Below, piece after piece: positions 1 to 64,000 of a stretch of DNA of 64,000 bases. Position numbers and translations under genes: made by a program. Position 1 is the stretch's first letter, and each line of letters opens with the position of its first letter. The notes under the pieces were generated by a model. The model ran no database searches and was not told the origin of the DNA. It saw nothing but the letters and a program-made list of their open reading frames with translations. This DNA is from an uncultured Rivularia sp. (GTDB lineage Bacteria > Cyanobacteriota > Cyanobacteriia > Cyanobacteriales > Nostocaceae), in NCBI GenBank assembly GCA_963665115.1, contig OY762007.1, positions 544,001 through 608,000 on the forward strand. The letters run 5' to 3'.

Positions 1-2
1 GT

Positions 3-1229
3 ACAAATACCCAAGCGGTGAAAGTTGGTTATAACGGTGAGGGTTTTCGAGCAACTTCGATTACAGCACGTCGTTATAGTCGTCAAGAAAATGTAGTTCC
101 TGGAAGCACGGGAGCGTTACAGATTCTTGATGATATTAACTCAACAACATGGACGCAGGAATTACGCTTTCAATCTCCCGAAACTTCCGAGCGTTTGCAA
201 TGGTTGTTAGGTGGTTACTACGAATCTCGCGACTTTAAAGTTGATGATGCTCGAACCGACTTTCCCGGATTTGGCAGATTTCGCCGTTTTGGTGATGATT
301 CTCGTACAACCTATGCGGTATTTGGGCAGGTAGATTATAAACCTATCGAACCATTAACCGTATTTGCCGGTTTGCGTTACGAAACTTCCGATGCATCTTC
401 AGATAGTAGCTATGAATCGGTAGCTGCTGACGGTAGTTTAACTCCACTACGTCCAGAATTTACAGATGAAGAAGTTAGTAATGATGAATTAATTCCTCGC
501 TTTGGTTTGAAATATCAACTCAATCCTAATTTAATGGCTTATACCACAATTGCCAAAGGTTATAGACCAGGTGGATTGAATTATCGTGCTAATAGCGAAG
601 CAGAATTACGATTTGGAGAAGAAAAAACTTGGAGTTACGAAGCAGGTTTAAAATCTTCTTGGCTGGATAATCGTTTGATTGCCAACTTGTCGGTATTTCA
701 TAACGATGTGAATGACTATCAAGTATTACAATTTGACAACACTGGATTTTTCGGAAGTGTCAGCAACATTGATGTCAAAGCCACTGGGGTTGAATTTGAA
801 CTGAAAGCAAAACCAGCAGCAGGACTAGATTTAATTGCATCAGTTGGTTATGTAGATAGTAAATACAAAAACTATTTAAACTCAGATACTGGAGTGGATT
901 TGAGCGACAATCAAGTTCCTTTCGTACCGCAATTTACCTATAATTTAGCGGCTCAATATCGAACAAAAGGAGGGTTATTTGCTCGTGCCGGATTGAGCGG
1001 TTATGGTATTACTTATTTTGATGACGATAATCAAATCAAGCAAGAACCATACGTTCTCGTAAATGCTCGTATCGGTTACGAAGCTGAAAAATACGGAATT
1101 TATTTATATGCAAATAACCTGTTTGATTCTCGCTACATTACTTCTGGCTTCTTATTCCCAGTACCAGACGGAACCGCAGGATTTGGAGATCCAGTTACAT
1201 ACGGAGTCCAATTTAAAGCGACTTTGTAA
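3..1229 (+). CDS. TonB-dependent outer-membrane receptor, C-terminal beta-barrel part (5' end outside window)
   Basis: Frame is open from the window start. Alternating beta-strand pattern with TBDT motifs (KGYRPGG, SYEAGLKS, NLFDSRY) and C-terminal YGVQFKATL. Confidence 0.9.
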   Translation, partial: TNTQAVKVGYNGEGFRATSITARRYSRQENVVPGSTGALQILDDINSTTWTQELRFQSPETSERLQWLLGGYYESRDFKVDDARTDFPGFGRFRRFGDDSRTTYAVFGQVDYKPIEPLTVFAGLRYETSDASSDSSYESVAADGSLTPLRPEFTDEEVSNDELIPRFGLKYQLNPNLMAYTTIAKGYRPGGLNYRANSEAELRFGEEKTWSYEAGLKSSWLDNRLIANLSVFHNDVNDYQVLQFDNTGFFGSVSNIDVKATGVEFELKAKPAAGLDLIASVGYVDSKYKNYLNSDTGVDLSDNQVPFVPQFTYNLAAQYRTKGGLFARAGLSGYGITYFDDDNQIKQEPYVLVNARIGYEAEKYGIYLYANNLFDSRYITSGFLFPVPDGTAGFGDPVTYGVQFKATL

Positions 1230-1260
1230 TTTGAATGGTTTGTTTTTCTAGAAACTGGGC

Positions 1261-1286
1261 GGAGACGTTATATATAACGTCTCTAC
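1261..1286. repeat. GTAG-type REP-like palindrome (GGAGACGTTATATATAACGTCTCTAC)
   Basis: Inverted repeat. Same family recurs at about 33701, 38077, 43154, 52560, 52698, 53816 and 56708. Confidence 0.8.
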
Positions 1287-1312
1287 AAAACGTCTTATGA
1301 ATCTATATTCTT

Positions 1313-2521
1313 ATGCTCTCTAAACTAATCCTTCTCGCCGCACTTTACACCGCTCAATTCATACCGACAACCTTTTTTATCCAAACCGTACCTATCTTTA
1401 TGCGACAGCAAAATATGTCGCTTGATGCTATAGGCTTTTTAAGTTTTCTGATTCTTCCTTCAGCATTAAAATTCCTTTGGTCGCCATTCATAGATCGTTA
1501 CCGTTTACCTAAGTTAGGACATTATCGCGGCTGGATTATTCTTTTTCAGTTGTTATTAGCACTTGTCACATTTGGATGTGCATTTATTGATATTCAAGAG
1601 AACTTCAGTACTTTAGTTATTTGTATATTCTGCGCTTTTTTGTTCTCCTCCAGTCAAGATATTGCCACCGATGCATTAGCAGTTAATTTACTCGAACCAA
1701 ACGAACGCGGAATTGGAAACGCTATTCAATCTGGGGGAAATGTTTTTGGGGCTATTATTGGCGGTGGTGGAGTATTAATTTTATTAGATAGAGTTGGCTG
1801 GAAGTACAGTTTAATCATCATGTCCGTATTGATGTTACTGACTTTGATTCCTGTTTTTTTATATAAAGAAAATAATCATAAACCCAAAACATCAAACTTA
1901 TTTAGGTCTTATTTTCAACCTTTTATTAGTTTTCTCTCTCGTCCCAAAGCATTACCTTGGCTTTTAGTGTTGGTGCTGTACATGGGAGGAGAGATGATGT
2001 CAGGAACAATGCTGCGTCCGCTTTTTGTAGATAGAGGCTTGTCGCTGTCAGAGATTGGCGTGATGTTGGGAATAGTTAGTTATAGCGTTCGTATTGCTAG
2101 CGCTTTAATTGCCGGAGTTTTGATTACTAAAATAGGAAGGATACGTTCCCTAATTCTATTTGGTTTAGCAGCAAGTATTGCAACACTTTTGTATATAATA
2201 CCCGCAAGTGGAATCAGTAATTTGCCCATCTTATACGCCGTCACAATCACAGTCAATGCATTGCAAGGAATGGCATATACCGCCTTACTTAGTGCAATGA
2301 TGGATAAATGCGATTGCCAGACAGCCGCAACAGATTATACGTTTCAAGTTTCAGTAGTGTATATTGGTGGAGTTGCTGCTTCAATGCTCAGCGGTAAGAT
2401 CGCGAGTTCTACCGGATATGTAGGTATGTTTATTATCAGTGCAGCAGTGGGTTTATTAAGCGTATTAGTGATTAGTAAAACGAGCGATCGAGTAGCGACA
2501 AATATGCAATCCCATTCTTAA
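1313..2521 (+). CDS. MFS permease, RhtX/FptX (AmpG-like) siderophore-uptake family
   Basis: About 12 TM segments with family motifs LKFLWSPFIDRY and SQDIATDALAV; lies directly after the TonB-dependent receptor. Confidence 0.82.
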   Translation: MLSKLILLAALYTAQFIPTTFFIQTVPIFMRQQNMSLDAIGFLSFLILPSALKFLWSPFIDRYRLPKLGHYRGWIILFQLLLALVTFGCAFIDIQENFSTLVICIFCAFLFSSSQDIATDALAVNLLEPNERGIGNAIQSGGNVFGAIIGGGGVLILLDRVGWKYSLIIMSVLMLLTLIPVFLYKENNHKPKTSNLFRSYFQPFISFLSRPKALPWLLVLVLYMGGEMMSGTMLRPLFVDRGLSLSEIGVMLGIVSYSVRIASALIAGVLITKIGRIRSLILFGLAASIATLLYIIPASGISNLPILYAVTITVNALQGMAYTALLSAMMDKCDCQTAATDYTFQVSVVYIGGVAASMLSGKIASSTGYVGMFIISAAVGLLSVLVISKTSDRVATNMQSHS

Positions 2522-2553
2522 AGTTACAGTTTATCAATGTTATTTTGACGCGG

Positions 2554-3837
2554 TTAATTAATCTCACGTACTGATGGTTTTAATGCCAACAAAGTACTTG
2601 TAATTAACATAATGCTACCTGCGACAGTGAAAAGAATTGTTAAATTAAAGTTGACTAATATACCAGCCAAAGCAAAGGAAAAAGGGGCAATTCCAAAGGA
2701 AGAAAACATCCCTAAACTCATAACTCTTCCTAACATTTCAGGTGGAGTTTGTTTTTGAATCCAGGTAATTCCTACCACAGTAAACAAGCCACTGCAAAGT
2801 CCTAATATAGCAATTGTAATAGCAGCTAGTGTGATGTTTGGGATAAAGCTAAGTAGAAACAGACCAAAGCCTTGTATACTAGCAAGACTGACCATTAATA
2901 CTCCAAGTTTGGGAAGATTTCGGATAAATTGAGGTGCTAATGTCCCTAATAAACCACCAGCACCCCAAGCTGACTGCATTATCCCTAAAGCGACTGCACC
3001 GCCCTGAAAGCGACTGTGAGCTAGTGAAGTAATCCCGACTTGTAATGGACCGACAAAAAGAAAATTTAGCATTACTAATATCAGCAAAAGTACTCTGAGA
3101 GACTGGTTGCGCCATCCGTAATAGAGTCCCTCACGCATACCATTTATTAAACTAATACTTTTGTTGGTAAAAGTAGATTTTGTAGAGTTTTGATTTGATT
3201 TCCCATCTAACACTGTTGAAGAAGATCTCATCTGTTTCATCAGCAAAAGCGTTATGGTTGTGATAACGAAAGTTACTCCATCAATTGCAAATGCTGCCTG
3301 GATACCGGCAGTTGCAATCAGCAAACCACCTAAAGCAGGTCCAATCAATAGAATTATTTGGGAAGTTCCTTGGCTTAAGGTATTACTTGCTACTAACTGC
3401 TCTTTTGGTACCAATGTAGGTATAATTGATTTCGATGCTGGGATAAAAAAACCATCTAGAATTCCGAAGCTAGCAGCAAAGAAGTAAAGATGCCATAGTT
3501 GTGTGACTTTAGAAGCAACTATTACTGTAAATAAAACAATCAGTAAACCACGTAAAGCATTGGAAATCAGCATAACTAATCGTGGTGAAAAGCGATCGCT
3601 AAAAACACCACCAAACAGCATTAAAACAGCACGAGGAATTGCTGCTGCCATCAATACTGTACCCAAGCTGATACCAGAATTAGTTAACTGTATTGTTAAC
3701 CAAGGCAATGCTATTATATAGAACTGATCGCCCAAAAGTGAAACGTTTTCACCGATGTATAAGAGTAGGAAGTTACGTACAGTTAGTGGTTTCCAAAGAG
3801 GAACCCGGTGATTACTCGATATTGTTGATTTGTCCAT
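2554..3837 (-). CDS. MFS exporter (H+ antiporter / EntS-like), last gene of the biosynthetic operon
   Basis: About 12 TM segments with motif A-like GGVFSDRFSPR and C-terminal TPPEMLGRVMSL. Confidence 0.8.
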   Translation of the reverse strand: MDKSTISSNHRVPLWKPLTVRNFLLLYIGENVSLLGDQFYIIALPWLTIQLTNSGISLGTVLMAAAIPRAVLMLFGGVFSDRFSPRLVMLISNALRGLLIVLFTVIVASKVTQLWHLYFFAASFGILDGFFIPASKSIIPTLVPKEQLVASNTLSQGTSQIILLIGPALGGLLIATAGIQAAFAIDGVTFVITTITLLLMKQMRSSSTVLDGKSNQNSTKSTFTNKSISLINGMREGLYYGWRNQSLRVLLLILVMLNFLFVGPLQVGITSLAHSRFQGGAVALGIMQSAWGAGGLLGTLAPQFIRNLPKLGVLMVSLASIQGFGLFLLSFIPNITLAAITIAILGLCSGLFTVVGITWIQKQTPPEMLGRVMSLGMFSSFGIAPFSFALAGILVNFNLTILFTVAGSIMLITSTLLALKPSVREIN

Positions 3838-3873
3838 GCAGATTATAGATTACTCAAAATTTATTATTTATTT

Positions 3874-3908
3874 GTAGTAGCGCTAAGCGCTTCGGAGTGC
3901 GCTACTAC
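3874..3908. repeat. GTAG-tagged palindrome GTAGTAGCGC...GCGCTACTAC
   Basis: 10-bp inverted arms between the ligase and MFS genes. Confidence 0.65.
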
Positions 3909-3916
3909 TTTCATGT

Positions 3917-5495
3917 TTAATTAACGCGACGTTGGTAGCCTTGCCAATATTTTTCTCTCAGCTTGCCCTTTTGCAATTTACCAGTTGGTGTTCTTGGTAA
4001 GGATTGAGTAAATTCAACACTTCTAGGTAACTTATAATCGGCAAGTTTACCCCGGATATAACTAATAATGTCTAATGCGGTTGCTTTCATCCCTTCTTTT
4101 AAAACAACAATAGCTTTGATCGTTTCTCCAAAATCTTCATCTGGAACACCAATTACTGCAACCTCACTTACTGCTGGATGTTCGTATAAAATATTTTCAA
4201 TTTCTGCTGGATAGACATTCTCGCCAGCATAAACAATCATATCTTTAACGCGATCGCAAATGTAAATATAACCTTCTTCATCAAAATAACCAGCATCACC
4301 AGTATGAATCCAGGCATTTACTAAGGTTTTTGCTGTAGCTTCGGGTAATTTCCAATAACCAATCATATTTGCAGGGGATTTGATCCAAATTTCACCTACT
4401 GAACTGCCTGATACCTCTTTACCATTACTGTCTAAGATAGCTACTGATACACCAGGAAAAGGTTTCCCCGCAGCTTTGAGTATGTCTGTATTTGTAGATG
4501 TATGAGCATCCGCAGGTAAACAGACAGCACAATTTCCGGTTTCCGTCATCCCATATATTTGTACGAAGTTACAGTCAAATGTGGCGATCGCTTTTTTGAG
4601 TAATGATTCGGCTATGGGAGAAACCCCCGTAAATAATATATTCCAGTGATGAAAAATCTGTTTTTTGGCATAATGGTTCGCTCAACAAAACTTGAATCAT
4701 TGCTGGAACCATACAAGTCTTGGTGATGCGGTACTTTTCAATCGCTTTGAGAACTTCAAAGTCTACAAAAGTTTCTAATATAATATTGGAGGCTGCGGAT
4801 GCCAAACCGCGAATAGCCCACCATAAACCTCCGATATGGAATAAAGGTAAGGTAACTAGATTCTTGTCAGTTTCGTTCCAATTTATCCAGCTTTTATCAA
4901 GTTTCGCAAATTCATTGGCGATGGCAAAAAAACTATAATGTCCTAGTTGGACACCTTTAGGTCGTCCTGTAGTGCCACTAGTATACATTTGTACGGCTAC
5001 ATCATTTTCGTCAACAGCAACATTGGGTGGTTCGTCACTATATTCGTGGCACCATTTATCATAAATGGGCCAATTACGGTCAGTTTTTTCTAAAGCAATA
5101 ATAGTTTTAACATCATCAATTTCGTTTTTAATTGATTCTACTAATTGATAAAAATCAGATCCGACAAAAAGAATTTCAACATTAGCATCGCTTAGAATAT
5201 AGCTCACTTCAGCAGCAGCTAAACGCCAATTAATTGGTACTAAAACAGCATTTATTTTGCAACAAGCAAATAAGATTTCATAACTTTTAAGTGAATCTTT
5301 AGCTAAAAGTGCCACTCGCGCACCTGGTTTAATTCCGACAGCTAAAAGTGAATTTGCGATTTTATTACTTCGTTGTTCTAATTGTGAATAAGTAAGTGCA
5401 TTATCTTTGAATATTAATGCTTTCGCATCTGGAAATTGACGCGCTTGTACCTGTGGTAAATCTGCTAATGTGAGAATTTTATTGTTATATATCAT
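3917..5495 (-). CDS. Acyl-CoA/acyl-ACP ligase (AMP-binding, ScoC-like role); split by a +1 frameshift at ~4622
   Basis: YTSGTTGRPKG, YGMTET, HTGDAG and PRTPTGK motifs. Removing one base at GAAAC (4620-4624) restores YGGSPIAESLL and joins ORFs 4575-5537 and 3917-4549. Confidence 0.88.
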
Positions 5496-8400
5496 AGATG
5501 TTAATTGTTTCAAGAGATTTTTGTAATTCTTGAGCAAGAGTTTGAATGTGTGGAGGGCGGACTATACTAAAGTGATTACCATCTAAAGTTTTCGTGAAAG
5601 TGGCTGCCGTAGTATATTTACTCCAGTCGGTATGAGGTAATATTTGATCTTGCCAATCTGAAGCCCACCAAACGTGCAGCGGTGCTTCAATTTGGGGAGA
5701 ACGGTGAACTTGAAGAATTCGGTCGTGAATTTCGGTGATATTTAATTGTTTTTCTAGGATATCGATAGAAATATCTGTGGGAAATAAGTTTCGTTTTTGT
5801 CCCCAATCCATTATAAATTGCAGGCGTTGGCGAGAAGATAAATTGATGAGTTTTTCTCGCAGTTGTTGCTGTTCGACTGCATCAAGAGCCATAAAAGCAT
5901 CAAAGAAAGTACCGCCAAATACTAACGATACATCGATGAGGGGGTCACGTTTAAGTTGTGATGCATTATTTGAGATGAATTCGGACATCAAAAAGGAATC
6001 CACTAGCCCCACAAAAGCTACTTTGTGTCCTTGTTTTTCTAACTCTTTGGCAACAGTTACGGCAATTACTCCACCCATAGACCAACCCATAAGATAATAA
6101 GGGCTATGGGGTTGATGCTGATAAATAGCTCTATAGTATTGGGCAGCCATCTCATCAATGCTTTTATGCTCTTGTTCCGGCTGATTGAGAGCGCGAGACT
6201 CTATTCCAATAATTGGTCTATCTGCTCCCAAACAAGCTGCCAAATGCTGATACACCATCACTTGTCCCCCGGCTGGATGAATGCAGAATAAGGGGGGCTG
6301 AGTACCTTGAGTTTGGATTGGAACTAAGTATGTGGAAGTTAATGAATCAGCAGAATTTTTGGCAATCTTAGCAGCAAGCTCTGCCACGGTTGGATATTGG
6401 AAAATTTTACTCAAAGATATATTTGTCTCAAGTTTCTGATTGATTTTTGAAACTAATTGAAGTGCCAAAAACGAATGTCCACCCAACTCAAAAAAGTTAT
6501 CATGGATGCCTATCTGCTCAAATTTAAATTCTTCAGTCCAGGTTTCAATTAATAATTCTTCAATAGAGTTGCGAGGAGGTACAAAAGTTTTTTCTAATTC
6601 TGGCTTGATGCGATTAGGTAAGGGAAGCGTGCGACGATCTATTTTGCCGTTAGATGTCAGGGGTAAAGATTCTAACAGCATGAAAGTAGAAGGAACCATG
6701 TAATTAGGTAGTTTTGCTTCTAGATAATTACGTATTTCGCTGAAATTTGGGCTAATATTTTGTTGCAGATTTTTAACTATATAACCGATAAGGGATTTAT
6801 TTCCTCGTTCTTCTACGACAGCATTTACCACAGCTTGTTTAATAGCGGGATGTTGTTTTAATGTCGCTTCAATCTCTCCCAATTCAATCCGATAACCATT
6901 AATTTTCACCTGAAAATCGGAACGTCCCAAAAATTCAATATCTCCACTCGGTAAATATCTTCCTAAATCCCCGGTTTTATATAATCTTTCCCCAGTTACC
7001 GGATGATTAATGAAGCCTTCTTTTGTCTTTTCATCATCTCCCCAATAACCCAATGCCAATCCAATCCCACCAATATAAAGTTGTCCCACAACCCATATCG
7101 GAGTTGGTTGCATTAACTCATTCAACACATAAAACTGTTGATTCGTCAGAGGTTTACCGTAAGGAATACTTTTCTCGCTAGGATCGACGGTAGTGATGGG
7201 ATAGAAAATCGACCAAATCGAAGCTTCCGTTGCTCCCCCCAAACTAACAATTTCAATATCCGAACAATAACTTTGAATTTGAAGCGGTAAATTTAAAGGC
7301 AACCAATCTCCACTCAACAAAGCCAAACGTAATGGTAATGCTGTTATTGCTGGCTGTGAGGATAAGTATTCTACCAACATTTGCATCAAAGCCGGAACTG
7401 AGTTCCAGATAGTTATCCGTTGCTTAACTATTAACTCATGCCAGCAAGCAGGATCTTTTACTGCATCTTGTGGTGGAATAACTATGGTTGCCCCAGCTGC
7501 GAGAATACCGAAGATATCGTATACTGATAAGTCAAAATTTAATGCTGATAGAGCTAAAAGGCGATCGCCATTTCCAATTCCAAACCGCTGATTAATATCA
7601 ACAATTGTATTCACCGCACCTCGATGATCGATCGCAACTCCTTTTGGTAATCCTGTGGAACCTGATGTATAAATTACGTAGGCTAGATTTTCGATATTTT
7701 GATCTTTTAAAGACGTTACATCTAAAGTCTCTACATCATCATCGCTAATACATACAGTCTGCACACCTGGAGGTAAAGAAAGATTGTTTTCAAGGTGTGG
7801 TTGAATAACAACTAATTGAACTTTCCCTTGTTCGAGTAAATACCACTGTCTTTCTTGCGGTAAATTTGGATCGATTGGCAGATATGCCGCTCCAGACATT
7901 AAAATTCCTAGTACAGCTACAACTTGTTCCCAACCTTTCTCCATAACTACAGCAACTAAAGTATTGGGGATTGCTCCCAACTGTTGTAATTTAGCTGCTA
8001 ATGTAGATGCCTTTTGATATATTTCCCTATAAGTAAAATTCCTCTCGCTGGTAATTACTGCTAATTCTTCGGGTTGTACTTTGACTTGCTCAATAAACAA
8101 ACCGTGCAAAGTTTGCTCGCAAATTGGAGCGCTAGTGTTATTAACTTGATGGCGTTGAGATAATTGAGCTTGTGGTAATAATTGTTGATGTGCTTCAACC
8201 CAAGCTGATTCGGAAGTTGCTAATCGTTGGAGTAAATTGCAGTAAGCCGCAAACATATCATCGATCAAACCTTCTGGGAAGAGTTTCTTCCACCACATCC
8301 CAATTAAAGATTAATGCTCCTTTTTGTTCGGTAACTTGATGATCCAGCAAAACTTGGGGGGTTTGACTGATACCATAAATCACTTCTCCCAAAAAATTGA

Positions 8401-9712
8401 ATTCTAAATCTCCCTTAGTAAAAGAGTTTAAACCTAAAACACTGCTAAAAACTATGGGCATAACTGCAGTTAACCCGGTTTTCTGACGACGAGCTAATTC
8501 CCGCAATAACTCCACTCCACTAACATGAAGATGCTCTAAGTCTTGTAGCAATTGCTGTTGTAGTTTCTGAGCGCGACTAGTAAATGTTGCTTGCCTTGAA
8601 TTGTCTACTGCTAATAGAGTTGTATTGGTAAAATCTCCAACAACTCGATCTATTTCAGGGTGAAGAGGAAGACGCTCGAGTACAGTCAGATTAAGAGTAA
8701 ATCGAGGATTTTTGCTCCACAACCTTAAAACTTCAGCAAAAGCAGCCAGCAATACCATAGAAGGAGTCAAACCAGCATTTTTCCCTCGCTGTTTCAATTG
8801 CTGCCAAATATTTGGTTCAAGTTGAGCAGCGTAACGTTTAAATCGATAATCTTTTAACTCGCTGGGAAAATAAATCAGAGGTAATTCTGGTGCTGGGGGT
8901 AAATCATCTAAACGGCTTAACCAGTAATTTTGCGATCGCTTGACTAATTCAGAATCTTGCAAGCCTTGCTTATTAATTACATAGTCGCGGAAAGAGATTT
9001 GCGGTAATGGCAAGCATATTTGTGGATTATGATAAAATTGGTTCCACTCCTCAAATAGAATACGAATACTCCCAGCATCCGCCATCAATAAATCTAGATT
9101 GATGTGAATTCGCACACGCCCCTCGTCTAAATAAGTGGCTCGAATATTGAACCAAGGCCACTCCTGTGGTGGTAACATTTGATGGGATAATTGTTCCCGA
9201 ATAGCTTGAAGCTGAGCCTTTACTTCAATATTTTTCAGTCCTCGCAGATCTAAGATTGAGATTTCATAGGGTGGAACTTTTTCTAAAACTTTTTGCTCTC
9301 CTGTAGGTAGCACTACAGCACGCATCATCTCGTGGCGATCGATTAATTTCTGCCAAGCTGTTGAAAGCCTTGACAAATCTAAATTGGTAGCTTCAAATTC
9401 CAGATAATGATGATTTGCTACATTACCTAACTCAAATACCTCACTGCGCCCCAACCAATGGGCTTGCTGAATATCAGTAAGAGGAAAAGGTTCATATTTT
9501 TTACTACTATCCGGCTCGATTGCTGGTAGAGAATCAGTATTTATCTCAGTTTGACTAAGCAAACGTATAATATCTAATTTATGCTCTACTAAGGAATTTC
9601 TTAACTCTGAACTCAAAACTCCTTTTGGTGCTTCAATAATTAATCGTTCGTTTTTAACTGATAATTTAATTTCTCGCTGTTCTAGTTGTTTTAAAAGTTC
9701 ATTTCTATTCAT
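5485..9712 (-). CDS. NRPS 2: N-terminal docking domain-Cy-A(Cys)-PCP-TE; +1 frameshift at ~8285
   Basis: Cy motif DLLMADAGS, A-pocket code DLYNLSLIWK read by eye, PCP FFELGGHSFL, TE GWSMGG. The paralogous copy has GAGTTC where this copy has GAGTTTC. Confidence 0.92.
6827..8390. repeat. ~1.55-kb near-identical duplicate (Cy end plus A(Cys) core), copy B
   Basis: Long identical nucleotide stretches shared with ~11021-12585. Confidence 0.88.
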
Positions 9713-12700
9713 AATTCGATTATTTCTGTATCATCATTAGATTCAATAGATAAAGGCGATGACTTAATTTTTGCGATGGTTAATTGCTCCTCTACAGCTA
9801 CAGCTAATTCTGCAATATTCGTTGCTTCGACTAATAACTGTTTCATGGAAATATTGACTCCAAGTTGAGTTTGTAACTTATTTCTCAACTGCACTAATTT
9901 CAATGAATCCATGCCCAATTGAAAGAAATTATTATCGATTCCCACAGCATCTATCTGGAGAAGTTCTTGCACAATTTCGGCTAAAGATCTCTCCATTTCA
10001 GTTCTTGGAGGTGTTAGAACTGTTTCATATTTAGATTTGAGTATATCGGGGCTGGGTAACTTCTTACGGTCTACTTTTCCATTCGCAGTTAAAGGCAAAG
10101 CATCTAAGATAATATACTCAGAAGGCACCATATATCTTGGTAGCTTCTGTTGTAAGTACTCCCGTAGCTGTACAGAAATTGATTGTGAATCCCGATCTTT
10201 TTTAGAATTTAACCACTGTTTAGTTTGAGCTAAATCGATTTTGCCACCTACAAAGCTATAAAGTAAAACCTGACTTGATTCCAGTTTAAATATATCTTGT
10301 ATTTTGCTCAATTCCAAATAGCCAATAGGACATAATCCTATTTCCTGTTCTGGCGCAGATTTCATTAATAATTGACCGATATGACCTGCTTCTAAAAGAC
10401 AAAATTCTTTTGCTAATTCTCCATAAATTGGGGTAATGGCGCTTAGTTCTCCAATTAAAAATAGGGAAAAAGCACCATTATCAAAAATTGGTTGATTACC
10501 ACGATAAATACTATTATCAATTTCGCTGCCACTACTAACTAATATTAAACGATGGTCGGCAGGATTGTAATAGTATATTCCTGCTTCCAAACCTTCTATT
10601 CGGTTGGGTTTAATTAATAAGTAAGTTTGTACGGGATAAAGACTACCAGCGGAAGGGTAAAGATATTTTGGTAGAGGATAATCCTCCAGTTTCATCTGTT
10701 GTAAGCAACTTAAAAACTTGCTTAATTGTGTTAACGAAATAGGTTGGGGTAGAAATTGTCGATAACTTTGACGTTCTAAGTAAGCTTGGGTAACGTCTTC
10801 ATCAGACTCAGTTTGGGGCAATTGTACGCTATGTTGAGAAGATTCTAACTGTCGCAATCCTGGTTGTTTGAGCTTAAATTCAATCCGTTCTATAGGATCT
10901 TGTATTACTCCTTCTTGTTGAGCAGGCTGGTAAGCTTCTGCGGGATTTTGAGTAGAGGGATTATCGCCAACAATATAAGCTACAAGTTGCTGTTTATTTT
11001 GTGATTCTCCCACTGCAATCACCACAGCTTGTTTAATTCCAGAATGCTGTTTTAATGTCGCTTCAATCTCTCCCAATTCAATCCGATAACCATTAATTTT
11101 CACCTGAAAATCGGAACGTCCCAAAAACTCAATATTCCCGTCAGGTAAATATCTTCCCAAATCCCCAGTTTTATATAATCTTTCCCCAGTTACCGGATGA
11201 TTAATAAAGCCTTCTTTTGTCTTTTTCAAATCTTCCCAATAACCCAAGGCTAATCCAATTCCCCCAATATAAAGTTCTCCCACAACCCATAATGGAGTCG
11301 GTTGCATTAATTCATTCAACACATAAAACTGTTGATTCGTCAGAGGTTTACCATAAGGAATACTTTTCTCGCTAGGATCGACGGTAGTGATGGGATAGAA
11401 AATCGACCAAATCGAAGCTTCCGTTGCTCCCCCCAAACTAACGATTTGAATATCCGAACACTTTGCTTGAATTTGAAGCGGTAAATTTAAAGGCAACCAA
11501 TCTCCACTCAACAAAGCCAAACGTAATGGTAATGGTGTTATTGCTGGCTGTGAGGATAAATATTCTACCAACATTTGCATCAAAGCCGGAACTGAGTTCC
11601 AAATACTTACCCCGCACTTAACTATTAACTCATGCCAGCAAGCAGGATCTTTTACTGCATCTTGTGGTGGAATAACTATGGTTCCCCCAGCCGCAAGAAT
11701 ACCAAAGATATCGTATACTGATAAGTCAAAATTTAATGCTGATAGAGCTAAAAGGCGATCGCCATTTCCAATTCCAAACCGCTGATTAATATCAACAATT
11801 GTATTCACCGCACCTCGATGATCGATCGCAACTCCTTTTGGTAATCCTGTGGAACCTGATGTATAAATTACGTAGGCTAGATTTTCGATATTTTGATCTT
11901 TTAGAGACGTTACATCTAAAGTCTCTACATCATCATCGCTAATACATACAGTCTGCACACCTGGAGGTAAAGAAAAATTGCTTTCAAGGTGTCGTTGAGT
12001 AACAACTAATTGAACTTTCCCTTGTTCGAGTAAATACCACTGTCTTTCTTGCGGTAAATTTGGATCGATTGGCAGATATGCCGCTCCAGACATTAAAATT
12101 CCGAGTACCCCTACAACTTGCTCCCAACCTTTTTCCATGACTACAGCAACTAAATTGTTGGGAGTTGCTCCCAACTGTTGTAACTTCGCTGCTAATCCAG
12201 ATGCAAATTGATATATTTCCTTATAAGTAAAATTCCTCTCGCTGGTAATGACTGCTATTTGTTCGGGTTGTACTTTCACTTGCTCAATAAACAAACCGTG
12301 CAAAGTTTGCTCGCAAATTGGAGCGCTAGTATTATTAACCTCATGGCGTTGAGATAATTGAGCTTGTGGTAATAATTGTTGATGTGCTTCAACCCAAGCT
12401 GATTCGGAAGTTGCTAGACGCTCTAGTAAATCGCAATAAGCCGCAAACATATCATCAATCAGACCTTGTGGGAAGAGTTCTTCCACCCCATCCCAATTAA
12501 ATATCAATGCTCCTTTTTTCTCTCTGACTTGATGATCCAGCCAAACTTGGGGCGTTTGACTAATACTGTAAACTTCTTCTCCCAAACGATCTAACATCCA
12601 TATTTCTTCACCGAGCGAGTCCAAACCGAGGGTGCTGGTAAAAACTATTGGTACAATCTGATAGCTTTCTCGCCGACGATTTAATTCTCGTTGAACCTTT

Positions 12701-15700
12701 ACCGCACTAATATAACCGCGATCTAAATCTTGCCATAGTTGCTGCTGTAATTTTTGAGCGCGGTTGGCAAATGTATTAGGAACTGAGTTATCAACTTCCA
12801 GAAGTGTTAGAGAGGTGAAGTCGCCAACTAAATCGTTGACTTGGGGGTGCAGGGATAAACGATTAAAAAGAGTCAAATTAATCGTAAATTTCTGACTTTT
12901 GCTCCAAATACCAAGAATTTGGGCGAAAGCAGCTAATAAAACCCCACTAGGAGTTAAATTAAATTTATTTCCCCAATCTTTCAATTGTTGCCATTCACTT
13001 GGGGATAGTTTGGCGTTGCGACGTTTAAATTTAGGCTTGGTAATAGAACCTGGATTCTTGGCTAAGGGTAATTCTGGTGCTGAGGGTAGAGTTTCTAATC
13101 GGTTAAACCAATACTCCTGAGAACGTTGATATTGTGGTGTATTTGATAAAGTTAACTCCGCGAAAACATAATCTCGAAATGAAAGTTCTAGTGGGGGTAA
13201 TACAACATCGGGATTCTCGTAAAGTTTTGCCCACTCTCGCCCCAGGACAAACATACTCCAGGCATCAGCTATCAGTGCATCGAAGCTGAGATGAAGTCGG
13301 ATATGTACCTGATCCAAACGAGTAGCTCGGATTTCAAACAACGGAAAGCTATCTGCTGTTAATACCTCATGAGACATACGTTCGCGGATAGATTCGAGCT
13401 TTGCGTTAACTGCTTCGTCAGATTCTCCGCACAAGTCCAAAAGCTCAATATCGTAGGAGGGAACTTGTTCTAGAATTTGCTGCTGACCATCTGGTAAGAT
13501 TACAGTTCTGAGCATCTCATGGCGGTCAATTAATTTCTGCCATGCCTGATTTAACCTTTGCAGATTTAAGTTTTTACTTTCTAACTCTATATAACCGTGA
13601 GCAGCAATATTACCTAGTTCAAAGGCTTCATTACGACCTAGCCAGTAAGCTTGTTGAATATCGGTGAGAGGGAAGGGCTGATACCGTTGCTCGGGAGCAG
13701 GTACAATTGTCGGCAAAGGAACCAACATTTCAGATGAAGATTCACCTTGACGCAAAGAAGCAAGATTTTGGGTAAGTTCGGCAACGGTGGGAGATTCCAA
13801 CAAAGAGCGTAAGGGAAACTCAACATTAAAAGTTTGCTGTAATCGAGAAACTACTTGAGTCGCGAGCAGTGAATGTCCTCCCAATTCAAAAAAGTTATCG
13901 TGAATCCCCACTCGTTGCAGTTTCAGTACCGAGGTAAAAATATCAGCAATTGCTGCTTCGGTAGATGTGCGGGGTGCAACAAATTCTACTTGTCGATTTT
14001 GCTCTACATCCGGTGTGGGTAAAGCGCGACGATCTATTTTACCATTAGGGTTTAAAGGTAAAGCTTCTAAAATGACAAAAGCAGACGGCACCATATAATC
14101 GGGCAACTTCTGCCTGATTAAATCACGCAATTCCTTAGTGCTTAAAGATTCTTGGCGAGCAACAATATAGGCAGCTAAATACTTATTATCTACTTGTTCT
14201 TCTCGAACAATTACCACCACTTCTTGTACTTGAGGATGGGTAATCAGAACCGCTTCAATTTCCCCTAACTCGATGCGGAAGCCACGAATTTTAACTTGAT
14301 TGTCAATTCTACCCAAAAACTCAATGTTTCCATCAGGTAAATACCGAGCTAAATCTCCAGTTTTATAAAGTTGTTCTTGTTTTACTCCCCTATTTGCAAA
14401 GGGGCTGGAGATGAATTTCTGCTTAGTTAAATCTGGACGATTAAAGTAGCATTGCGCCAAACCAATACCACCAACGTGCAGTTCTCCCGGAACCCCAATA
14501 GGAACTGCTTGGAGATGACTGTCTAAGATATAAACTTGTGTATTATTAAAAGGATGTCCAATGGGCACTAGCCCATCAACAGATAAATTGACATTCGTAC
14601 TTTCAAAATAGGTACTGTCAATAGTGGCTTCACTCAGCCCATAGGAATTAATTAAGCGAGTATTAGAATCGCAAAAACGCTTCCATTCTTGATATTCTTT
14701 TACATATAAACTATCCGAACCTACCACCAACAACCGCATAAAGTGAAGATTTTGGTTGGTTCTTTTCAGATATTGCACCAAATTCCTCAAAACAGGTGGA
14801 ACAAACTCCGCGCAATCAATCTTCTCTTCGCGCATCAAGTTATACAGCTTTTCCGGTTCTAAAAGCCACTCACGGGGACATAAAACTAACTTACCCCCAG
14901 AGCAAAGAGCGCGAATGAAATCCCCAGAAAACACATCAAAAGAGAAACTAGCCATTTGTAAATGACTGGTGAGGGAATTAAGCTGATATGCATCTTCCCA
15001 AGCCCAATATGCATTAACTAAACTACGATGGGCGATCGCAACTCCTTTAGATCTACCTGTAGAGCCTGATGTGTATACTACATAGGCTAAATTTTCTGAC
15101 GTGGCACTGTGAACTAAATTTGTTTCACTTTCCTGACTAATAACTTGCCAATCTTTGTCCAAACAAACCACAGGTATATCTTGCTCGGGAAGAATTTCTA
15201 GCAGTTTTTCTTGAGTCAACAATACCGATACCTGTGAATCACCAAGCATGAAATTCAAGCGCTCTTGAGGCAATCGCGGATCTAAAGCTACATAAGCTCC
15301 ACCAGCTTTAAGAATTCCTAAATTACCTACAACCATTTCCAGGGAAACGCTCCACATAAATTCCCACTAGCACATCTGGCTTTACTCCCAATGAATGCAA
15401 GTAGCGTGCTAATTGATTAGCTCGTTCGTTTAACTCTTGGTAAGTCAGTTGTTTGTCTTGAAACGATACAGCTACTGCATTTGGTGTTTTATTCGCCCTA
15501 TCTTCAAATAACTGATGAATGCACAAACAGGGGGGATATTCTACTTGGTTATTATTCCACTCTCTCAATAAATTCTCTTCGACATCCGATAGCATTGGTA
15601 ATAAACCAATCTCCTTCTGTGGGTTGTTGACAATTCCCTCAAGTAAAGTCTGAAAATTGTCCGCCATTCGCTTGATAGTCGTTTCATCAAATAAATCAGT

Positions 15701-17113
15701 GCTGTACCTGAAAATACCAATTAAGGATTCTCTTGTCTCGACAATATCCAATACTAAATCGTTTTGTCCTTCCTGTTGCGGTATCACAAAAGGTTCTAAA
15801 GTCAAACCTCCCCAACTTTCTGCAACTGTTGTTTTATTAGACACAGATAATTCATATTCCGGTGCCATTTCCTGAAGTTGCAACATATTAAACGAAGCAC
15901 GGAAAAGCCCAAGAAGACTGGGGTCGCGGTTTAACTGTAATCGCTCGATTAATAATGGAGTTGGATAATCTTGATGGGTGAGTGCTGCTAATACCGATTG
16001 ACGCACTTGAGACAAAAGCTCAGAAAAGGTAGGATTGCCAGCAAAATTTACTCGCAGAGCCAGCATATTAACGAAAAAGCCTACAGTATGGGCGAATTCA
16101 GCCTTACTTCTCCCCTCCGTAGGAGAGCCAACAACGATATCTTCCTGCCCCGTGTAGCGATGAACCAGTACTTGAAAAGCTGCCAGCAGGGTCATGTAAA
16201 GGGTTGCTCCCTCCCCTCTTCCTATTTCCTTAAGCTTATGGGCTAATTCTTTAGTTAGTTCAAAACTATAACAAGCTCCTTGATAATTCTGCACTGGCAT
16301 TCGCGGGCGATCCGTAGGCATATTTAGTACTGGTAACTCCCCAGCAAACTGTTTCTGCCAATATGCCCAATTATTATCCCCCACAGGACTTTTGAGCATT
16401 TTATCTTGCCATTGCACAAAGTCCTTATACGAGTGCTTAATAGGAGCTAGAGATACTGAAGAACCATGACTTTCCGCCTCGTAGAGCAAACGCAACTCAT
16501 CTAAAATAATCCCAAATGAAAAACCATCTACCGCAATGTGATGTATCGTCAGTAATAACACATAGTCTTGTAGAGAGCGAGTAAATAGATCTACTCGGAT
16601 TACACAACCTCGTTGCAAATCAAAAGGACGCTTATATGCAGCGATCGCCCTTTCGATCAATTCCGAATCATCCCAATTTGAAGCGTCAGTAGTTTCAATA
16701 GAGAATTCCTGGTATTCGTGAACTACTTGAAAAGGTTCAGCATCTCCTTGAGCAAACGTAGTACGTAGTGTGGGATGACGAGCTATTAATGCCTGCAAAG
16801 CCCGTTCCAAAGCCGGAACATTTAAACGGGAACGGATGCGAACTGTAAAAGCAATATTATATGCAGCGCTTGATGGTGCAAGTTTATATAGAAACCATAA
16901 ACCTTGCTGACCGTAACTAAGAGGATAGGATCTAGAACTATAAAAATCGGATCTCAATAAATGAATAATTTCTGTCTTATGCTGCTTAATTTTATTTAAT
17001 AGTGTGGAAGTTAATGCTTCTTTAGGACCCCGATAACGCAGCTTATCATTCTCTACCCACAATTCCACATTCTGCTGTGATAGGTCTTTAATAAAATCAG
17101 CTAAATTATTCAT
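9709..17113 (-). CDS. NRPS 1: docking domain-C-A(Orn/Lys-like)-PCP-Cy-A(Cys, embedded Ox)-PCP; +1 frameshift at ~15346
   Basis: C motif HHIAVDG, A1 code DVGEVGSIDK, PCP LGGHSLL, Cy motif DALIADAWS, A2 code DLYNLSLIWK, FMN oxidase insert (RQSYRQF...YPSAGSLYPVQ), PCP LGMDSL. Deleting one base restores ERSLEMVVG. Confidence 0.92.
11021..12585. repeat. ~1.55-kb near-identical duplicate, copy A
   Basis: Matches ~6827-8390; identity ends where the Ox domain is inserted. Confidence 0.88.
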
Positions 17114-17532
17114 ATTTCTCCGTCAATCCAATCATCATCATCATTTATTGCTTTGGAGTTGAGGTTTTCCTTATCTTGAGAGAGAGCATTTTCTATCTGC
17201 TCATCCACTAGCATTACCAAATTAGCAACAGTAAAGTCGTCTAGGAATTTCACCGCAGCCAAGTCCACCAACCAATCGGTTCTCACTTTATTCCTCAGTT
17301 TTACAGCAATCAGAGAGTCAATTCCTAAATACTTGATAGACTGCTGCATATCTAATTCAGATGGGCTTATACCTATAGCTTTAGCAATCTCAAGACGCAT
17401 ATAAGCTCCTAAGAATTCTTGACGCTCGCTTGTAGTGAATTCAGCCCATCTTTCTAAAAATTCATAGGGTTTTACTACAGTGTGTTCTAATTCTTCTTGT
17501 GATTCAATTTCACCAATTAATTTGGAATGCAT
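17110..17532 (-). CDS. Stand-alone acyl carrier protein (PKS-type) with acidic C-terminal docking tail
   Basis: Phosphopantetheine motif LGIDSLIAVKLRN and C-terminus DDDDWIDGEI; stop overlaps the NRPS 1 start. Confidence 0.88.
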   Translation of the reverse strand: MHSKLIGEIESQEELEHTVVKPYEFLERWAEFTTSERQEFLGAYMRLEIAKAIGISPSELDMQQSIKYLGIDSLIAVKLRNKVRTDWLVDLAAVKFLDDFTVANLVMLVDEQIENALSQDKENLNSKAINDDDDWIDGEI

Positions 17533-17567
17533 GGGAAAAATTATAGTTTTAAAATGAACCCTAAAGC

Positions 17568-18164
17568 TTAAGTTAATACAGATTTGTGACCATTATTAAT
17601 AGTTTTTTCATTCTCGCTATTTAAGATAGCGATGGTAACATCACCTTCAGACCAACCACCATTATCATCATAAAATGCACAGGAAGTTTTCAACATAATT
17701 AAATCCCCACGAGCAGATACTTTATTTATTGATAAAGCTCCTTGAAAATGATTAGAATTTATTGGCTTTTTAAAAGCGCTAGAAAATTTAACAATCAGAA
17801 AATCACTCAGATGACGAAATTCATAGGTTTCTAAACTCCAATTTTTCATCACCTCCAACAAATCATTTTGTACTAAATAAGCAATTATTATATAGAACAA
17901 TTGGTTGTAACAAATATTGAATTCTACTGAATTAAAATGACCAGTATCATCAATATAGCAAGATTCTGAAATTGAAAAGTCAGCTTTTATAAACCATAGA
18001 CTCCGAACATCACTTTTATTTTTATCAATCAAATCACTTTGTATTGGATATTGAAATTGAGCTTTTTTTAGATACTTACAACTCTCCTTATAAGGCTTAA
18101 GAAAAGTATCCAATAAATCCTGATTAACATCATCAACCTTGATATATTCCTGATTGATATTCAT
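17568..18164 (-). CDS. FcoT-family thioesterase (ScoD/Rv0098-like; Gly Michael addition)
   Basis: Family signature ESCYIDDTGHFNSVEFNICYNQ and N-terminal LKPYKESCKYLK. Confidence 0.88.
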   Translation of the reverse strand: MNINQEYIKVDDVNQDLLDTFLKPYKESCKYLKKAQFQYPIQSDLIDKNKSDVRSLWFIKADFSISESCYIDDTGHFNSVEFNICYNQLFYIIIAYLVQNDLLEVMKNWSLETYEFRHLSDFLIVKFSSAFKKPINSNHFQGALSINKVSARGDLIMLKTSCAFYDDNGGWSEGDVTIAILNSENEKTINNGHKSVLT

Positions 18165-18274
18165 AGTTTTTGCTCAGTGGATTAGATGATAACTACAATC
18201 AAATAAATAAACCACAGAACTGTAACCTCTGTGATTCTTCAATTTGATTGTTAATTTGCATGTAAAAGTAATAT

Positions 18275-19171
18275 TTACTTGACAAGCATTCTTGACTGTT
18301 TTTCCACACTCTCAGAGGAAACATAAAATGGTAAGCCATCGTAAATACCGATGCGATAGCTGACACTTTTCTCACCTGTTGGCACTGTAGAAGCCATATG
18401 ATTTAAACTTCTGTTCTCCCATAAGAGAATATCTCCGTCTCTCCATGTATGGGTATGAATATGCTCATCACGTTCAATAAATGCAAATAGTTCGGGCAAA
18501 ACTTTTTGATTTGTTTCACGATCAACATTCACAATACCAGTGGTAAAACCTTGGCTCATGTACAATATTTTTTCATTAGTAACGGGATGGGTAATTACAG
18601 ATGGGTGTGTTACAGATGGAAATTTATTTTCAAAATCATTCATAATATCGATGACTGCTCTATCAATATCACACTCTTGGACTTTATAACGCCATTTAGC
18701 CTCATGACGTAAATATTTTCCATCAACATACATTTTTAAATTTGCAGGCAATTTTTTATAAACCTGCTGCATATCTATGTAATAAGTTTCTCTAATCGAA
18801 TGAGGTAAAACTTGCGGGTATAACATCGTAAATGGCAAGGGTTCATTAAGAAATGCACAGTCAGTATGCCAATATCTGCCAGTACCCTTAACTCCAAATT
18901 TCTTCCCATCTTTCGGAACATTAGAAGATACAAATATTTCTGGATAATCTGGGTGATGATAATTATCTTGAGGGTAAATTTGTGGAACTCCAATTTTGCT
19001 CGCAAATTCTAAGTATTGGTCTTCATTAATATTTTGGTTTCTGAAAACCACTAATTTATGTTCGTATACAAGTTGCTTAATTATATTGATTTGTTCTTTA
19101 GCAATTGAAACAACGTCTATGTCTAAAATCTCTGCACCAATAAATTCCAAAGGAGGTCTATTAATCTTCAT
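18275..19171 (-). CDS. TauD-family Fe(II)/2-oxoglutarate dioxygenase, ScoE/Rv0097-like isonitrile synthase (alternative TTG start 19240)
   Basis: HxD in TGRYWHTD, distal His in WENRSLNH, VSYR. Segments YHHPDYPEIFVSSN, YPQVLP, TYYIDM and LYMSQGFT are recalled as ScoE-like; adjacent to an FcoT gene. Confidence 0.85.
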   Translation of the reverse strand: MKINRPPLEFIGAEILDIDVVSIAKEQINIIKQLVYEHKLVVFRNQNINEDQYLEFASKIGVPQIYPQDNYHHPDYPEIFVSSNVPKDGKKFGVKGTGRYWHTDCAFLNEPLPFTMLYPQVLPHSIRETYYIDMQQVYKKLPANLKMYVDGKYLRHEAKWRYKVQECDIDRAVIDIMNDFENKFPSVTHPSVITHPVTNEKILYMSQGFTTGIVNVDRETNQKVLPELFAFIERDEHIHTHTWRDGDILLWENRSLNHMASTVPTGEKSVSYRIGIYDGLPFYVSSESVEKQSRMLVK

Positions 19172-19774
19172 TGTTTTTTGTATGCTTATTTTATTGGAAC
19201 TTGCCTTCTCTACATCTGTTCCTTGTTTTTTGTTCTGCAATTCTGCTCAAATAATTGACAATCCTCTTACAAAGTAAAGTAGATGAGAATGGTATAAAAA
19301 ACCATTTATATTACCTACTATGGATATATTCAAAACTCACGATGTTGAATATTTATGATTCATTGAGACTATAACCTAAAATCTATTCCTAGCAAAAAGT
19401 AACAAATAGTACATATTAGTTTTTACTATTATTGACTATTTTTCTTCACAGGAATAAAAAGTAGCTATTTATACTATTTCTTTAAATTAAATGTTTTCAG
19501 TGCTTATAATGAATTGCTTTCAGTGCTTATATAGATAGAAAAACGATCGAAGCAATAGTCTAAAATAATACTAATTATTTAAAATGAATTTGTTGGTAAT
19601 CAATTTACTGTATTTTTATTTAAGTAAGCAGAATAATTCTGATGTTTGATAAGTTGTCAAACTAATCTCAAATGCTTATTAATTAAGGACTTTTAAAGCA
19701 GAGCGACTAACCGTTCTAAATCATAAGAATAATTAATCAAAAGTAAGTTAATAAAAATTATGATATTTGGATCA

Positions 19775-19863
19775 AGACTTACGCACTCGTGATGATTTTC
19801 CAGAGTTTAGGATTGCAAGATACGTCGCAATGACTGTAATTACGTTGTCTTTACGTAAGTCCT
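19775..19863. repeat. Small inverted-repeat element (AAGACTTACGCA...TACGTAAGTCCT)
   Basis: Imperfect 12-bp terminal inverted repeats; internal CGCAATGAC is shared with the element at ~33775. Confidence 0.5.
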
Positions 19864-19922
19864 ATAGATATCAAACGAATGTACTCTGCTTAAGCGACTA
19901 CGAGAAAATAAATGATTTCAAA

Positions 19923-19941
19923 AATAATGATAATTACTCTC
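19923..19941. promoter_or_regulatory. Candidate Fur/Zur-family box AATAATGATAATTACTCTC
   Basis: 15/19 match to the GATAATGATAATCATTATC consensus, upstream of the isonitrile operon. The AT-rich background weakens its significance. Confidence 0.4.
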
Positions 19942-20546
19942 GTTGGGGTGACTATAATTTGGGTGGACGTAATTAATTCCCCATAAATTTCACTTAGGAA
20001 CTTCAATGTTCGTCTAATTAAGGGATAAATCCGGGGGCTCCTCAGAAGCGATTTTATCGAGTGACGGTTAAAAATAATCGTTTAATTTTGCTGCCCGAGC
20101 TTTTTTTGAGTATCACTAATTTGAGCTTCTAACTCGTATTATCGTTATTTCCGATATCCGAACATATTATTTACTTATTGAATATCTTTACAAAAATGAT
20201 ATTAGGAACCATTTATCAGAAAAAATCACTCGGTATAAACCACAGCAAAACTATTAACTCGATTGCAACTTCATCTGGCTCCCGTGTAAGTTTCACTTAT
20301 CGATGCTAATGTAGCTATTGAACTGGGACGATCGAATTTTCGTCCTGTTATTTAATTCGGCTTCTTGTTCTAAGGCTTTGTCATACTTCTGCCATATTTG
20401 AGCCGATTGATAAAATCTTGTAATATTTTTTTATGTTTCGACCTGTCTCGATCGCTATTTAACTTTAACGACCTTTGCTCAAGCTTTACACAGAGTTAGA
20501 ACACAACACATTTTGCTAACACATACCCATTTGGAGAGATACCTTC

Positions 20547-21275
20547 ATGAACCCATCAGGGGTAAAAATTATTTTAGTAGAACCAGCAGGGCCACTAAAT
20601 GTAGGCTCTATAGCGCGGGTGATGAAAAATTTTGCGCTTAAACAACTGGTTTTAGTAAACCCCCAATGCGATTATTTGGGAGAAGAAGCTACAAGAATGG
20701 CAGTTCATGCCAGAGATGTTTTAGAAACAGCAGTATGTGTAACCACATTGCCCCAAGCATTAGAAGGTTGCCTTCGAGCGATCGCCACAACAGCTAGAAC
20801 CCGAGATAATTCTCTGCTGCAAAGTCCCCGCGAAGTATTACCCTGGTTATTAGAAGCAGAATCACAACCAGCAGCATTAATATTTGGTAGAGAAGACCGA
20901 GGATTAAGCAACGAAGAATTAAACTACGCTCAAAAATTTATGCGTATTCCTACTGACTCCGGATATGCATCCTTAAATCTGGCTTCCGCTGTAGCAATTA
21001 GCTGTTACGAATTAGCACAAAATCAACCATCAACCATTGAAACTGCTGCTTTAGATAACGAAATTGCACCGATAGAGGTTGTCGAAGGATACTACGAACA
21101 GTTAGAATCGCTACTGCTGTCTATCGAATATCTATATCCTCATACTGCCAACCGTCGCATGGAAAAGTTTAGACAATTGTATAATCGCGCTCAACTACAA
21201 ACAACAGAAGTCGCTATGCTAAGAGGTATCTTACGACAGATGCAGTGGGCGATCGCACAATCCGGAAAGTTATGA
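20547..21275 (+). CDS. trmJ: SPOUT RNA methyltransferase, TrmJ/LasT family
   Basis: ILVEPAGPLNVGSIARVMKN, FGREDRGLSNEEL and SLNLASAV motifs. Confidence 0.88.
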   Translation: MNPSGVKIILVEPAGPLNVGSIARVMKNFALKQLVLVNPQCDYLGEEATRMAVHARDVLETAVCVTTLPQALEGCLRAIATTARTRDNSLLQSPREVLPWLLEAESQPAALIFGREDRGLSNEELNYAQKFMRIPTDSGYASLNLASAVAISCYELAQNQPSTIETAALDNEIAPIEVVEGYYEQLESLLLSIEYLYPHTANRRMEKFRQLYNRAQLQTTEVAMLRGILRQMQWAIAQSGKL

Positions 21276-21425
21276 AAACAGATGAAAGAATATTAATCAT
21301 GTGTCGCTATTATCCCCGAAAGTAAGAATAATAGCTTAAACTAAACACAAAAATGCTACAAAGGGTAATTTAAGTTCGAGAGTTCGTAGCGTATTAAAAG
21401 AATAAGTGGGTTAGAAGGAGTAGCG

Positions 21426-22952
21426 GTGTCAGAGTCAAGTTATAAATATACAGCTTCTGGACGGCGACAACCCACAAAGGGCCGTCAACGAGTGCGTAAA
21501 GTCCAAAAGCCGGGAAATGGCAAAGTAAAAGTAGTTGGAAAGCAACGTCCACCTCAACAAGGTGGAACCGTTTCACGTGTGATAATTAACCCTTCCTCTA
21601 ACACCGCGAAAAAACCTCGAAAGCGTCAAAGAGTAGAAGCACCAGCAGAGACTTGGTTAAGAAAAAAGAATGCATCTAAAGGAATGAAATCGGCTGCTGT
21701 AAACGGTAAGATTCCACCTTTAAAATTCAATAAACGAGTCACTAAAAGAGTTAAAGTATCTAACAAAACTCGCCTCAAGCCGATGGCGAGAACCATGCTT
21801 TATATATTGCGCTTATTAATCGTCGGAGTGGGTATTGGCGCAATTGTAGGTACAGCATTATCAGTATTAGATCCAGCCACTCAAAACACTACAGCTTCAA
21901 ACTCATCTAACGTCGAACAAAATCAAGCTCAAACGCCTGCCAACAATCAAGGTTTATATTTAACCCAGGAAATAATTCCTCTCAAAAGCACCATACAAAG
22001 TCTAGTTGCCGCTAACCCGAATTTGACACCGGGGATTCTTATAGCAGATTTAGATAGTGGTAACTATGTAGATTTAAACGGCAACGCTTCATTTCCAGCA
22101 GCCAGCACTATTAAATTACCCATACTTGTTGCCTTTTTCCAAGATGTAGATGCAGGAAAAATTCAACTAAATGAACCGTTAGTCATGACAAAAGAAATGC
22201 TTGCGGGTGGCTCCGGTGATATGCGGAGTAAACCAGTCGGAAGCAAATTCACCGCCTTGGAAGTCGCGGATAAAATGATGGTAATTAGCGATAACACCGC
22301 TACAAATATGCTAATTGCCCGCATGGGTGGAATAGATGCTTTAAATCAAAGATTTCGCAGTTGGGGATTAACAGCTACCACACTTCGCAATCAACTACCC
22401 GACATTCAAGGAACCAATACCACCAGCCCCAAAGAATTAGCACAAGTAATGGCAATGGTGAACAAAGGGCAATTAGTTTCAAACATGATGTCTCGCGAAC
22501 GTATACTTGACATCATGCGTCGCAACCAAAGACGGCATTTGTTACCCAAAGGTTTAGGTGCGGGAGCCAAAATAGCAAATAAAACCGGATATATTGGCGC
22601 AATGTTAGGTGATGTAGGTTTAATTGAATTACCATCCGGCAAGCGCTACGTTGCAGCAGTCATGGTACAGCGCCCCAGAAACGATCCTCGCGCAGAAACT
22701 TTAATTACTTCCGTATCTAGTTCCGCTTACCAATACTTTAATCAACCAGTGGGGATGCCAGGAATACCTGGAACCAACGTGCTTCCACCAAGCAGTAGCT
22801 CTCCTTATTTAAATAATCCATCAACGGGAACCAACACTTATCAACCTCCGCTACCGAATCCCGTTCCCAACGGTGTAAATAATCCAATGCCCATAACAAC
22901 TTATCCCAACAATGGGTACAATTCGCAGTATTATTATCCTTATCAAAGATAA
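21426..22952 (+). CDS. Membrane-anchored serine hydrolase (class A beta-lactamase-like / PBP fold)
   Basis: SxxK (ASTIK), SDN and KTG motifs; basic N-terminus followed by a TM helix. Confidence 0.85.
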   Translation: MSESSYKYTASGRRQPTKGRQRVRKVQKPGNGKVKVVGKQRPPQQGGTVSRVIINPSSNTAKKPRKRQRVEAPAETWLRKKNASKGMKSAAVNGKIPPLKFNKRVTKRVKVSNKTRLKPMARTMLYILRLLIVGVGIGAIVGTALSVLDPATQNTTASNSSNVEQNQAQTPANNQGLYLTQEIIPLKSTIQSLVAANPNLTPGILIADLDSGNYVDLNGNASFPAASTIKLPILVAFFQDVDAGKIQLNEPLVMTKEMLAGGSGDMRSKPVGSKFTALEVADKMMVISDNTATNMLIARMGGIDALNQRFRSWGLTATTLRNQLPDIQGTNTTSPKELAQVMAMVNKGQLVSNMMSRERILDIMRRNQRRHLLPKGLGAGAKIANKTGYIGAMLGDVGLIELPSGKRYVAAVMVQRPRNDPRAETLITSVSSSAYQYFNQPVGMPGIPGTNVLPPSSSSPYLNNPSTGTNTYQPPLPNPVPNGVNNPMPITTYPNNGYNSQYYYPYQR

Positions 22953-22956
22953 ATTA

Positions 22957-22995
22957 AATAGGGAATAGGGAATAGGGAATAGGAAATAGGGAATA
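22957..22995. repeat. STRR heptamer tandem repeat (AATAGGG)n
   Basis: About 5 tandem copies. Confidence 0.85.
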
Positions 22996-23095
22996 AATGA
23001 TTTTACCATTGTCAGTAGATAAAGTTTTAAATCACCGATTTTGAAATAATTTCTAAGTATCTTATTCTATTACCAATTACCTATTACCATTTACC

Positions 23096-23458
23096 ATGAC
23101 TACTCCTTCAATTCAATTCTTTGCTGGCATTAACGAGAAATTAGGAAACGTTAGCTTGCGTAGTAATCCGAATACTGGAAAACGCATCGTTTTAATGACA
23201 TTTGACCAGATGCAAGCATTAGAAGAATTCAATAGCTTTAAAAAACAGTCTTTAAATTCAATGCTTTTGAAAGATGAAGAAGGCGAAATCAACGTAACCC
23301 CCTCCTCTACTAAATTCATCTTTGCTGGTGACGAAGGAGACGAATTAAAAAGAGTTGATTGTCAATTTGAAATAGAGCAAGACGAGCATTGGGAAAGATT
23401 TATGCGCTTCATGCATCGTTATGCTGATGCCAACGGTATGGCTTATGCAGACTCTTAA
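23096..23458 (+). CDS. psb28: Photosystem II assembly factor Psb28
   Basis: SIQFFAGINE, DEEGEI and WERFMRFMHRYA motifs. Confidence 0.92.
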   Translation: MTTPSIQFFAGINEKLGNVSLRSNPNTGKRIVLMTFDQMQALEEFNSFKKQSLNSMLLKDEEGEINVTPSSTKFIFAGDEGDELKRVDCQFEIEQDEHWERFMRFMHRYADANGMAYADS

Positions 23459-23569
23459 AGAGTTAGGAGTTAGGAATTAGGAGTAGTAAGTTAATAGTTA
23501 AGAAATTTCTACCCCCTCTTCCCCCTCTACCCCCTCTACCCCCTCTTCCCCCTCTTCCCATCTTCCTTC

Positions 23570-24631
23570 TTAAGTCCAATATAAAATTTCAGCTTCAGGA
23601 AAACGTTCGTTTATTTCGCTTTCAAAAAATGTCCGCAATTCTTTCATGGTGTCCTTATGATAAACATATTTCACACCTCCGAATTTGTTGCGTTTAATGC
23701 TGCGGTTTGACTCATCTAAATCGAGCTTGCTGTTAGGATACCATTCCTGCAAAACTCCTTTAGAACCAGGAGTAAAGCGGTGAGTGATTAATTCAAAAGT
23801 TAAATCGCAGTCGAAATCAAGACTAGAAGAAGCAGCATCAAGCAGTTGAGTATATTCTTCCTGCCAATTTTCAATCGGCATAATCGGTGCGATAACAAAG
23901 CCAATTTTGTAACCACTATCAGCTAACTTACGAATAGCCTGCAAACGCTGCATTACAGAAGCCGTACCACCTTCCAACGTTCGGGAAATAGAAGCAGCAT
24001 TAATACTAAACCGACATCTAGTATTACCGTTATGAGGTAGAGATAAAAGATGATCTACATTTTCAAATTTTGTCACCCAACGTAAATTAGCTTTTTCGCG
24101 AGTACCAAAATAACGGATGCATTCAGCCAAACTTCCCGTTAAATGTTCTATACCCAAAGGATCGGTGTAGCAGCTAACTTCATAGCTAGTTGATTTTTCT
24201 GAATCTTCGTAATTTTTGAGATTATCTAAAATGGTCGGTAAATTAGCGTAAACTCGAATAACCGGAGGTCCTTGAAGACTGCCAGCCAAATAACAATACT
24301 GGCAATGAGCCGGACATCCCTGAGCAAGATGAAACTGCCAATCTGCTGAAGGTGGAATTGGAGTAAGTTTAAACTGACTCTTTGGTGCCGTCACAACCGC
24401 TAAAGTACGCTTAGATGTAGTGTAAGTTTCGCGTTCCGTTTCTCCCCGCAAACCAGTAATGCGATTTTGCTTGAGCTTTTTAACGGGAAGTCCCAAAGAT
24501 TCGACACGGGCCAATATCTGCTGTCCCCAATCCTCATCTAAAGCAGCGGGTGTAAATAATACTTGTTCCGGCATCCACAAACGGTGATGAGACTCGGTAG
24601 TAATAGGAAGTGACTGAGGATTGGCAACCAT
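23570..24631 (-). CDS. Radical SAM protein, spore photoproduct lyase (SplB) family
   Basis: CxxxCxxC (GCPAHCQYCYL), YTDPLGIEHLTGSL and FELITHRFT motifs. Confidence 0.85.
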   Translation of the reverse strand: MVANPQSLPITTESHHRLWMPEQVLFTPAALDEDWGQQILARVESLGLPVKKLKQNRITGLRGETERETYTTSKRTLAVVTAPKSQFKLTPIPPSADWQFHLAQGCPAHCQYCYLAGSLQGPPVIRVYANLPTILDNLKNYEDSEKSTSYEVSCYTDPLGIEHLTGSLAECIRYFGTREKANLRWVTKFENVDHLLSLPHNGNTRCRFSINAASISRTLEGGTASVMQRLQAIRKLADSGYKIGFVIAPIMPIENWQEEYTQLLDAASSSLDFDCDLTFELITHRFTPGSKGVLQEWYPNSKLDLDESNRSIKRNKFGGVKYVYHKDTMKELRTFFESEINERFPEAEILYWT

Positions 24632-24831
24632 AAAAATTTAAAATAAATCTACGATAAAAAACACTGTCTCTAATTTGACAATTAAACTTAAATAATAAAT
24701 CTTCTTATAAGTAGATTTTGATAGTCTAGTAATTAGACCTTTTGATATTCAATGTAAGCGTATTTAAAATTCAAGCTTTTAGAAGGGGTTTTTGGTTCGG
24801 TTGCTACTTACCTGTCAATTGAAAGTAGGAC

Positions 24832-26337
24832 TTACAAGTTTGTAATCAACCTTGCTTTTCTAAGAAAGAATTGTAGTACAGTTTCTTCTCGGGTAATAAT
24901 ATCAGCCCTACCGTCCATTCCTAATTGGATTTGGCATTTGTTTTTAGTATGACCTAAAGCCAGAGTTTGTGGTTTAACAGTTACCTCGTATAAACTACCG
25001 GGTGCAGTTGCTTTTGAGGTATTATTTGTATCAGTAGAAGCAGCATCATTTTGTTGAGGAGCAACAGCATCTGGGGAAATCGCCTTTACCTTACCATTGA
25101 GAGTACCGTAATCTGGGTAAGGACAAGCTCCAACTCGCATTTGCACTTTTTGACCAATTTTCAGCTTACCTTTATCTTCGGAACCTACTACTGCTTTGAT
25201 AACTTTAGGAGCGAATTTAGGGACTATTTGTGCAATTTCTTCACCAGCACGTACAATTTGTCCGGGGTTTCTTAAAGCTAGCTTGGAAATAATACCCTCA
25301 GTATTAGCAGTAATAGTAGTTTGATTCATCTCTTTTTCCACTTGTTTGAGTTCGCTGTTGTCGCGAAGAAGCTGTTTTTGAGTTTCAATTCTTTGCTGAA
25401 TCAATGTTTGGTATTCTTTCTCTAAAACAGCTTTATTGGCTTTTCCTGAAGCTTTCTCTTGAGCAATGCGCTGTGAAGCAACTGCAACTTGTGCATTACT
25501 TGGATTGAGGGCTGCTTGAAAACGTTTTTGTCTGGCGATCGCCGCTTTAACAGATTGCTGTAACTGCTGTATGTTTTCTTGTTGAGCTTTAAAAGCTGCT
25601 TTTTGCGTCAAAACTGCTTGTTCTTGCTGCTTTACAGATAGTTGTGCTTCTTCCATTTGATCTTTAGAAAGCGCTCCTGCTTTGGCTACGCTATTGTATC
25701 TGTTGCGTTTAGATTTAGCTGCTCCCAATGCAGCTTGAGTAGCCTGCAATTTTGCTTGTAGCGATTGTAAGTTGGCTCTACCTTCTTGCAATTTTTCTTG
25801 AGCAATATTAACGTTAGCGCTTGCTTCTTCTAATTCGGAGACGGTAGTAATTTTTTTATTTTCATGTTCCCGACTTCTACCGCTTAATTCAGCTTTGGCT
25901 GAGGCTATAGCACGATTGATGCGGTCAGTTTCGGCTCTAATCTGACTATTGAGGGCATTAATCTGGGCATTGATTTGGACTACTTGTAATCTGGCTTGCC
26001 TAATATTGGTTTGTAGCTGACTTTTTTTAGTTTGTAAGCGGGAGTCATCAATAGTTGCAATTCTATCTCCTTTTTTCACCGCTTGATTTTCTTTGACATA
26101 AATCTGTATTACTTGTCCTTCAGTTGCTGCTTGCACAATTCGCAACTCACCAGCAGGACGAACAACAGCCTGTCCTTTAACAGTTACCTTATATTTAACG
26201 ACAGCAGCCACAGGAACAGCTAGTCCCAAAACCAAAAGAATAAACATTCCGCCAAAAGTAGTCCAGCGACTAATTGGTGGGAGAAATTCGTTTTCTTGTG
26301 CCTCTGGGAGAAAGTTTGGATCGGAGTTGCTAAGCAT
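24832..26337 (-). CDS. HlyD-family membrane fusion protein
   Basis: N-terminal TM, long coiled coil, PYPDYGTLNGKV and C-terminal LGMDGRADII. Confidence 0.9.
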   Translation of the reverse strand: MLSNSDPNFLPEAQENEFLPPISRWTTFGGMFILLVLGLAVPVAAVVKYKVTVKGQAVVRPAGELRIVQAATEGQVIQIYVKENQAVKKGDRIATIDDSRLQTKKSQLQTNIRQARLQVVQINAQINALNSQIRAETDRINRAIASAKAELSGRSREHENKKITTVSELEEASANVNIAQEKLQEGRANLQSLQAKLQATQAALGAAKSKRNRYNSVAKAGALSKDQMEEAQLSVKQQEQAVLTQKAAFKAQQENIQQLQQSVKAAIARQKRFQAALNPSNAQVAVASQRIAQEKASGKANKAVLEKEYQTLIQQRIETQKQLLRDNSELKQVEKEMNQTTITANTEGIISKLALRNPGQIVRAGEEIAQIVPKFAPKVIKAVVGSEDKGKLKIGQKVQMRVGACPYPDYGTLNGKVKAISPDAVAPQQNDAASTDTNNTSKATAPGSLYEVTVKPQTLALGHTKNKCQIQLGMDGRADIITREETVLQFFLRKARLITNL

Positions 26338-26343
26338 GAAAAA

Positions 26344-26520
26344 ATAGGGAGTAGGGAGTAGGGAATAGGAGACGGGGGGATGGGGAGAAAGAGTTAGGAG
26401 TTAGGAGTTACAAAACCATTTGTAGTGTTCGCATCTTGCTCCCTGGCTGTTTCATAAACAATTACCAATTACCAATTACCAATTACCAATGCCCCATGCC
26501 CCATGCCCAATGCCCAATTA
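26344..26520. repeat. STRR heptamer clusters (AGGGAGT, GAGTTAG, ATTACCA, ATGCCCC)
   Basis: Tandem 7-mers in the intergenic spacer. Confidence 0.75.
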
Positions 26521-28713
26521 CTAATTACTAACAACTAAAGAAGAATTGAAACCGTTTTGAGGTGAGATAAAATCATCTAAGAAATCTAAATGCTCACCTT
26601 CGATTTGACGCAGTTCTTGTGGTTTTCCTTGAATTTTTAAACGTCCATTTTCAAGCAGCACAATCCAATCAGCACGCCCGATAACTTTGGGACGGTGACT
26701 AATCATAATTGTGGTTTTATCTTGACGATAGTAAATTAGTTTATCTAATATTTGGGCTTCACTAACTGGGTCGAGAGCGCCTGTAGATTCATCTAAAATC
26801 AGTATGGGTGGCTCGGTAACAATTGCTCTGGCTATGGCTAATCTTTGTTTTTGACCACCCGAAAGATTGGCACCAAATTCACCTAAAATAGTTTGATATT
26901 TATCTGGTAGTTTGCTGATAAATTCATCTGCACCAGCAATTTGACAAGCTTTTACTATATCTTCAAAACTAATATTGGGATAACTAAAATGGAAATTTTC
27001 AATAATTGAACGACTCCAGAAATGGGGTTCTTGGGGAACTAACACTACCTGTTGTCGCAGACATTCTAAAGATAAGTCTTGTTGATTGTATACACCATAG
27101 CGGATATTACCAGATTGAACTTCGTATAAACCAGCGATTAGTTTAGCAAGGGTGCTTTTACCGCAGCCAGATTTACCGATTAAAGCAGTAACTTTACCCC
27201 CAGGAATATTTACGGAAAAATCTGCTAATAAATCAACTCTACCGGCATGGTGGAAATTAATGTTAGTACAAATAATATCTTGATTACGAGAAATTTCTGC
27301 CCAAGGCTTTTTGAAATCATTTTCATCTTCTTGGGTGGTATCGATGACTTCATTCAAACGTTGGACAACAACCTTAGCAATTACAAACTCATCAATTAAC
27401 CCAATAGCAGTACTCAGGAATCCGAGAAAGTTACCACTCATGCCATAAAAAGCCAGCAGTTGCCCGATAGATAAAGTATTACCAATTACTAAATAACTAC
27501 CCAACCAAAGTACGCCAATATTAGTTAAATTTGAAAAAATACCAGTTATTGTACTGCTATAAAGCTCCAGCTTCATAGTTTTCCATCCTACGTTCGCAAG
27601 TTTACCGTAATTTGATTGGTATTCTTGCCATGCTTGGGGTGTAGCTTGAGTGGTTTTTAGTACTTGAACCCCGCGAAAAGTCTCTACAAGAAAACCTTGA
27701 TTTTCTGTACCCAAAACAATTTGTTTGCGGCTTTGCTGGTGCATTGCTGGTAGGAAAAGCAGGTTAATAGCTGCAACCAAGATAAAAGCAATAATAGAAG
27801 CTAAAGTAAGTTGCCAGCTGTAAAACAGCATAAAGCTCAAGGAAACTATGGCGATAAAAAATTGACTGGGTAAACCAAGAACTATCTGGGAAACTAACCG
27901 ATTAACTGCACTAATATCGGCAATGCGGCTAACCACTTCCCCACTACGACGACCTTCAAAATATGATAGGGGTAAGTGCAACAGTTTGCGCCCATATTCA
28001 AAGATTAACCCTAATTGCAACCGCTGACCAAAATGACCAATTAAGTGAGCCTGTACCAAGCCAATTACACTTTTGATTAAGTTCAATGTAATTACCCCAA
28101 TTGCTACGGTGGTTAACAATTGAGTATCTCCCCGCACCAGCACATCATCGGTGAGGAGTTGCATCATAAACGGAGATGCTAAGGAAAGTAATCCTACTGC
28201 AAAGTTCATTGCAATGGCTTGAGCAAGAATAAACCGATAGGGCAAAACCCTGACCAAAAAGCGTTTAAAGCCTTGAACTTTGTCTTCCTGTTGCTGCTTA
28301 AAGCGGATATCGTCTGGTACTAACAGCAGCATAACACCGTTAAGCCAACTACTAATTAACTCCTCGTGGCTGAGATAGCGGATACCAATACCGGGGTCGG
28401 AAATTACATATTTTTTACGTTTTAATCCATACAAAACAACCCAGTGATTACCTTTCCAGTGGATAATCGCTGGTAAAGGAGCATTATGCAATTTCTTCAA
28501 AAACTCACTGCTAGCTCTGACACATTGAGTGTTGAATCCTAGAACTTCTGCACCTCGGCTCAAACCTAACAAAGAGGTTCCCCGCGAACCTGTTCCTACT
28601 GCTTCTCGCACTCGATGTATGGCAAAGTTGCGTCCATAATGTTTAGCAACAGTCGCAATACAAGCCGCACCACAGTCTTCTTCGCTGTGTTGTCGAACAA
28701 CTTGGTATTTCAT
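26521..28713 (-). CDS. Peptidase-containing ABC transporter (C39 + TMD + ABC), bacteriocin/T1SS exporter
   Basis: QHSEEDCGAAC (catalytic Cys), HWVV, Walker A GKSGCGKST, signature LSGGQKQR. Confidence 0.93.
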   Translation of the reverse strand: MKYQVVRQHSEEDCGAACIATVAKHYGRNFAIHRVREAVGTGSRGTSLLGLSRGAEVLGFNTQCVRASSEFLKKLHNAPLPAIIHWKGNHWVVLYGLKRKKYVISDPGIGIRYLSHEELISSWLNGVMLLLVPDDIRFKQQQEDKVQGFKRFLVRVLPYRFILAQAIAMNFAVGLLSLASPFMMQLLTDDVLVRGDTQLLTTVAIGVITLNLIKSVIGLVQAHLIGHFGQRLQLGLIFEYGRKLLHLPLSYFEGRRSGEVVSRIADISAVNRLVSQIVLGLPSQFFIAIVSLSFMLFYSWQLTLASIIAFILVAAINLLFLPAMHQQSRKQIVLGTENQGFLVETFRGVQVLKTTQATPQAWQEYQSNYGKLANVGWKTMKLELYSSTITGIFSNLTNIGVLWLGSYLVIGNTLSIGQLLAFYGMSGNFLGFLSTAIGLIDEFVIAKVVVQRLNEVIDTTQEDENDFKKPWAEISRNQDIICTNINFHHAGRVDLLADFSVNIPGGKVTALIGKSGCGKSTLAKLIAGLYEVQSGNIRYGVYNQQDLSLECLRQQVVLVPQEPHFWSRSIIENFHFSYPNISFEDIVKACQIAGADEFISKLPDKYQTILGEFGANLSGGQKQRLAIARAIVTEPPILILDESTGALDPVSEAQILDKLIYYRQDKTTIMISHRPKVIGRADWIVLLENGRLKIQGKPQELRQIEGEHLDFLDDFISPQNGFNSSLVVSN

Positions 28714-29171
28714 ATATATAAATAAGTGCTTAATTTTTAAAGCAAGGGTAGTACTGAAGGGAGCATCCCAATTTTTGAATATATCGTAGTGGGAGCGTCT
28801 CGCTCCCTGGTGTTAACTAGCGAGCAAGATACTTGTCTTAGGGACACGCTACCTTATGTCATTTTTCTCCTTAATTAGATCGCAATCAATTTAAATAGTG
28901 ATTTTAATAACCACAATTTAACAATATTAGTTAAGCATTTAGATAAGCAATCCAATTTTTTTAGTTATTGTGTCTAAATTTTTTAGGTTTTATTTGATAA
29001 AGTGGCAGTACCACCCCTAAATCATTTTTCATAGTTCGGATGCTTTCGATTATTTAATAGTAACTATAAAATTGTTTAATCTTTAAATATTTTTCATGAT
29101 TATTTTATCAGTTTATCCATGAATTATAATATTTAAAGAGACTGTAGTTAATAAAGATACGGTGTATAACT

Positions 29172-29510
29172 ATGAGCTTTTCTGATTCAAAGCAGAACAA
29201 AAATTTTGGTAATCAACATTCATCTAAATAGTTCCAAAAAATTTCAACCTAAAACAAGAGTTTTGACTATAATTTTCTAAGTCCACAAATTAGAACTCTT
29301 ATATAACTTAAAACTAGTGAAATTAAAAGTTTGATACGTAAGAATGTTCCGGAGATAATTGATATTGGTCTAAATTTGATTGAAGTCGAAGCTCAATTTG
29401 GTGATGCAAATTTCAGAGATTTGTTGAAAGCTGAACTTGATTGGAGTGTAAGAATAGCATCTAGATTTATGCGGTTATATACTTACAAATATTCTCGTCT
29501 ACTTACTTAA
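29172..29510 (+). pseudogene. DUF3102-like protein remnant with three in-frame stops, 3'-truncated
   Basis: Reading through stops gives FDYNFLSPQIRTLI*LKTSEIKSLIRKNVPEIIDIGLNLIEVEAQFGDANFRDLLKAELDWSVRIASRFM. Confidence 0.65.
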
Positions 29511-29528
29511 TACTGAGGTAAATAGGTC

Positions 29529-29723
29529 ATGAAATTTACTAACGACACATGGTTCCATACGTTAGTAATAGTACTAATAACTTTTGTGAGTGCCTTCATA
29601 GGTGAATTCATTCTTGAAAATGTATTTGGTATTGAGGATAAGAATCTTTTAAAGTTGCTAACGCCTTTGTTTGTTGGTTTTCCGGTTAGTTTGTATTTTA
29701 TCAAAAGAGTCAAAAGGAAGTAA
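29529..29723 (+). CDS. 64-aa two-TM small membrane protein, paralog 1
   Basis: GAGGT RBS; conserved MKFTNDTWFHTLV...KRVKRK ends shared with paralogs 2 and 3. Confidence 0.8.
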   Translation: MKFTNDTWFHTLVIVLITFVSAFIGEFILENVFGIEDKNLLKLLTPLFVGFPVSLYFIKRVKRK

Positions 29724-29819
29724 TTTTATAAGCACCTCCGACTTTAAGTCGTCGCAACAATAGCCAAGGTTTTCAGATGGCAATCCTTGCCGTCATCATA
29801 ATATTGAGGTCAATACGTT

Positions 29820-30014
29820 ATGAAATTTACTAACGCGACATGGTTCCATACGTTAGTAATAGTATTAATAGTTTTTGTGAGTTACTTCATAGCTACACTC
29901 ATCGTTGAAAAGGTATTTGGTATTAAGAAAGATTTTCTTGTAACCTCGTTCACGATGCTGCTTGCCTATGCTCCGGTTTATTTCTATTTTACCAAAAGAG
30001 TCAAAAGGAAGTAA
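29820..30014 (+). CDS. 64-aa two-TM small membrane protein, paralog 2
   Basis: Same length, RBS and termini as paralogs 1 and 3. Confidence 0.8.
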   Translation: MKFTNATWFHTLVIVLIVFVSYFIATLIVEKVFGIKKDFLVTSFTMLLAYAPVYFYFTKRVKRK

Positions 30015-30189
30015 CTTTATTTCCACCCAATTCTGATGATGTATAATAATCCTAAATAATCGTGATGTTCTCGTCGTGCAGGTTAGACAAGGTTAGTTAT
30101 AAAATTAGGACGCGATAAAAGTATCAAAATATTAGTTGCATACTTACAAATATTCTCGCCCACTTACTTAATACTGAGGTCAATACGTT

Positions 30190-30384
30190 ATGAAATTTAC
30201 TAACGACACATGGTTCCATACGCTAGTATTTGCACTAATAAGTTTTATAGCTGTGTCCATAGCTACATTCATCGCTGAAAAGGTATTTGGTACTAAGGAA
30301 GATAGACTTGTAGCCGTGCTAACAAGTGTGATTGCTAGTCCTATTCTTTATTTCTATTTTACCAAAAGAGTCAAAAGGAAGTAA
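30190..30384 (+). CDS. 64-aa two-TM small membrane protein, paralog 3
   Basis: Same length and termini; ~40 bp upstream repeats the sequence upstream of paralog 1. Confidence 0.8.
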   Translation: MKFTNDTWFHTLVFALISFIAVSIATFIAEKVFGTKEDRLVAVLTSVIASPILYFYFTKRVKRK

Positions 30385-30653
30385 TATAAGCACCAGATTA
30401 ATGATGTTGAAGTAATTATGTATGAAAAAGTTTTGGATGTTAAATAATTTTCTATGGAGTTATTTTATGCATTTATAAATGGTAATAAATGTTTTATTTT
30501 TGAGAAGATTACTTCATCTACAGAGTTACAACAAAGGGCTATAGATTTACTTGAAATTAACTTGACTTGTACCCAGTAAACTCGGAATCTAAATCTCTGC
30601 AAGCCTTGCTAAGTATACCGATATTTGTTTTGTTAAAGGAAAATTTCAGTTTA

Positions 30654-30909
30654 TATAGCGGTTTTCACTCTTGAGCAATATAGTTTTAACCTCTCTCCTT
30701 GCAGGAGAGAGGTTTTAATTCTTACTCCCCTTCCCTTGCTCTTATGGGGCTGGGGGTTAGGTTTGTATTGCACTCAACCGAAAAGCGCTATAAGTAACTA
30801 GGTAAAATTAAATATAATACCTCACCCTGCCTCCGGCTTCCCTCTCCTTATTAAGGAGAGGGATTGAGGGTGAGGTATTATCTTATATTTAATTACATCT
30901 ACCCACTTA
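30654..30909. mobile_element. Two abutting MITE-like elements (TATAGCGGTTTTC...GAAAAGCGCTATA; TAAGTAACTAGG...CTACCCACTTA) with internal hairpins
   Basis: Imperfect terminal inverted repeats; internal palindromes CCTCTCTCC/GGAGAGAGG and ATACCTCACCCT/AGGGTGAGGTAT. Confidence 0.6.
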
Positions 30910-31113
30910 GTACATATGTTTAATTCGACAGGGGTAATGCTGCCACTTTATTAAAACCTAAATAATTTAGACAGAAGAACTAAAAAAATTGGATTGCTCA
31001 TCAAAGGCTTAACTAATATTGTTAAATTATGGTGATTTAATTCACCACTTAAATTTCTTGACCTATAAGAGTTAAGAAGTTCTGTAAATCATTTGAAATC
31101 AAAGGAAAAAACG

Positions 31114-31419
31114 ATGGCTATTGCATCATTAGAATTAGATAACTTAAATTTGTTCGATTTAAACGACGAAGAATCAGCAGCAGTAAATGGAGGAGTGGCT
31201 ATTGGTGTTGCTACTGCGCTTGGTACTACTACTGCAATCGCTGTGCAGGGTTTATTAGACCCAAACTCAACTTCGAGAGATATACTCAGAAGGCAACTTG
31301 ATTCCATTGGTAGCATTGCTCTTAATAATGGGTTACAGTTTGTAGTTCCTATAATTCTCGGTGCTAGTGCCATTGTACCAGGTGCTTTAACTCTTGCTTC
31401 TTTAGGAAAATCAAAGTAA
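31114..31419 (+). CDS. Double-glycine-leader bacteriocin-like precursor (27-aa leader, 74-aa hydrophobic core)
   Basis: AAAGGA RBS; leader ends LFDLNDEESAAVNGG; a C39 exporter is nearby. Confidence 0.72.
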   Translation: MAIASLELDNLNLFDLNDEESAAVNGGVAIGVATALGTTTAIAVQGLLDPNSTSRDILRRQLDSIGSIALNNGLQFVVPIILGASAIVPGALTLASLGKSK

Positions 31420-31495
31420 TAAAATATTCTGCTTTATCAAGCGTGGCTGTTATTAAATCCTTCGGAATATAGCGCCCTTTGATGCATTTTCCCAA

Positions 31496-31539
31496 AGCAG
31501 ACTTCGGAGATTTAATCCTTCCGAAGTCTGCTATCTTTT
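31496..31539 (+). terminator. Hairpin/terminator after the precursor gene
   Basis: Perfect 13-bp stem AGCAGACTTCGGA/TCCGAAGTCTGCT followed by ATCTTTT. Confidence 0.65.
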
Positions 31540-31568
31540 GCCCGTAAACAGTTTACTTGATTAATCAT

Positions 31569-33377
31569 ATGGCTGGAAAAGTAACAAGTCATGGCGATCG
31601 CGCAATGCGTTCAGATATAGCCCGAGAACTTTTTGAGGTAGATGGAACAGGGATAAAGATTGGCGTTATCTCTGGAAGCTTTAATGCATTAAATGGTTTA
31701 GATGCTGATGTAATAAGTGGTGATTTACCAGGAGAAAACAATCCTGATGGAAAAACTGTTCCTGTAAGTATTCTCAAAGACCTTAATAATACTTCTCCTT
31801 TGAGCAGTGATGAAGGGAGAGCATTAGCACAGATTATTCACGACATTGCTCCAGGAGCAGAAATCTATTTTCATTCAGTTGTTGAAAATGAGGGAGAAAA
31901 TTCTATTGAAATAAATGAAGAAGGCTTCACTAATGCAGTTTCATCTTTAATAGCAGAAGAGGTAGATATTATTATTGAGGATTCTGTTATACCTGCCCCT
32001 ATTTTTCAGGATGGAATAGCAGCCGAAGCGGTTCAGAAAGCAACAGATGAAGGAATAATTTTTGTTACTGCTGCGGGGAATAATGGAAACATTGCTTATG
32101 AAAGTGAATTTCGTCCTGGAGAAACATTTACTATAGGAGAAAATACTTTTGAAGCTCATGATTTCGATTCAGGATCTGGTATAGATATTTTTCAAAATAT
32201 AGAGGTAACAGAAGATGGCACAGGAATTCGTCCGCTTTTAAGCTGGGATGAGCCAATTGGTAATGTGGGTTCGGGGTATACAATGTTTCTGCTTAACAGC
32301 CCAGAGCTTCCAAGTTTGGAAAATATTGACAATATAGCCAGTATTTCTGTTCCTCCTTCCCTTTCAGCTAATGACGATCCGCTAAGAACCTTTTTCTATC
32401 CCCCAGAAAAAGATGAAACTCTTTATCTTCTTATCGCAAGAGAAGCTATTAATCCGCCTGAAGCTGACACCATCAAATGGGTTAGTTTAGCTAATGGACT
32501 AGATCGTACTACTAACTACGAGTATGTAGACAAAGACTCTGTGAATCGTACTGTAATTGGTCAAGCCAATGCTCCTACGGCAATTGCTGTAGGAGCATCA
32601 GACGTAAATAATCCTCAAGATGTAAGAACATACACGAGTAGAGGAGGCTCTCCAATTCTTTTTGATACAGAAGGTAATAGACTTTCTTCACCTGTTTTGA
32701 GAGAAAAGCCTGAAATTTTTGCTCCCGATGGTGTAGAAACTACCTTTAGCCCAGATAGTTCATTTTTTAATCCTTTTGAAGGAACATCTGCTTCGGCTCC
32801 TCATGTAGCTGGGGTAGTCGCATTAATGCTGGAGAGAGCAGGGGGAATTTCACCAGAAGACGTGCGTTCAATATTACAAGAAACTTCCCTTACTGTAAGT
32901 GAAAATACAGGATTTGTACAAGCCGATGATGCAATTATCGGCTCTTTTATTTCAGAACATAGAGGTACAGAAAATAGTGATATCCTTCGAGGAAGTGAAG
33001 AAGCAGATAACCTTTACGGACAAGAAGGAAATGACATTCTTTTAGGGAAGAATGGAAAAGATTATCTCACTGGGGGTAGTGGTGCGGATATTCTTCTCGG
33101 AGGAGAAGACAATGATGTTCTTTTAGGAGATAGTGGTAAAAATATACTTTCAGGTGGAACAGGAAAAGATACGTTTTGGTTAAATCTTACAGGCTTTTCT
33201 CTCATTACTGATTTTGAGATAGAAAAAGATTCTCTTGCCTTTTCGGAAATAGAAGATGCAGAAAATCTTACGTTTTCACAAAAGGGACATAATACGTTAA
33301 TAAACTATTCAGAAGAGAGTATTGCGATGATTTTGGGAGTTGAAGTTGATGCAAATATTGATATTACATTTGTCTAG
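31569..33377 (+). CDS. S8 subtilase-family protease with C-terminal RTX (GGxGxD) repeats
   Basis: AAGN oxyanion motif, GTSASAPHVAG catalytic Ser, DEGRALAQIIHDIAPGA, nonapeptide repeats such as LTGGSGADIL. Confidence 0.85.
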   Translation: MAGKVTSHGDRAMRSDIARELFEVDGTGIKIGVISGSFNALNGLDADVISGDLPGENNPDGKTVPVSILKDLNNTSPLSSDEGRALAQIIHDIAPGAEIYFHSVVENEGENSIEINEEGFTNAVSSLIAEEVDIIIEDSVIPAPIFQDGIAAEAVQKATDEGIIFVTAAGNNGNIAYESEFRPGETFTIGENTFEAHDFDSGSGIDIFQNIEVTEDGTGIRPLLSWDEPIGNVGSGYTMFLLNSPELPSLENIDNIASISVPPSLSANDDPLRTFFYPPEKDETLYLLIAREAINPPEADTIKWVSLANGLDRTTNYEYVDKDSVNRTVIGQANAPTAIAVGASDVNNPQDVRTYTSRGGSPILFDTEGNRLSSPVLREKPEIFAPDGVETTFSPDSSFFNPFEGTSASAPHVAGVVALMLERAGGISPEDVRSILQETSLTVSENTGFVQADDAIIGSFISEHRGTENSDILRGSEEADNLYGQEGNDILLGKNGKDYLTGGSGADILLGGEDNDVLLGDSGKNILSGGTGKDTFWLNLTGFSLITDFEIEKDSLAFSEIEDAENLTFSQKGHNTLINYSEESIAMILGVEVDANIDITFV

Positions 33378-33527
33378 CTTAAAAGAATTACCATATTACT
33401 CCCAAATCAATACAATGTGACTATTTCCAAGCTGTATATCCCCCACAATTATGCGGCTGTGAGTTTATCTAATAAAATCATCTTTGGATGAAACAAAAGT
33501 AGTTAAAACTTAGACAAAGCATTTCTC

Positions 33528-33906
33528 TAGTATTGCGCCACATTAATTATCAGGGGTTATGAACGGATTAAAAAAAACCTTACTAGGGCGCAGAGTACGC
33601 GGAGGAAGAGGGAAAAGAGAATTAATTCGAGTATGAATAAATTTGATGTTACCTTATGTGGCGGAGTACTAATAGTCCTTTTCATTAATTCCGATGGGTT
33701 GTAGAGACGTTATACATAACGTCTCCCGAAGGTTATGGGAAAACGAACCATTCAGAATTTATGCAATCAACTACTAAGTACTTAGACAAAATTAATTGTA
33801 TATTTGTCATTGCGAGTAGAACGGAGTGAAACGACGCAACCGCAACACTCTGAGATTGTTTCGCTATCGCTCGCAATGACACAATTATTTTTGTCCACTT
33901 ACTTAG
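33528..33906. mobile_element. Stack of three abutting MITE-like inverted-repeat elements
   Basis: Imperfect end pairs: TAGTATTGCGCCACATTA/TTATGTGGCGGAGTACTA; TTCATTAATTCCGA/TCAGAATTTATGCAA enclosing a GTAGAGACG REP; AAGTACTTAGACAAAATTAATT/AATTATTTTTGTCCACTTACTT enclosing GTCATTGCGAG/CTCGCAATGAC. Confidence 0.6.
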
Positions 33907-33957
33907 TACTTCACCACATAACTTATGAGGGGTATTTACCAGTCCTCTTAAGAGGAC

Positions 33958-34765
33958 TTATGCTATATCCTCATACGCTTCTCCAACAGAACTATGATAA
34001 GCGCTTCGCCAATCTCCGGGAGTCATACCAAAGCTTTTGCGAAACATACGAAAGAAACACCACCTATTACGATATCCGACTGCTTCGGCAATGGCATCTA
34101 TTGATTGCTCTGTTTCCAAAAGTAGCGAACAGGCTGCTACCATTCGACGCTTGGTAATCCAGCGATGCACGCTATGTCCTGTCTTACGTCGGACTAGATC
34201 GGTTAGATAAGCCCCAGAGTAGCCAACTGACTGTGCCACCTCATGCAAACCAATCGGTTGATGATAATAAGCCTCGATAAAGTCGAAGATACTATTTAGC
34301 TCGGAGATAGATGGAAAGATTGACTTCGGGGCTGCTGGTTTCTACAGTTTCATCTGGAGGTATTTCCAACTCTTGCTGAATCTTAGCAGTGCTTTCTTCA
34401 AGGTTGATTTGCGATTCCAATCCGGTTGCAATCTCTCTCAGTAATTTCTTTGTCTTGGAGGACTTAGAGGGAGATTTATCTCTACTAGCCTTACCAGTCA
34501 GAGAATTAAAGGGAATTATTGCTACGGCAGTATTTTTTGATAGTGTAGTCAAGATGCTATAGTCATCCGGTTCCAGCATTTTAGTATCGCAAATCACCAA
34601 AATAGGCGATTGTTTCCGTGTCTGTTGGAAACTAACTTGACTATTTCCTTCACCAATAGCTTTGAACTCCTCTAGCTCTAGATATTCTAAAATCTTGTTT
34701 AGGAATTCTGAAAAGATTGTTTTGATTGTGGTATCGGCTTCTTTTAATTTCTCAATCTTCTTCAT
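33958..34765 (-). CDS. Degenerate receiver domain + AraC HTH regulator; +1 frameshift at ~34340
   Basis: REC-like PILVICD segment. One-base removal gives VEPAAPKSIFPSISELNSIFDFIEAYYHQPIGLHEVAQ leading into the AraC HTH (FRKSFGMTP). Confidence 0.7.
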
Positions 34766-34883
34766 TATTGTCTCCTCTAATTTTAAATATGATTCGACAA
34801 ATTCACATTCACTGCTTCACGATGCGTGCGGAAAACATTTTACACAAATGTAGTTTTATTTACTAAGACTCGATCGCGCTTTG

Positions 34884-35028
34884 GGCGTTGCTGAATTGAA
34901 CTATGAATTTATTTTTACTCGGCAGAATCAGCCCCCTCAATCCCCCAAACTTGGGGGAATAGCCAGTTATTTTTCTCCCCCAGAATTGGGGGTTGGAGGG
35001 CAATAATATATTTTGAATCAGCAACGCC
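34884..35028. mobile_element. 145-bp MITE with 8-bp target-site duplication
   Basis: TIRs GGCGTTGCTGA/TCAGCAACGCC; identical flanks GCGCTTTG at 34876-34883 and 35029-35036. Confidence 0.85.
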
Positions 35029-35243
35029 GCGCTTTGACCTCAGTACGACCAAAACGAACATTATTCATTGCCAGTTATACGGATATGAATGGATACAAAA
35101 CGCCGGTTTTTTTAACATTTGCGCTTATCCGTTATTCTTCAAAATCTTCTTCTATACATAATCTAGATTAATACTCATCCCTTCTCCTGTCTTTACACAA
35201 AAACGCTAAAGCTGTCACATTCCGACTCAATTTCAAAAATAAA

Positions 35244-36155
35244 CTACAACATCTTTCTATATTCAACAGGAGTGACTGACATCCGCTTCCGAAAAATCCT
35301 AGTAAGATGACTATGGCTATTAAAACCAGTACAATAGGCAATCTCAGCAATAGTTAAATTCGTGCTAGTTAATAACCTTGTTACTTCTTTCAATCGGCAC
35401 TCAATCAGGTATTGATGCGGAGTCATTCCAGTAGACTGCTTAAATTGTCTTCCAAAATGAGAAGAACTCATATTTACTGATTCAGCCAACTCAGCTATGC
35501 CAAAATCCTGGTTTAAATGGTTCCATATATAATCCGTTACTTGCTTGAATTTTTGCTGTGGAAGACCATCTGTATACTCTTTAATAGGTTGCTTTTTCGT
35601 AGAGTAATGCTCCACCAAATGAACTGCAAGTAATTGTGCAGCATATTCACCGTAAAGCCGACTAACAGATTCCGAATTTTCAAGTTCTGACTTTAGCTGT
35701 AACCCAATTTGATATATAAACGGATCTTGTTTTGCAAAATGCGGCAGAATTTCAATATCATCTGAACCATTTAATTCAGAAGTATTGCGGTTAATAAGTA
35801 TAGGTTCAAGACTTATCAGAATGAATTCAACATGATTACACCATGATGCTTTGTGAAGGACATTCGCAGGGTTTATTACAATATCACCTTTTTTGATATA
35901 TTCACCTTGAAATTTTCCATCAAGTTGACGCTCTACTGTTCTGATACAACTATTATGATGAACAACAATTACGTGCTGTAATGGTTTGCATTCAGGAACT
36001 TGATGAGCAGAATGTCGATGAAATTCAAGATTAATGTTATTCCATCCTGCATCATGACTTGAAATAATTGGCCCGGAAGAAAGAATCTGTAAGCTAGAAT
36101 CTTTTTTGCTGTAATCTAAAATTAAACTTTTTTCCATTGTAAAACTTTTTAACAA
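35244..36155 (-). CDS. AraC-family transcriptional regulator
   Basis: HFGRQFKQSTGMTPHQY and GFNSHSHLTRIFRK motifs. Confidence 0.9.
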   Translation of the reverse strand: MLKSFTMEKSLILDYSKKDSSLQILSSGPIISSHDAGWNNINLEFHRHSAHQVPECKPLQHVIVVHHNSCIRTVERQLDGKFQGEYIKKGDIVINPANVLHKASWCNHVEFILISLEPILINRNTSELNGSDDIEILPHFAKQDPFIYQIGLQLKSELENSESVSRLYGEYAAQLLAVHLVEHYSTKKQPIKEYTDGLPQQKFKQVTDYIWNHLNQDFGIAELAESVNMSSSHFGRQFKQSTGMTPHQYLIECRLKEVTRLLTSTNLTIAEIAYCTGFNSHSHLTRIFRKRMSVTPVEYRKML

Positions 36156-36294
36156 ATGGTTAAGTTAGTACGGGAGCAACAAGTAATAAAGCATTTATTG
36201 TCAAAAAAAGTAGATAGAAAATCTAATGAAATTACGTCAATAACAAAGTTAATTAAAAAAAACTTTGTGAAAGGAGCAAATGCAGAACCCCAAG

Positions 36295-36397
36295 CTAGTA
36301 AAGCACGGCGTAAGTAAGATACTCATCTGAAAATCTAATCTGAAGCATCAGTCTGAGTCTAAAAAATGGGTGCGCTATTTAAGCCGTGTGGTACTAG
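36295..36397. repeat. Small inverted-repeat element (CTAGTAAAGCACGGC...GCCGTGTGGTACTAG)
   Basis: Imperfect 15-bp terminal inverted repeats. Confidence 0.45.
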
Positions 36398-37182
36398 TCT
36401 TTGTCTTGGATCTATGCTCTTGTCTTGCATAAACTTCATGAACGGCACTTGGGCAAATTCAAGTTTCTTTTTTCAATCAATGCAAGGGACTTCTTTCATT
36501 TTTAGTACCCAGGGTAAAACTATTTGATTGCGTAATAGCTACGGTAATTAAAGTTATCTAGCGTTAAAAAGAACTGTTTGCGTATTTATCTCGATTATTT
36601 GCCAATGATGTTCCACAATATTTACCCCCATTCCAAGCGAGAGCAACTTTGGAAACGAAGATCTTTGCAAATAGAAAACAGCAAAAATTGTATCCCCTGT
36701 AGATTAATAGGACATCTGGTATAAATGGATGCTTAAATCACTGTCCTTGGTTCAAAACCTTGACTAGTAATTCACAAGGAAAATCTGTCTTTTATTGTGT
36801 TTTATGTCGATTTTTCAGATGAGAGCTATCAAATTCAATAGCGACTGCACAAGTCTACTTCCTTCAAAACATAAAATTTGTACTGAGTCGGTATTTTCGC
36901 AGCTTTCTTCATTTTTCATATTTACTTATATTGATGACATAATGCTAGCCAACTAGCATAAATTGTTTCAATAGAGTTGATTAGGGTGCGGTAGTAAGCG
37001 CTATTTTTTATATTTTGTGTGGAGGCTGGGCGTGGGGTAACATACGCCACGATTTCCCCAATTGGCAGACAGTATATTATTAATGCACGTAAATGGTGTG
37101 AGATGAATTGCGGTTGAAGGTGAAATCATCCAGATGATCAAAATGATTATAACTTTTTGTACATAACCCTTGACAAATAATC

Positions 37183-37217
37183 GCGATAAGCCTCCGGCTT
37201 GACGCTTTGCGTATCGC
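37183..37217. repeat. Small dispersed repeat interrupting a HIP1 site
   Basis: GCGATAAGCCTCCGGCTTGACGCTTTGCGTATCGC is GCGATCGC with a 27-nt two-hairpin insert. Confidence 0.55.
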
Positions 37218-37482
37218 AATGCTCCTAATCATGAAAATTAATTACCCATTTATCGATGGAGACTGAATTAAGAAGTTAACTAAAGCCTGTATAAATTAAA
37301 TTTTGATTTTACACAATTGAATTAATTTTTATTTAACTTAGACAAACAGTTGCCAATGTACCTTGCATTTCGCTAGAATCTGTAGGCTTTAGGTAAGCAG
37401 TTGGGATAATCATGGCTGTTCGCCTACAGTGCCCTAACAACACCCAAGGGTTGCTTGATATTACAGTAAATAGAGAAGGATA

Positions 37483-37947
37483 TTGATGGCGAAACGCATA
37501 CAGTTAGTTTTAAATGAAGATGTCTACAAATTAGGGAAATTTGGCGATTTAATCGAAGTAGCCCCTGGTTATGCTCGTAATTACTTGCTTCCTAAAAATT
37601 TGGCAACCTTTGTAACCCCCGGTATTCTCAAGCAAGTTGAACGTCGCAGAGAATTAGAACGTCAGCGTCAAGAAGAATTGAAGCAAAAAGCCCTTGAACA
37701 GAAAGCAGCTTTAGAAAAAGTTGGTAGCTTCAAAATTGCTAAACAAGTTGGTGAAAACAACGCGATTTTTGGTACAGTAACTACCCAAGATGTAGCTGAT
37801 ATCATCCAAGGTTCGACTGAAATGGAAGTTGATAAACGCGGTATTACTATTCCAGATATTAGTAGTTTGGGTACTTATCAAGGTGAAATTAAACTACATT
37901 CTGACGTAAGCGCGACACTCAATATTGAAGTTGTTGCCAGCGAGTGA
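37483..37947 (+). CDS. rplI: 50S ribosomal protein L9
   Basis: [21 protein letters not shown] and FGTVTTQD motifs. Confidence 0.97.
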
Positions 37948-38186
37948 TTTTAATTTATGATTTATTTTTGAAAATTTGTTACTACGGTTTATCGCGGGAA
38001 ACCATAGATGCATTTGATACATTTGTATTTTTCGATTAAATCTATGGTTTAATTATTTCAAAATTATTCATTATGTGTAGAGACGTTGCGCCGCAGTGTC
38101 TCTACATATTATTTGAGGACTATTTACACTATAAGTGTAGTAGTTCACTTGTTCTATTTTTATTATCAAATATATCTCACGAGTTT

Positions 38187-40797
38187 ATGTCTGAAGAATT
38201 AAATTTTCAAGGGAATGCCGATCGCCTCCCACCACAAAATATAGAAGCAGAAGAAGCTATATTAGGCGGAATTTTACTAGATCCTGAAGCTATTAGCAGA
38301 ATTAGCGACACTCTCAAACCAGAAGCTTTTTATATCGGCGCTCATAAAGATATCTATTCGGGAATGCTACAGCTTCAGACTCAAAGTAAGCCCACCGATT
38401 TACTTTCGGTGATTAGCTGGCTCAAAGATCGCGAACTACTTGAGAAAGTTGGCGGTAGAAATAAATTAGCCTCCTTGGTAGATAGAACTGTTTCAGCAGT
38501 CAATATTGACGCTTTAGCAGCCTTAGTAGTGGAAAAGTATCGACGGCGACAGTTAATTAGAGCCGGTAACGAGATAGTTACATTAGGTTACGAAACCGAG
38601 ACAGAATTTCGTACCGTTATCGACAAAGCAGAACAAAAGGTTTTTGGAATCGCTCAAGCCCGCAATACCAGCGGCTTAGTTCATATTTCCAATACCCTGA
38701 TTAATACTTTCACAGATATAGAAGAACGGCATGAAGGCGTAGCATTACCGGGTATTCCCTGCGGATTCTACGATTTGGATGCAATGACTAGCGGATTTGG
38801 ACGTTCAGACTTAATTATCATCGCCGGTCGTCCGTCAATGGGAAAATGTTTACAAGAAGATACAGAATTAGTGTTGAGTGACGGTAGTATTTCCACAATT
38901 AAGGAAATATATAACAATCGGGAAGCAGAATTGCTGACACTGCACAAGAATTGGAAATTTCGCCTTACCAAGCCCGAAGCATTTATTGATGATGGGATTA
39001 AGCCAGTATTTGGCGTTAAAACTCGTTTGGGAAAATATATTGAGACAACTATTACCCATCCTTACTTAACTATTAACGGATGGCGAAAACTTTCCGAATT
39101 GAAAATAGGCGATAAAATTGCCGTACCTCGGAAGATAAATGTATTTGGTACGCATCAGATTCGCGAATGTGAAGTTAAATTATTAGCCTATTTAATCGGT
39201 GATGGTTGTTTAACCGATACAGTACCCAAATTTAATAATATAAATCCTTCGATTCAGGAAGATTTTACTGCTTCAGTTACGGAATTTTCTTCTCAATTAA
39301 GAATTACCGAGAAAAAACGCTCCAAGCGATCGCCAATGCTTTATGTTGAGATGTCTTCCGAAAAAGACAACCCTCTTATCCTGTGGCTGCAAGAATTAGA
39401 GTTATGGGGTAAAAAAGCCGACGAAAAAACACTTCCTGGTTTTATCTTTAAATTAGAGCGTCAGCAACTGGCTCTATTTATAAATCGCTTATTTGCTACA
39501 GATGGTTGGGCTAGCGTACTTAAAAGCGGTCAAGTTTCAGCTAGGTTATTACAGCGTTAGCGAAAAATTAGCGCAACAGGTACAGCATTTATTGTTAAGA
39601 TTCGGGATTATTTCAGTATTAAAAACCCGGTTGATTAAATATAAAGATACCCGTCGGGAAGCTTGGCAACTCGATATTACTAATGCTCGTGCGATCAAAA
39701 ACTTTGTATCAGAAATTGGTATTTTTGGAAAACAAGAAGTATTGTGCCAAGTTAAAGTAGCATTAACGCACAAAAGATATCAAACAAATCGCGATCTGAT
39801 ACCCATAGAAGTTTGGAAACAGCTAGCAGTAGCAAAAGAAGAAGAAACCTGGACGGGGTTAGCTAAACGGGCTGGAATAAAAGGGTATTCAAATATTCAT
39901 GTTGGCAAACGTGCTTTATCGCGAGACAGGCTTTTCTTATTAGCAACAGCATTAGAAAATTTAAAGTTACAGCAGTTAGCAAATAGCGATATATATTGGG
40001 ATGAAATTGTTTCTATAGAACCTATGGGAAACAAACAAGTTTACGATTTGACAATTCCAGACACCCATAATTTTGTTGCCAACGATATTTGCGTACACAA
40101 CACCGCATTTTGTCTTAACATCGCTCATAATGTCGCATCCTTGTATAAGCTACCAGTTGCTGTTTTTAGCTTAGAAATGTCAAAAGATCAGTTGGTGCAA
40201 AGATTATTATCCAGCGAAGCAGAAATAGAAAGTAGTTATTTAAGAACTGGGCGTATTAGTCAAACCCAATGGGAACCATTAAGTCGTGCAATTAGCGTAC
40301 TTTCAGAAATGCCGATCTTTATTGACGACACCCCAAACATTACAGTCACAGAAATGCGTAGTCAGGCTAGAAGATTGCAAGCAGAAGCCGGTACGGACAT
40401 CGGTTTAGTAATTATTGATTACCTACAATTAATGGAAGGTGGTGGAGATAACCGCGTACAAGAACTATCAAAAATTACGAGGAGTATTAAAGGATTAGCA
40501 AGAGAATTGGGCGCTCCAGTAATAGCATTATCTCAGTTGAGTAGGGGCGTGGAAGCCCGGACAAACAAACGTCCAATGCTCTCAGACTTGAGAGAAAGTG
40601 GAAGTATCGAACAAGATGCCGACCTAGTAGCAATGCTGTATCGCGATGAATATTATAATACCGACAGTCCCGACAGAGGAATTGCAGAAGTCATAATTGC
40701 CAAACATCGAAACGGCCCCACCGGAATTGTTAAATTACTATTCGATCCGCAATTTACCAAATTCAAAAACTTAGCAAAACCCAGTCATTATTCTTAA
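38187..40797 (+). CDS. dnaB: Replicative DNA helicase DnaB with intein; +1 frameshift at ~39536 inside the intein
   Basis: PPQNIEAEEAILG, Walker A GRPSMGK|T split by the intein, IDYLQL, SQLSR, DLRESGSIEQDAD. Confidence 0.95.
38847..40101 (+). mobile_element. Intein with LAGLIDADG homing endonuclease in the DnaB P-loop
   Basis: Starts CLQEDT, ends HNFVANDICVHN followed by Thr; blocks LLAYLIGDG and FINRLFATDG. 1255 nt equals 418 codons plus 1 extra base. Confidence 0.92.
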
Positions 40798-40878
40798 TTG
40801 GGAATAGGGGATTGGGGATTGGAAATAGATCATTATAAGTTAGGAATTATAGATTTATAGTCATTCCAATTAATTTCC

Positions 40879-40929
40879 GTAGTGCGTTAGCGAAGCGTGT
40901 CTGAAAGACAAGCTTCGCTAACGCACTAC
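40879..40929. repeat. GTAG-tagged palindrome GTAGTGCGTTAGCGAAGC...GCTTCGCTAACGCACTAC
   Basis: 18-bp perfect inverted arms. Confidence 0.75.
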
Positions 40930-40993
40930 AAATCAATCGGTTTCTATTTAGAATCGCTATACCTTTAATTTTTAACTTCTTTTCTAATAATAT

Positions 40994-41030
40994 AAAAAGC
41001 CTGGTTTCTTTCAAGAGAACCAGGCTTTTT
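40994..41030. terminator. Bidirectional rho-independent terminator between convergent dnaB and FKBP genes
   Basis: AAAAAGCCTGGTT...AACCAGGCTTTTT. Confidence 0.7.
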
Positions 41031-41105
41031 AAAACTTTGAAATGTTTAAACTTTTCAGAAGATGTTACCAATGCCCAATCCCCAATGCCCGATGCCCAAT
41101 GCCTA

Positions 41106-41642
41106 TTAACTAACTCCTAATAATTCCACATCAAAAATTAAAGTTGCGTTAGGGGGAATAACACCACCCGCACCGCGAGAGCCATAACCCAAGTCTGGGG
41201 GGATGATTAATTTACGACGACCGCCAACTTTCATAATGCCGAGTCCTTCATCCCAACCCTTGATTACCTGTCCTTGACCGATTGTAAACTGGAAAGGTTG
41301 ACCGCGATCGCGAGAGCTATCAAACTTAGTTCCGTCCTCCAAAGTACCCGTGTAGTGAACGGTTACAGTTTGTCCGGCTTTAGGAGTTTCTCCGGTTCCT
41401 TCCTTGATAACTTCGTACTTTAATCCCGAAGGAGTAGTAACTGCGTCAGACATATTATCGCTCGCTTTTGTAGTGGTACTATCAGCTACTGTAGTAGAAG
41501 CTGGTGATTCTTGAATAGTGTTTTGTGAAGCATTAGTCTCGGGTGCTTCAGTCGAAACTTGAGCGCATCCGAAAAATACAACACAAAGTAACACGAAACC
41601 CACACGCTTAAAAATTGCCTTCAATTGAGGTATCCTTCCCAT
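41106..41642 (-). CDS. FKBP-type peptidyl-prolyl isomerase with lipoprotein-like signal (start uncertain)
   Basis: [31 protein letters not shown] and [14 protein letters not shown] motifs. Confidence 0.93.
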
Positions 41643-41803
41643 AGTTTCATATTCCAAAAATAGGATTACCAATAGAACAAAACTTAGTGTAAATCACAAC
41701 AGCGAACAATGAACAATTGTTAAGGTCAAAGGTTAAAGGTTAAAGGTCAAAAGTAAATATATAAAAGCCTCCCCATCCCCTTTGTCCCCTTGTCCCCCTC
41801 TTC

Positions 41804-42127
41804 CTATTTCCAAAGTTTATTTTCCAAATCGCGCACTTGACGCTCTAAACGGTCAATTCTACCGCGCAATTCGTCTACTTCCGACTGACGCGCAACTCCC
41901 AAATCTTGCAGCATATTTTTCATTTGTCGCTGCATATTTTTATCCCAGTTGCCCTGCTCGGACTTCAACTCCTGTACCACATCATCCATAACAGCTTTCG
42001 CTTGTTCTGGATCGAGTTTGCCATCTTTAACTAATTGCTCGCTGGCTTCCTTAATTTTGTCGGCAACTACCGAAGTTGTACCGATACCGAGCATCAACAA
42101 TTGTTGCATCCAGTTATTGTTTTCCAT
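41804..42127 (-). CDS. Phasin-family / coiled-coil protein
   Basis: LMLGIG, LVKDGKL and EVDELRGRIDRLE pattern. Confidence 0.7.
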   Translation of the reverse strand: MENNNWMQQLLMLGIGTTSVVADKIKEASEQLVKDGKLDPEQAKAVMDDVVQELKSEQGNWDKNMQRQMKNMLQDLGVARQSEVDELRGRIDRLERQVRDLENKLWK

Positions 42128-42257
42128 ACCGCTCTCCTATTAGTTCTCCCTTTATTTTCCCGGTTAGCCCTTGTTAACAATAAAGCTATGCTGGGAATTA
42201 AACTTTAGCAAATATGCTAATTCTATTGTCGCAAAGTAGCACGGAGAATGAACGCAG

Positions 42258-42569
42258 GTGGTAATTGAGTTACTTAAGTTTAAAATAGCGGCTAAACAGC
42301 GGGAAAAATACATCCAAAGAGACGCTGAAATTTGGACAACAGCCCTGGTAAACTATCCCGGATTTTTAGGAAAAGAACTGTGGATCAACCCAAATGACCC
42401 CACAGAGCTTGTCATGGTGATTCGCTGGGAAACCCGAGAGCAGTGGAAATCGATTCTTCAAGAAGAAGTAGACGCTATTACCGAAAAGTTTGATAAAGAC
42501 TTGGGATTTACTTACGAGATGGTAGAGTCATCCGAATATCAGGTACGGAAATTTCCCAATAAGGATTAA
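42258..42569 (+). CDS. Conserved cyanobacterial ABM-fold protein (TIGR03792-like)
   Basis: VIELLKF, PGFLGKELW and IRWETREQWKS motifs. Confidence 0.75.
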   Translation: MVIELLKFKIAAKQREKYIQRDAEIWTTALVNYPGFLGKELWINPNDPTELVMVIRWETREQWKSILQEEVDAITEKFDKDLGFTYEMVESSEYQVRKFPNKD

Positions 42570-42691
42570 TTAAGAGCTAGGAGTTAGGAGTTAGTAATTA
42601 GGAATTAGGAATAATTTATTTTAAGCAGAGAATAAAATTGAAATAATTCGGAATTATAGGAAGATGAGGAAAGACAATGTAAATCGATAAT

Positions 42692-42896
42692 ATGCCTAAG
42701 AAAATCAGGATTTACTAGTCGCTCAGGAAAAGGCAGTCATACAAACTGGTATCATCCTTTACTGCTAGGAAAAGTAACTTTATCAGGTAAAGACGGTTCT
42801 GATGCCAAAGCTTATCAAGAGAAAGATGTTAATAATGCAATTGCAAAAATAGAAGACATAGGAAACTCTATAGAAACAGAAGAGGAAGAAGAATAA
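42692..42896 (+). pseudogene. hicA: HicA toxin gene disrupted by an internal deletion/frameshift
   Basis: ATG MPKKIR then stop. The shifted frame encodes GFTSRSGKGSHTNWYHPLL...SGKDGSDAKAYQEKDV and ends just before hicB. Confidence 0.75.
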
Positions 42897-42898
42897 TT

Positions 42899-43123
42899 AT
42901 GAATTCTCAATACACGGTAGTTATTCAATGGTCTAACGAAGATAATTGTTACATTGTGAGTCTTCCTGAATGGGGGGAGTTTTGTCACACCCACGGCGAT
43001 ACTTATGAGGAAGCAGTAAAAAATGCTCAAGAGGTGTTAGAAATGCTGATTGAGTCAGCATTAGAAGATGGCGAAACTTTACCAGAGCCTAAAACATGGG
43101 GACAATCATTTAAAGTTGCATAG
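42899..43123 (+). CDS. hicB: HicB-family antitoxin
   Basis: YIVSLPEW, HTHGDTYEEAVKNAQE and LPEP motifs. Confidence 0.88.
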   Translation: MNSQYTVVIQWSNEDNCYIVSLPEWGEFCHTHGDTYEEAVKNAQEVLEMLIESALEDGETLPEPKTWGQSFKVA

Positions 43124-43161
43124 ATTAAAAATAATACAAAATATCAAAAAAATGTAGAGAC

Positions 43162-43271
43162 GTAGCAATGCTACGTCTCCAAAAATTTATGCATCATGCT
43201 GTAAGATAGCTTGACCTGCAAAACCGAATACAGTAGCAATGCTACGTCTCCAAAAATTTATGCATCATGCT
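43162..43271. repeat. Perfect 39-bp direct repeat flanking a 32-bp unique insert
   Basis: GTAGCAATGCTACGTCTCCAAAAATTTATGCATCATGCT at 43162-43200 and 43233-43271. Confidence 0.9.
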
Positions 43272-43290
43272 AACAATACATACTAATTAC

Positions 43291-45456
43291 GTATCCGCTC
43301 AAAAAAATGGGGTAAAGGTACACCTTGCGTCGTAGAATATGAAGCATGACGCAAAAACGATCATCTAAAAAATTAGTCACAGCATTATTGCAATCAATCG
43401 ACCCAAAACAGATTGCAGACGAGGACGTGCGTCAAACGGTAGAAGTATTACTCAACTTAATAGAACAGCTAAATGTAAAAATCAAAGAATTAGAAGAAGA
43501 AAATCAAAAACTACGTGATGAAAACAACCGCTTAAAAGGTGAACAAGGTAAACCAGACATCAAAGCGAATAAAAACAAAGGGTTTAAGAAAAACTATTCA
43601 TCAGAAAAAGAACGAAAAATAGCAAAAGAACACAGTAAAGCAAGTAAAAACGAGTCTATCAAGATAAACCGAGAAGAGATTGTAGTTTACCCACAAGAAC
43701 AATTACCAGCAGACGCACAGTTCAAGGGTTATGAGGAAGTAGTAGTCCAAGACATTTTACTTAAGCCAGATAACATACTGTTCCGCAAGCAAAAATACTA
43801 CTCACCAGAAACAGGAAAAACTTATTTAGCGGAACTACCAACAGGTTACGAAGGTGAATTTGGTCCAGGAGTAAAAGCTTTGGTCATGAGTCTATATTAT
43901 GGTGGAAACATGACCCAAGGGAAGTTATTAGAATTTTTAGAAGATATTGGTATCTCGATTAGTGCAGGAACAATATCAAATTTATTAATTAAAAACCAAG
44001 AATATTTTGAAGCTGAATACGAAGAAGTATACAAGGAAGGGTTAGCCAGCAGTCCTTGGCAACACTTTGACCAAACAGGTGCGCGTGTTGCAGGAGTGAA
44101 CCATACAACAAATGTGATTTGTAACCCCTTGTACACAATTTACCAAACAACGCGATACAAAGACCGTTTGACTGTATTAAAAGTATTTCAAAACACAACC
44201 GAACTCTCCTTTGTTCTCAACGAGATGACCTATGAACTTTTGGAGACTTTTAAAGTTCCAATTAAGTGGGTTAATAAACTAAAATTACTATCTCAACAGA
44301 AGGCTTTTACCGAAACTGAGTTTAATTTTTTGATTGGTGAGTACTTAAGTAGACTTGGTTCTCAACACCGTTCTCGCATATATGAATCGGCAGCAATTGC
44401 TTTTTATCATCAGCAATCAACTGTACCAGTAATTACAACTCTAGTATGCGATGATGCTCCGCAGTTCAAGTTAATAACATCGGATTTGGCTCTTTGTTGG
44501 GTGCATGAAGGACGACATTATAAGAAATTAAGTCCGCTTATACCTTGCCATCAAAAACTTTTAGATAATTTTCTAGAAAGATTCTGGGAATATTACAGAA
44601 AATTATTATCTTATCGAGATTCTCCAAGTTGGGATAAAGCTCACGAACTAGAAATGGAATTTTGGACACTTTTTACAGAAAAAAGTGGTTATCAACAGTT
44701 AGATGAGCGAAAACGATTAACTACTTTGAAAGTAAACGAGTTGCTTCTCGTGTTGGAGCATCCAGAATTACTATTGCATAACAACCCTGCCGAATTAGCT
44801 GCTAGGACTATGGTACAACGACGTAACATCAGTTACGCAACCCAGACAAAACAAGGCACAAAAGCGTGGGATGTTTTTATGTCCCTTGTTGACACTACTC
44901 GTAAGTTGGGTATCAGTTTTTATGAGTATATGCGTGACCGCATTTCTCAAGTTGAAAATATTCCATCTTTGGGGACAATTATTCGGAAGAAATCTTCTTC
45001 TAATTCCTATGGTTGGTCATGGATGCCTCAATAACACCCCTGTATATTAAGACTGTGCTAAACCCTCATATCCTTGGTTGTAGAATACTGTAAAGTGCAT
45101 GGATTAACCACATCTATTTCTTCATAGTTTTTATAAGCGATTGAAACTTTTTTAGTTACTTTGATAGCATATTTACAATTTACCTTATTTGCAACTTCCG
45201 CTATTAATCAATTTCTTGATTTTGATTATTTTTATTTATTTGTTGCTCTCACGAGAGATCCAGCAACTGGGGAAGATTTGGCGGCGACAGCGGAGTGCCA
45301 GGTGGGGGCACGATTATTTTCTGTGCCTATGTAAAATCTATCTGCCCCTACCTGGTACCGTCAAATCAGCGTAGCGGTTCCCCAGTTGCGCCGCTGCTTT
45401 TTTTTATCGTAGTTGACATTCAAGACAGCCGATACCCCGAAATTTTGAGGGGATAC
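43291..45456 (+). mobile_element. IS66-family insertion sequence (single-ORF type), 2166 bp
   Basis: Imperfect 24-bp TIRs: GTATCCGCTCAAAAAAATGGGGTA versus the reverse complement of the right end, GTATCCCCTCAAAATTTCGGGGTA. 8-bp TSD CTAATTAC at 43283-43290 and 45457-45464. Confidence 0.9.
43346..45034 (+). CDS. IS66-family transposase
   Basis: N-terminal coiled coil; DQTG, VCDD, CWVHEGRHY and NNPAELAAR motifs. Confidence 0.88.
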   Translation: MTQKRSSKKLVTALLQSIDPKQIADEDVRQTVEVLLNLIEQLNVKIKELEEENQKLRDENNRLKGEQGKPDIKANKNKGFKKNYSSEKERKIAKEHSKASKNESIKINREEIVVYPQEQLPADAQFKGYEEVVVQDILLKPDNILFRKQKYYSPETGKTYLAELPTGYEGEFGPGVKALVMSLYYGGNMTQGKLLEFLEDIGISISAGTISNLLIKNQEYFEAEYEEVYKEGLASSPWQHFDQTGARVAGVNHTTNVICNPLYTIYQTTRYKDRLTVLKVFQNTTELSFVLNEMTYELLETFKVPIKWVNKLKLLSQQKAFTETEFNFLIGEYLSRLGSQHRSRIYESAAIAFYHQQSTVPVITTLVCDDAPQFKLITSDLALCWVHEGRHYKKLSPLIPCHQKLLDNFLERFWEYYRKLLSYRDSPSWDKAHELEMEFWTLFTEKSGYQQLDERKRLTTLKVNELLLVLEHPELLLHNNPAELAARTMVQRRNISYATQTKQGTKAWDVFMSLVDTTRKLGISFYEYMRDRISQVENIPSLGTIIRKKSSSNSYGWSWMPQ

Positions 45457-45466
45457 CTAATTACCA

Positions 45467-47339
45467 TTACTTCTTCCTCACGGGTGCCAAAACAAATAGC
45501 AGATCGGATTGTTCTCGGTCAACTTTAGAAGAAGTTGTGGCGCTAATACTATAAACCGAACCAATAGCTTGTTTAAAGATATTAAAATATGGATTGTTAG
45601 TATATTGCTGCGGTACAAAACCGTAAACCCATGACAGCAAAGAACCCATATTCATGTAAAAATAACCATTATTTGGGCTGGGAAGAGATAAGGTTGCTGT
45701 ATTAAAGTTATAAGCTTTATCTAAAGCAACATAAGGCTGCGGTACTAAATCTGCAAGCGCTCCATATCCCGTTGTCACAACTAAAGTCTTGTCGTCTACC
45801 CAACTATAAGCAAGCAGGCTTTTCGCGGAATCTCCATCAACATCCCAACTAGTTACAGCTTGATTTTTGATGCTCTTTTGGGCAATTTTAACCTCTCCCT
45901 TGGATACAGATGCAATTAAATCTCCTAACTTATTTAACGTATTCTCAGCAGCAACTCGATTGCTTGTTTCAACAGCTAAACCAATTCCCATATCTAAGCT
46001 GGGATTCATAGCTTGAAAAAATCCGCCTTTGGTGGGATACATAAAAAAGGCAAACTCCCCATCCATCCAGCTAATAATATCGCGATCTAAATCCAGTCCA
46101 GTATTGCTGCGGATAAGTCCACGTAAAGTTGTTAAACCATCTTTAAATTCTTTTTGAGAGCTTAATAATTTAGATATTGCTTGCCATCTTAAATTAAGAT
46201 TTTTCCCGTTAACAGCAGAGTATGTTGCTGCTGGCATTCGGGATAATATATTTTGTGTTTTGATATTAGCAGCAAGATTATTTCTATTGAATTCAGGGGA
46301 AGGATAAGCATTTACTTGAAAGCGGACTCCTTCTTTTTGAATCGTAACAAAAGAACCGATACTTTGATATTGTTTCAGTTGTTCTGAAGATAGAATACTT
46401 TCTAAATCAATAGTAGGTAAACCCAAACTTGGATCTTTAATTAAATCTTTTGCGAAATTAATATAGCCAACCGGATCTTGATACATTGCAAACAGTGGTT
46501 TACCTGTTTGGGGTTGTCTAATTGTTTTCTGAAACTGAGAATTTTGAGCTAAAGTTGCAGCTTTCTGTCTGCTAGTATTAATTACTCTTTCAATTGATTT
46601 ATTTGAATAACCAATTGCCAAATGTCCCGGTAAAATACCTAGAACTAAATTAGTTTGCTTTCTTAAATTAGGTTTTTTTAGACTAGGTTTTCTTAAAATA
46701 TTTGGCTTAATGGCTTTATTTAAAGGAGATTTCGGAACCGGAGGTATTGTATTATCCTGCGAAGGTGTACCTGTTTTAGTTTCTAAAATCGTAATTCCCT
46801 TATATTGTCGCTGGTTCAAACCTCCACCAGCTTTAAGTTTATTTAAAAATCTCTGCAAACCCGCTTCGTCTTTCACCGGAAACCAAAGTAACAAAATTGG
46901 ATTCTACCGTGACTTGAGAAGAACCGAGTTTTGGTAAAAATGCAAAGGCTACTTGTTCCCCTAGCCAAGGTTCAATATCTGTTGCATATCCATTTTTGAT
47001 TTGCGGTGGTATCAAGAAAGAGATTCCATTCCAAGCCGATCGAAACAATTGAAAATTTCCAGCTTTTCTCCAAGTTACTGAAGACGTATCAGCCATTGCT
47101 ACCAATGGTGCATCGCTCGGTAGAAAATTCGCAAACTCAGTATTTGTCGCAGTTGATTGAAATTGATTCTTTAAGCTGCTAGGTGTTACGCTTTGAGCCA
47201 AAGTACTATTTAATACATTTGCTTGAGAAATATTAGATTGTACTTCGATCTTATTTGTAGCATCGACCGCTTGGGCAAAACTTGAGCAGCAAAGCAAATT
47301 TAAAGTAGCTATTGCTCCTACTCTTACTAATGATTTCAT
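45467..47339 (-). CDS. DUF3352-like exported protein; +1 frameshift at ~46881
   Basis: Signal peptide, DIEPWLGEQVAFA and DIISWMDGEFA. One-base removal restores VTLVPVKDEAG. Confidence 0.72.
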
Positions 47340-47471
47340 AGCGCATTCCTCAATACTACACGTCTTTTTTCTAACATAAAAGAAAAATAAATCACTTAGT
47401 AGTATTATGTAATATTTTAGTGAAGCGTCAATGAAGATAAATGCTTAATAGTCAAGGATTTATGAATTAGT

Positions 47472-47676
47472 AATTGGGGATTGGTAATTGGTAATTGGTA
47501 ATTGGTAATTGGTAATTGGGCATTGGGCATTGGGCATTGGGGAAAAATTAATTATCAAATTAACTACTAACTCACTACTCACTACTTACTACTCACTCCT
47601 AACTCCTAACTCCTAACTCACTACTTACTACTCACTCCTAACTCCTAACTCTTTACTCACTACTCACTACTCACTC
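47472..47676. repeat. STRR heptamer clusters (ATTGGTA, ATTGGGC, CTCACTA, ACTCCTA)
   Basis: Multiple tandem 7-mers. Confidence 0.85.
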
Positions 47677-48651
47677 TTAAACCGTGATGGTAATTCCCAT
47701 TTCAGCCGAGCGTCTTGCAGCATCGGCAACCTTGAGGGCATATAAACTTTCTTCCGGGGTTACATATAAAGGAGTTCCATCAAAAAGATAATCTAAAACC
47801 ATAGCTGTATCTTTAGCAAATAAACCACGACGGCTAGCAATTTCTATGGGTGTTGTTTCTTGTGCATTAATTAAAAATCCTTCCTGAGAATTAAAAATCA
47901 ATCCCCCATTTTCACCATGCACTTCAAATTTTCGTTCCGCTTCCCACATGGTTTCACCTTTAGCGTATACAACTTCAGCTAAAAGTCCGCTGGTAAAATT
48001 AAGTTGAGTTGTGCAAAAACAAGATTGGTAAAACTCTACTTCTGTTTCCCAAAATCGATTGTGACAATTAACAGCCATCACTTCACCAAATAAATTAGTT
48101 AATCGATGCAATCTTGAAATAGCACCCATCAAAGGGAAACCAAACAAATTATGACTGTAAGTCCACTTACGAGGTGCGGGATTTTCGGGCTTAATAGTAC
48201 TGTAGCGCACGTAAAAAACTTTGCCGACTTTATCTAAATGTTGTTTTAAAGCTTGATGCAAACCACCTAAAAGTTCAATATGCTCTACATGAAGCAGTTT
48301 ATTTTTAGACTTCGCCAAATTTATCAATTCTGATGCTTCCACTAAATCCAAACTTAGAGGATATTCGATAACAACGTGTTTATCGGCTTCCAAGGCTGCA
48401 CGCGCTACAGCACCGTGTTCGCTATTAACATTGCTAATTATTACTAACTCAATATCTTCTTGTATCAACTGCTGTGGAGAAGCTAATACCTTACACTGAA
48501 AATCTTTAGCAAAGGCTTCGGTTTTTGAAAGCGTATTTCCTCCCACAACAGCAATTAATTCAGCCCTTCGATCGTTTAAGAGCGTCTGCGCCCTTAATTT
48601 TGCCGCATAACCAGTACCAACTAAGCCTACCCGCACTTTTAAAATCCTCAA
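47677..48651 (-). CDS. bvdR: Biliverdin reductase (Gfo/Idh/MocA fold)
   Basis: VGTGYAA, KHVVIEYP, LLHVEHIELLGG and PAPRKWTY...FGFP match cyanobacterial BvdR as recalled. Confidence 0.8.
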   Translation of the reverse strand: MRILKVRVGLVGTGYAAKLRAQTLLNDRRAELIAVVGGNTLSKTEAFAKDFQCKVLASPQQLIQEDIELVIISNVNSEHGAVARAALEADKHVVIEYPLSLDLVEASELINLAKSKNKLLHVEHIELLGGLHQALKQHLDKVGKVFYVRYSTIKPENPAPRKWTYSHNLFGFPLMGAISRLHRLTNLFGEVMAVNCHNRFWETEVEFYQSCFCTTQLNFTSGLLAEVVYAKGETMWEAERKFEVHGENGGLIFNSQEGFLINAQETTPIEIASRRGLFAKDTAMVLDYLFDGTPLYVTPEESLYALKVADAARRSAEMGITITV

Positions 48652-48845
48652 CAGCCTAAACCGTCACAGGATTATACATTAATACCAAAAGCTTTTGACA
48701 TCAGTGTTTATCAAGTAAATCTATTAGATATATCATTAATCCTTTAAATCTACCTGATAACTGATTTACAAAACCATAAAAATTGTTCGTGTATATAAAA
48801 ATATTTAATAGGCTTCCCAAAACCAGCCAAAAAGCATAAGTTTAA

Positions 48846-49331
<486 letters not shown>

Positions 49332-49393
49332 AAACAAAGACAACTCTTTTCACAAATCACAGAGTTGACTTTGTAGTTAAGTATTTCTTTAAG

Positions 49394-49442
49394 AGCAGCA
49401 CCGTATCGGGAATTTTCCCCGAGACGCAGTGGCTGCTTTTTT
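49394..49442 (+). terminator. Terminator-like hairpin after petF
   Basis: AGCAGC...GCTGCT followed by a T run. Confidence 0.5.
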
Positions 49443-49444
49443 AT

Positions 49445-49633
49445 TTGGGAATTGGGGATTGGGGATTGGGGATTGGTAATGGGTAATTGGGCATTGGGCA
49501 TTGGGCATTGGGCATTGGGAATGGGTAATTAATTGGTAATAGTTAAGAATTATCTACTACCTCTACCCCCTCTCCCCCCTCTCCCCCCCTCTCCCCCCTC
49601 TCCCCTTCTCCCCTTCTCCCCCTCTCCCCATTC
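49445..49633. repeat. STRR heptamer clusters and C-rich repeats
   Basis: (ATTGGGG)n, (ATTGGGC)n and (CCCCCTCT)n. Confidence 0.85.
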
Positions 49634-49634
49634 C

Positions 49635-51236
49635 TTATTTCTTCCCAACCTTCACCATATTACTGAGCATCTGAATCTGAGTACCGGGATAATAAAATTT
49701 AAGGATTTCTCCATTTTTCCAACCTAGATTAGCTAGATTCATCGCGCCAATTTGACTCAAACCTACTCCATGCCCCAATCCACCACCAACAAACTCATAC
49801 CCCCAAATTCCAGGTTTTCCTTTATTGAGTGCATTTAGGTAAAACAAGGTGCTTCTGGGTGCAAAGAAAGCGCTGCGAACTTCGTCTTTGTATAGGTGGA
49901 AGGTGCCGATATCTGTTTCAACGGCTAGCTTAAGGATTCTCCCACCTTTACTGCGTTTGACTACTTGAATGTCTTTGACGGTTTTGAATTTAGCAAAGGG
50001 ACTATTTTTAACTTTTAAAAATTTCTGCAATCCCTCAGTAATATTTTCTAAACTGCTCTCTCTACGCCAGCGGAACCATTTTTGCTCGCTTTCGTTAAAT
50101 CCTTTATTCAAGCTCATGAATAAACGAAAATTCTTTTCATCCGCTAAGCTTTGTTGAGATAAATTCCAAAATTCCTTCGGTGTATCTACTACTGGCTTTA
50201 AATAAGGACGATTTTCCCCATTCCAAACGCTGGTGAAAGAAGCAGTGACACCACCTGTTGTTGAAGAATACAGCGCGTCTACCAACGCATCTTTATAAGT
50301 CAGTACCATACCTCTGGTTGCGGCGATCGCCTTATCTGTTTTCTCGGTTGCTCCCTTGAGTCCATAGTAAACTTGGCAGTGAGTATCGGCACATAATTCA
50401 TAATCATCCACCTCAAATCTACGTAAATTTCTTAAGGCATAGGTACGAGCAATAATCGTCTGCGCTTGCATGGCGGCTTCCGGAGCATTCGCACCAATTT
50501 CATAAGGCACTACTCCTCGCAAGTAGGTTTCTAATCCTACATTATTGACCAACGAATACGTACCGTAAGCATTGGGCTGTAATTGCATCCTTCCTGCATA
50601 AATACGCTTAGATTTAGATTCTCCGCTTTTGTTATTTACCCTAATTAAATTTTTATCGCTACTAATTTTTAAATAGTTTCGATTGTAGCGATATCCATTT
50701 ATTACCCAACTTGCTTGGGGTACTCGCCGTAAAACCTTACTATCAACATATGCTGTTTTTTTACCGGAGGCTTTGACGCTTTTCAGTAACAAACGTCGCA
50801 ATAAAGGTGTATTATAAACCTCTCTTTTCGCCCACACCTGCCAGCGTTCGGGTTGAGCAATTTCTACCTTTATCCCCTTCTTACGCCACATTTCGGCGCT
50901 GTCTTCCGCAGTTTCAAAAGTACGAAATGTTCCTAAAACCAATCGTTCGTCAAGAACGGGCTGTGTTAAAGGCTGCATCGCCGTCTGTATTTTTACAGGC
51001 TCGGTAGTCACCAAGGTTTGCGACCTTTTATCCGAATTAAAAGTTAACTTTAATTTATCGCCTTCCGTGGGTTCAAGTATCAACTCATCATCGGGATCTG
51101 ACGCAAATCGCTGCACAATCCCAATTTTAAGTTCAACATCAGAAACCTTCGTGGCAGGAACCGATGCTCCTGTAAGTCCTAATAAACACGAGGTTGTAAG
51201 TATTGTAAAAGATAAACGCTCTAAGGAAATTTTCAT
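49635..51236 (-). CDS. SpoIID/LytB-domain protein
   Basis: LETYLRGVVPYEI, ARTYAL, CQVY and GHGVGLSQ motifs. Confidence 0.9.
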   Translation of the reverse strand: MKISLERLSFTILTTSCLLGLTGASVPATKVSDVELKIGIVQRFASDPDDELILEPTEGDKLKLTFNSDKRSQTLVTTEPVKIQTAMQPLTQPVLDERLVLGTFRTFETAEDSAEMWRKKGIKVEIAQPERWQVWAKREVYNTPLLRRLLLKSVKASGKKTAYVDSKVLRRVPQASWVINGYRYNRNYLKISSDKNLIRVNNKSGESKSKRIYAGRMQLQPNAYGTYSLVNNVGLETYLRGVVPYEIGANAPEAAMQAQTIIARTYALRNLRRFEVDDYELCADTHCQVYYGLKGATEKTDKAIAATRGMVLTYKDALVDALYSSTTGGVTASFTSVWNGENRPYLKPVVDTPKEFWNLSQQSLADEKNFRLFMSLNKGFNESEQKWFRWRRESSLENITEGLQKFLKVKNSPFAKFKTVKDIQVVKRSKGGRILKLAVETDIGTFHLYKDEVRSAFFAPRSTLFYLNALNKGKPGIWGYEFVGGGLGHGVGLSQIGAMNLANLGWKNGEILKFYYPGTQIQMLSNMVKVGKK

Positions 51237-51423
51237 AGAAATTCAAAACTAAGGGTGCCCACTCGTGCTACAAACAGTTGCTTAATACTATTAGTGTATA
51301 AAATGCCAGCCGGATACCATCAGAAATTTTTTAACAAATTGCCTAGTTGCAAAATGAAGTCATAACGAGTATGATTTAATCGAGAACATAAAACATTAAT
51401 TATTGGAGGCGGCGATACAGATA

Positions 51424-51684
51424 ATGAAAATTGAAGAAATCCCGCTAAATGAAATAATACGGCCACTTCCCCGTCAAAACGACGCTGATAAAGTAGAAGC
51501 TTTGATGAAGTCCATTGCAGAAATTGGGCAGCAAGAGCCGATAGATTTATTAGAAGTAGATGGGCAGTATTACGGTTTTTCAGGATGTCATAGGTTTGAA
51601 GCTTGTCAGCGTTTGGGTAAATATTCCATAAAAGCCAGGGTACGTAAAGCACCCAGAAGTGTTTTGAAGATGCATTTAGCTTAG
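51424..51684 (+). CDS. srxA: Sulfiredoxin
   Basis: Catalytic FSGCHR motif in a ParB/Srx fold. Confidence 0.9.
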   Translation: MKIEEIPLNEIIRPLPRQNDADKVEALMKSIAEIGQQEPIDLLEVDGQYYGFSGCHRFEACQRLGKYSIKARVRKAPRSVLKMHLA

Positions 51685-51777
51685 TTAGTAGTTAGTTGAT
51701 GGTTGTTAGTAGTTAGTTGTTATTAAACTTAACCACTAATCACTATCCACTAACCACTATCCACTATCAAATTAACC

Positions 51778-52551
51778 ATGAAAACAACAAATAGATTGCA
51801 GGGAAAATATATCCTAATAACAGGTGCTTCCCAGGGTTTAGGAAAGCAGATGGCAATTGATTTTGCTCGTGCTGGTAGTGCGGGGATTGCTATTTTAGCG
51901 CGTGATGGTAAAGCGTTAGAAAAATTGCGTCAAAGTATTTATGAAATTGCACCGCAAACATTCGTTTTAACCATCAGCGCCGACTTAACAAAACAGGAAG
52001 ATATCGAGCGTGCAGTAGCGATAACATTAAGCACCTTTGGTAAATTAGACGTATTAGTAAATAATGCATCAACCATTGGACTTTCGCCGATGCCATATTT
52101 ACTCGACTATCCTTTAGAAGATTTTCGTAACGTCATCAACACCAACTTAATCGCACCATTCCTATTAATTAAAAAAGCATTACCAGCGATGATTGAAAGT
52201 GGTGGTTCCATCATCAACGTTACCAGCGATGCAGGAGTAAATGGTTATCCCGGTTGGGGTGCTTACGGTATTTCCAAATTTGGTATTGAAGGAATGTCGC
52301 AGACATGGGCTGCGGAGTTAGAAGATAGTGGAGTTCGCGTTAACTGGGTAGATCCAGGGGACATGAACACAGCCATGCACCGAGCAGCAGAGCCAGAAGA
52401 AGATTCCTCACAGTGGGCAAACCCCGCAGATGTGACAGAAGTCTTTCTATATCTAGCTTCCGAAGACTCGCGGCAAGTTAATGGACAGAGATTTCAGGCT
52501 CAGGAAGATAATTGGGGGCAACAAACAAGAGAATTAACGATTGTTAGTTAA
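51778..52551 (+). CDS. Short-chain dehydrogenase/reductase
   Basis: TGASQGLG, NNA and YGISK motifs. Confidence 0.92.
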   Translation: MKTTNRLQGKYILITGASQGLGKQMAIDFARAGSAGIAILARDGKALEKLRQSIYEIAPQTFVLTISADLTKQEDIERAVAITLSTFGKLDVLVNNASTIGLSPMPYLLDYPLEDFRNVINTNLIAPFLLIKKALPAMIESGGSIINVTSDAGVNGYPGWGAYGISKFGIEGMSQTWAAELEDSGVRVNWVDPGDMNTAMHRAAEPEEDSSQWANPADVTEVFLYLASEDSRQVNGQRFQAQEDNWGQQTRELTIVS

Positions 52552-52756
52552 CTAATAATGTAGAGACGTTATATATAACGTCTCCCAGAGATTTCTAAAA
52601 AAACGAAAGATTTATCATGCGGTTCATCAAAATGAATCATACAAATTAATAGGCGATGGTATTAATTTTGGCTGGTTCATTTTCCTAGAAACAGCTAGGA
52701 GACGTAGCACTGCTACGTCTCTACATCACATAACACGATTAAAAAATAATTGAGAT

Positions 52757-53806
52757 ATGTCAACACCCTTTACTTTTTTACTACCAACGGAACTCTCCGC
52801 GAAAGAGCCACCAGAGCGGAGGGGAATAGCCCGCGATGGGGTACGGTTGATGGCAATTAATCGTAAATCTGGCGAGGTTCAACATTCTCGTTTTAATGGT
52901 ATAAGTGAATTTCTGCGCCCTGGCGATTTATTAATTTTCAATACGAGTCGTACCCTTCCAGCATCTCTCGAAGGTTGCGATAGCGCTCTTAATAAATGTC
53001 TGGAAATCCGCTTAGCGCAACACCTTCCCGATGATTCATGGCTGGCTTTACTGATGTGTCAGCAGGGGAATCCTTTTGCTTGCGGTTTGCAACAAGGTAT
53101 GAATTTAGATTTTGGAGAAAATTTAACTGCAAGGGTAGAAAATCAAGATATTCATATTCCTCGGTTGTGGAAAATTCGCTTTTCAAAATCCGGTACTCAA
53201 TTAATGGATTCGATTTACCGTTTGGGGAATCCGATTCGTTACGAATATGTATCTAAACCGTGGGATTTAGACTACTATCAAACCGTTTATGCAAAAGAAC
53301 CGGGTTCGGCGGAAATGCCGTCAGCGGGAAGGGCTTTCACCTGGAAGCTATTATTTGACTTGAAACGCTCTAGTATAGAGACAGCGCACATCGTTTTACA
53401 TACAAGCTTATCTTCCTACATGGATGACGAACTAGACGCTCTCCATCCAGCATCAGAAGAAGAGTACTTTATTAGCGAAACAGCAGCACAGAAAATTAAT
53501 CGAACTAGTAAAGAAGGAGGAAGAATAATAGCCGTTGGAACTACTGTAGTTAGGGCTTTAGAATCAGCCGTAGATACAAGCGGCGTAATTAAACCTCAAC
53601 ACAATTACACTCGGTTGCATATTTCAGCAGAACATAAATTGAGAGCAGTAGATGGCTTATTGACAGGAATGCACGAACCAGAAGCCAGTCATTTAGACTT
53701 ATTGACAGCATTTCTACCAGCAGAAGAAATTCGAGTTGCTTATGAAGATGCAGTACAGCGCGGTTATCTATGGCATGAATTCGGCGACTTAAATTTGATT
53801 TTGTAA
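52757..53806 (+). CDS. QueA-family protein (atypical paralog)
   Basis: YQTVYAKEPGS, IIAVGTTVVRALES and C-terminal FGDLNLIL; EMPSAG replaces the canonical AAPTAG. Confidence 0.8.
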   Translation: MSTPFTFLLPTELSAKEPPERRGIARDGVRLMAINRKSGEVQHSRFNGISEFLRPGDLLIFNTSRTLPASLEGCDSALNKCLEIRLAQHLPDDSWLALLMCQQGNPFACGLQQGMNLDFGENLTARVENQDIHIPRLWKIRFSKSGTQLMDSIYRLGNPIRYEYVSKPWDLDYYQTVYAKEPGSAEMPSAGRAFTWKLLFDLKRSSIETAHIVLHTSLSSYMDDELDALHPASEEEYFISETAAQKINRTSKEGGRIIAVGTTVVRALESAVDTSGVIKPQHNYTRLHISAEHKLRAVDGLLTGMHEPEASHLDLLTAFLPAEEIRVAYEDAVQRGYLWHEFGDLNLIL

Positions 53807-53915
53807 TTTACTGGTGTAGAGACGTAGCAGTGCTACGTCTCCCCGTGTATTAGGTTTTGATTTCACCTTTATAATCTGCGTTACTATTAATAGATATTTA
53901 ATACTTAGATAAATT

Positions 53916-55079
53916 CTAGTTAATAGGTTTAGCAATAATATTACCTTTCTCAATTTGCTTTTTAATTTCTTCACTAAAAAGGATTCGACTTGTATTACCA
54001 GAGATAATCTTGGCAAGACTCGATTTATCATCTACATCAATCAGTTCTACCCGAGCTAATGGTAATGTAAAAGTGCGAATGACTTCTTTTGTATCTGGAT
54101 CTACAAATTTTTTTGTTATTTCCTCAATTCTTAACTTCATACCCTTTTGATAGTTATGTAATTTACCGCGATTAAGAACAATAAAATTTCCAAAAGTACC
54201 AACAACAACACTATTTTTATTTACAGATTGCTTTAATAAAGAGACAAAATTATTAGAATTAGCATTTAGCTTTTTCACAATCCTATCGATAGCTATTTTT
54301 GTTGCTAAAGTCATTAAACTGCCTTCATTCTCTGTTGAAGAATGGCTAATTTTTTCTTGCCGATCGGTATTGATAGATAATCTAAATTCAGTACCGCTTA
54401 TAGAATAAATATCGTTAAGATAGTCATTGCGACTAGAAACTGTATTTGTAAAATTATCATTATTAATAAGTCCTATATTTATTCTAGGTACTTGTACATT
54501 ACTTTCAGAAAAATTACTGCTGCCAGTTTCAGTAAAATAATCGATTATTTCACCCGTAGCAGTATTAATAATTCTGATGCTTAATGCGACATCAGCGTTT
54601 GTGTTAGTAGTTGTTTTACCAAAACCAAGAAATCCACCTCCAGATGTCCTTTTTTTAATATCGAATTGAGTTAAAGAACCTATCAATATCGCTTCAACGC
54701 CAAATTGCTTACGAATTTGACACAACTTTAAATTTTTTTTATCGGTGAGTTCAATTTGCATTCTGTCAATTACTATAAAATTACTATCCGTCGCTAACTT
54801 ACTTGCTATAATGTCGGCAATTCTCTTGACTTCTTCTGTATTACTAGATAACGATCTACTATTTAAGCTAGTAGCGACAATTGTGAAATCAGCAACAACA
54901 ATTCTAAGTTTGGGAGATGCGAATTGAGGAGGAATAGAACAATCTTTTTTCTGGATATTCGGGGAAGCTGTTTTATCCTCAGCATTAACTGTTTTTGCGG
55001 TAGTTATTTGCAAAAAAGATGTAAATATTGAAAGAATAATTAACGAGGTTAGGCGACGAACAAAATAGTAATTCCTCAT
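53916..55079 (-). CDS. CsgG/HfaB-family exported protein
   Basis: Signal peptide; IVVADF, FIVIDR, GSLTQF and IRIINTATGEI segments. Confidence 0.7.
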   Translation of the reverse strand: MRNYYFVRRLTSLIILSIFTSFLQITTAKTVNAEDKTASPNIQKKDCSIPPQFASPKLRIVVADFTIVATSLNSRSLSSNTEEVKRIADIIASKLATDSNFIVIDRMQIELTDKKNLKLCQIRKQFGVEAILIGSLTQFDIKKRTSGGGFLGFGKTTTNTNADVALSIRIINTATGEIIDYFTETGSSNFSESNVQVPRINIGLINNDNFTNTVSSRNDYLNDIYSISGTEFRLSINTDRQEKISHSSTENEGSLMTLATKIAIDRIVKKLNANSNNFVSLLKQSVNKNSVVVGTFGNFIVLNRGKLHNYQKGMKLRIEEITKKFVDPDTKEVIRTFTLPLARVELIDVDDKSSLAKIISGNTSRILFSEEIKKQIEKGNIIAKPIN

Positions 55080-55519
55080 TTTTTCCTCAACAAGTACCTA
55101 CCTCCATCAGTTGTCCCAATTTCGCTGCAAAAGTGTTTCTCGAACCCAAATAGTAAATACTACAGATAAATTACGAAAAACTCCGGAGAACGAAAACTAG
55201 ATCGAGTATCAAATAATTTTATATCTAAAGATAGCGATCTTCTTGTGATTACGGCAATAAAGTATCTTATATTGCAAAAAAAACCGGATATTCAGGTTTT
55301 TAAGTTATAATTTCTTATCTAAAGTAAACTAATAAATTACGAATATTCTAGTAGAGTAAGGTAATAAGCGTTACATATAATATTTGACGATAATATATGA
55401 CAATACTTTTGTAGTATAAAAAACATTGAGAACACAAATTTATTAACAATCGAACCCATCGCAAATTCCCTATAAAATAGAAAACTGTATATTAATTTAT
55501 AATTTTTAGAATTATTAAC

Positions 55520-56121
55520 GTGCTAACTTCCGAATTGCCAACCATCAACATTCTCAAGCAACCAACCAATCCAGATTGGGTAGATTTAGCAATATCTAAC
55601 TTAGATGCAATATTACTCGATCACTCCCAATGCGAGCGTAAAGCAGCATCAGCAGCAATCAACTTTATGTTTCGCTACCCTTCAAATGCAAAAATGGTCA
55701 AGGAATTAACTAAAATTGCCAAAGAAGAATTAGAACACTTCGAGCAAGTTAATCAATGGTTAGAAAAGCGAAACATTGCTTTACGCCCAGTAACTCCACC
55801 TCCTTACGGTGCGAAACTAAAAGCTCAAATTCGTCCCAACGAACCCAATAGATTTTTGGATTCTTTACTTATTAGTGCTTTAATTGAAGCTCGCAGTCAC
55901 GAACGCTTGGGATTATTAGCCGCACACTGTCCCCCGAACCAGATTTAGCCAATTTCTATCAAGGCTTGATGGCATCAGAAGCACGACATTACGGCATTTA
56001 TTGGGTACTTGCAGACACTTATTTCGACCGCGAAATCGTCATGCAGAGATTAGATGAACTATCAATAGCCGAAAGTGAAATACTGGCAACCCTTTATTAT
56101 GAGCCAAGGATTCATAGTTAA
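55520..56121 (+). CDS. miaE: tRNA-(ms2io6A) hydroxylase MiaE; frameshift in C run at ~55931
   Basis: DHSQCERKAA, EELEHFE, IEARSHER. Continues in another frame as PDLANFYQGLMASEARHY...EPRIHS*. Confidence 0.88.
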
Positions 56122-56123
56122 GA

Positions 56124-56224
56124 ATTGGGGATTGGGCATTGGGGATTGGGCATGGGTAATTGGTAATTGATAATTGGTAATTGGTGATTATTAACTCCTA
56201 ACAACTAACAACTAACAACTAACC
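56124..56224. repeat. STRR heptamer clusters
   Basis: (ATTGGGG/C)n, (TAATTGG)n and (AACAACT)n. Confidence 0.8.
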
Positions 56225-56225
56225 A

Positions 56226-56711
56226 ATGGTAAGTCTTTATTTTCGAGATTTTTTGATTCGTCAATGGAAACCGAGCGATCGCCATTGTGCATCTGAAATT
56301 ATTCGCTCTGTATTATCGGAGTACGGTTTGGGTTGGGAACCGGATGGTGCCGATCGAGATGTGTTGCAAGTTGAAGATTATTACTTAGATAAAGGTGGAG
56401 ACTTTTGGGTAATTGAATACCACGGTGAGGTAGTAGGTTCGGGCGCTTACTATCCCATCGAACGCGGCAAAGACGCTGTAGAGATACGCAAAATGTATTT
56501 ATTGCCCAAAGCTAGAGGTGTTGGATTGGGGAAATTTTTGTTACAACAGTTGGAAGCAGAAATTAACTGCCGTGGTTTCAAACAAATTTGGATCGAAACT
56601 GCCAGCGTTTTGCACGAAGCCGTCAAACTATATGAAAGTAATGATTATATACCTGCAACAGGTGTAGAAACAGAACGCTGCGACCGAGTTTACGTCAAAA
56701 AATTGATGTAG
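56226..56711 (+). CDS. GNAT-family N-acetyltransferase
   Basis: EIRKMYLLPKARGVGLG and AVKLYES motifs. Confidence 0.9.
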   Translation: MVSLYFRDFLIRQWKPSDRHCASEIIRSVLSEYGLGWEPDGADRDVLQVEDYYLDKGGDFWVIEYHGEVVGSGAYYPIERGKDAVEIRKMYLLPKARGVGLGKFLLQQLEAEINCRGFKQIWIETASVLHEAVKLYESNDYIPATGVETERCDRVYVKKLM

Positions 56712-56774
56712 AGACGTAAAATTTTACGTCTTTCCAATGCCCAATGCCCCATCCCCTATGCCCACCATATTAAA

Positions 56775-57456
56775 ATGCAAATTTGGAAAACCCTTCTTAA
56801 TCTTTTTTTACAATCAAATTGTCCTTTATGTCAGCGCTCTGCTTCGCAAGAATTTTGTGAATATTGTCATAAACAGTTGCAAAAGTGTCGTTTAACCGAC
56901 TCCAGTCGCAGTACAAATAATTTACTATCTCCACCAGTGATTGCTTGGGGTGCTTATGGGGGAGCTATCAAACGGGCGATCGCCACAATGAAATACGAAA
57001 ATCATCCAGAAATTGCTCGTCCCCTTGGTGAATGGTTGGGAGAAACATGGCTGCAAAATTATGGATATGAAAATTCTTTTATGGTAGTTTCCGATTCCGA
57101 TGCACCCGGAGAAAGAAAAAAAACGAGGTTTCAACCAAGCAGCACTGATTGCAAAAAGCTTCTGTCAAACAACTGGGCTAAAGTTAAAGGTAAACGGATT
57201 ACAAAGAGTAAAGAAAACTGAAGCACTGTTTGGATTGTCAGCAACCCAGCGCCAAGAAACTTTAGTTGAAGCTTTTGATATAGGAAAAGATTTTCGTAAA
57301 CCTCCAAATGTCCCAGTAATTTTAGTTGACGATATCTATACAACGGGTACTACAGTCAATTCTGCTATAGAAATTTTAAGTAAATCTGGAATTATCGTTT
57401 CCGGAGTTGCAGCAGTTGCCGTTCCCTCCAAGGCAAACTACACAAAGAATTCATAG
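56775..57456 (+). CDS. comF: ComF-family protein; +1 frameshift at ~57089
   Basis: CPLC...CEYC, VVPIPMH restored by one-base removal, RGFNQA, LVDDIYTTG. Confidence 0.88.
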
Positions 57457-57527
57457 CCAAGCTAGGCTAATAAAAATTATAATTAACCAACATTAAGATT
57501 ATTTTTACAGGAAAATTACATACAACC

Positions 57528-57986
57528 ATGAGTAAGTCTAAAGCGCTGGGTTTAGGACAATTTGGGTTTATTCCTGCTACGTTATTGGTATTTGGTATAA
57601 GTACGACAACAGCTTTCGCTCAAGCAAATAAATTTTATAATCCCATACCTTTACCCGCCACTTACGAAATCTCCGATGCGCTATCCGATAAAGATATTCC
57701 TACAGGGCAAGGTGGCTTTGCTCGCGACTATATAGTTAAGTTAGCCAAAGGCGATAATTTAGCTATCGATCTTTCCTCAGATAGCTTTGATAGTATTATT
57801 ACGCTGCTCGCTCCCGACGGTTCAACAATAGCAGAAAATGATGATGGCCCCGACGGCAGCAGCAATTCCCTACTCTTCACCCGCGTTACTAAAGCCGGAA
57901 CTTACATTGTTCGCGTTCGCTCTTTCGGAGAAACTGGAATCGGCAGTTTTAAATTGAAAGTAACTCGATTGAAGCCAGTTAAGTAG
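57528..57986 (+). CDS. Secreted PPC (pre-peptidase C-terminal) domain protein
   Basis: Signal peptide; AENDDG and GTYIVRVRSF motifs. Confidence 0.78.
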   Translation: MSKSKALGLGQFGFIPATLLVFGISTTTAFAQANKFYNPIPLPATYEISDALSDKDIPTGQGGFARDYIVKLAKGDNLAIDLSSDSFDSIITLLAPDGSTIAENDDGPDGSSNSLLFTRVTKAGTYIVRVRSFGETGIGSFKLKVTRLKPVK

Positions 57987-58054
57987 AGATGGGGAATTGG
58001 GCATTGGGCATTGGGCATGAGGAGACAAGGAAATAATTCTTAACTACTTACTGC

Positions 58055-58837
58055 TCACTGCATCGTCATGGCGCAAAGAAAAAGTGCTTCAGTCCATTCT
58101 ACGACTGCACCGTAAGTATCCCCTGTATGACCACCTAATTTATGCTTGAACCAAGCACCTGTGAGAAAAGCAATTGCAATTCCCGCAAACGTCATGCCGA
58201 TTGCTGCTAATAAATTATTTTGGCTAAATTGGCTAAATATCGGCTTTACAAAACTTAAAATTAATAGCAGTAAAAGAGAAGGTAAAACGTCCTTGTAAGA
58301 ACGAATGGCTTGCTTGTGAAATGCACCTTTTCCAGTTGGTTTTAGGTAATCATATCTTTGTATTGCCAATATCTGTCCCCAACGTCCCCATGCACAAGCA
58401 GCCATTAGTATCAACCAACGATTTTCTTGTATTTCTGTTAAGGCTACTGTTTTGAGCAAGACTAAAACAATTGCAGCCATTGCTCCAAAGGCTCCTGTGG
58501 CACTATCAGTCATTACTTCCAAGCGCCGCTCTTTATCCGTTACTGCTAACCCATCGGCAGTATCCATTGCTCCATCCAAATGCAGTCCTCCCGTAATCAC
58601 AATCCAGCTTGCTACTACTAATGCACTACGAGTTAGTACTGGTATTCCGATAAAATTAGCTACAATATCGAATAATCCTAAGATTCCTCCAATCGTTATT
58701 CCAATCGCTGGAGCAAAACGTGCTACCTCGCCAAACTCCAACTGTTCGATATAAGGCATCGGGATAGACGTGTAAAATATAATACTTGCAACCAAATTTG
58801 AAATTTGAGTTTTCCACCACGGGTACTGAGCATTCAT
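58055..58837 (-). CDS. cobS: Adenosylcobinamide-GDP ribazoletransferase (cobalamin synthase)
   Basis: [15 protein letters not shown] and [11 protein letters not shown] motifs. Confidence 0.93.
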
Positions 58838-59225
58838 ACTTGTAAAAATAACTACTTAAGTAGAGCAAAAACAATGGCACTTACGATTACCGCACAAATA
58901 ACAGTATCAAATTTTAAAACTTGAAATAAGATTTACTTGTATGAGAAACTGAGCCAAAAAATTTGTTATGCTTATCTAAGTAGGAAAAAATTAGCAAGTA
59001 ATATTTATCACATTTTCATGAAGCATAAAAAGTTGCATTTCAATCGGTGGTAGTGTTTTTTGTACTTTGAAAAAAAAAGCTAATAATTAATGTCAGTGAG
59101 TTTAAGCAATTGCCTCCAAAATCTGATATTTGTATATTACAGGGCAGAGCATAGATTACCGCTGATTCATTGGTTATGCAGGCTATAACGTTGTACTTCA
59201 CCTTTGCTCAAAAAGCTATTTGATT

Positions 59226-59679
59226 ATGAATCACCATCTACCCGAAACCAAAATACCAGCTCCATGTATCGTCAATACAGGTGTCATCGTAAATAAACTT
59301 GATATGCGACGATTGCTGGGGGATTTAGGTCGTGTCCCGCTATGCTTACACCCAAGATGGTGAAATTTGCGGCGAGGGTGAAGGGGATGTAATGGAAGTT
59401 TTCGCAAATCCCCGACGCTCTACATTAGTCGCCAACAACGCTCTTTATTTAAATGTTTACAGTTTTGATTGTTTAGAACTTACTCTGTCATCCGAAAAGG
59501 AAGCCTGTTTTGATTTAGTTCAGGAAGGGATGCGTTTGCGGTTGATTCCCCTTTCTACTCCAATGCAGGAACGGCAAGAACGTTGTTGGAATACTAGCGC
59601 CATTGAAGCAATGATGGAGCAGGTTTTATCGGCTAAATGGGACGCTGAAATTGATGATGATAGTTCGGATATGTTCTAA
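59226..59679 (+). CDS. Conserved cyanobacterial hypothetical protein; +1 frameshift at ~59336
   Basis: MNHHLPETKIPAPCIVNTGVIVNKLDMRRLLGDLGRV joins ORF 59332-59679 as RVRYAYTQDG after one-base removal. Confidence 0.7.
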
Positions 59680-59714
59680 ATTTGGTTTAATAAGTTAAAT
59701 CATTAACCTTCTGA

Positions 59715-60836
<1,122 letters not shown>

Positions 60837-61223
60837 TAGTAGCAAGTAATTTACACAGACTTTAATTTTCGCTCAGTCTTAGGGAAGCATAAATTTATTA
60901 CAGGGAAGATTAACTACTTTTTTTGGTAACGGTACAGTTAAAATCGTTAACCGCTATATTTTATTGAAATTTTCAGCAATATTTACTTCTTTGTCAATGA
61001 AGTATTACTGCTTGTAATACATCGTAACCTGGAAAAGGAACAGAATTTATCGTATAAATTCCCATTACAGCTTAAAAACTGGGTTTAAAACCGCTTTTTC
61101 ATCTAAAATCACACTATAAATTTATTTATTCCTTAGTTAGTATTCCCTACTTCCTACTACCCAATCGTGTTAAGATATTGCTCAAATATGAAAACTATGT
61201 TGGATACTTGGATTTAAACAAAC

Positions 61224-61361
61224 ATGGAAGTAACACTATTATTAGCGAAATTGCCGGAAGCTTATCAAGTTTTTGATCCTCTCGTAGATGTTCTCCCAAT
61301 CATTCCTGTTTTCTTCTTGTTACTAGCTTTTGTTTGGCAAGCCGCTGTAGGCTTCAAGTAA
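61224..61361 (+). CDS. psbK: Photosystem II protein K (not in ORF track)
   Basis: Manual translation [45 protein letters not shown]. Confidence 0.97.
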
Positions 61362-61517
61362 GTTAACCAAAAATATTTTTTGAGACAGGCTTTGCAAGCT
61401 TGTCTTATTTTTTGCCAAATATTATTTACTAAATTTGATATTTCTTAACCATTTGTAATAAATTGGAAAATAGATATAGTATTTACTGTCAGGGTATTAT
61501 TTAACAAGGTATTAACT

Positions 61518-61814
61518 ATGGGTAACATCAATTTTGTCAAAGAAAACAAAGAAGTAATCGCAGCTGACGGTGCGAATTTACGATTGAAAGCCATGCAAAA
61601 CAATATTGATATCTATAAAGTATGGGGGAAAATGATGAACTGCGGAGGTGCGGGGCAGTGTGGAACCTGTATTGTAGAGATAACAGAAGGAATGGAAAAT
61701 CTCTCACCTCGTACCGATGCAGAAACCAAAATGTTGAAGAAAAAGCCGGATAATCATCGTCTTGCTTGTCAAACTTTAGTTAATGGTTCTGTAAGTGTAG
61801 CAACCAAGCCTTGA
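61518..61814 (+). CDS. [2Fe-2S] ferredoxin-like protein
   Basis: [10 protein letters not shown] and RLACQ motifs. Confidence 0.9.
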
Positions 61815-61921
61815 GAATTATATCTTGCAAGCTGTCTTTTTTATGATATCGTTCGGCTTAAGCATTAGTAATGCTATGCTAAAACTAGTGGCTGCAAATA
61901 AAAAGAGAGGCTTTTTTAACA

Positions 61922-62041
61922 ATGCAAACTAATGATTTGGGATTCATTGCGAGCATTTTGTTCGTACTAGTTCCCGCAATTTTTTTAGTACTACTTTACA
62001 CTTTAACAGTTAGCCGTGAAGGCGGAAGAAACGATTCTTAA
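61922..62041 (+). CDS. psbM: Photosystem II protein M (not in ORF track)
   Basis: Manual translation MQTNDLGFIASILFVLVPAIFLVLLYTLTVSREGGRNDS; GAGG RBS. Confidence 0.93.
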   Translation: MQTNDLGFIASILFVLVPAIFLVLLYTLTVSREGGRNDS

Positions 62042-62064
62042 TTAAGACTTGATTGTTTAAAAGG

Positions 62065-62100
62065 AAAAACCCCGACACTATGTATCAGTGTAGGGGTTTT
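62065..62100. terminator. Bidirectional terminator between psbM and the USP gene
   Basis: AAAACCCC-ACACT...AGTGT-GGGGTTTT. Confidence 0.6.
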
Positions 62101-62151
62101 ATCTATCAACCGCGAAATCTATATTTAAATGAATCGAATCGAAAATAGCGT

Positions 62152-63006
62152 TTAAGCTGCGGCAGTACGCGCTAGTAAAACCGGACAGGTAGCATTAATT
62201 CTGACATAATCAGAAAGTGAAGCACCTATAAGTTTATCCAAATCTACAAAATTCTTAGCGATTGAAGGGCGACGGTCTGGAGAGCCGACTAATAATAAGT
62301 CTATATTCATCTCGGAAGCCAAGCTACAAATTTTTTCACCCGGTTTACCAATGCTGAGTATACTGCGAGATTTAACACCTTGCATTTGAGCTTTTTTAGC
62401 TGCTGCTTCTAAAATGGGGTGTTTTTCAGAATTAATCTGTGCAGTTTCGGCTGATGGACTCTTTAGATCGGTCATAACGTGAGTTAAAACTAACTCGCTG
62501 CCTTTGATATCTTTTAGTAAGAATAAAGCCAAGTCTAGACAGTACTGTGACGCTTCCGATTTGTCAACCGCCACCATAACTCGGTTAATTGCTTTGACAT
62601 AAATGTCATCTTTAACCAGTAACATCGGACGAGAAGAAAGCTGGAAAACATACTGACTGACTGAATTAGCCAAAATTGATTCCAAGCGCTTGAGTCCTCT
62701 TGAACCCATAATAATCAAATCGGCATCAATTTCATTTGCCACTTGACAAACCACATCTTTCGGTTCGCCTTGACGCAGCACTGAATTAACTTGATTGGGA
62801 TTGAGCTGCAGCTTTTGAATAGCGCTTGCTAAAATTTTACCGCCTTCTTGCCACTTAGCTGTCATTGTTTCGGCGGTAGTTTGTGGAGGAACAACGTGCA
62901 AAACGGTAATTTTTGCTCGTTGAATTGATGGTATTTCCTCCATCAGTTTGAGCATTTCTTCCGCATGTCCCAATCCTGAGACAGCTAGCAAAATATTTTG
63001 CATCAT
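62152..63006 (-). CDS. Tandem universal stress protein
   Basis: DLIIMGSRG, SVSQYV and CPVLL motifs in two USP domains. Confidence 0.9.
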   Translation of the reverse strand: MMQNILLAVSGLGHAEEMLKLMEEIPSIQRAKITVLHVVPPQTTAETMTAKWQEGGKILASAIQKLQLNPNQVNSVLRQGEPKDVVCQVANEIDADLIIMGSRGLKRLESILANSVSQYVFQLSSRPMLLVKDDIYVKAINRVMVAVDKSEASQYCLDLALFLLKDIKGSELVLTHVMTDLKSPSAETAQINSEKHPILEAAAKKAQMQGVKSRSILSIGKPGEKICSLASEMNIDLLLVGSPDRRPSIAKNFVDLDKLIGASLSDYVRINATCPVLLARTAAA

Positions 63007-63597
63007 AGGGACATCTTTCTTATTGCCTAACTTAGGTTTTCACGTGAAGCTCGGTTGGAGAAGATTCCCCTACCATACTCCACCGTCTTACTCGAATTGT
63101 CTCTGTTTTTTGCCATTGCAATCGGGCAAATGACAAAGGACAAAGGACGGTCGTGTAGATATGAACCGGCATTACTTGAAGTTATAATTTACGGTTCCAT
63201 ATTATTTAGCTTACTTCTAATTCTGCCTTATTAAGTTAACAATTAATTATAAAATTGATTAGTTGTAATCTATGTTTAATAAAGTTAATTATAACTAAGT
63301 AAAGTATTGTAAAGAATATACAGATAAAAATAACAGTATAAATTTTTGTAAATAAAGTTAGTAAATTCGATTTTAGATTTTATTTTTGCCTAACCCTTAC
63401 TACCTATCTTGGATAAATTTTCATCAAGCCCTACGTAAATTCGATTAACTTCAACAAAGATTTACTTTAATTCAGAGAAAATTCGGTAGCTGATTTGCTT
63501 TGCGACTAGTTATATTGATTGGCATTCCCTCGGGGAATTTAACTCAATATAAGTATCAGAAAAAGCGCGTTTGTCAACGTATCTACCAGTCAACTAT

Positions 63598-64000
63598 ATG
63601 CATCTGCACGCACAGTCCAATAATGATTCCCAACTGCTTCAAGTGCTTTTAGAGCATACACCTGTAGCTGTTGCAATGTTTGATACTCAGATGTGCCTGA
63701 TGGCAGCAAGTCGTAAATGGCTGGCAGATTATGGTTTGAATGGAGAATATCCGATCGGTAGTTGTTATTACGAAATACTTCCCCAAAATTCAGATAAATG
63801 GAAGATAATTCACCAACGCTGTTTGACTGGTGCAATAGCAAGTTGCGAAGCTGACAAAATGGTGGGTATTGATGGTGAATTGGAGTGGATCAAATGGGAA
63901 TGTCGTCCTTGGAATCAAGATAATGGTGAAATTGGTGGAATAATCTTTTCCTCAGAGAAAGTTACAGAACAAATGCTTTGCGAGCAAGCATTAACAGCTA
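63598..64000 (+). CDS. PAS-domain sensor protein, N-terminal part (runs off window)
   Basis: Open frame LLEHTPVAVAMFDTQM...SRKWLADYG...WIKWECRPW...GEIGGII. Confidence 0.8.
   Translation, partial: MHLHAQSNNDSQLLQVLLEHTPVAVAMFDTQMCLMAASRKWLADYGLNGEYPIGSCYYEILPQNSDKWKIIHQRCLTGAIASCEADKMVGIDGELEWIKWECRPWNQDNGEIGGIIFSSEKVTEQMLCEQALTA

Follow-up and report, generated by a model that had tools for sequence, protein, structure and literature searches.

The window, the whole 64,000-nucleotide stretch of DNA that was analysed, was found by Pfam and profile searches to carry the nine genes of the proposed cluster, seven on the minus strand and two on the plus strand. The minus-strand genes encode, in order, a ScoE-like dioxygenase, an FcoT thioesterase, an acyl carrier protein (ACP), two non-ribosomal peptide synthetases (NRPS1 and NRPS2), an acyl ligase and an MFS exporter. 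The genes for an AMIN-TonB receptor and an AmpG/RhtX-like permease are on the plus strand, convergent with this biosynthetic run. The same nine-gene composition and convergent arrangement had been proposed in a sequence-only reading, and the domains found (PF02668, PF10862, AMP-binding, MFS, TonB barrel) bear it out.

Gene content and integrity of the locus

The features are as follows.

1..1229, plus strand: AMIN-plug-barrel TonB-dependent receptor, 3' half (PF11741, PF07715, PF00593; 838 aa, start G000:C1:542713)
1313..2521, plus strand: AmpG/RhtX-like MFS permease, predicted inner-membrane importer (MFS_1/Acatn domains; TIGR00901 229/350 bits and TIGR02718 195/356 bits, neither reaching its cut-off)
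2554..3837, minus strand: MFS protein (H+ antiporter/EntS-like), predicted product exporter (PF07690, PF05977; TIGR00900; EntS model below cut-off)
3917..5492, minus strand: acyl-ACP ligase, putative ScoC-like role (AMP-binding halves; extra base at 4621)
5485..9712, minus strand: NRPS2, TubC_N docking-Cy-A(Cys)-T-TE (Pfam, motifs, code DLYNLSLIW; extra base at 8284)
9709..17113, minus strand: NRPS1, TubC_N-C-A(ornithine-like)-T-Cy-A(Cys, oxidase inserted)-T (code DVGEVGSID; extra base at 15345)
17110..17532, minus strand: stand-alone ACP, putative ScoB-like role (PF00550, PF23297; GIDS serine motif)
17568..18164, minus strand: FcoT/ScoD-type dual-function thioesterase, presumed to catalyse Michael addition of glycine and then hydrolysis (PF10862)
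18275..19171, minus strand: ScoE-clade Fe(II)/2-oxoglutarate dioxygenase, predicted short-chain isonitrile synthase (PDB match, NF049937, tree, residue table)
19644..19662, no strand: palindrome GTTTGAC-N5-ATCAAAC ahead of the biosynthetic genes (differs from the PetR core at one position; not a petJ-type direct repeat)

The four-gene isonitrile cassette and the NRPS genes form a single run in which neighbours overlap by 4-8 bases or are separated by no more than 110. The cassette had been described as fused to the NRPS; in the window the two are adjacent only, and an ACP-NRPS1 fusion occurs in 8 of 38 related loci. The start of the dioxygenase gene, previously placed at a TTG at 19240, is moved to the ATG at 19171, in agreement with the database entry and with relatives (298 aa). 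For the uptake genes, the AMIN-plug-barrel domains uphold the earlier call of a TonB receptor, while the RhtX/FptX label given to the permease falls short of the family threshold, TIGR02718 scoring 195.2 bits against a cut-off of 356.15. The receptor gene begins approximately 1.3 kb outside the window, which includes only its 3' half. A terminator and promoter scan of 1200-4000 gave no signal above shuffled sequences.

NRPS1, NRPS2 and the ligase gene are each split in the record by one extra base, at window positions 15345, 8284 and 4621, respectively; these three frameshifts are absent from the sequence-only reading. In relatives the ligase is a single open reading frame of 517-528 aa. All three extra bases are missing from runs X1, X2 and X4, of which X4 is diverged while X1 and X2 show no other listed difference in long contigs. 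They are present in run X3, and the copy in G007 is fragmented, with one Cy module and the permease missing, as might be expected if the cluster were a dead remnant in its host. However, a control stretch (28001-48000) contains four further single-base insertions that are found in X3 but not in X1 or X2. As one of these splits dnaB, the breaks are attributed to record-wide errors and not to decay of the cluster. The pseudogene reading was therefore rejected, and a cluster dead in the organism itself is scarcely credible.

The isonitrile cassette and the assembly line

The dioxygenase carries the TauD domain PF02668, and its best solved relatives in the PDB are ScoE (6dch, E 2e-68), an Rv0097-type enzyme (1e-43) and TauD (1e-26). 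In a tree that does not include ScoE itself, it shares a branch with 100/99 support with P0135, apart from the TauD-like sequences. P0135 was the sole sequence above the NF049937 (ScoE) cut-off among 42 representatives scanned, and the cyanobacterial dioxygenases form a sub-branch separate from it. The window's enzyme scores 274.5 bits against the NF049937 cut-off of 400. Its placement with ScoE and not with TauD, anticipated from the letters alone, is supported by the tree and by the PDB match. FcoT (PF10862, E 3e-56, 189.6 bits; PDB 5wsy, E 4e-31, and 2pfc, E 1e-24) likewise scores below the NCBIfam ScoD cut-off (NF049938, 153.5/250 bits). The FcoT gene follows the dioxygenase gene in 34 of the 38 loci, three of the four exceptions being contig ends. 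A dioxygenase gene adjoining PF10862 was the selection filter for isonitrilases later found active (PMC11811631).

In ScoE numbering, residues Y96, Y101, H132, D134, F137, R157, K193, D198, G238, F239, H295 and R310 are kept in all 120 close homologs, and F239 marks short-chain enzymes. The second arginine of TauD (position 306) is found in none of the 120. R195 of ScoE is replaced by Gln in 112 homologs, the window's dioxygenase also having Gln, and by Thr in the other 8; position 299 is never His, position 97 is never Tyr, and Y191 is likewise changed clade-wide. In ScoE, the R195Q variant gave no product and H299 assists 2-oxoglutarate binding (PMC7949033). Two ScoE residues with roles in activity or cosubstrate binding thus differ throughout the clade, and isonitrile formation by the present enzyme is predicted.

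The FcoT thioesterase, ACP and acyl-ACP ligase are all within the cluster, together with NRPS1 (C-A-T-Cy-A[Ox]-T) and NRPS2 (Cy-A-T-TE). In module 2, on NRPS1, an oxidase of the nitroreductase family (PF00881) is inserted in the A domain. Motifs are intact in C1, both Cy domains and the TE, with DLLMAD, DFT, QTPQVLLD and GWSMG in NRPS2. The code of A1 is DVGEVGSID, which we take to resemble an ornithine signature, and that of the NRPS2 A domain is DLYNLSLIW (Cys). The order predicted earlier, a diamino acid followed by two cysteines, fits these codes, and the two heterocyclising Cys modules with TE release are consistent with the intact Cy motifs and with the terminal PF00975 domain carrying GWSMG. 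This terminal domain is a thioesterase; no terminal reductase is present, and G342 alone showed the C-A-T-reductase form. The ScoE/FcoT cassette recurs in 38 loci, 15 of them with Cy domains. Eight loci have the cassette but no adjacent NRPS (L043, L046, L048, L049, L052, L053, L056 and L057), three of these with a Pfam-confirmed PKS.

A petJ-type PetR site and the choice of metal

The petJ-type motif of PetR is GAC-N5-GTC inside TTTGAC-N9-TTTGAC (10.1101/2020.07.31.226407), and a motif of this type arose de novo from the promoters of the clusters. An exact petJ-type activator site is located in the receptor promoter (G000:C1:542598-542618), approximately 1.4 kb before base 1 of the window. 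When a matrix built from the relatives only was applied to the 8.7 Mb of G000, three sites scored above 20 bits: one at the receptor gene, one at petJ and one at an operon that encodes a DsbD_2 membrane protein; the shuffled genome gave none. Allowing one mismatch, the pattern has 33 sites in 23 of the 38 loci (0.65 Mb), which are kin and give non-independent counts, against none in three shuffles and 146 summed over 61 whole genomes. The reversed pattern, used as a control, gave two chance matches in G000 at one mismatch. Of the 33 sites, 27 are directed towards one of three cluster genes: 15 towards that of the receptor, 9 towards that of the dioxygenase and 3 towards that of the exporter. 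A -10-like xAxxxT lies 17-19 bases downstream of 35 of 37 sites, which is the spacing of a -35 element, compared with 2-15 of 37 at other offsets. G000 also carries petE and petR-petP, the latter pair consisting of a BlaI-family gene and, after it, a gene for an M48/M56 protease.

The petJ-type site is missing from the window's own biosynthetic promoter, where only a degenerate site, the palindrome at 19644-19662, is present, with a matrix score of -9.5; at the equivalent promoter G007 has a perfect GAC-N5-GTC core. Fifteen of the 38 loci lack a petJ-type site, several of them being short contigs. A consensus-motif search of 29 upstream regions found no conservation of Zur or Fur boxes: Fur-like matches at four mismatches occur in 3 of 29, and no Zur match has fewer than two. 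One Fur-like 19-mer with four mismatches lies some 750 bases before the dioxygenase gene of the window, none of 20 shuffles giving a match as good. Across 15 aligned receptors no Cys, His or Met column is conserved that could serve as a metal-binding signature.

With petJ-type sites shared by 23 of the 38 loci, mostly before receptor or dioxygenase genes and at -35 spacing, the site in the receptor promoter points to induction by copper starvation. The metallophore function suggested earlier gains independent support from this putative low-copper switch at the uptake genes, which narrows the "Cu/Zn" of that suggestion to copper.

Proposed product, alternatives and related systems

The cluster probably directs the synthesis, export and re-import of a chalkophore in which ornithine bears β-isonitrile acyl arms and precedes a thiazole and a thiazoline, with uptake genes switched by PetR at low copper. 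The likely product is a (3-isocyanobutanoyl)-ornithine-thiazole-thiazoline acid. By analogy with the Sco pathway, the ligase would load a short enoyl acid, probably crotonate, onto the ACP, FcoT would add glycine and free the acid, and the dioxygenase would convert the glycyl group to the isonitrile, after which the ligase would reload the acid. C1 would then join the isonitrile acyl group to one or both amines of the residue loaded by A1, presumably ornithine. The two Cy-A(Cys) modules would add two rings, the first made a thiazole by the inserted oxidase, and the TE would release the acid, the putative di-acyl C4 form of which is C21H26N6O4S2 (490.146 Da). The MFS exporter would secrete the product, and the AMIN-TonB receptor and permease would return its copper complex. 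PetR, accumulating when copper is lacking, would bind and activate the promoters; the site, its position and the petRP genes are observed.

A different outcome would follow if the dioxygenase stopped short of the isonitrile, for example by stripping the glycyl carbons to leave a β-amino acyl starter in the manner of the flavin oxidase route to macrolactam starters; the product would then be a thiazole/thiazoline metallophore devoid of isonitrile. The clade-wide changes at R195, H299, Y97 and Y191, the score below the ScoE family cut-off and the separate branching of the cyanobacterial group speak for it, as does the active Gram-negative enzyme Hneap, which retains R195 and H299 as judged by eye from the supplement (PMC11811631). 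It is nevertheless unlikely, as the substrate contacts conserved in isonitrilases (triad, Y96, K193, R310) and R157 are all invariant, and loci L032, L034, L040 and L055, which have no Cy domain, retain the PetR site along with cassette, MFS and receptor, so that the group derived from the cassette would be the obvious ligand there.

Somewhat less probable still is a general metallophore, one for iron or zinc, or a compound that buffers metal, copper control then being incidental. In favour of this, pyochelin-like siderophores typically have Cys-derived rings and come with a TonB receptor and an RhtX-like permease, and the Fur-like 19-mer lies upstream of the window's dioxygenase gene. The thiazole-thiazoline lusichelins bind Fe and Cu with no clear preference (PMC12210259). 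Yet the rarity of Fur-like matches and the lack of a good Zur match to the consensus contrast with a conserved, positioned PetR site, and the cluster is without salicylate or hydroxamate genes. A mainly antimicrobial or allelochemical role, with a copper-depriving or copper-delivering isonitrile, a bleomycin-like bis-azole tail and a receptor that merely recovers the product, would accord with the part of ScoE relatives in making the antibiotics aerocyanidin and amycomicin (PMC11811631) and with the eight loci, three with PKS, that have the cassette without an NRPS. Those eight, however, show neither a receptor match nor a PetR site at the cassette, while the NRPS type has both. In addition, receptors of three divergent groups, with only 23-30%, 40-51% and 56-74% likeness among themselves or with that of the window, have each been brought in together with a PetR site. 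This role is considered quite improbable.

The preferred reading, an isonitrile chalkophore, relates the cluster to several known systems. It resembles the actinobacterial isonitrile lipopeptide (INLP) pathway (ScoA-E of Streptomyces coeruleorubidus, SF2768/Sfa, Rv0097-Rv0101) in clustering the genes for dioxygenase, FcoT thioesterase, ACP and acyl ligase and, as predicted here, in a diamino-acid-loading NRPS and a link to copper (10.1101/308460, PMC9600254), the actinobacterial diisonitriles being chalkophores induced by copper starvation (PMC9600254). It differs in TE instead of reductive release, two Cy-Cys modules, the oxidase, docking-domain NRPSs, TonB receptor and permease, the PetR site, the cyanobacterial host, and a dioxygenase sub-branch with Q195 and without H299. 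The aerocyanidin (AecA), amycomicin (AmcA) and Hneap systems also combine a ScoE-type enzyme with FcoT, Gram-negative hosts included, and the P2, P3 and P8 pocket residues of the window's dioxygenase (G, F, A) are those of AecA and Hneap (table S1). Those systems feed a PKS, the first two giving antibiotics, whereas the window pairs NRPSs with genes for export and re-import. Among the related loci, those of cyanobacteria and myxobacteria that are linked to a PKS are closer to these PKS-feeding systems. The pyochelin type, lusichelins and leptochelins likewise have Cy-A(Cys) modules and an oxidase, release by a TE, and an MFS protein together with a TonB receptor; in lusichelins thiazole and thiazoline are directly linked (PMC12210259). 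Unlike these, the window lacks a salicylate starter, PKS, reductase and methyltransferase, the Pfam/NCBIfam scan having found no salicylate-type starter genes among the cluster genes, and the starter would be the predicted FcoT/ScoE product on ornithine. The extended petJ-type site in activator position and the presence of petRP agree with the PetR/PetP regulon of Synechocystis (petJ, petE, slr0601-0602). The four regulated genes in the available text of the PetR study include no biosynthetic or TonB targets (10.1101/2020.07.31.226407), whereas here the site precedes a natural-product cluster and its receptor.

A literature search that extended to few subscription journals and not to MIBiG found no published description of a product of a cyanobacterial ScoE/FcoT cluster or of a natural-product cluster under PetR control. 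The main and supplement text of PMC11811631, as available, names no cyanobacterium, though its 365-gene alignments and network figure may include some. In the accessible text of a 2025 review on cyanobacterial copper (PMC12292863) the words chalkophore, metallophore and TonB are absent. Isonitriles go unmentioned in that of the antiSMASH metallophore paper (PMC12971057), which states that NRPS-made thiazol(id)ines are undetected; such clusters would therefore escape those rules. The cluster is thus likely a variant form of the isonitrile chalkophore type with no prior description found.

On balance, the wider family appears to comprise modular isonitrile peptides (0, 1 or 2 azole rings, optional spacer residues) that would constitute a dedicated chalkophore system of oxygenic phototrophs, wired to PetR and TonB uptake and made with a divergent synthase lacking two residues required in ScoE. 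The signal for the plastocyanin/cytochrome c6 swap would then also start scavenging. The cluster is a named, testable candidate for the acquisition of scarce copper by cyanobacteria, with copper chelation as its expected growth condition, a handle for click chemistry and calculated masses, and would extend Fe/2OG isonitrile chemistry to these organisms and to azole hybrids. Its dioxygenase offers a natural variant for the study of the ScoE mechanism, and the PetR site may be used for mining copper-linked clusters.

Gene order and state of the record

The gene order claimed for the cluster in the sequence-only reading was borne out by ORF lists and family scans, which gave the following features.

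From 19171 down, minus strand: TauD-family dioxygenase, FcoT thioesterase, ACP, NRPS1, NRPS2, AMP-binding ligase and MFS exporter
Start 1.3 kb before the window, plus strand, convergent with the biosynthetic genes: TonB-dependent receptor (AMIN-plug-barrel, 838 aa)
Plus strand, convergent with the minus-strand run: AmpG/RhtX-like permease

The minus-strand genes overlap by 4-8 bases or are separated by gaps of 35-110 bases, and the genome, a single contig of 8.69 Mb, has one match each to the ScoE and FcoT families. In the record a frameshift interrupts each of NRPS1, NRPS2 and the ligase gene, and at each break, always a short homopolymer, the relatives have one base fewer. The extra bases (4621, 8284 and 15345) were absent from three of four public sequencing runs (X1, X2 and X4) and present in X3, all four being from one study and X3 possibly not independent of the record. 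A 20 kb control stretch held four further single-base insertions, present in X3 and absent from X1 and X2, one of which splits dnaB. Seven insertions in 40 kb, an essential gene among those hit, indicate a record-wide error, and the organism itself probably lacks the frameshifts in the cluster. The insertions (4621, 8284, 15345, 34339, 36486, 39535 and 46880; about one per 6 kb) also interrupt two genes outside the cluster, dnaB with its intein (38073-40797) and one for a DUF3352 protein (45467-47339), so that apparent pseudogenes of this record are to be distrusted.

Elsewhere, window 24832-31419 carries an HlyD and C39-peptidase ABC exporter (minus strand), three similar 64-aa hydrophobic ORFs (plus strand; 29529-29723, 29820-30014 and 30190-30384) and, at 31093-31419, an ORF of 108 aa whose leader resembles the double-glycine type, possibly a bacteriocin with immunity proteins.

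Dioxygenase, assembly line and predicted product

The best structure match of the dioxygenase was ScoE, the Streptomyces isonitrile synthase (E 2e-68), followed by SfaA-type 6l86 (6e-64), mycobacterial relatives (1e-43) and TauD (1e-26). The proposed kinship with ScoE rather than TauD is supported by a tree of 56 rows (16 close homologs from 120 listed and 40 representatives from 150 listed; bootstrap not fully settled), where the dioxygenase falls in a 100/99 branch with the database representative P0135, apart from TauD-best rows, and the cyanobacterial enzymes form a separate sub-branch. Of the 42 representatives scanned, P0135 alone passed the ScoE cut-off. Among the best 120 of 524 homologs, Y96, Y101, H132, D134, F137, R157, K193, D198, G238, F239, H295 and R310 (ScoE numbering) occur in 120/120, and TauD's arginine at position 306 in 0/120. 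F239, described as a predictor of short chain (PMC12946266, PMC11811631), predicts a short-chain substrate. FcoT matched PF10862 and structures 5wsy and 2pfc, the GHxNSVE stretch included; dioxygenase-FcoT pairing is reported as the selection filter for enzymes later proven isonitrilases (PMC11811631).

The first condensation domain has the motif HHIAVDG, both later ones have the Cy-type motifs DxxxxD, DFT and QTPQVxLD, and the TE has GWSMG. TubC_N docking domains at the start of NRPS1 and NRPS2 fit the order ACP, NRPS1, NRPS2. The A1 code is DVGEVGSID, which we take to be ornithine, while A2, which carries an inserted nitroreductase-family oxidase (family scan), and A3 both have DLYNLSLIW, presumably cysteine. 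In the Sco pathway the ligase is reportedly used twice and a single-module NRPS puts acyl on both lysine amines (10.1101/308460). By analogy, the product would be an Orn-thiazole-thiazoline-carboxylic acid that bears one or two 3-isocyanobutanoyl groups; with two, it is C21H26N6O4S2 (computed, 490.146 Da). The number of acyl groups, the length of their chain, the identity of the diamino acid and the oxidation state of the second ring are all tentative assignments.

A2 and A3 are 93% alike in DNA (1228/1326), so that a recombination collapse is conceivable in the closest relative, L015 (G007:C1:6956000-6975999), whose cluster is in pieces, with one Cy module, no oxidase match and no permease; this state could come from A2/A3 recombination or may reflect assembly error.

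PetR-type sites

Zur and Fur motifs, searched with what we take to be their consensus, were not conserved across 29 upstream regions. Shared words found de novo in 11-12 of the 29 resolved to GTTTGAC-N5-GTC-N-TTTGAC. The petJ-type site, at which PetR is reported to activate without copper, is described as GAC-N5-GTC within TTTGAC-N9-TTTGAC, centred near -35 (10.1101/2020.07.31.226407). A matrix of 26 sites from relatives only gave three sites above 20 bits in the window's genome and 0 in a shuffled genome. The three lie upstream of petJ, of the gene for a 155-aa His-rich protein and, at a distance of 94 bases, of the cluster receptor. This genome also has petR-petP and petE.

The published pattern, with one mismatch allowed, gave 33 sites across 23/38 loci, counts inflated by kinship among the loci, and none in three shuffles; whole genomes have about 2.4 each (146 sites summed over 61 genomes), so that site density is about a hundredfold greater in the cluster loci. 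The receptor, dioxygenase or exporter is faced by 27/33 sites (the L036 site counted under dioxygenase), and a -10-like element stands at the correct spacing in 35/37. Six loci (L023, L025-L028 and L030) have the site and then receptor, permease and dioxygenase in one orientation; L022, L029, L035 and L038 have two sites each, pointing outward both ways. No PetR site was found at the cassette in the eight loci without adjacent NRPS. The window's biosynthetic promoter has just a palindrome (19644-19662) that differs from the PetR core at a single base, so that for this cluster the site is established for uptake and not for synthesis. A reversed-pattern control gave two chance matches in the window's genome.

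The top-scoring site precedes a three-gene operon (G000:C1:8176262-8179075; L082 2262-4994, minus) encoding the secreted His-rich protein of 155 aa, a membrane protein of DsbD_2/ferric-reductase-like type and a third protein of 193 aa, a candidate second low-copper uptake operon; the 155-aa and 193-aa proteins had no Pfam match. Upstream of the L054 dioxygenase (8680-9730) lie seven TTTGAC-N5-GTCAAA-like palindromes with a period of about 147 bases, either a tandem repeat or a multiplied operator. A Fur-like 19-mer with four mismatches (window 19915-19935) stands some 750 bases ahead of the dioxygenase gene, with similar matches in only 2/28 other upstream regions.

Distribution and interpretation

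When each species was represented by a single genome, with loci ending at 10 kb or contig ends, the scan gave 38 loci: 34 titled cyanobacteria (including Scytonema, Brasilonema, Nostoc, Anabaena, Aetokthonos, Westiellopsis, Symploca, Okeania and Crocosphaera), three from myxobacteria and a last one on a 5 kb contig that is binned elsewhere. Within the order, 17/401 genomes gave an FcoT match. Dioxygenase is followed by FcoT in 34/38 loci, a Cy domain occurs in 15/38 and a receptor match in 18/38 (19 when the stretch was lengthened). Some loci have two Cy modules as in the window, others one (L022, G396), an additional first module with a different code (L025, L044, L045, L047) or C-A-T-TE alone (L034, L039, L040, L041). 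Others have no adjacent NRPS, PKS being confirmed in L043, L049 and L057; the cassettes of dioxygenase-FcoT(-ligase) without adjacent NRPS (L043, L046, L048, L049, L052, L053, L056, L057) are possibly isonitrile polyketide clusters of marine cyanobacteria and myxobacteria. L060 181-4770 (G342), where the NRPS is of C-A-T-reductase type and stands beside dioxygenase, FcoT, ligase and MFS genes, is the classical reductive-release form in a cyanobacterium. L062 (G144), L068 (G358), L075 (G139) and L078 (G400) have FcoT with no dioxygenase or NRPS match within 30-36 kb.

The window cluster shares its working principle with the actinobacterial isonitrile chalkophore pathway but releases by TE and falls below two family cut-offs, and is therefore not a strict member. 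The mycobacterial form of that pathway is reported to be induced by Cu starvation, not Zn (PMC9600254). It has the Cy-Cys-oxidase logic described for lusichelins (PMC12210259) but no salicylate starter. Since ScoE relatives are reported outside actinobacteria and with PKS partners (PMC11811631), the cassette alone is not new; a literature search, with most subscription journals outside it, found no paper on a ScoE/FcoT product from cyanobacteria, on an NRPS of isonitrile-azole type or on a biosynthetic cluster linked to PetR.

Against an isonitrile count the replacement of R195 by Gln (112/120) or Thr (8/120) and the loss of H299 and Y97 (0/120) in the best 120 of 524 homologs, together with a score of 274.5 against the ScoE family cut-off of 400; the R195Q variant of ScoE reportedly gave no product (PMC7949033). 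That this divergent dioxygenase makes no isonitrile is unlikely. A metallophore that is non-selective, or meant for Fe or Zn, seems quite improbable beside the petJ-type sites. An allelochemical would be very unlikely, and a dead cluster, as the split genes of the record might suggest, is hardly credible with three runs intact.

The probable reading is an isonitrile-azole chalkophore whose genes answer to PetR and which leaves the cell and returns through TonB uptake. The analysis directly observed the genes with their domains and motifs, an intact cluster in three runs, its distribution, and the regulatory site and where it lies; we infer every chemical step, PetR binding and copper transport. 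PetR would switch the cluster on at low copper, and the chalkophore would be exported and then re-imported via the TonB receptor.
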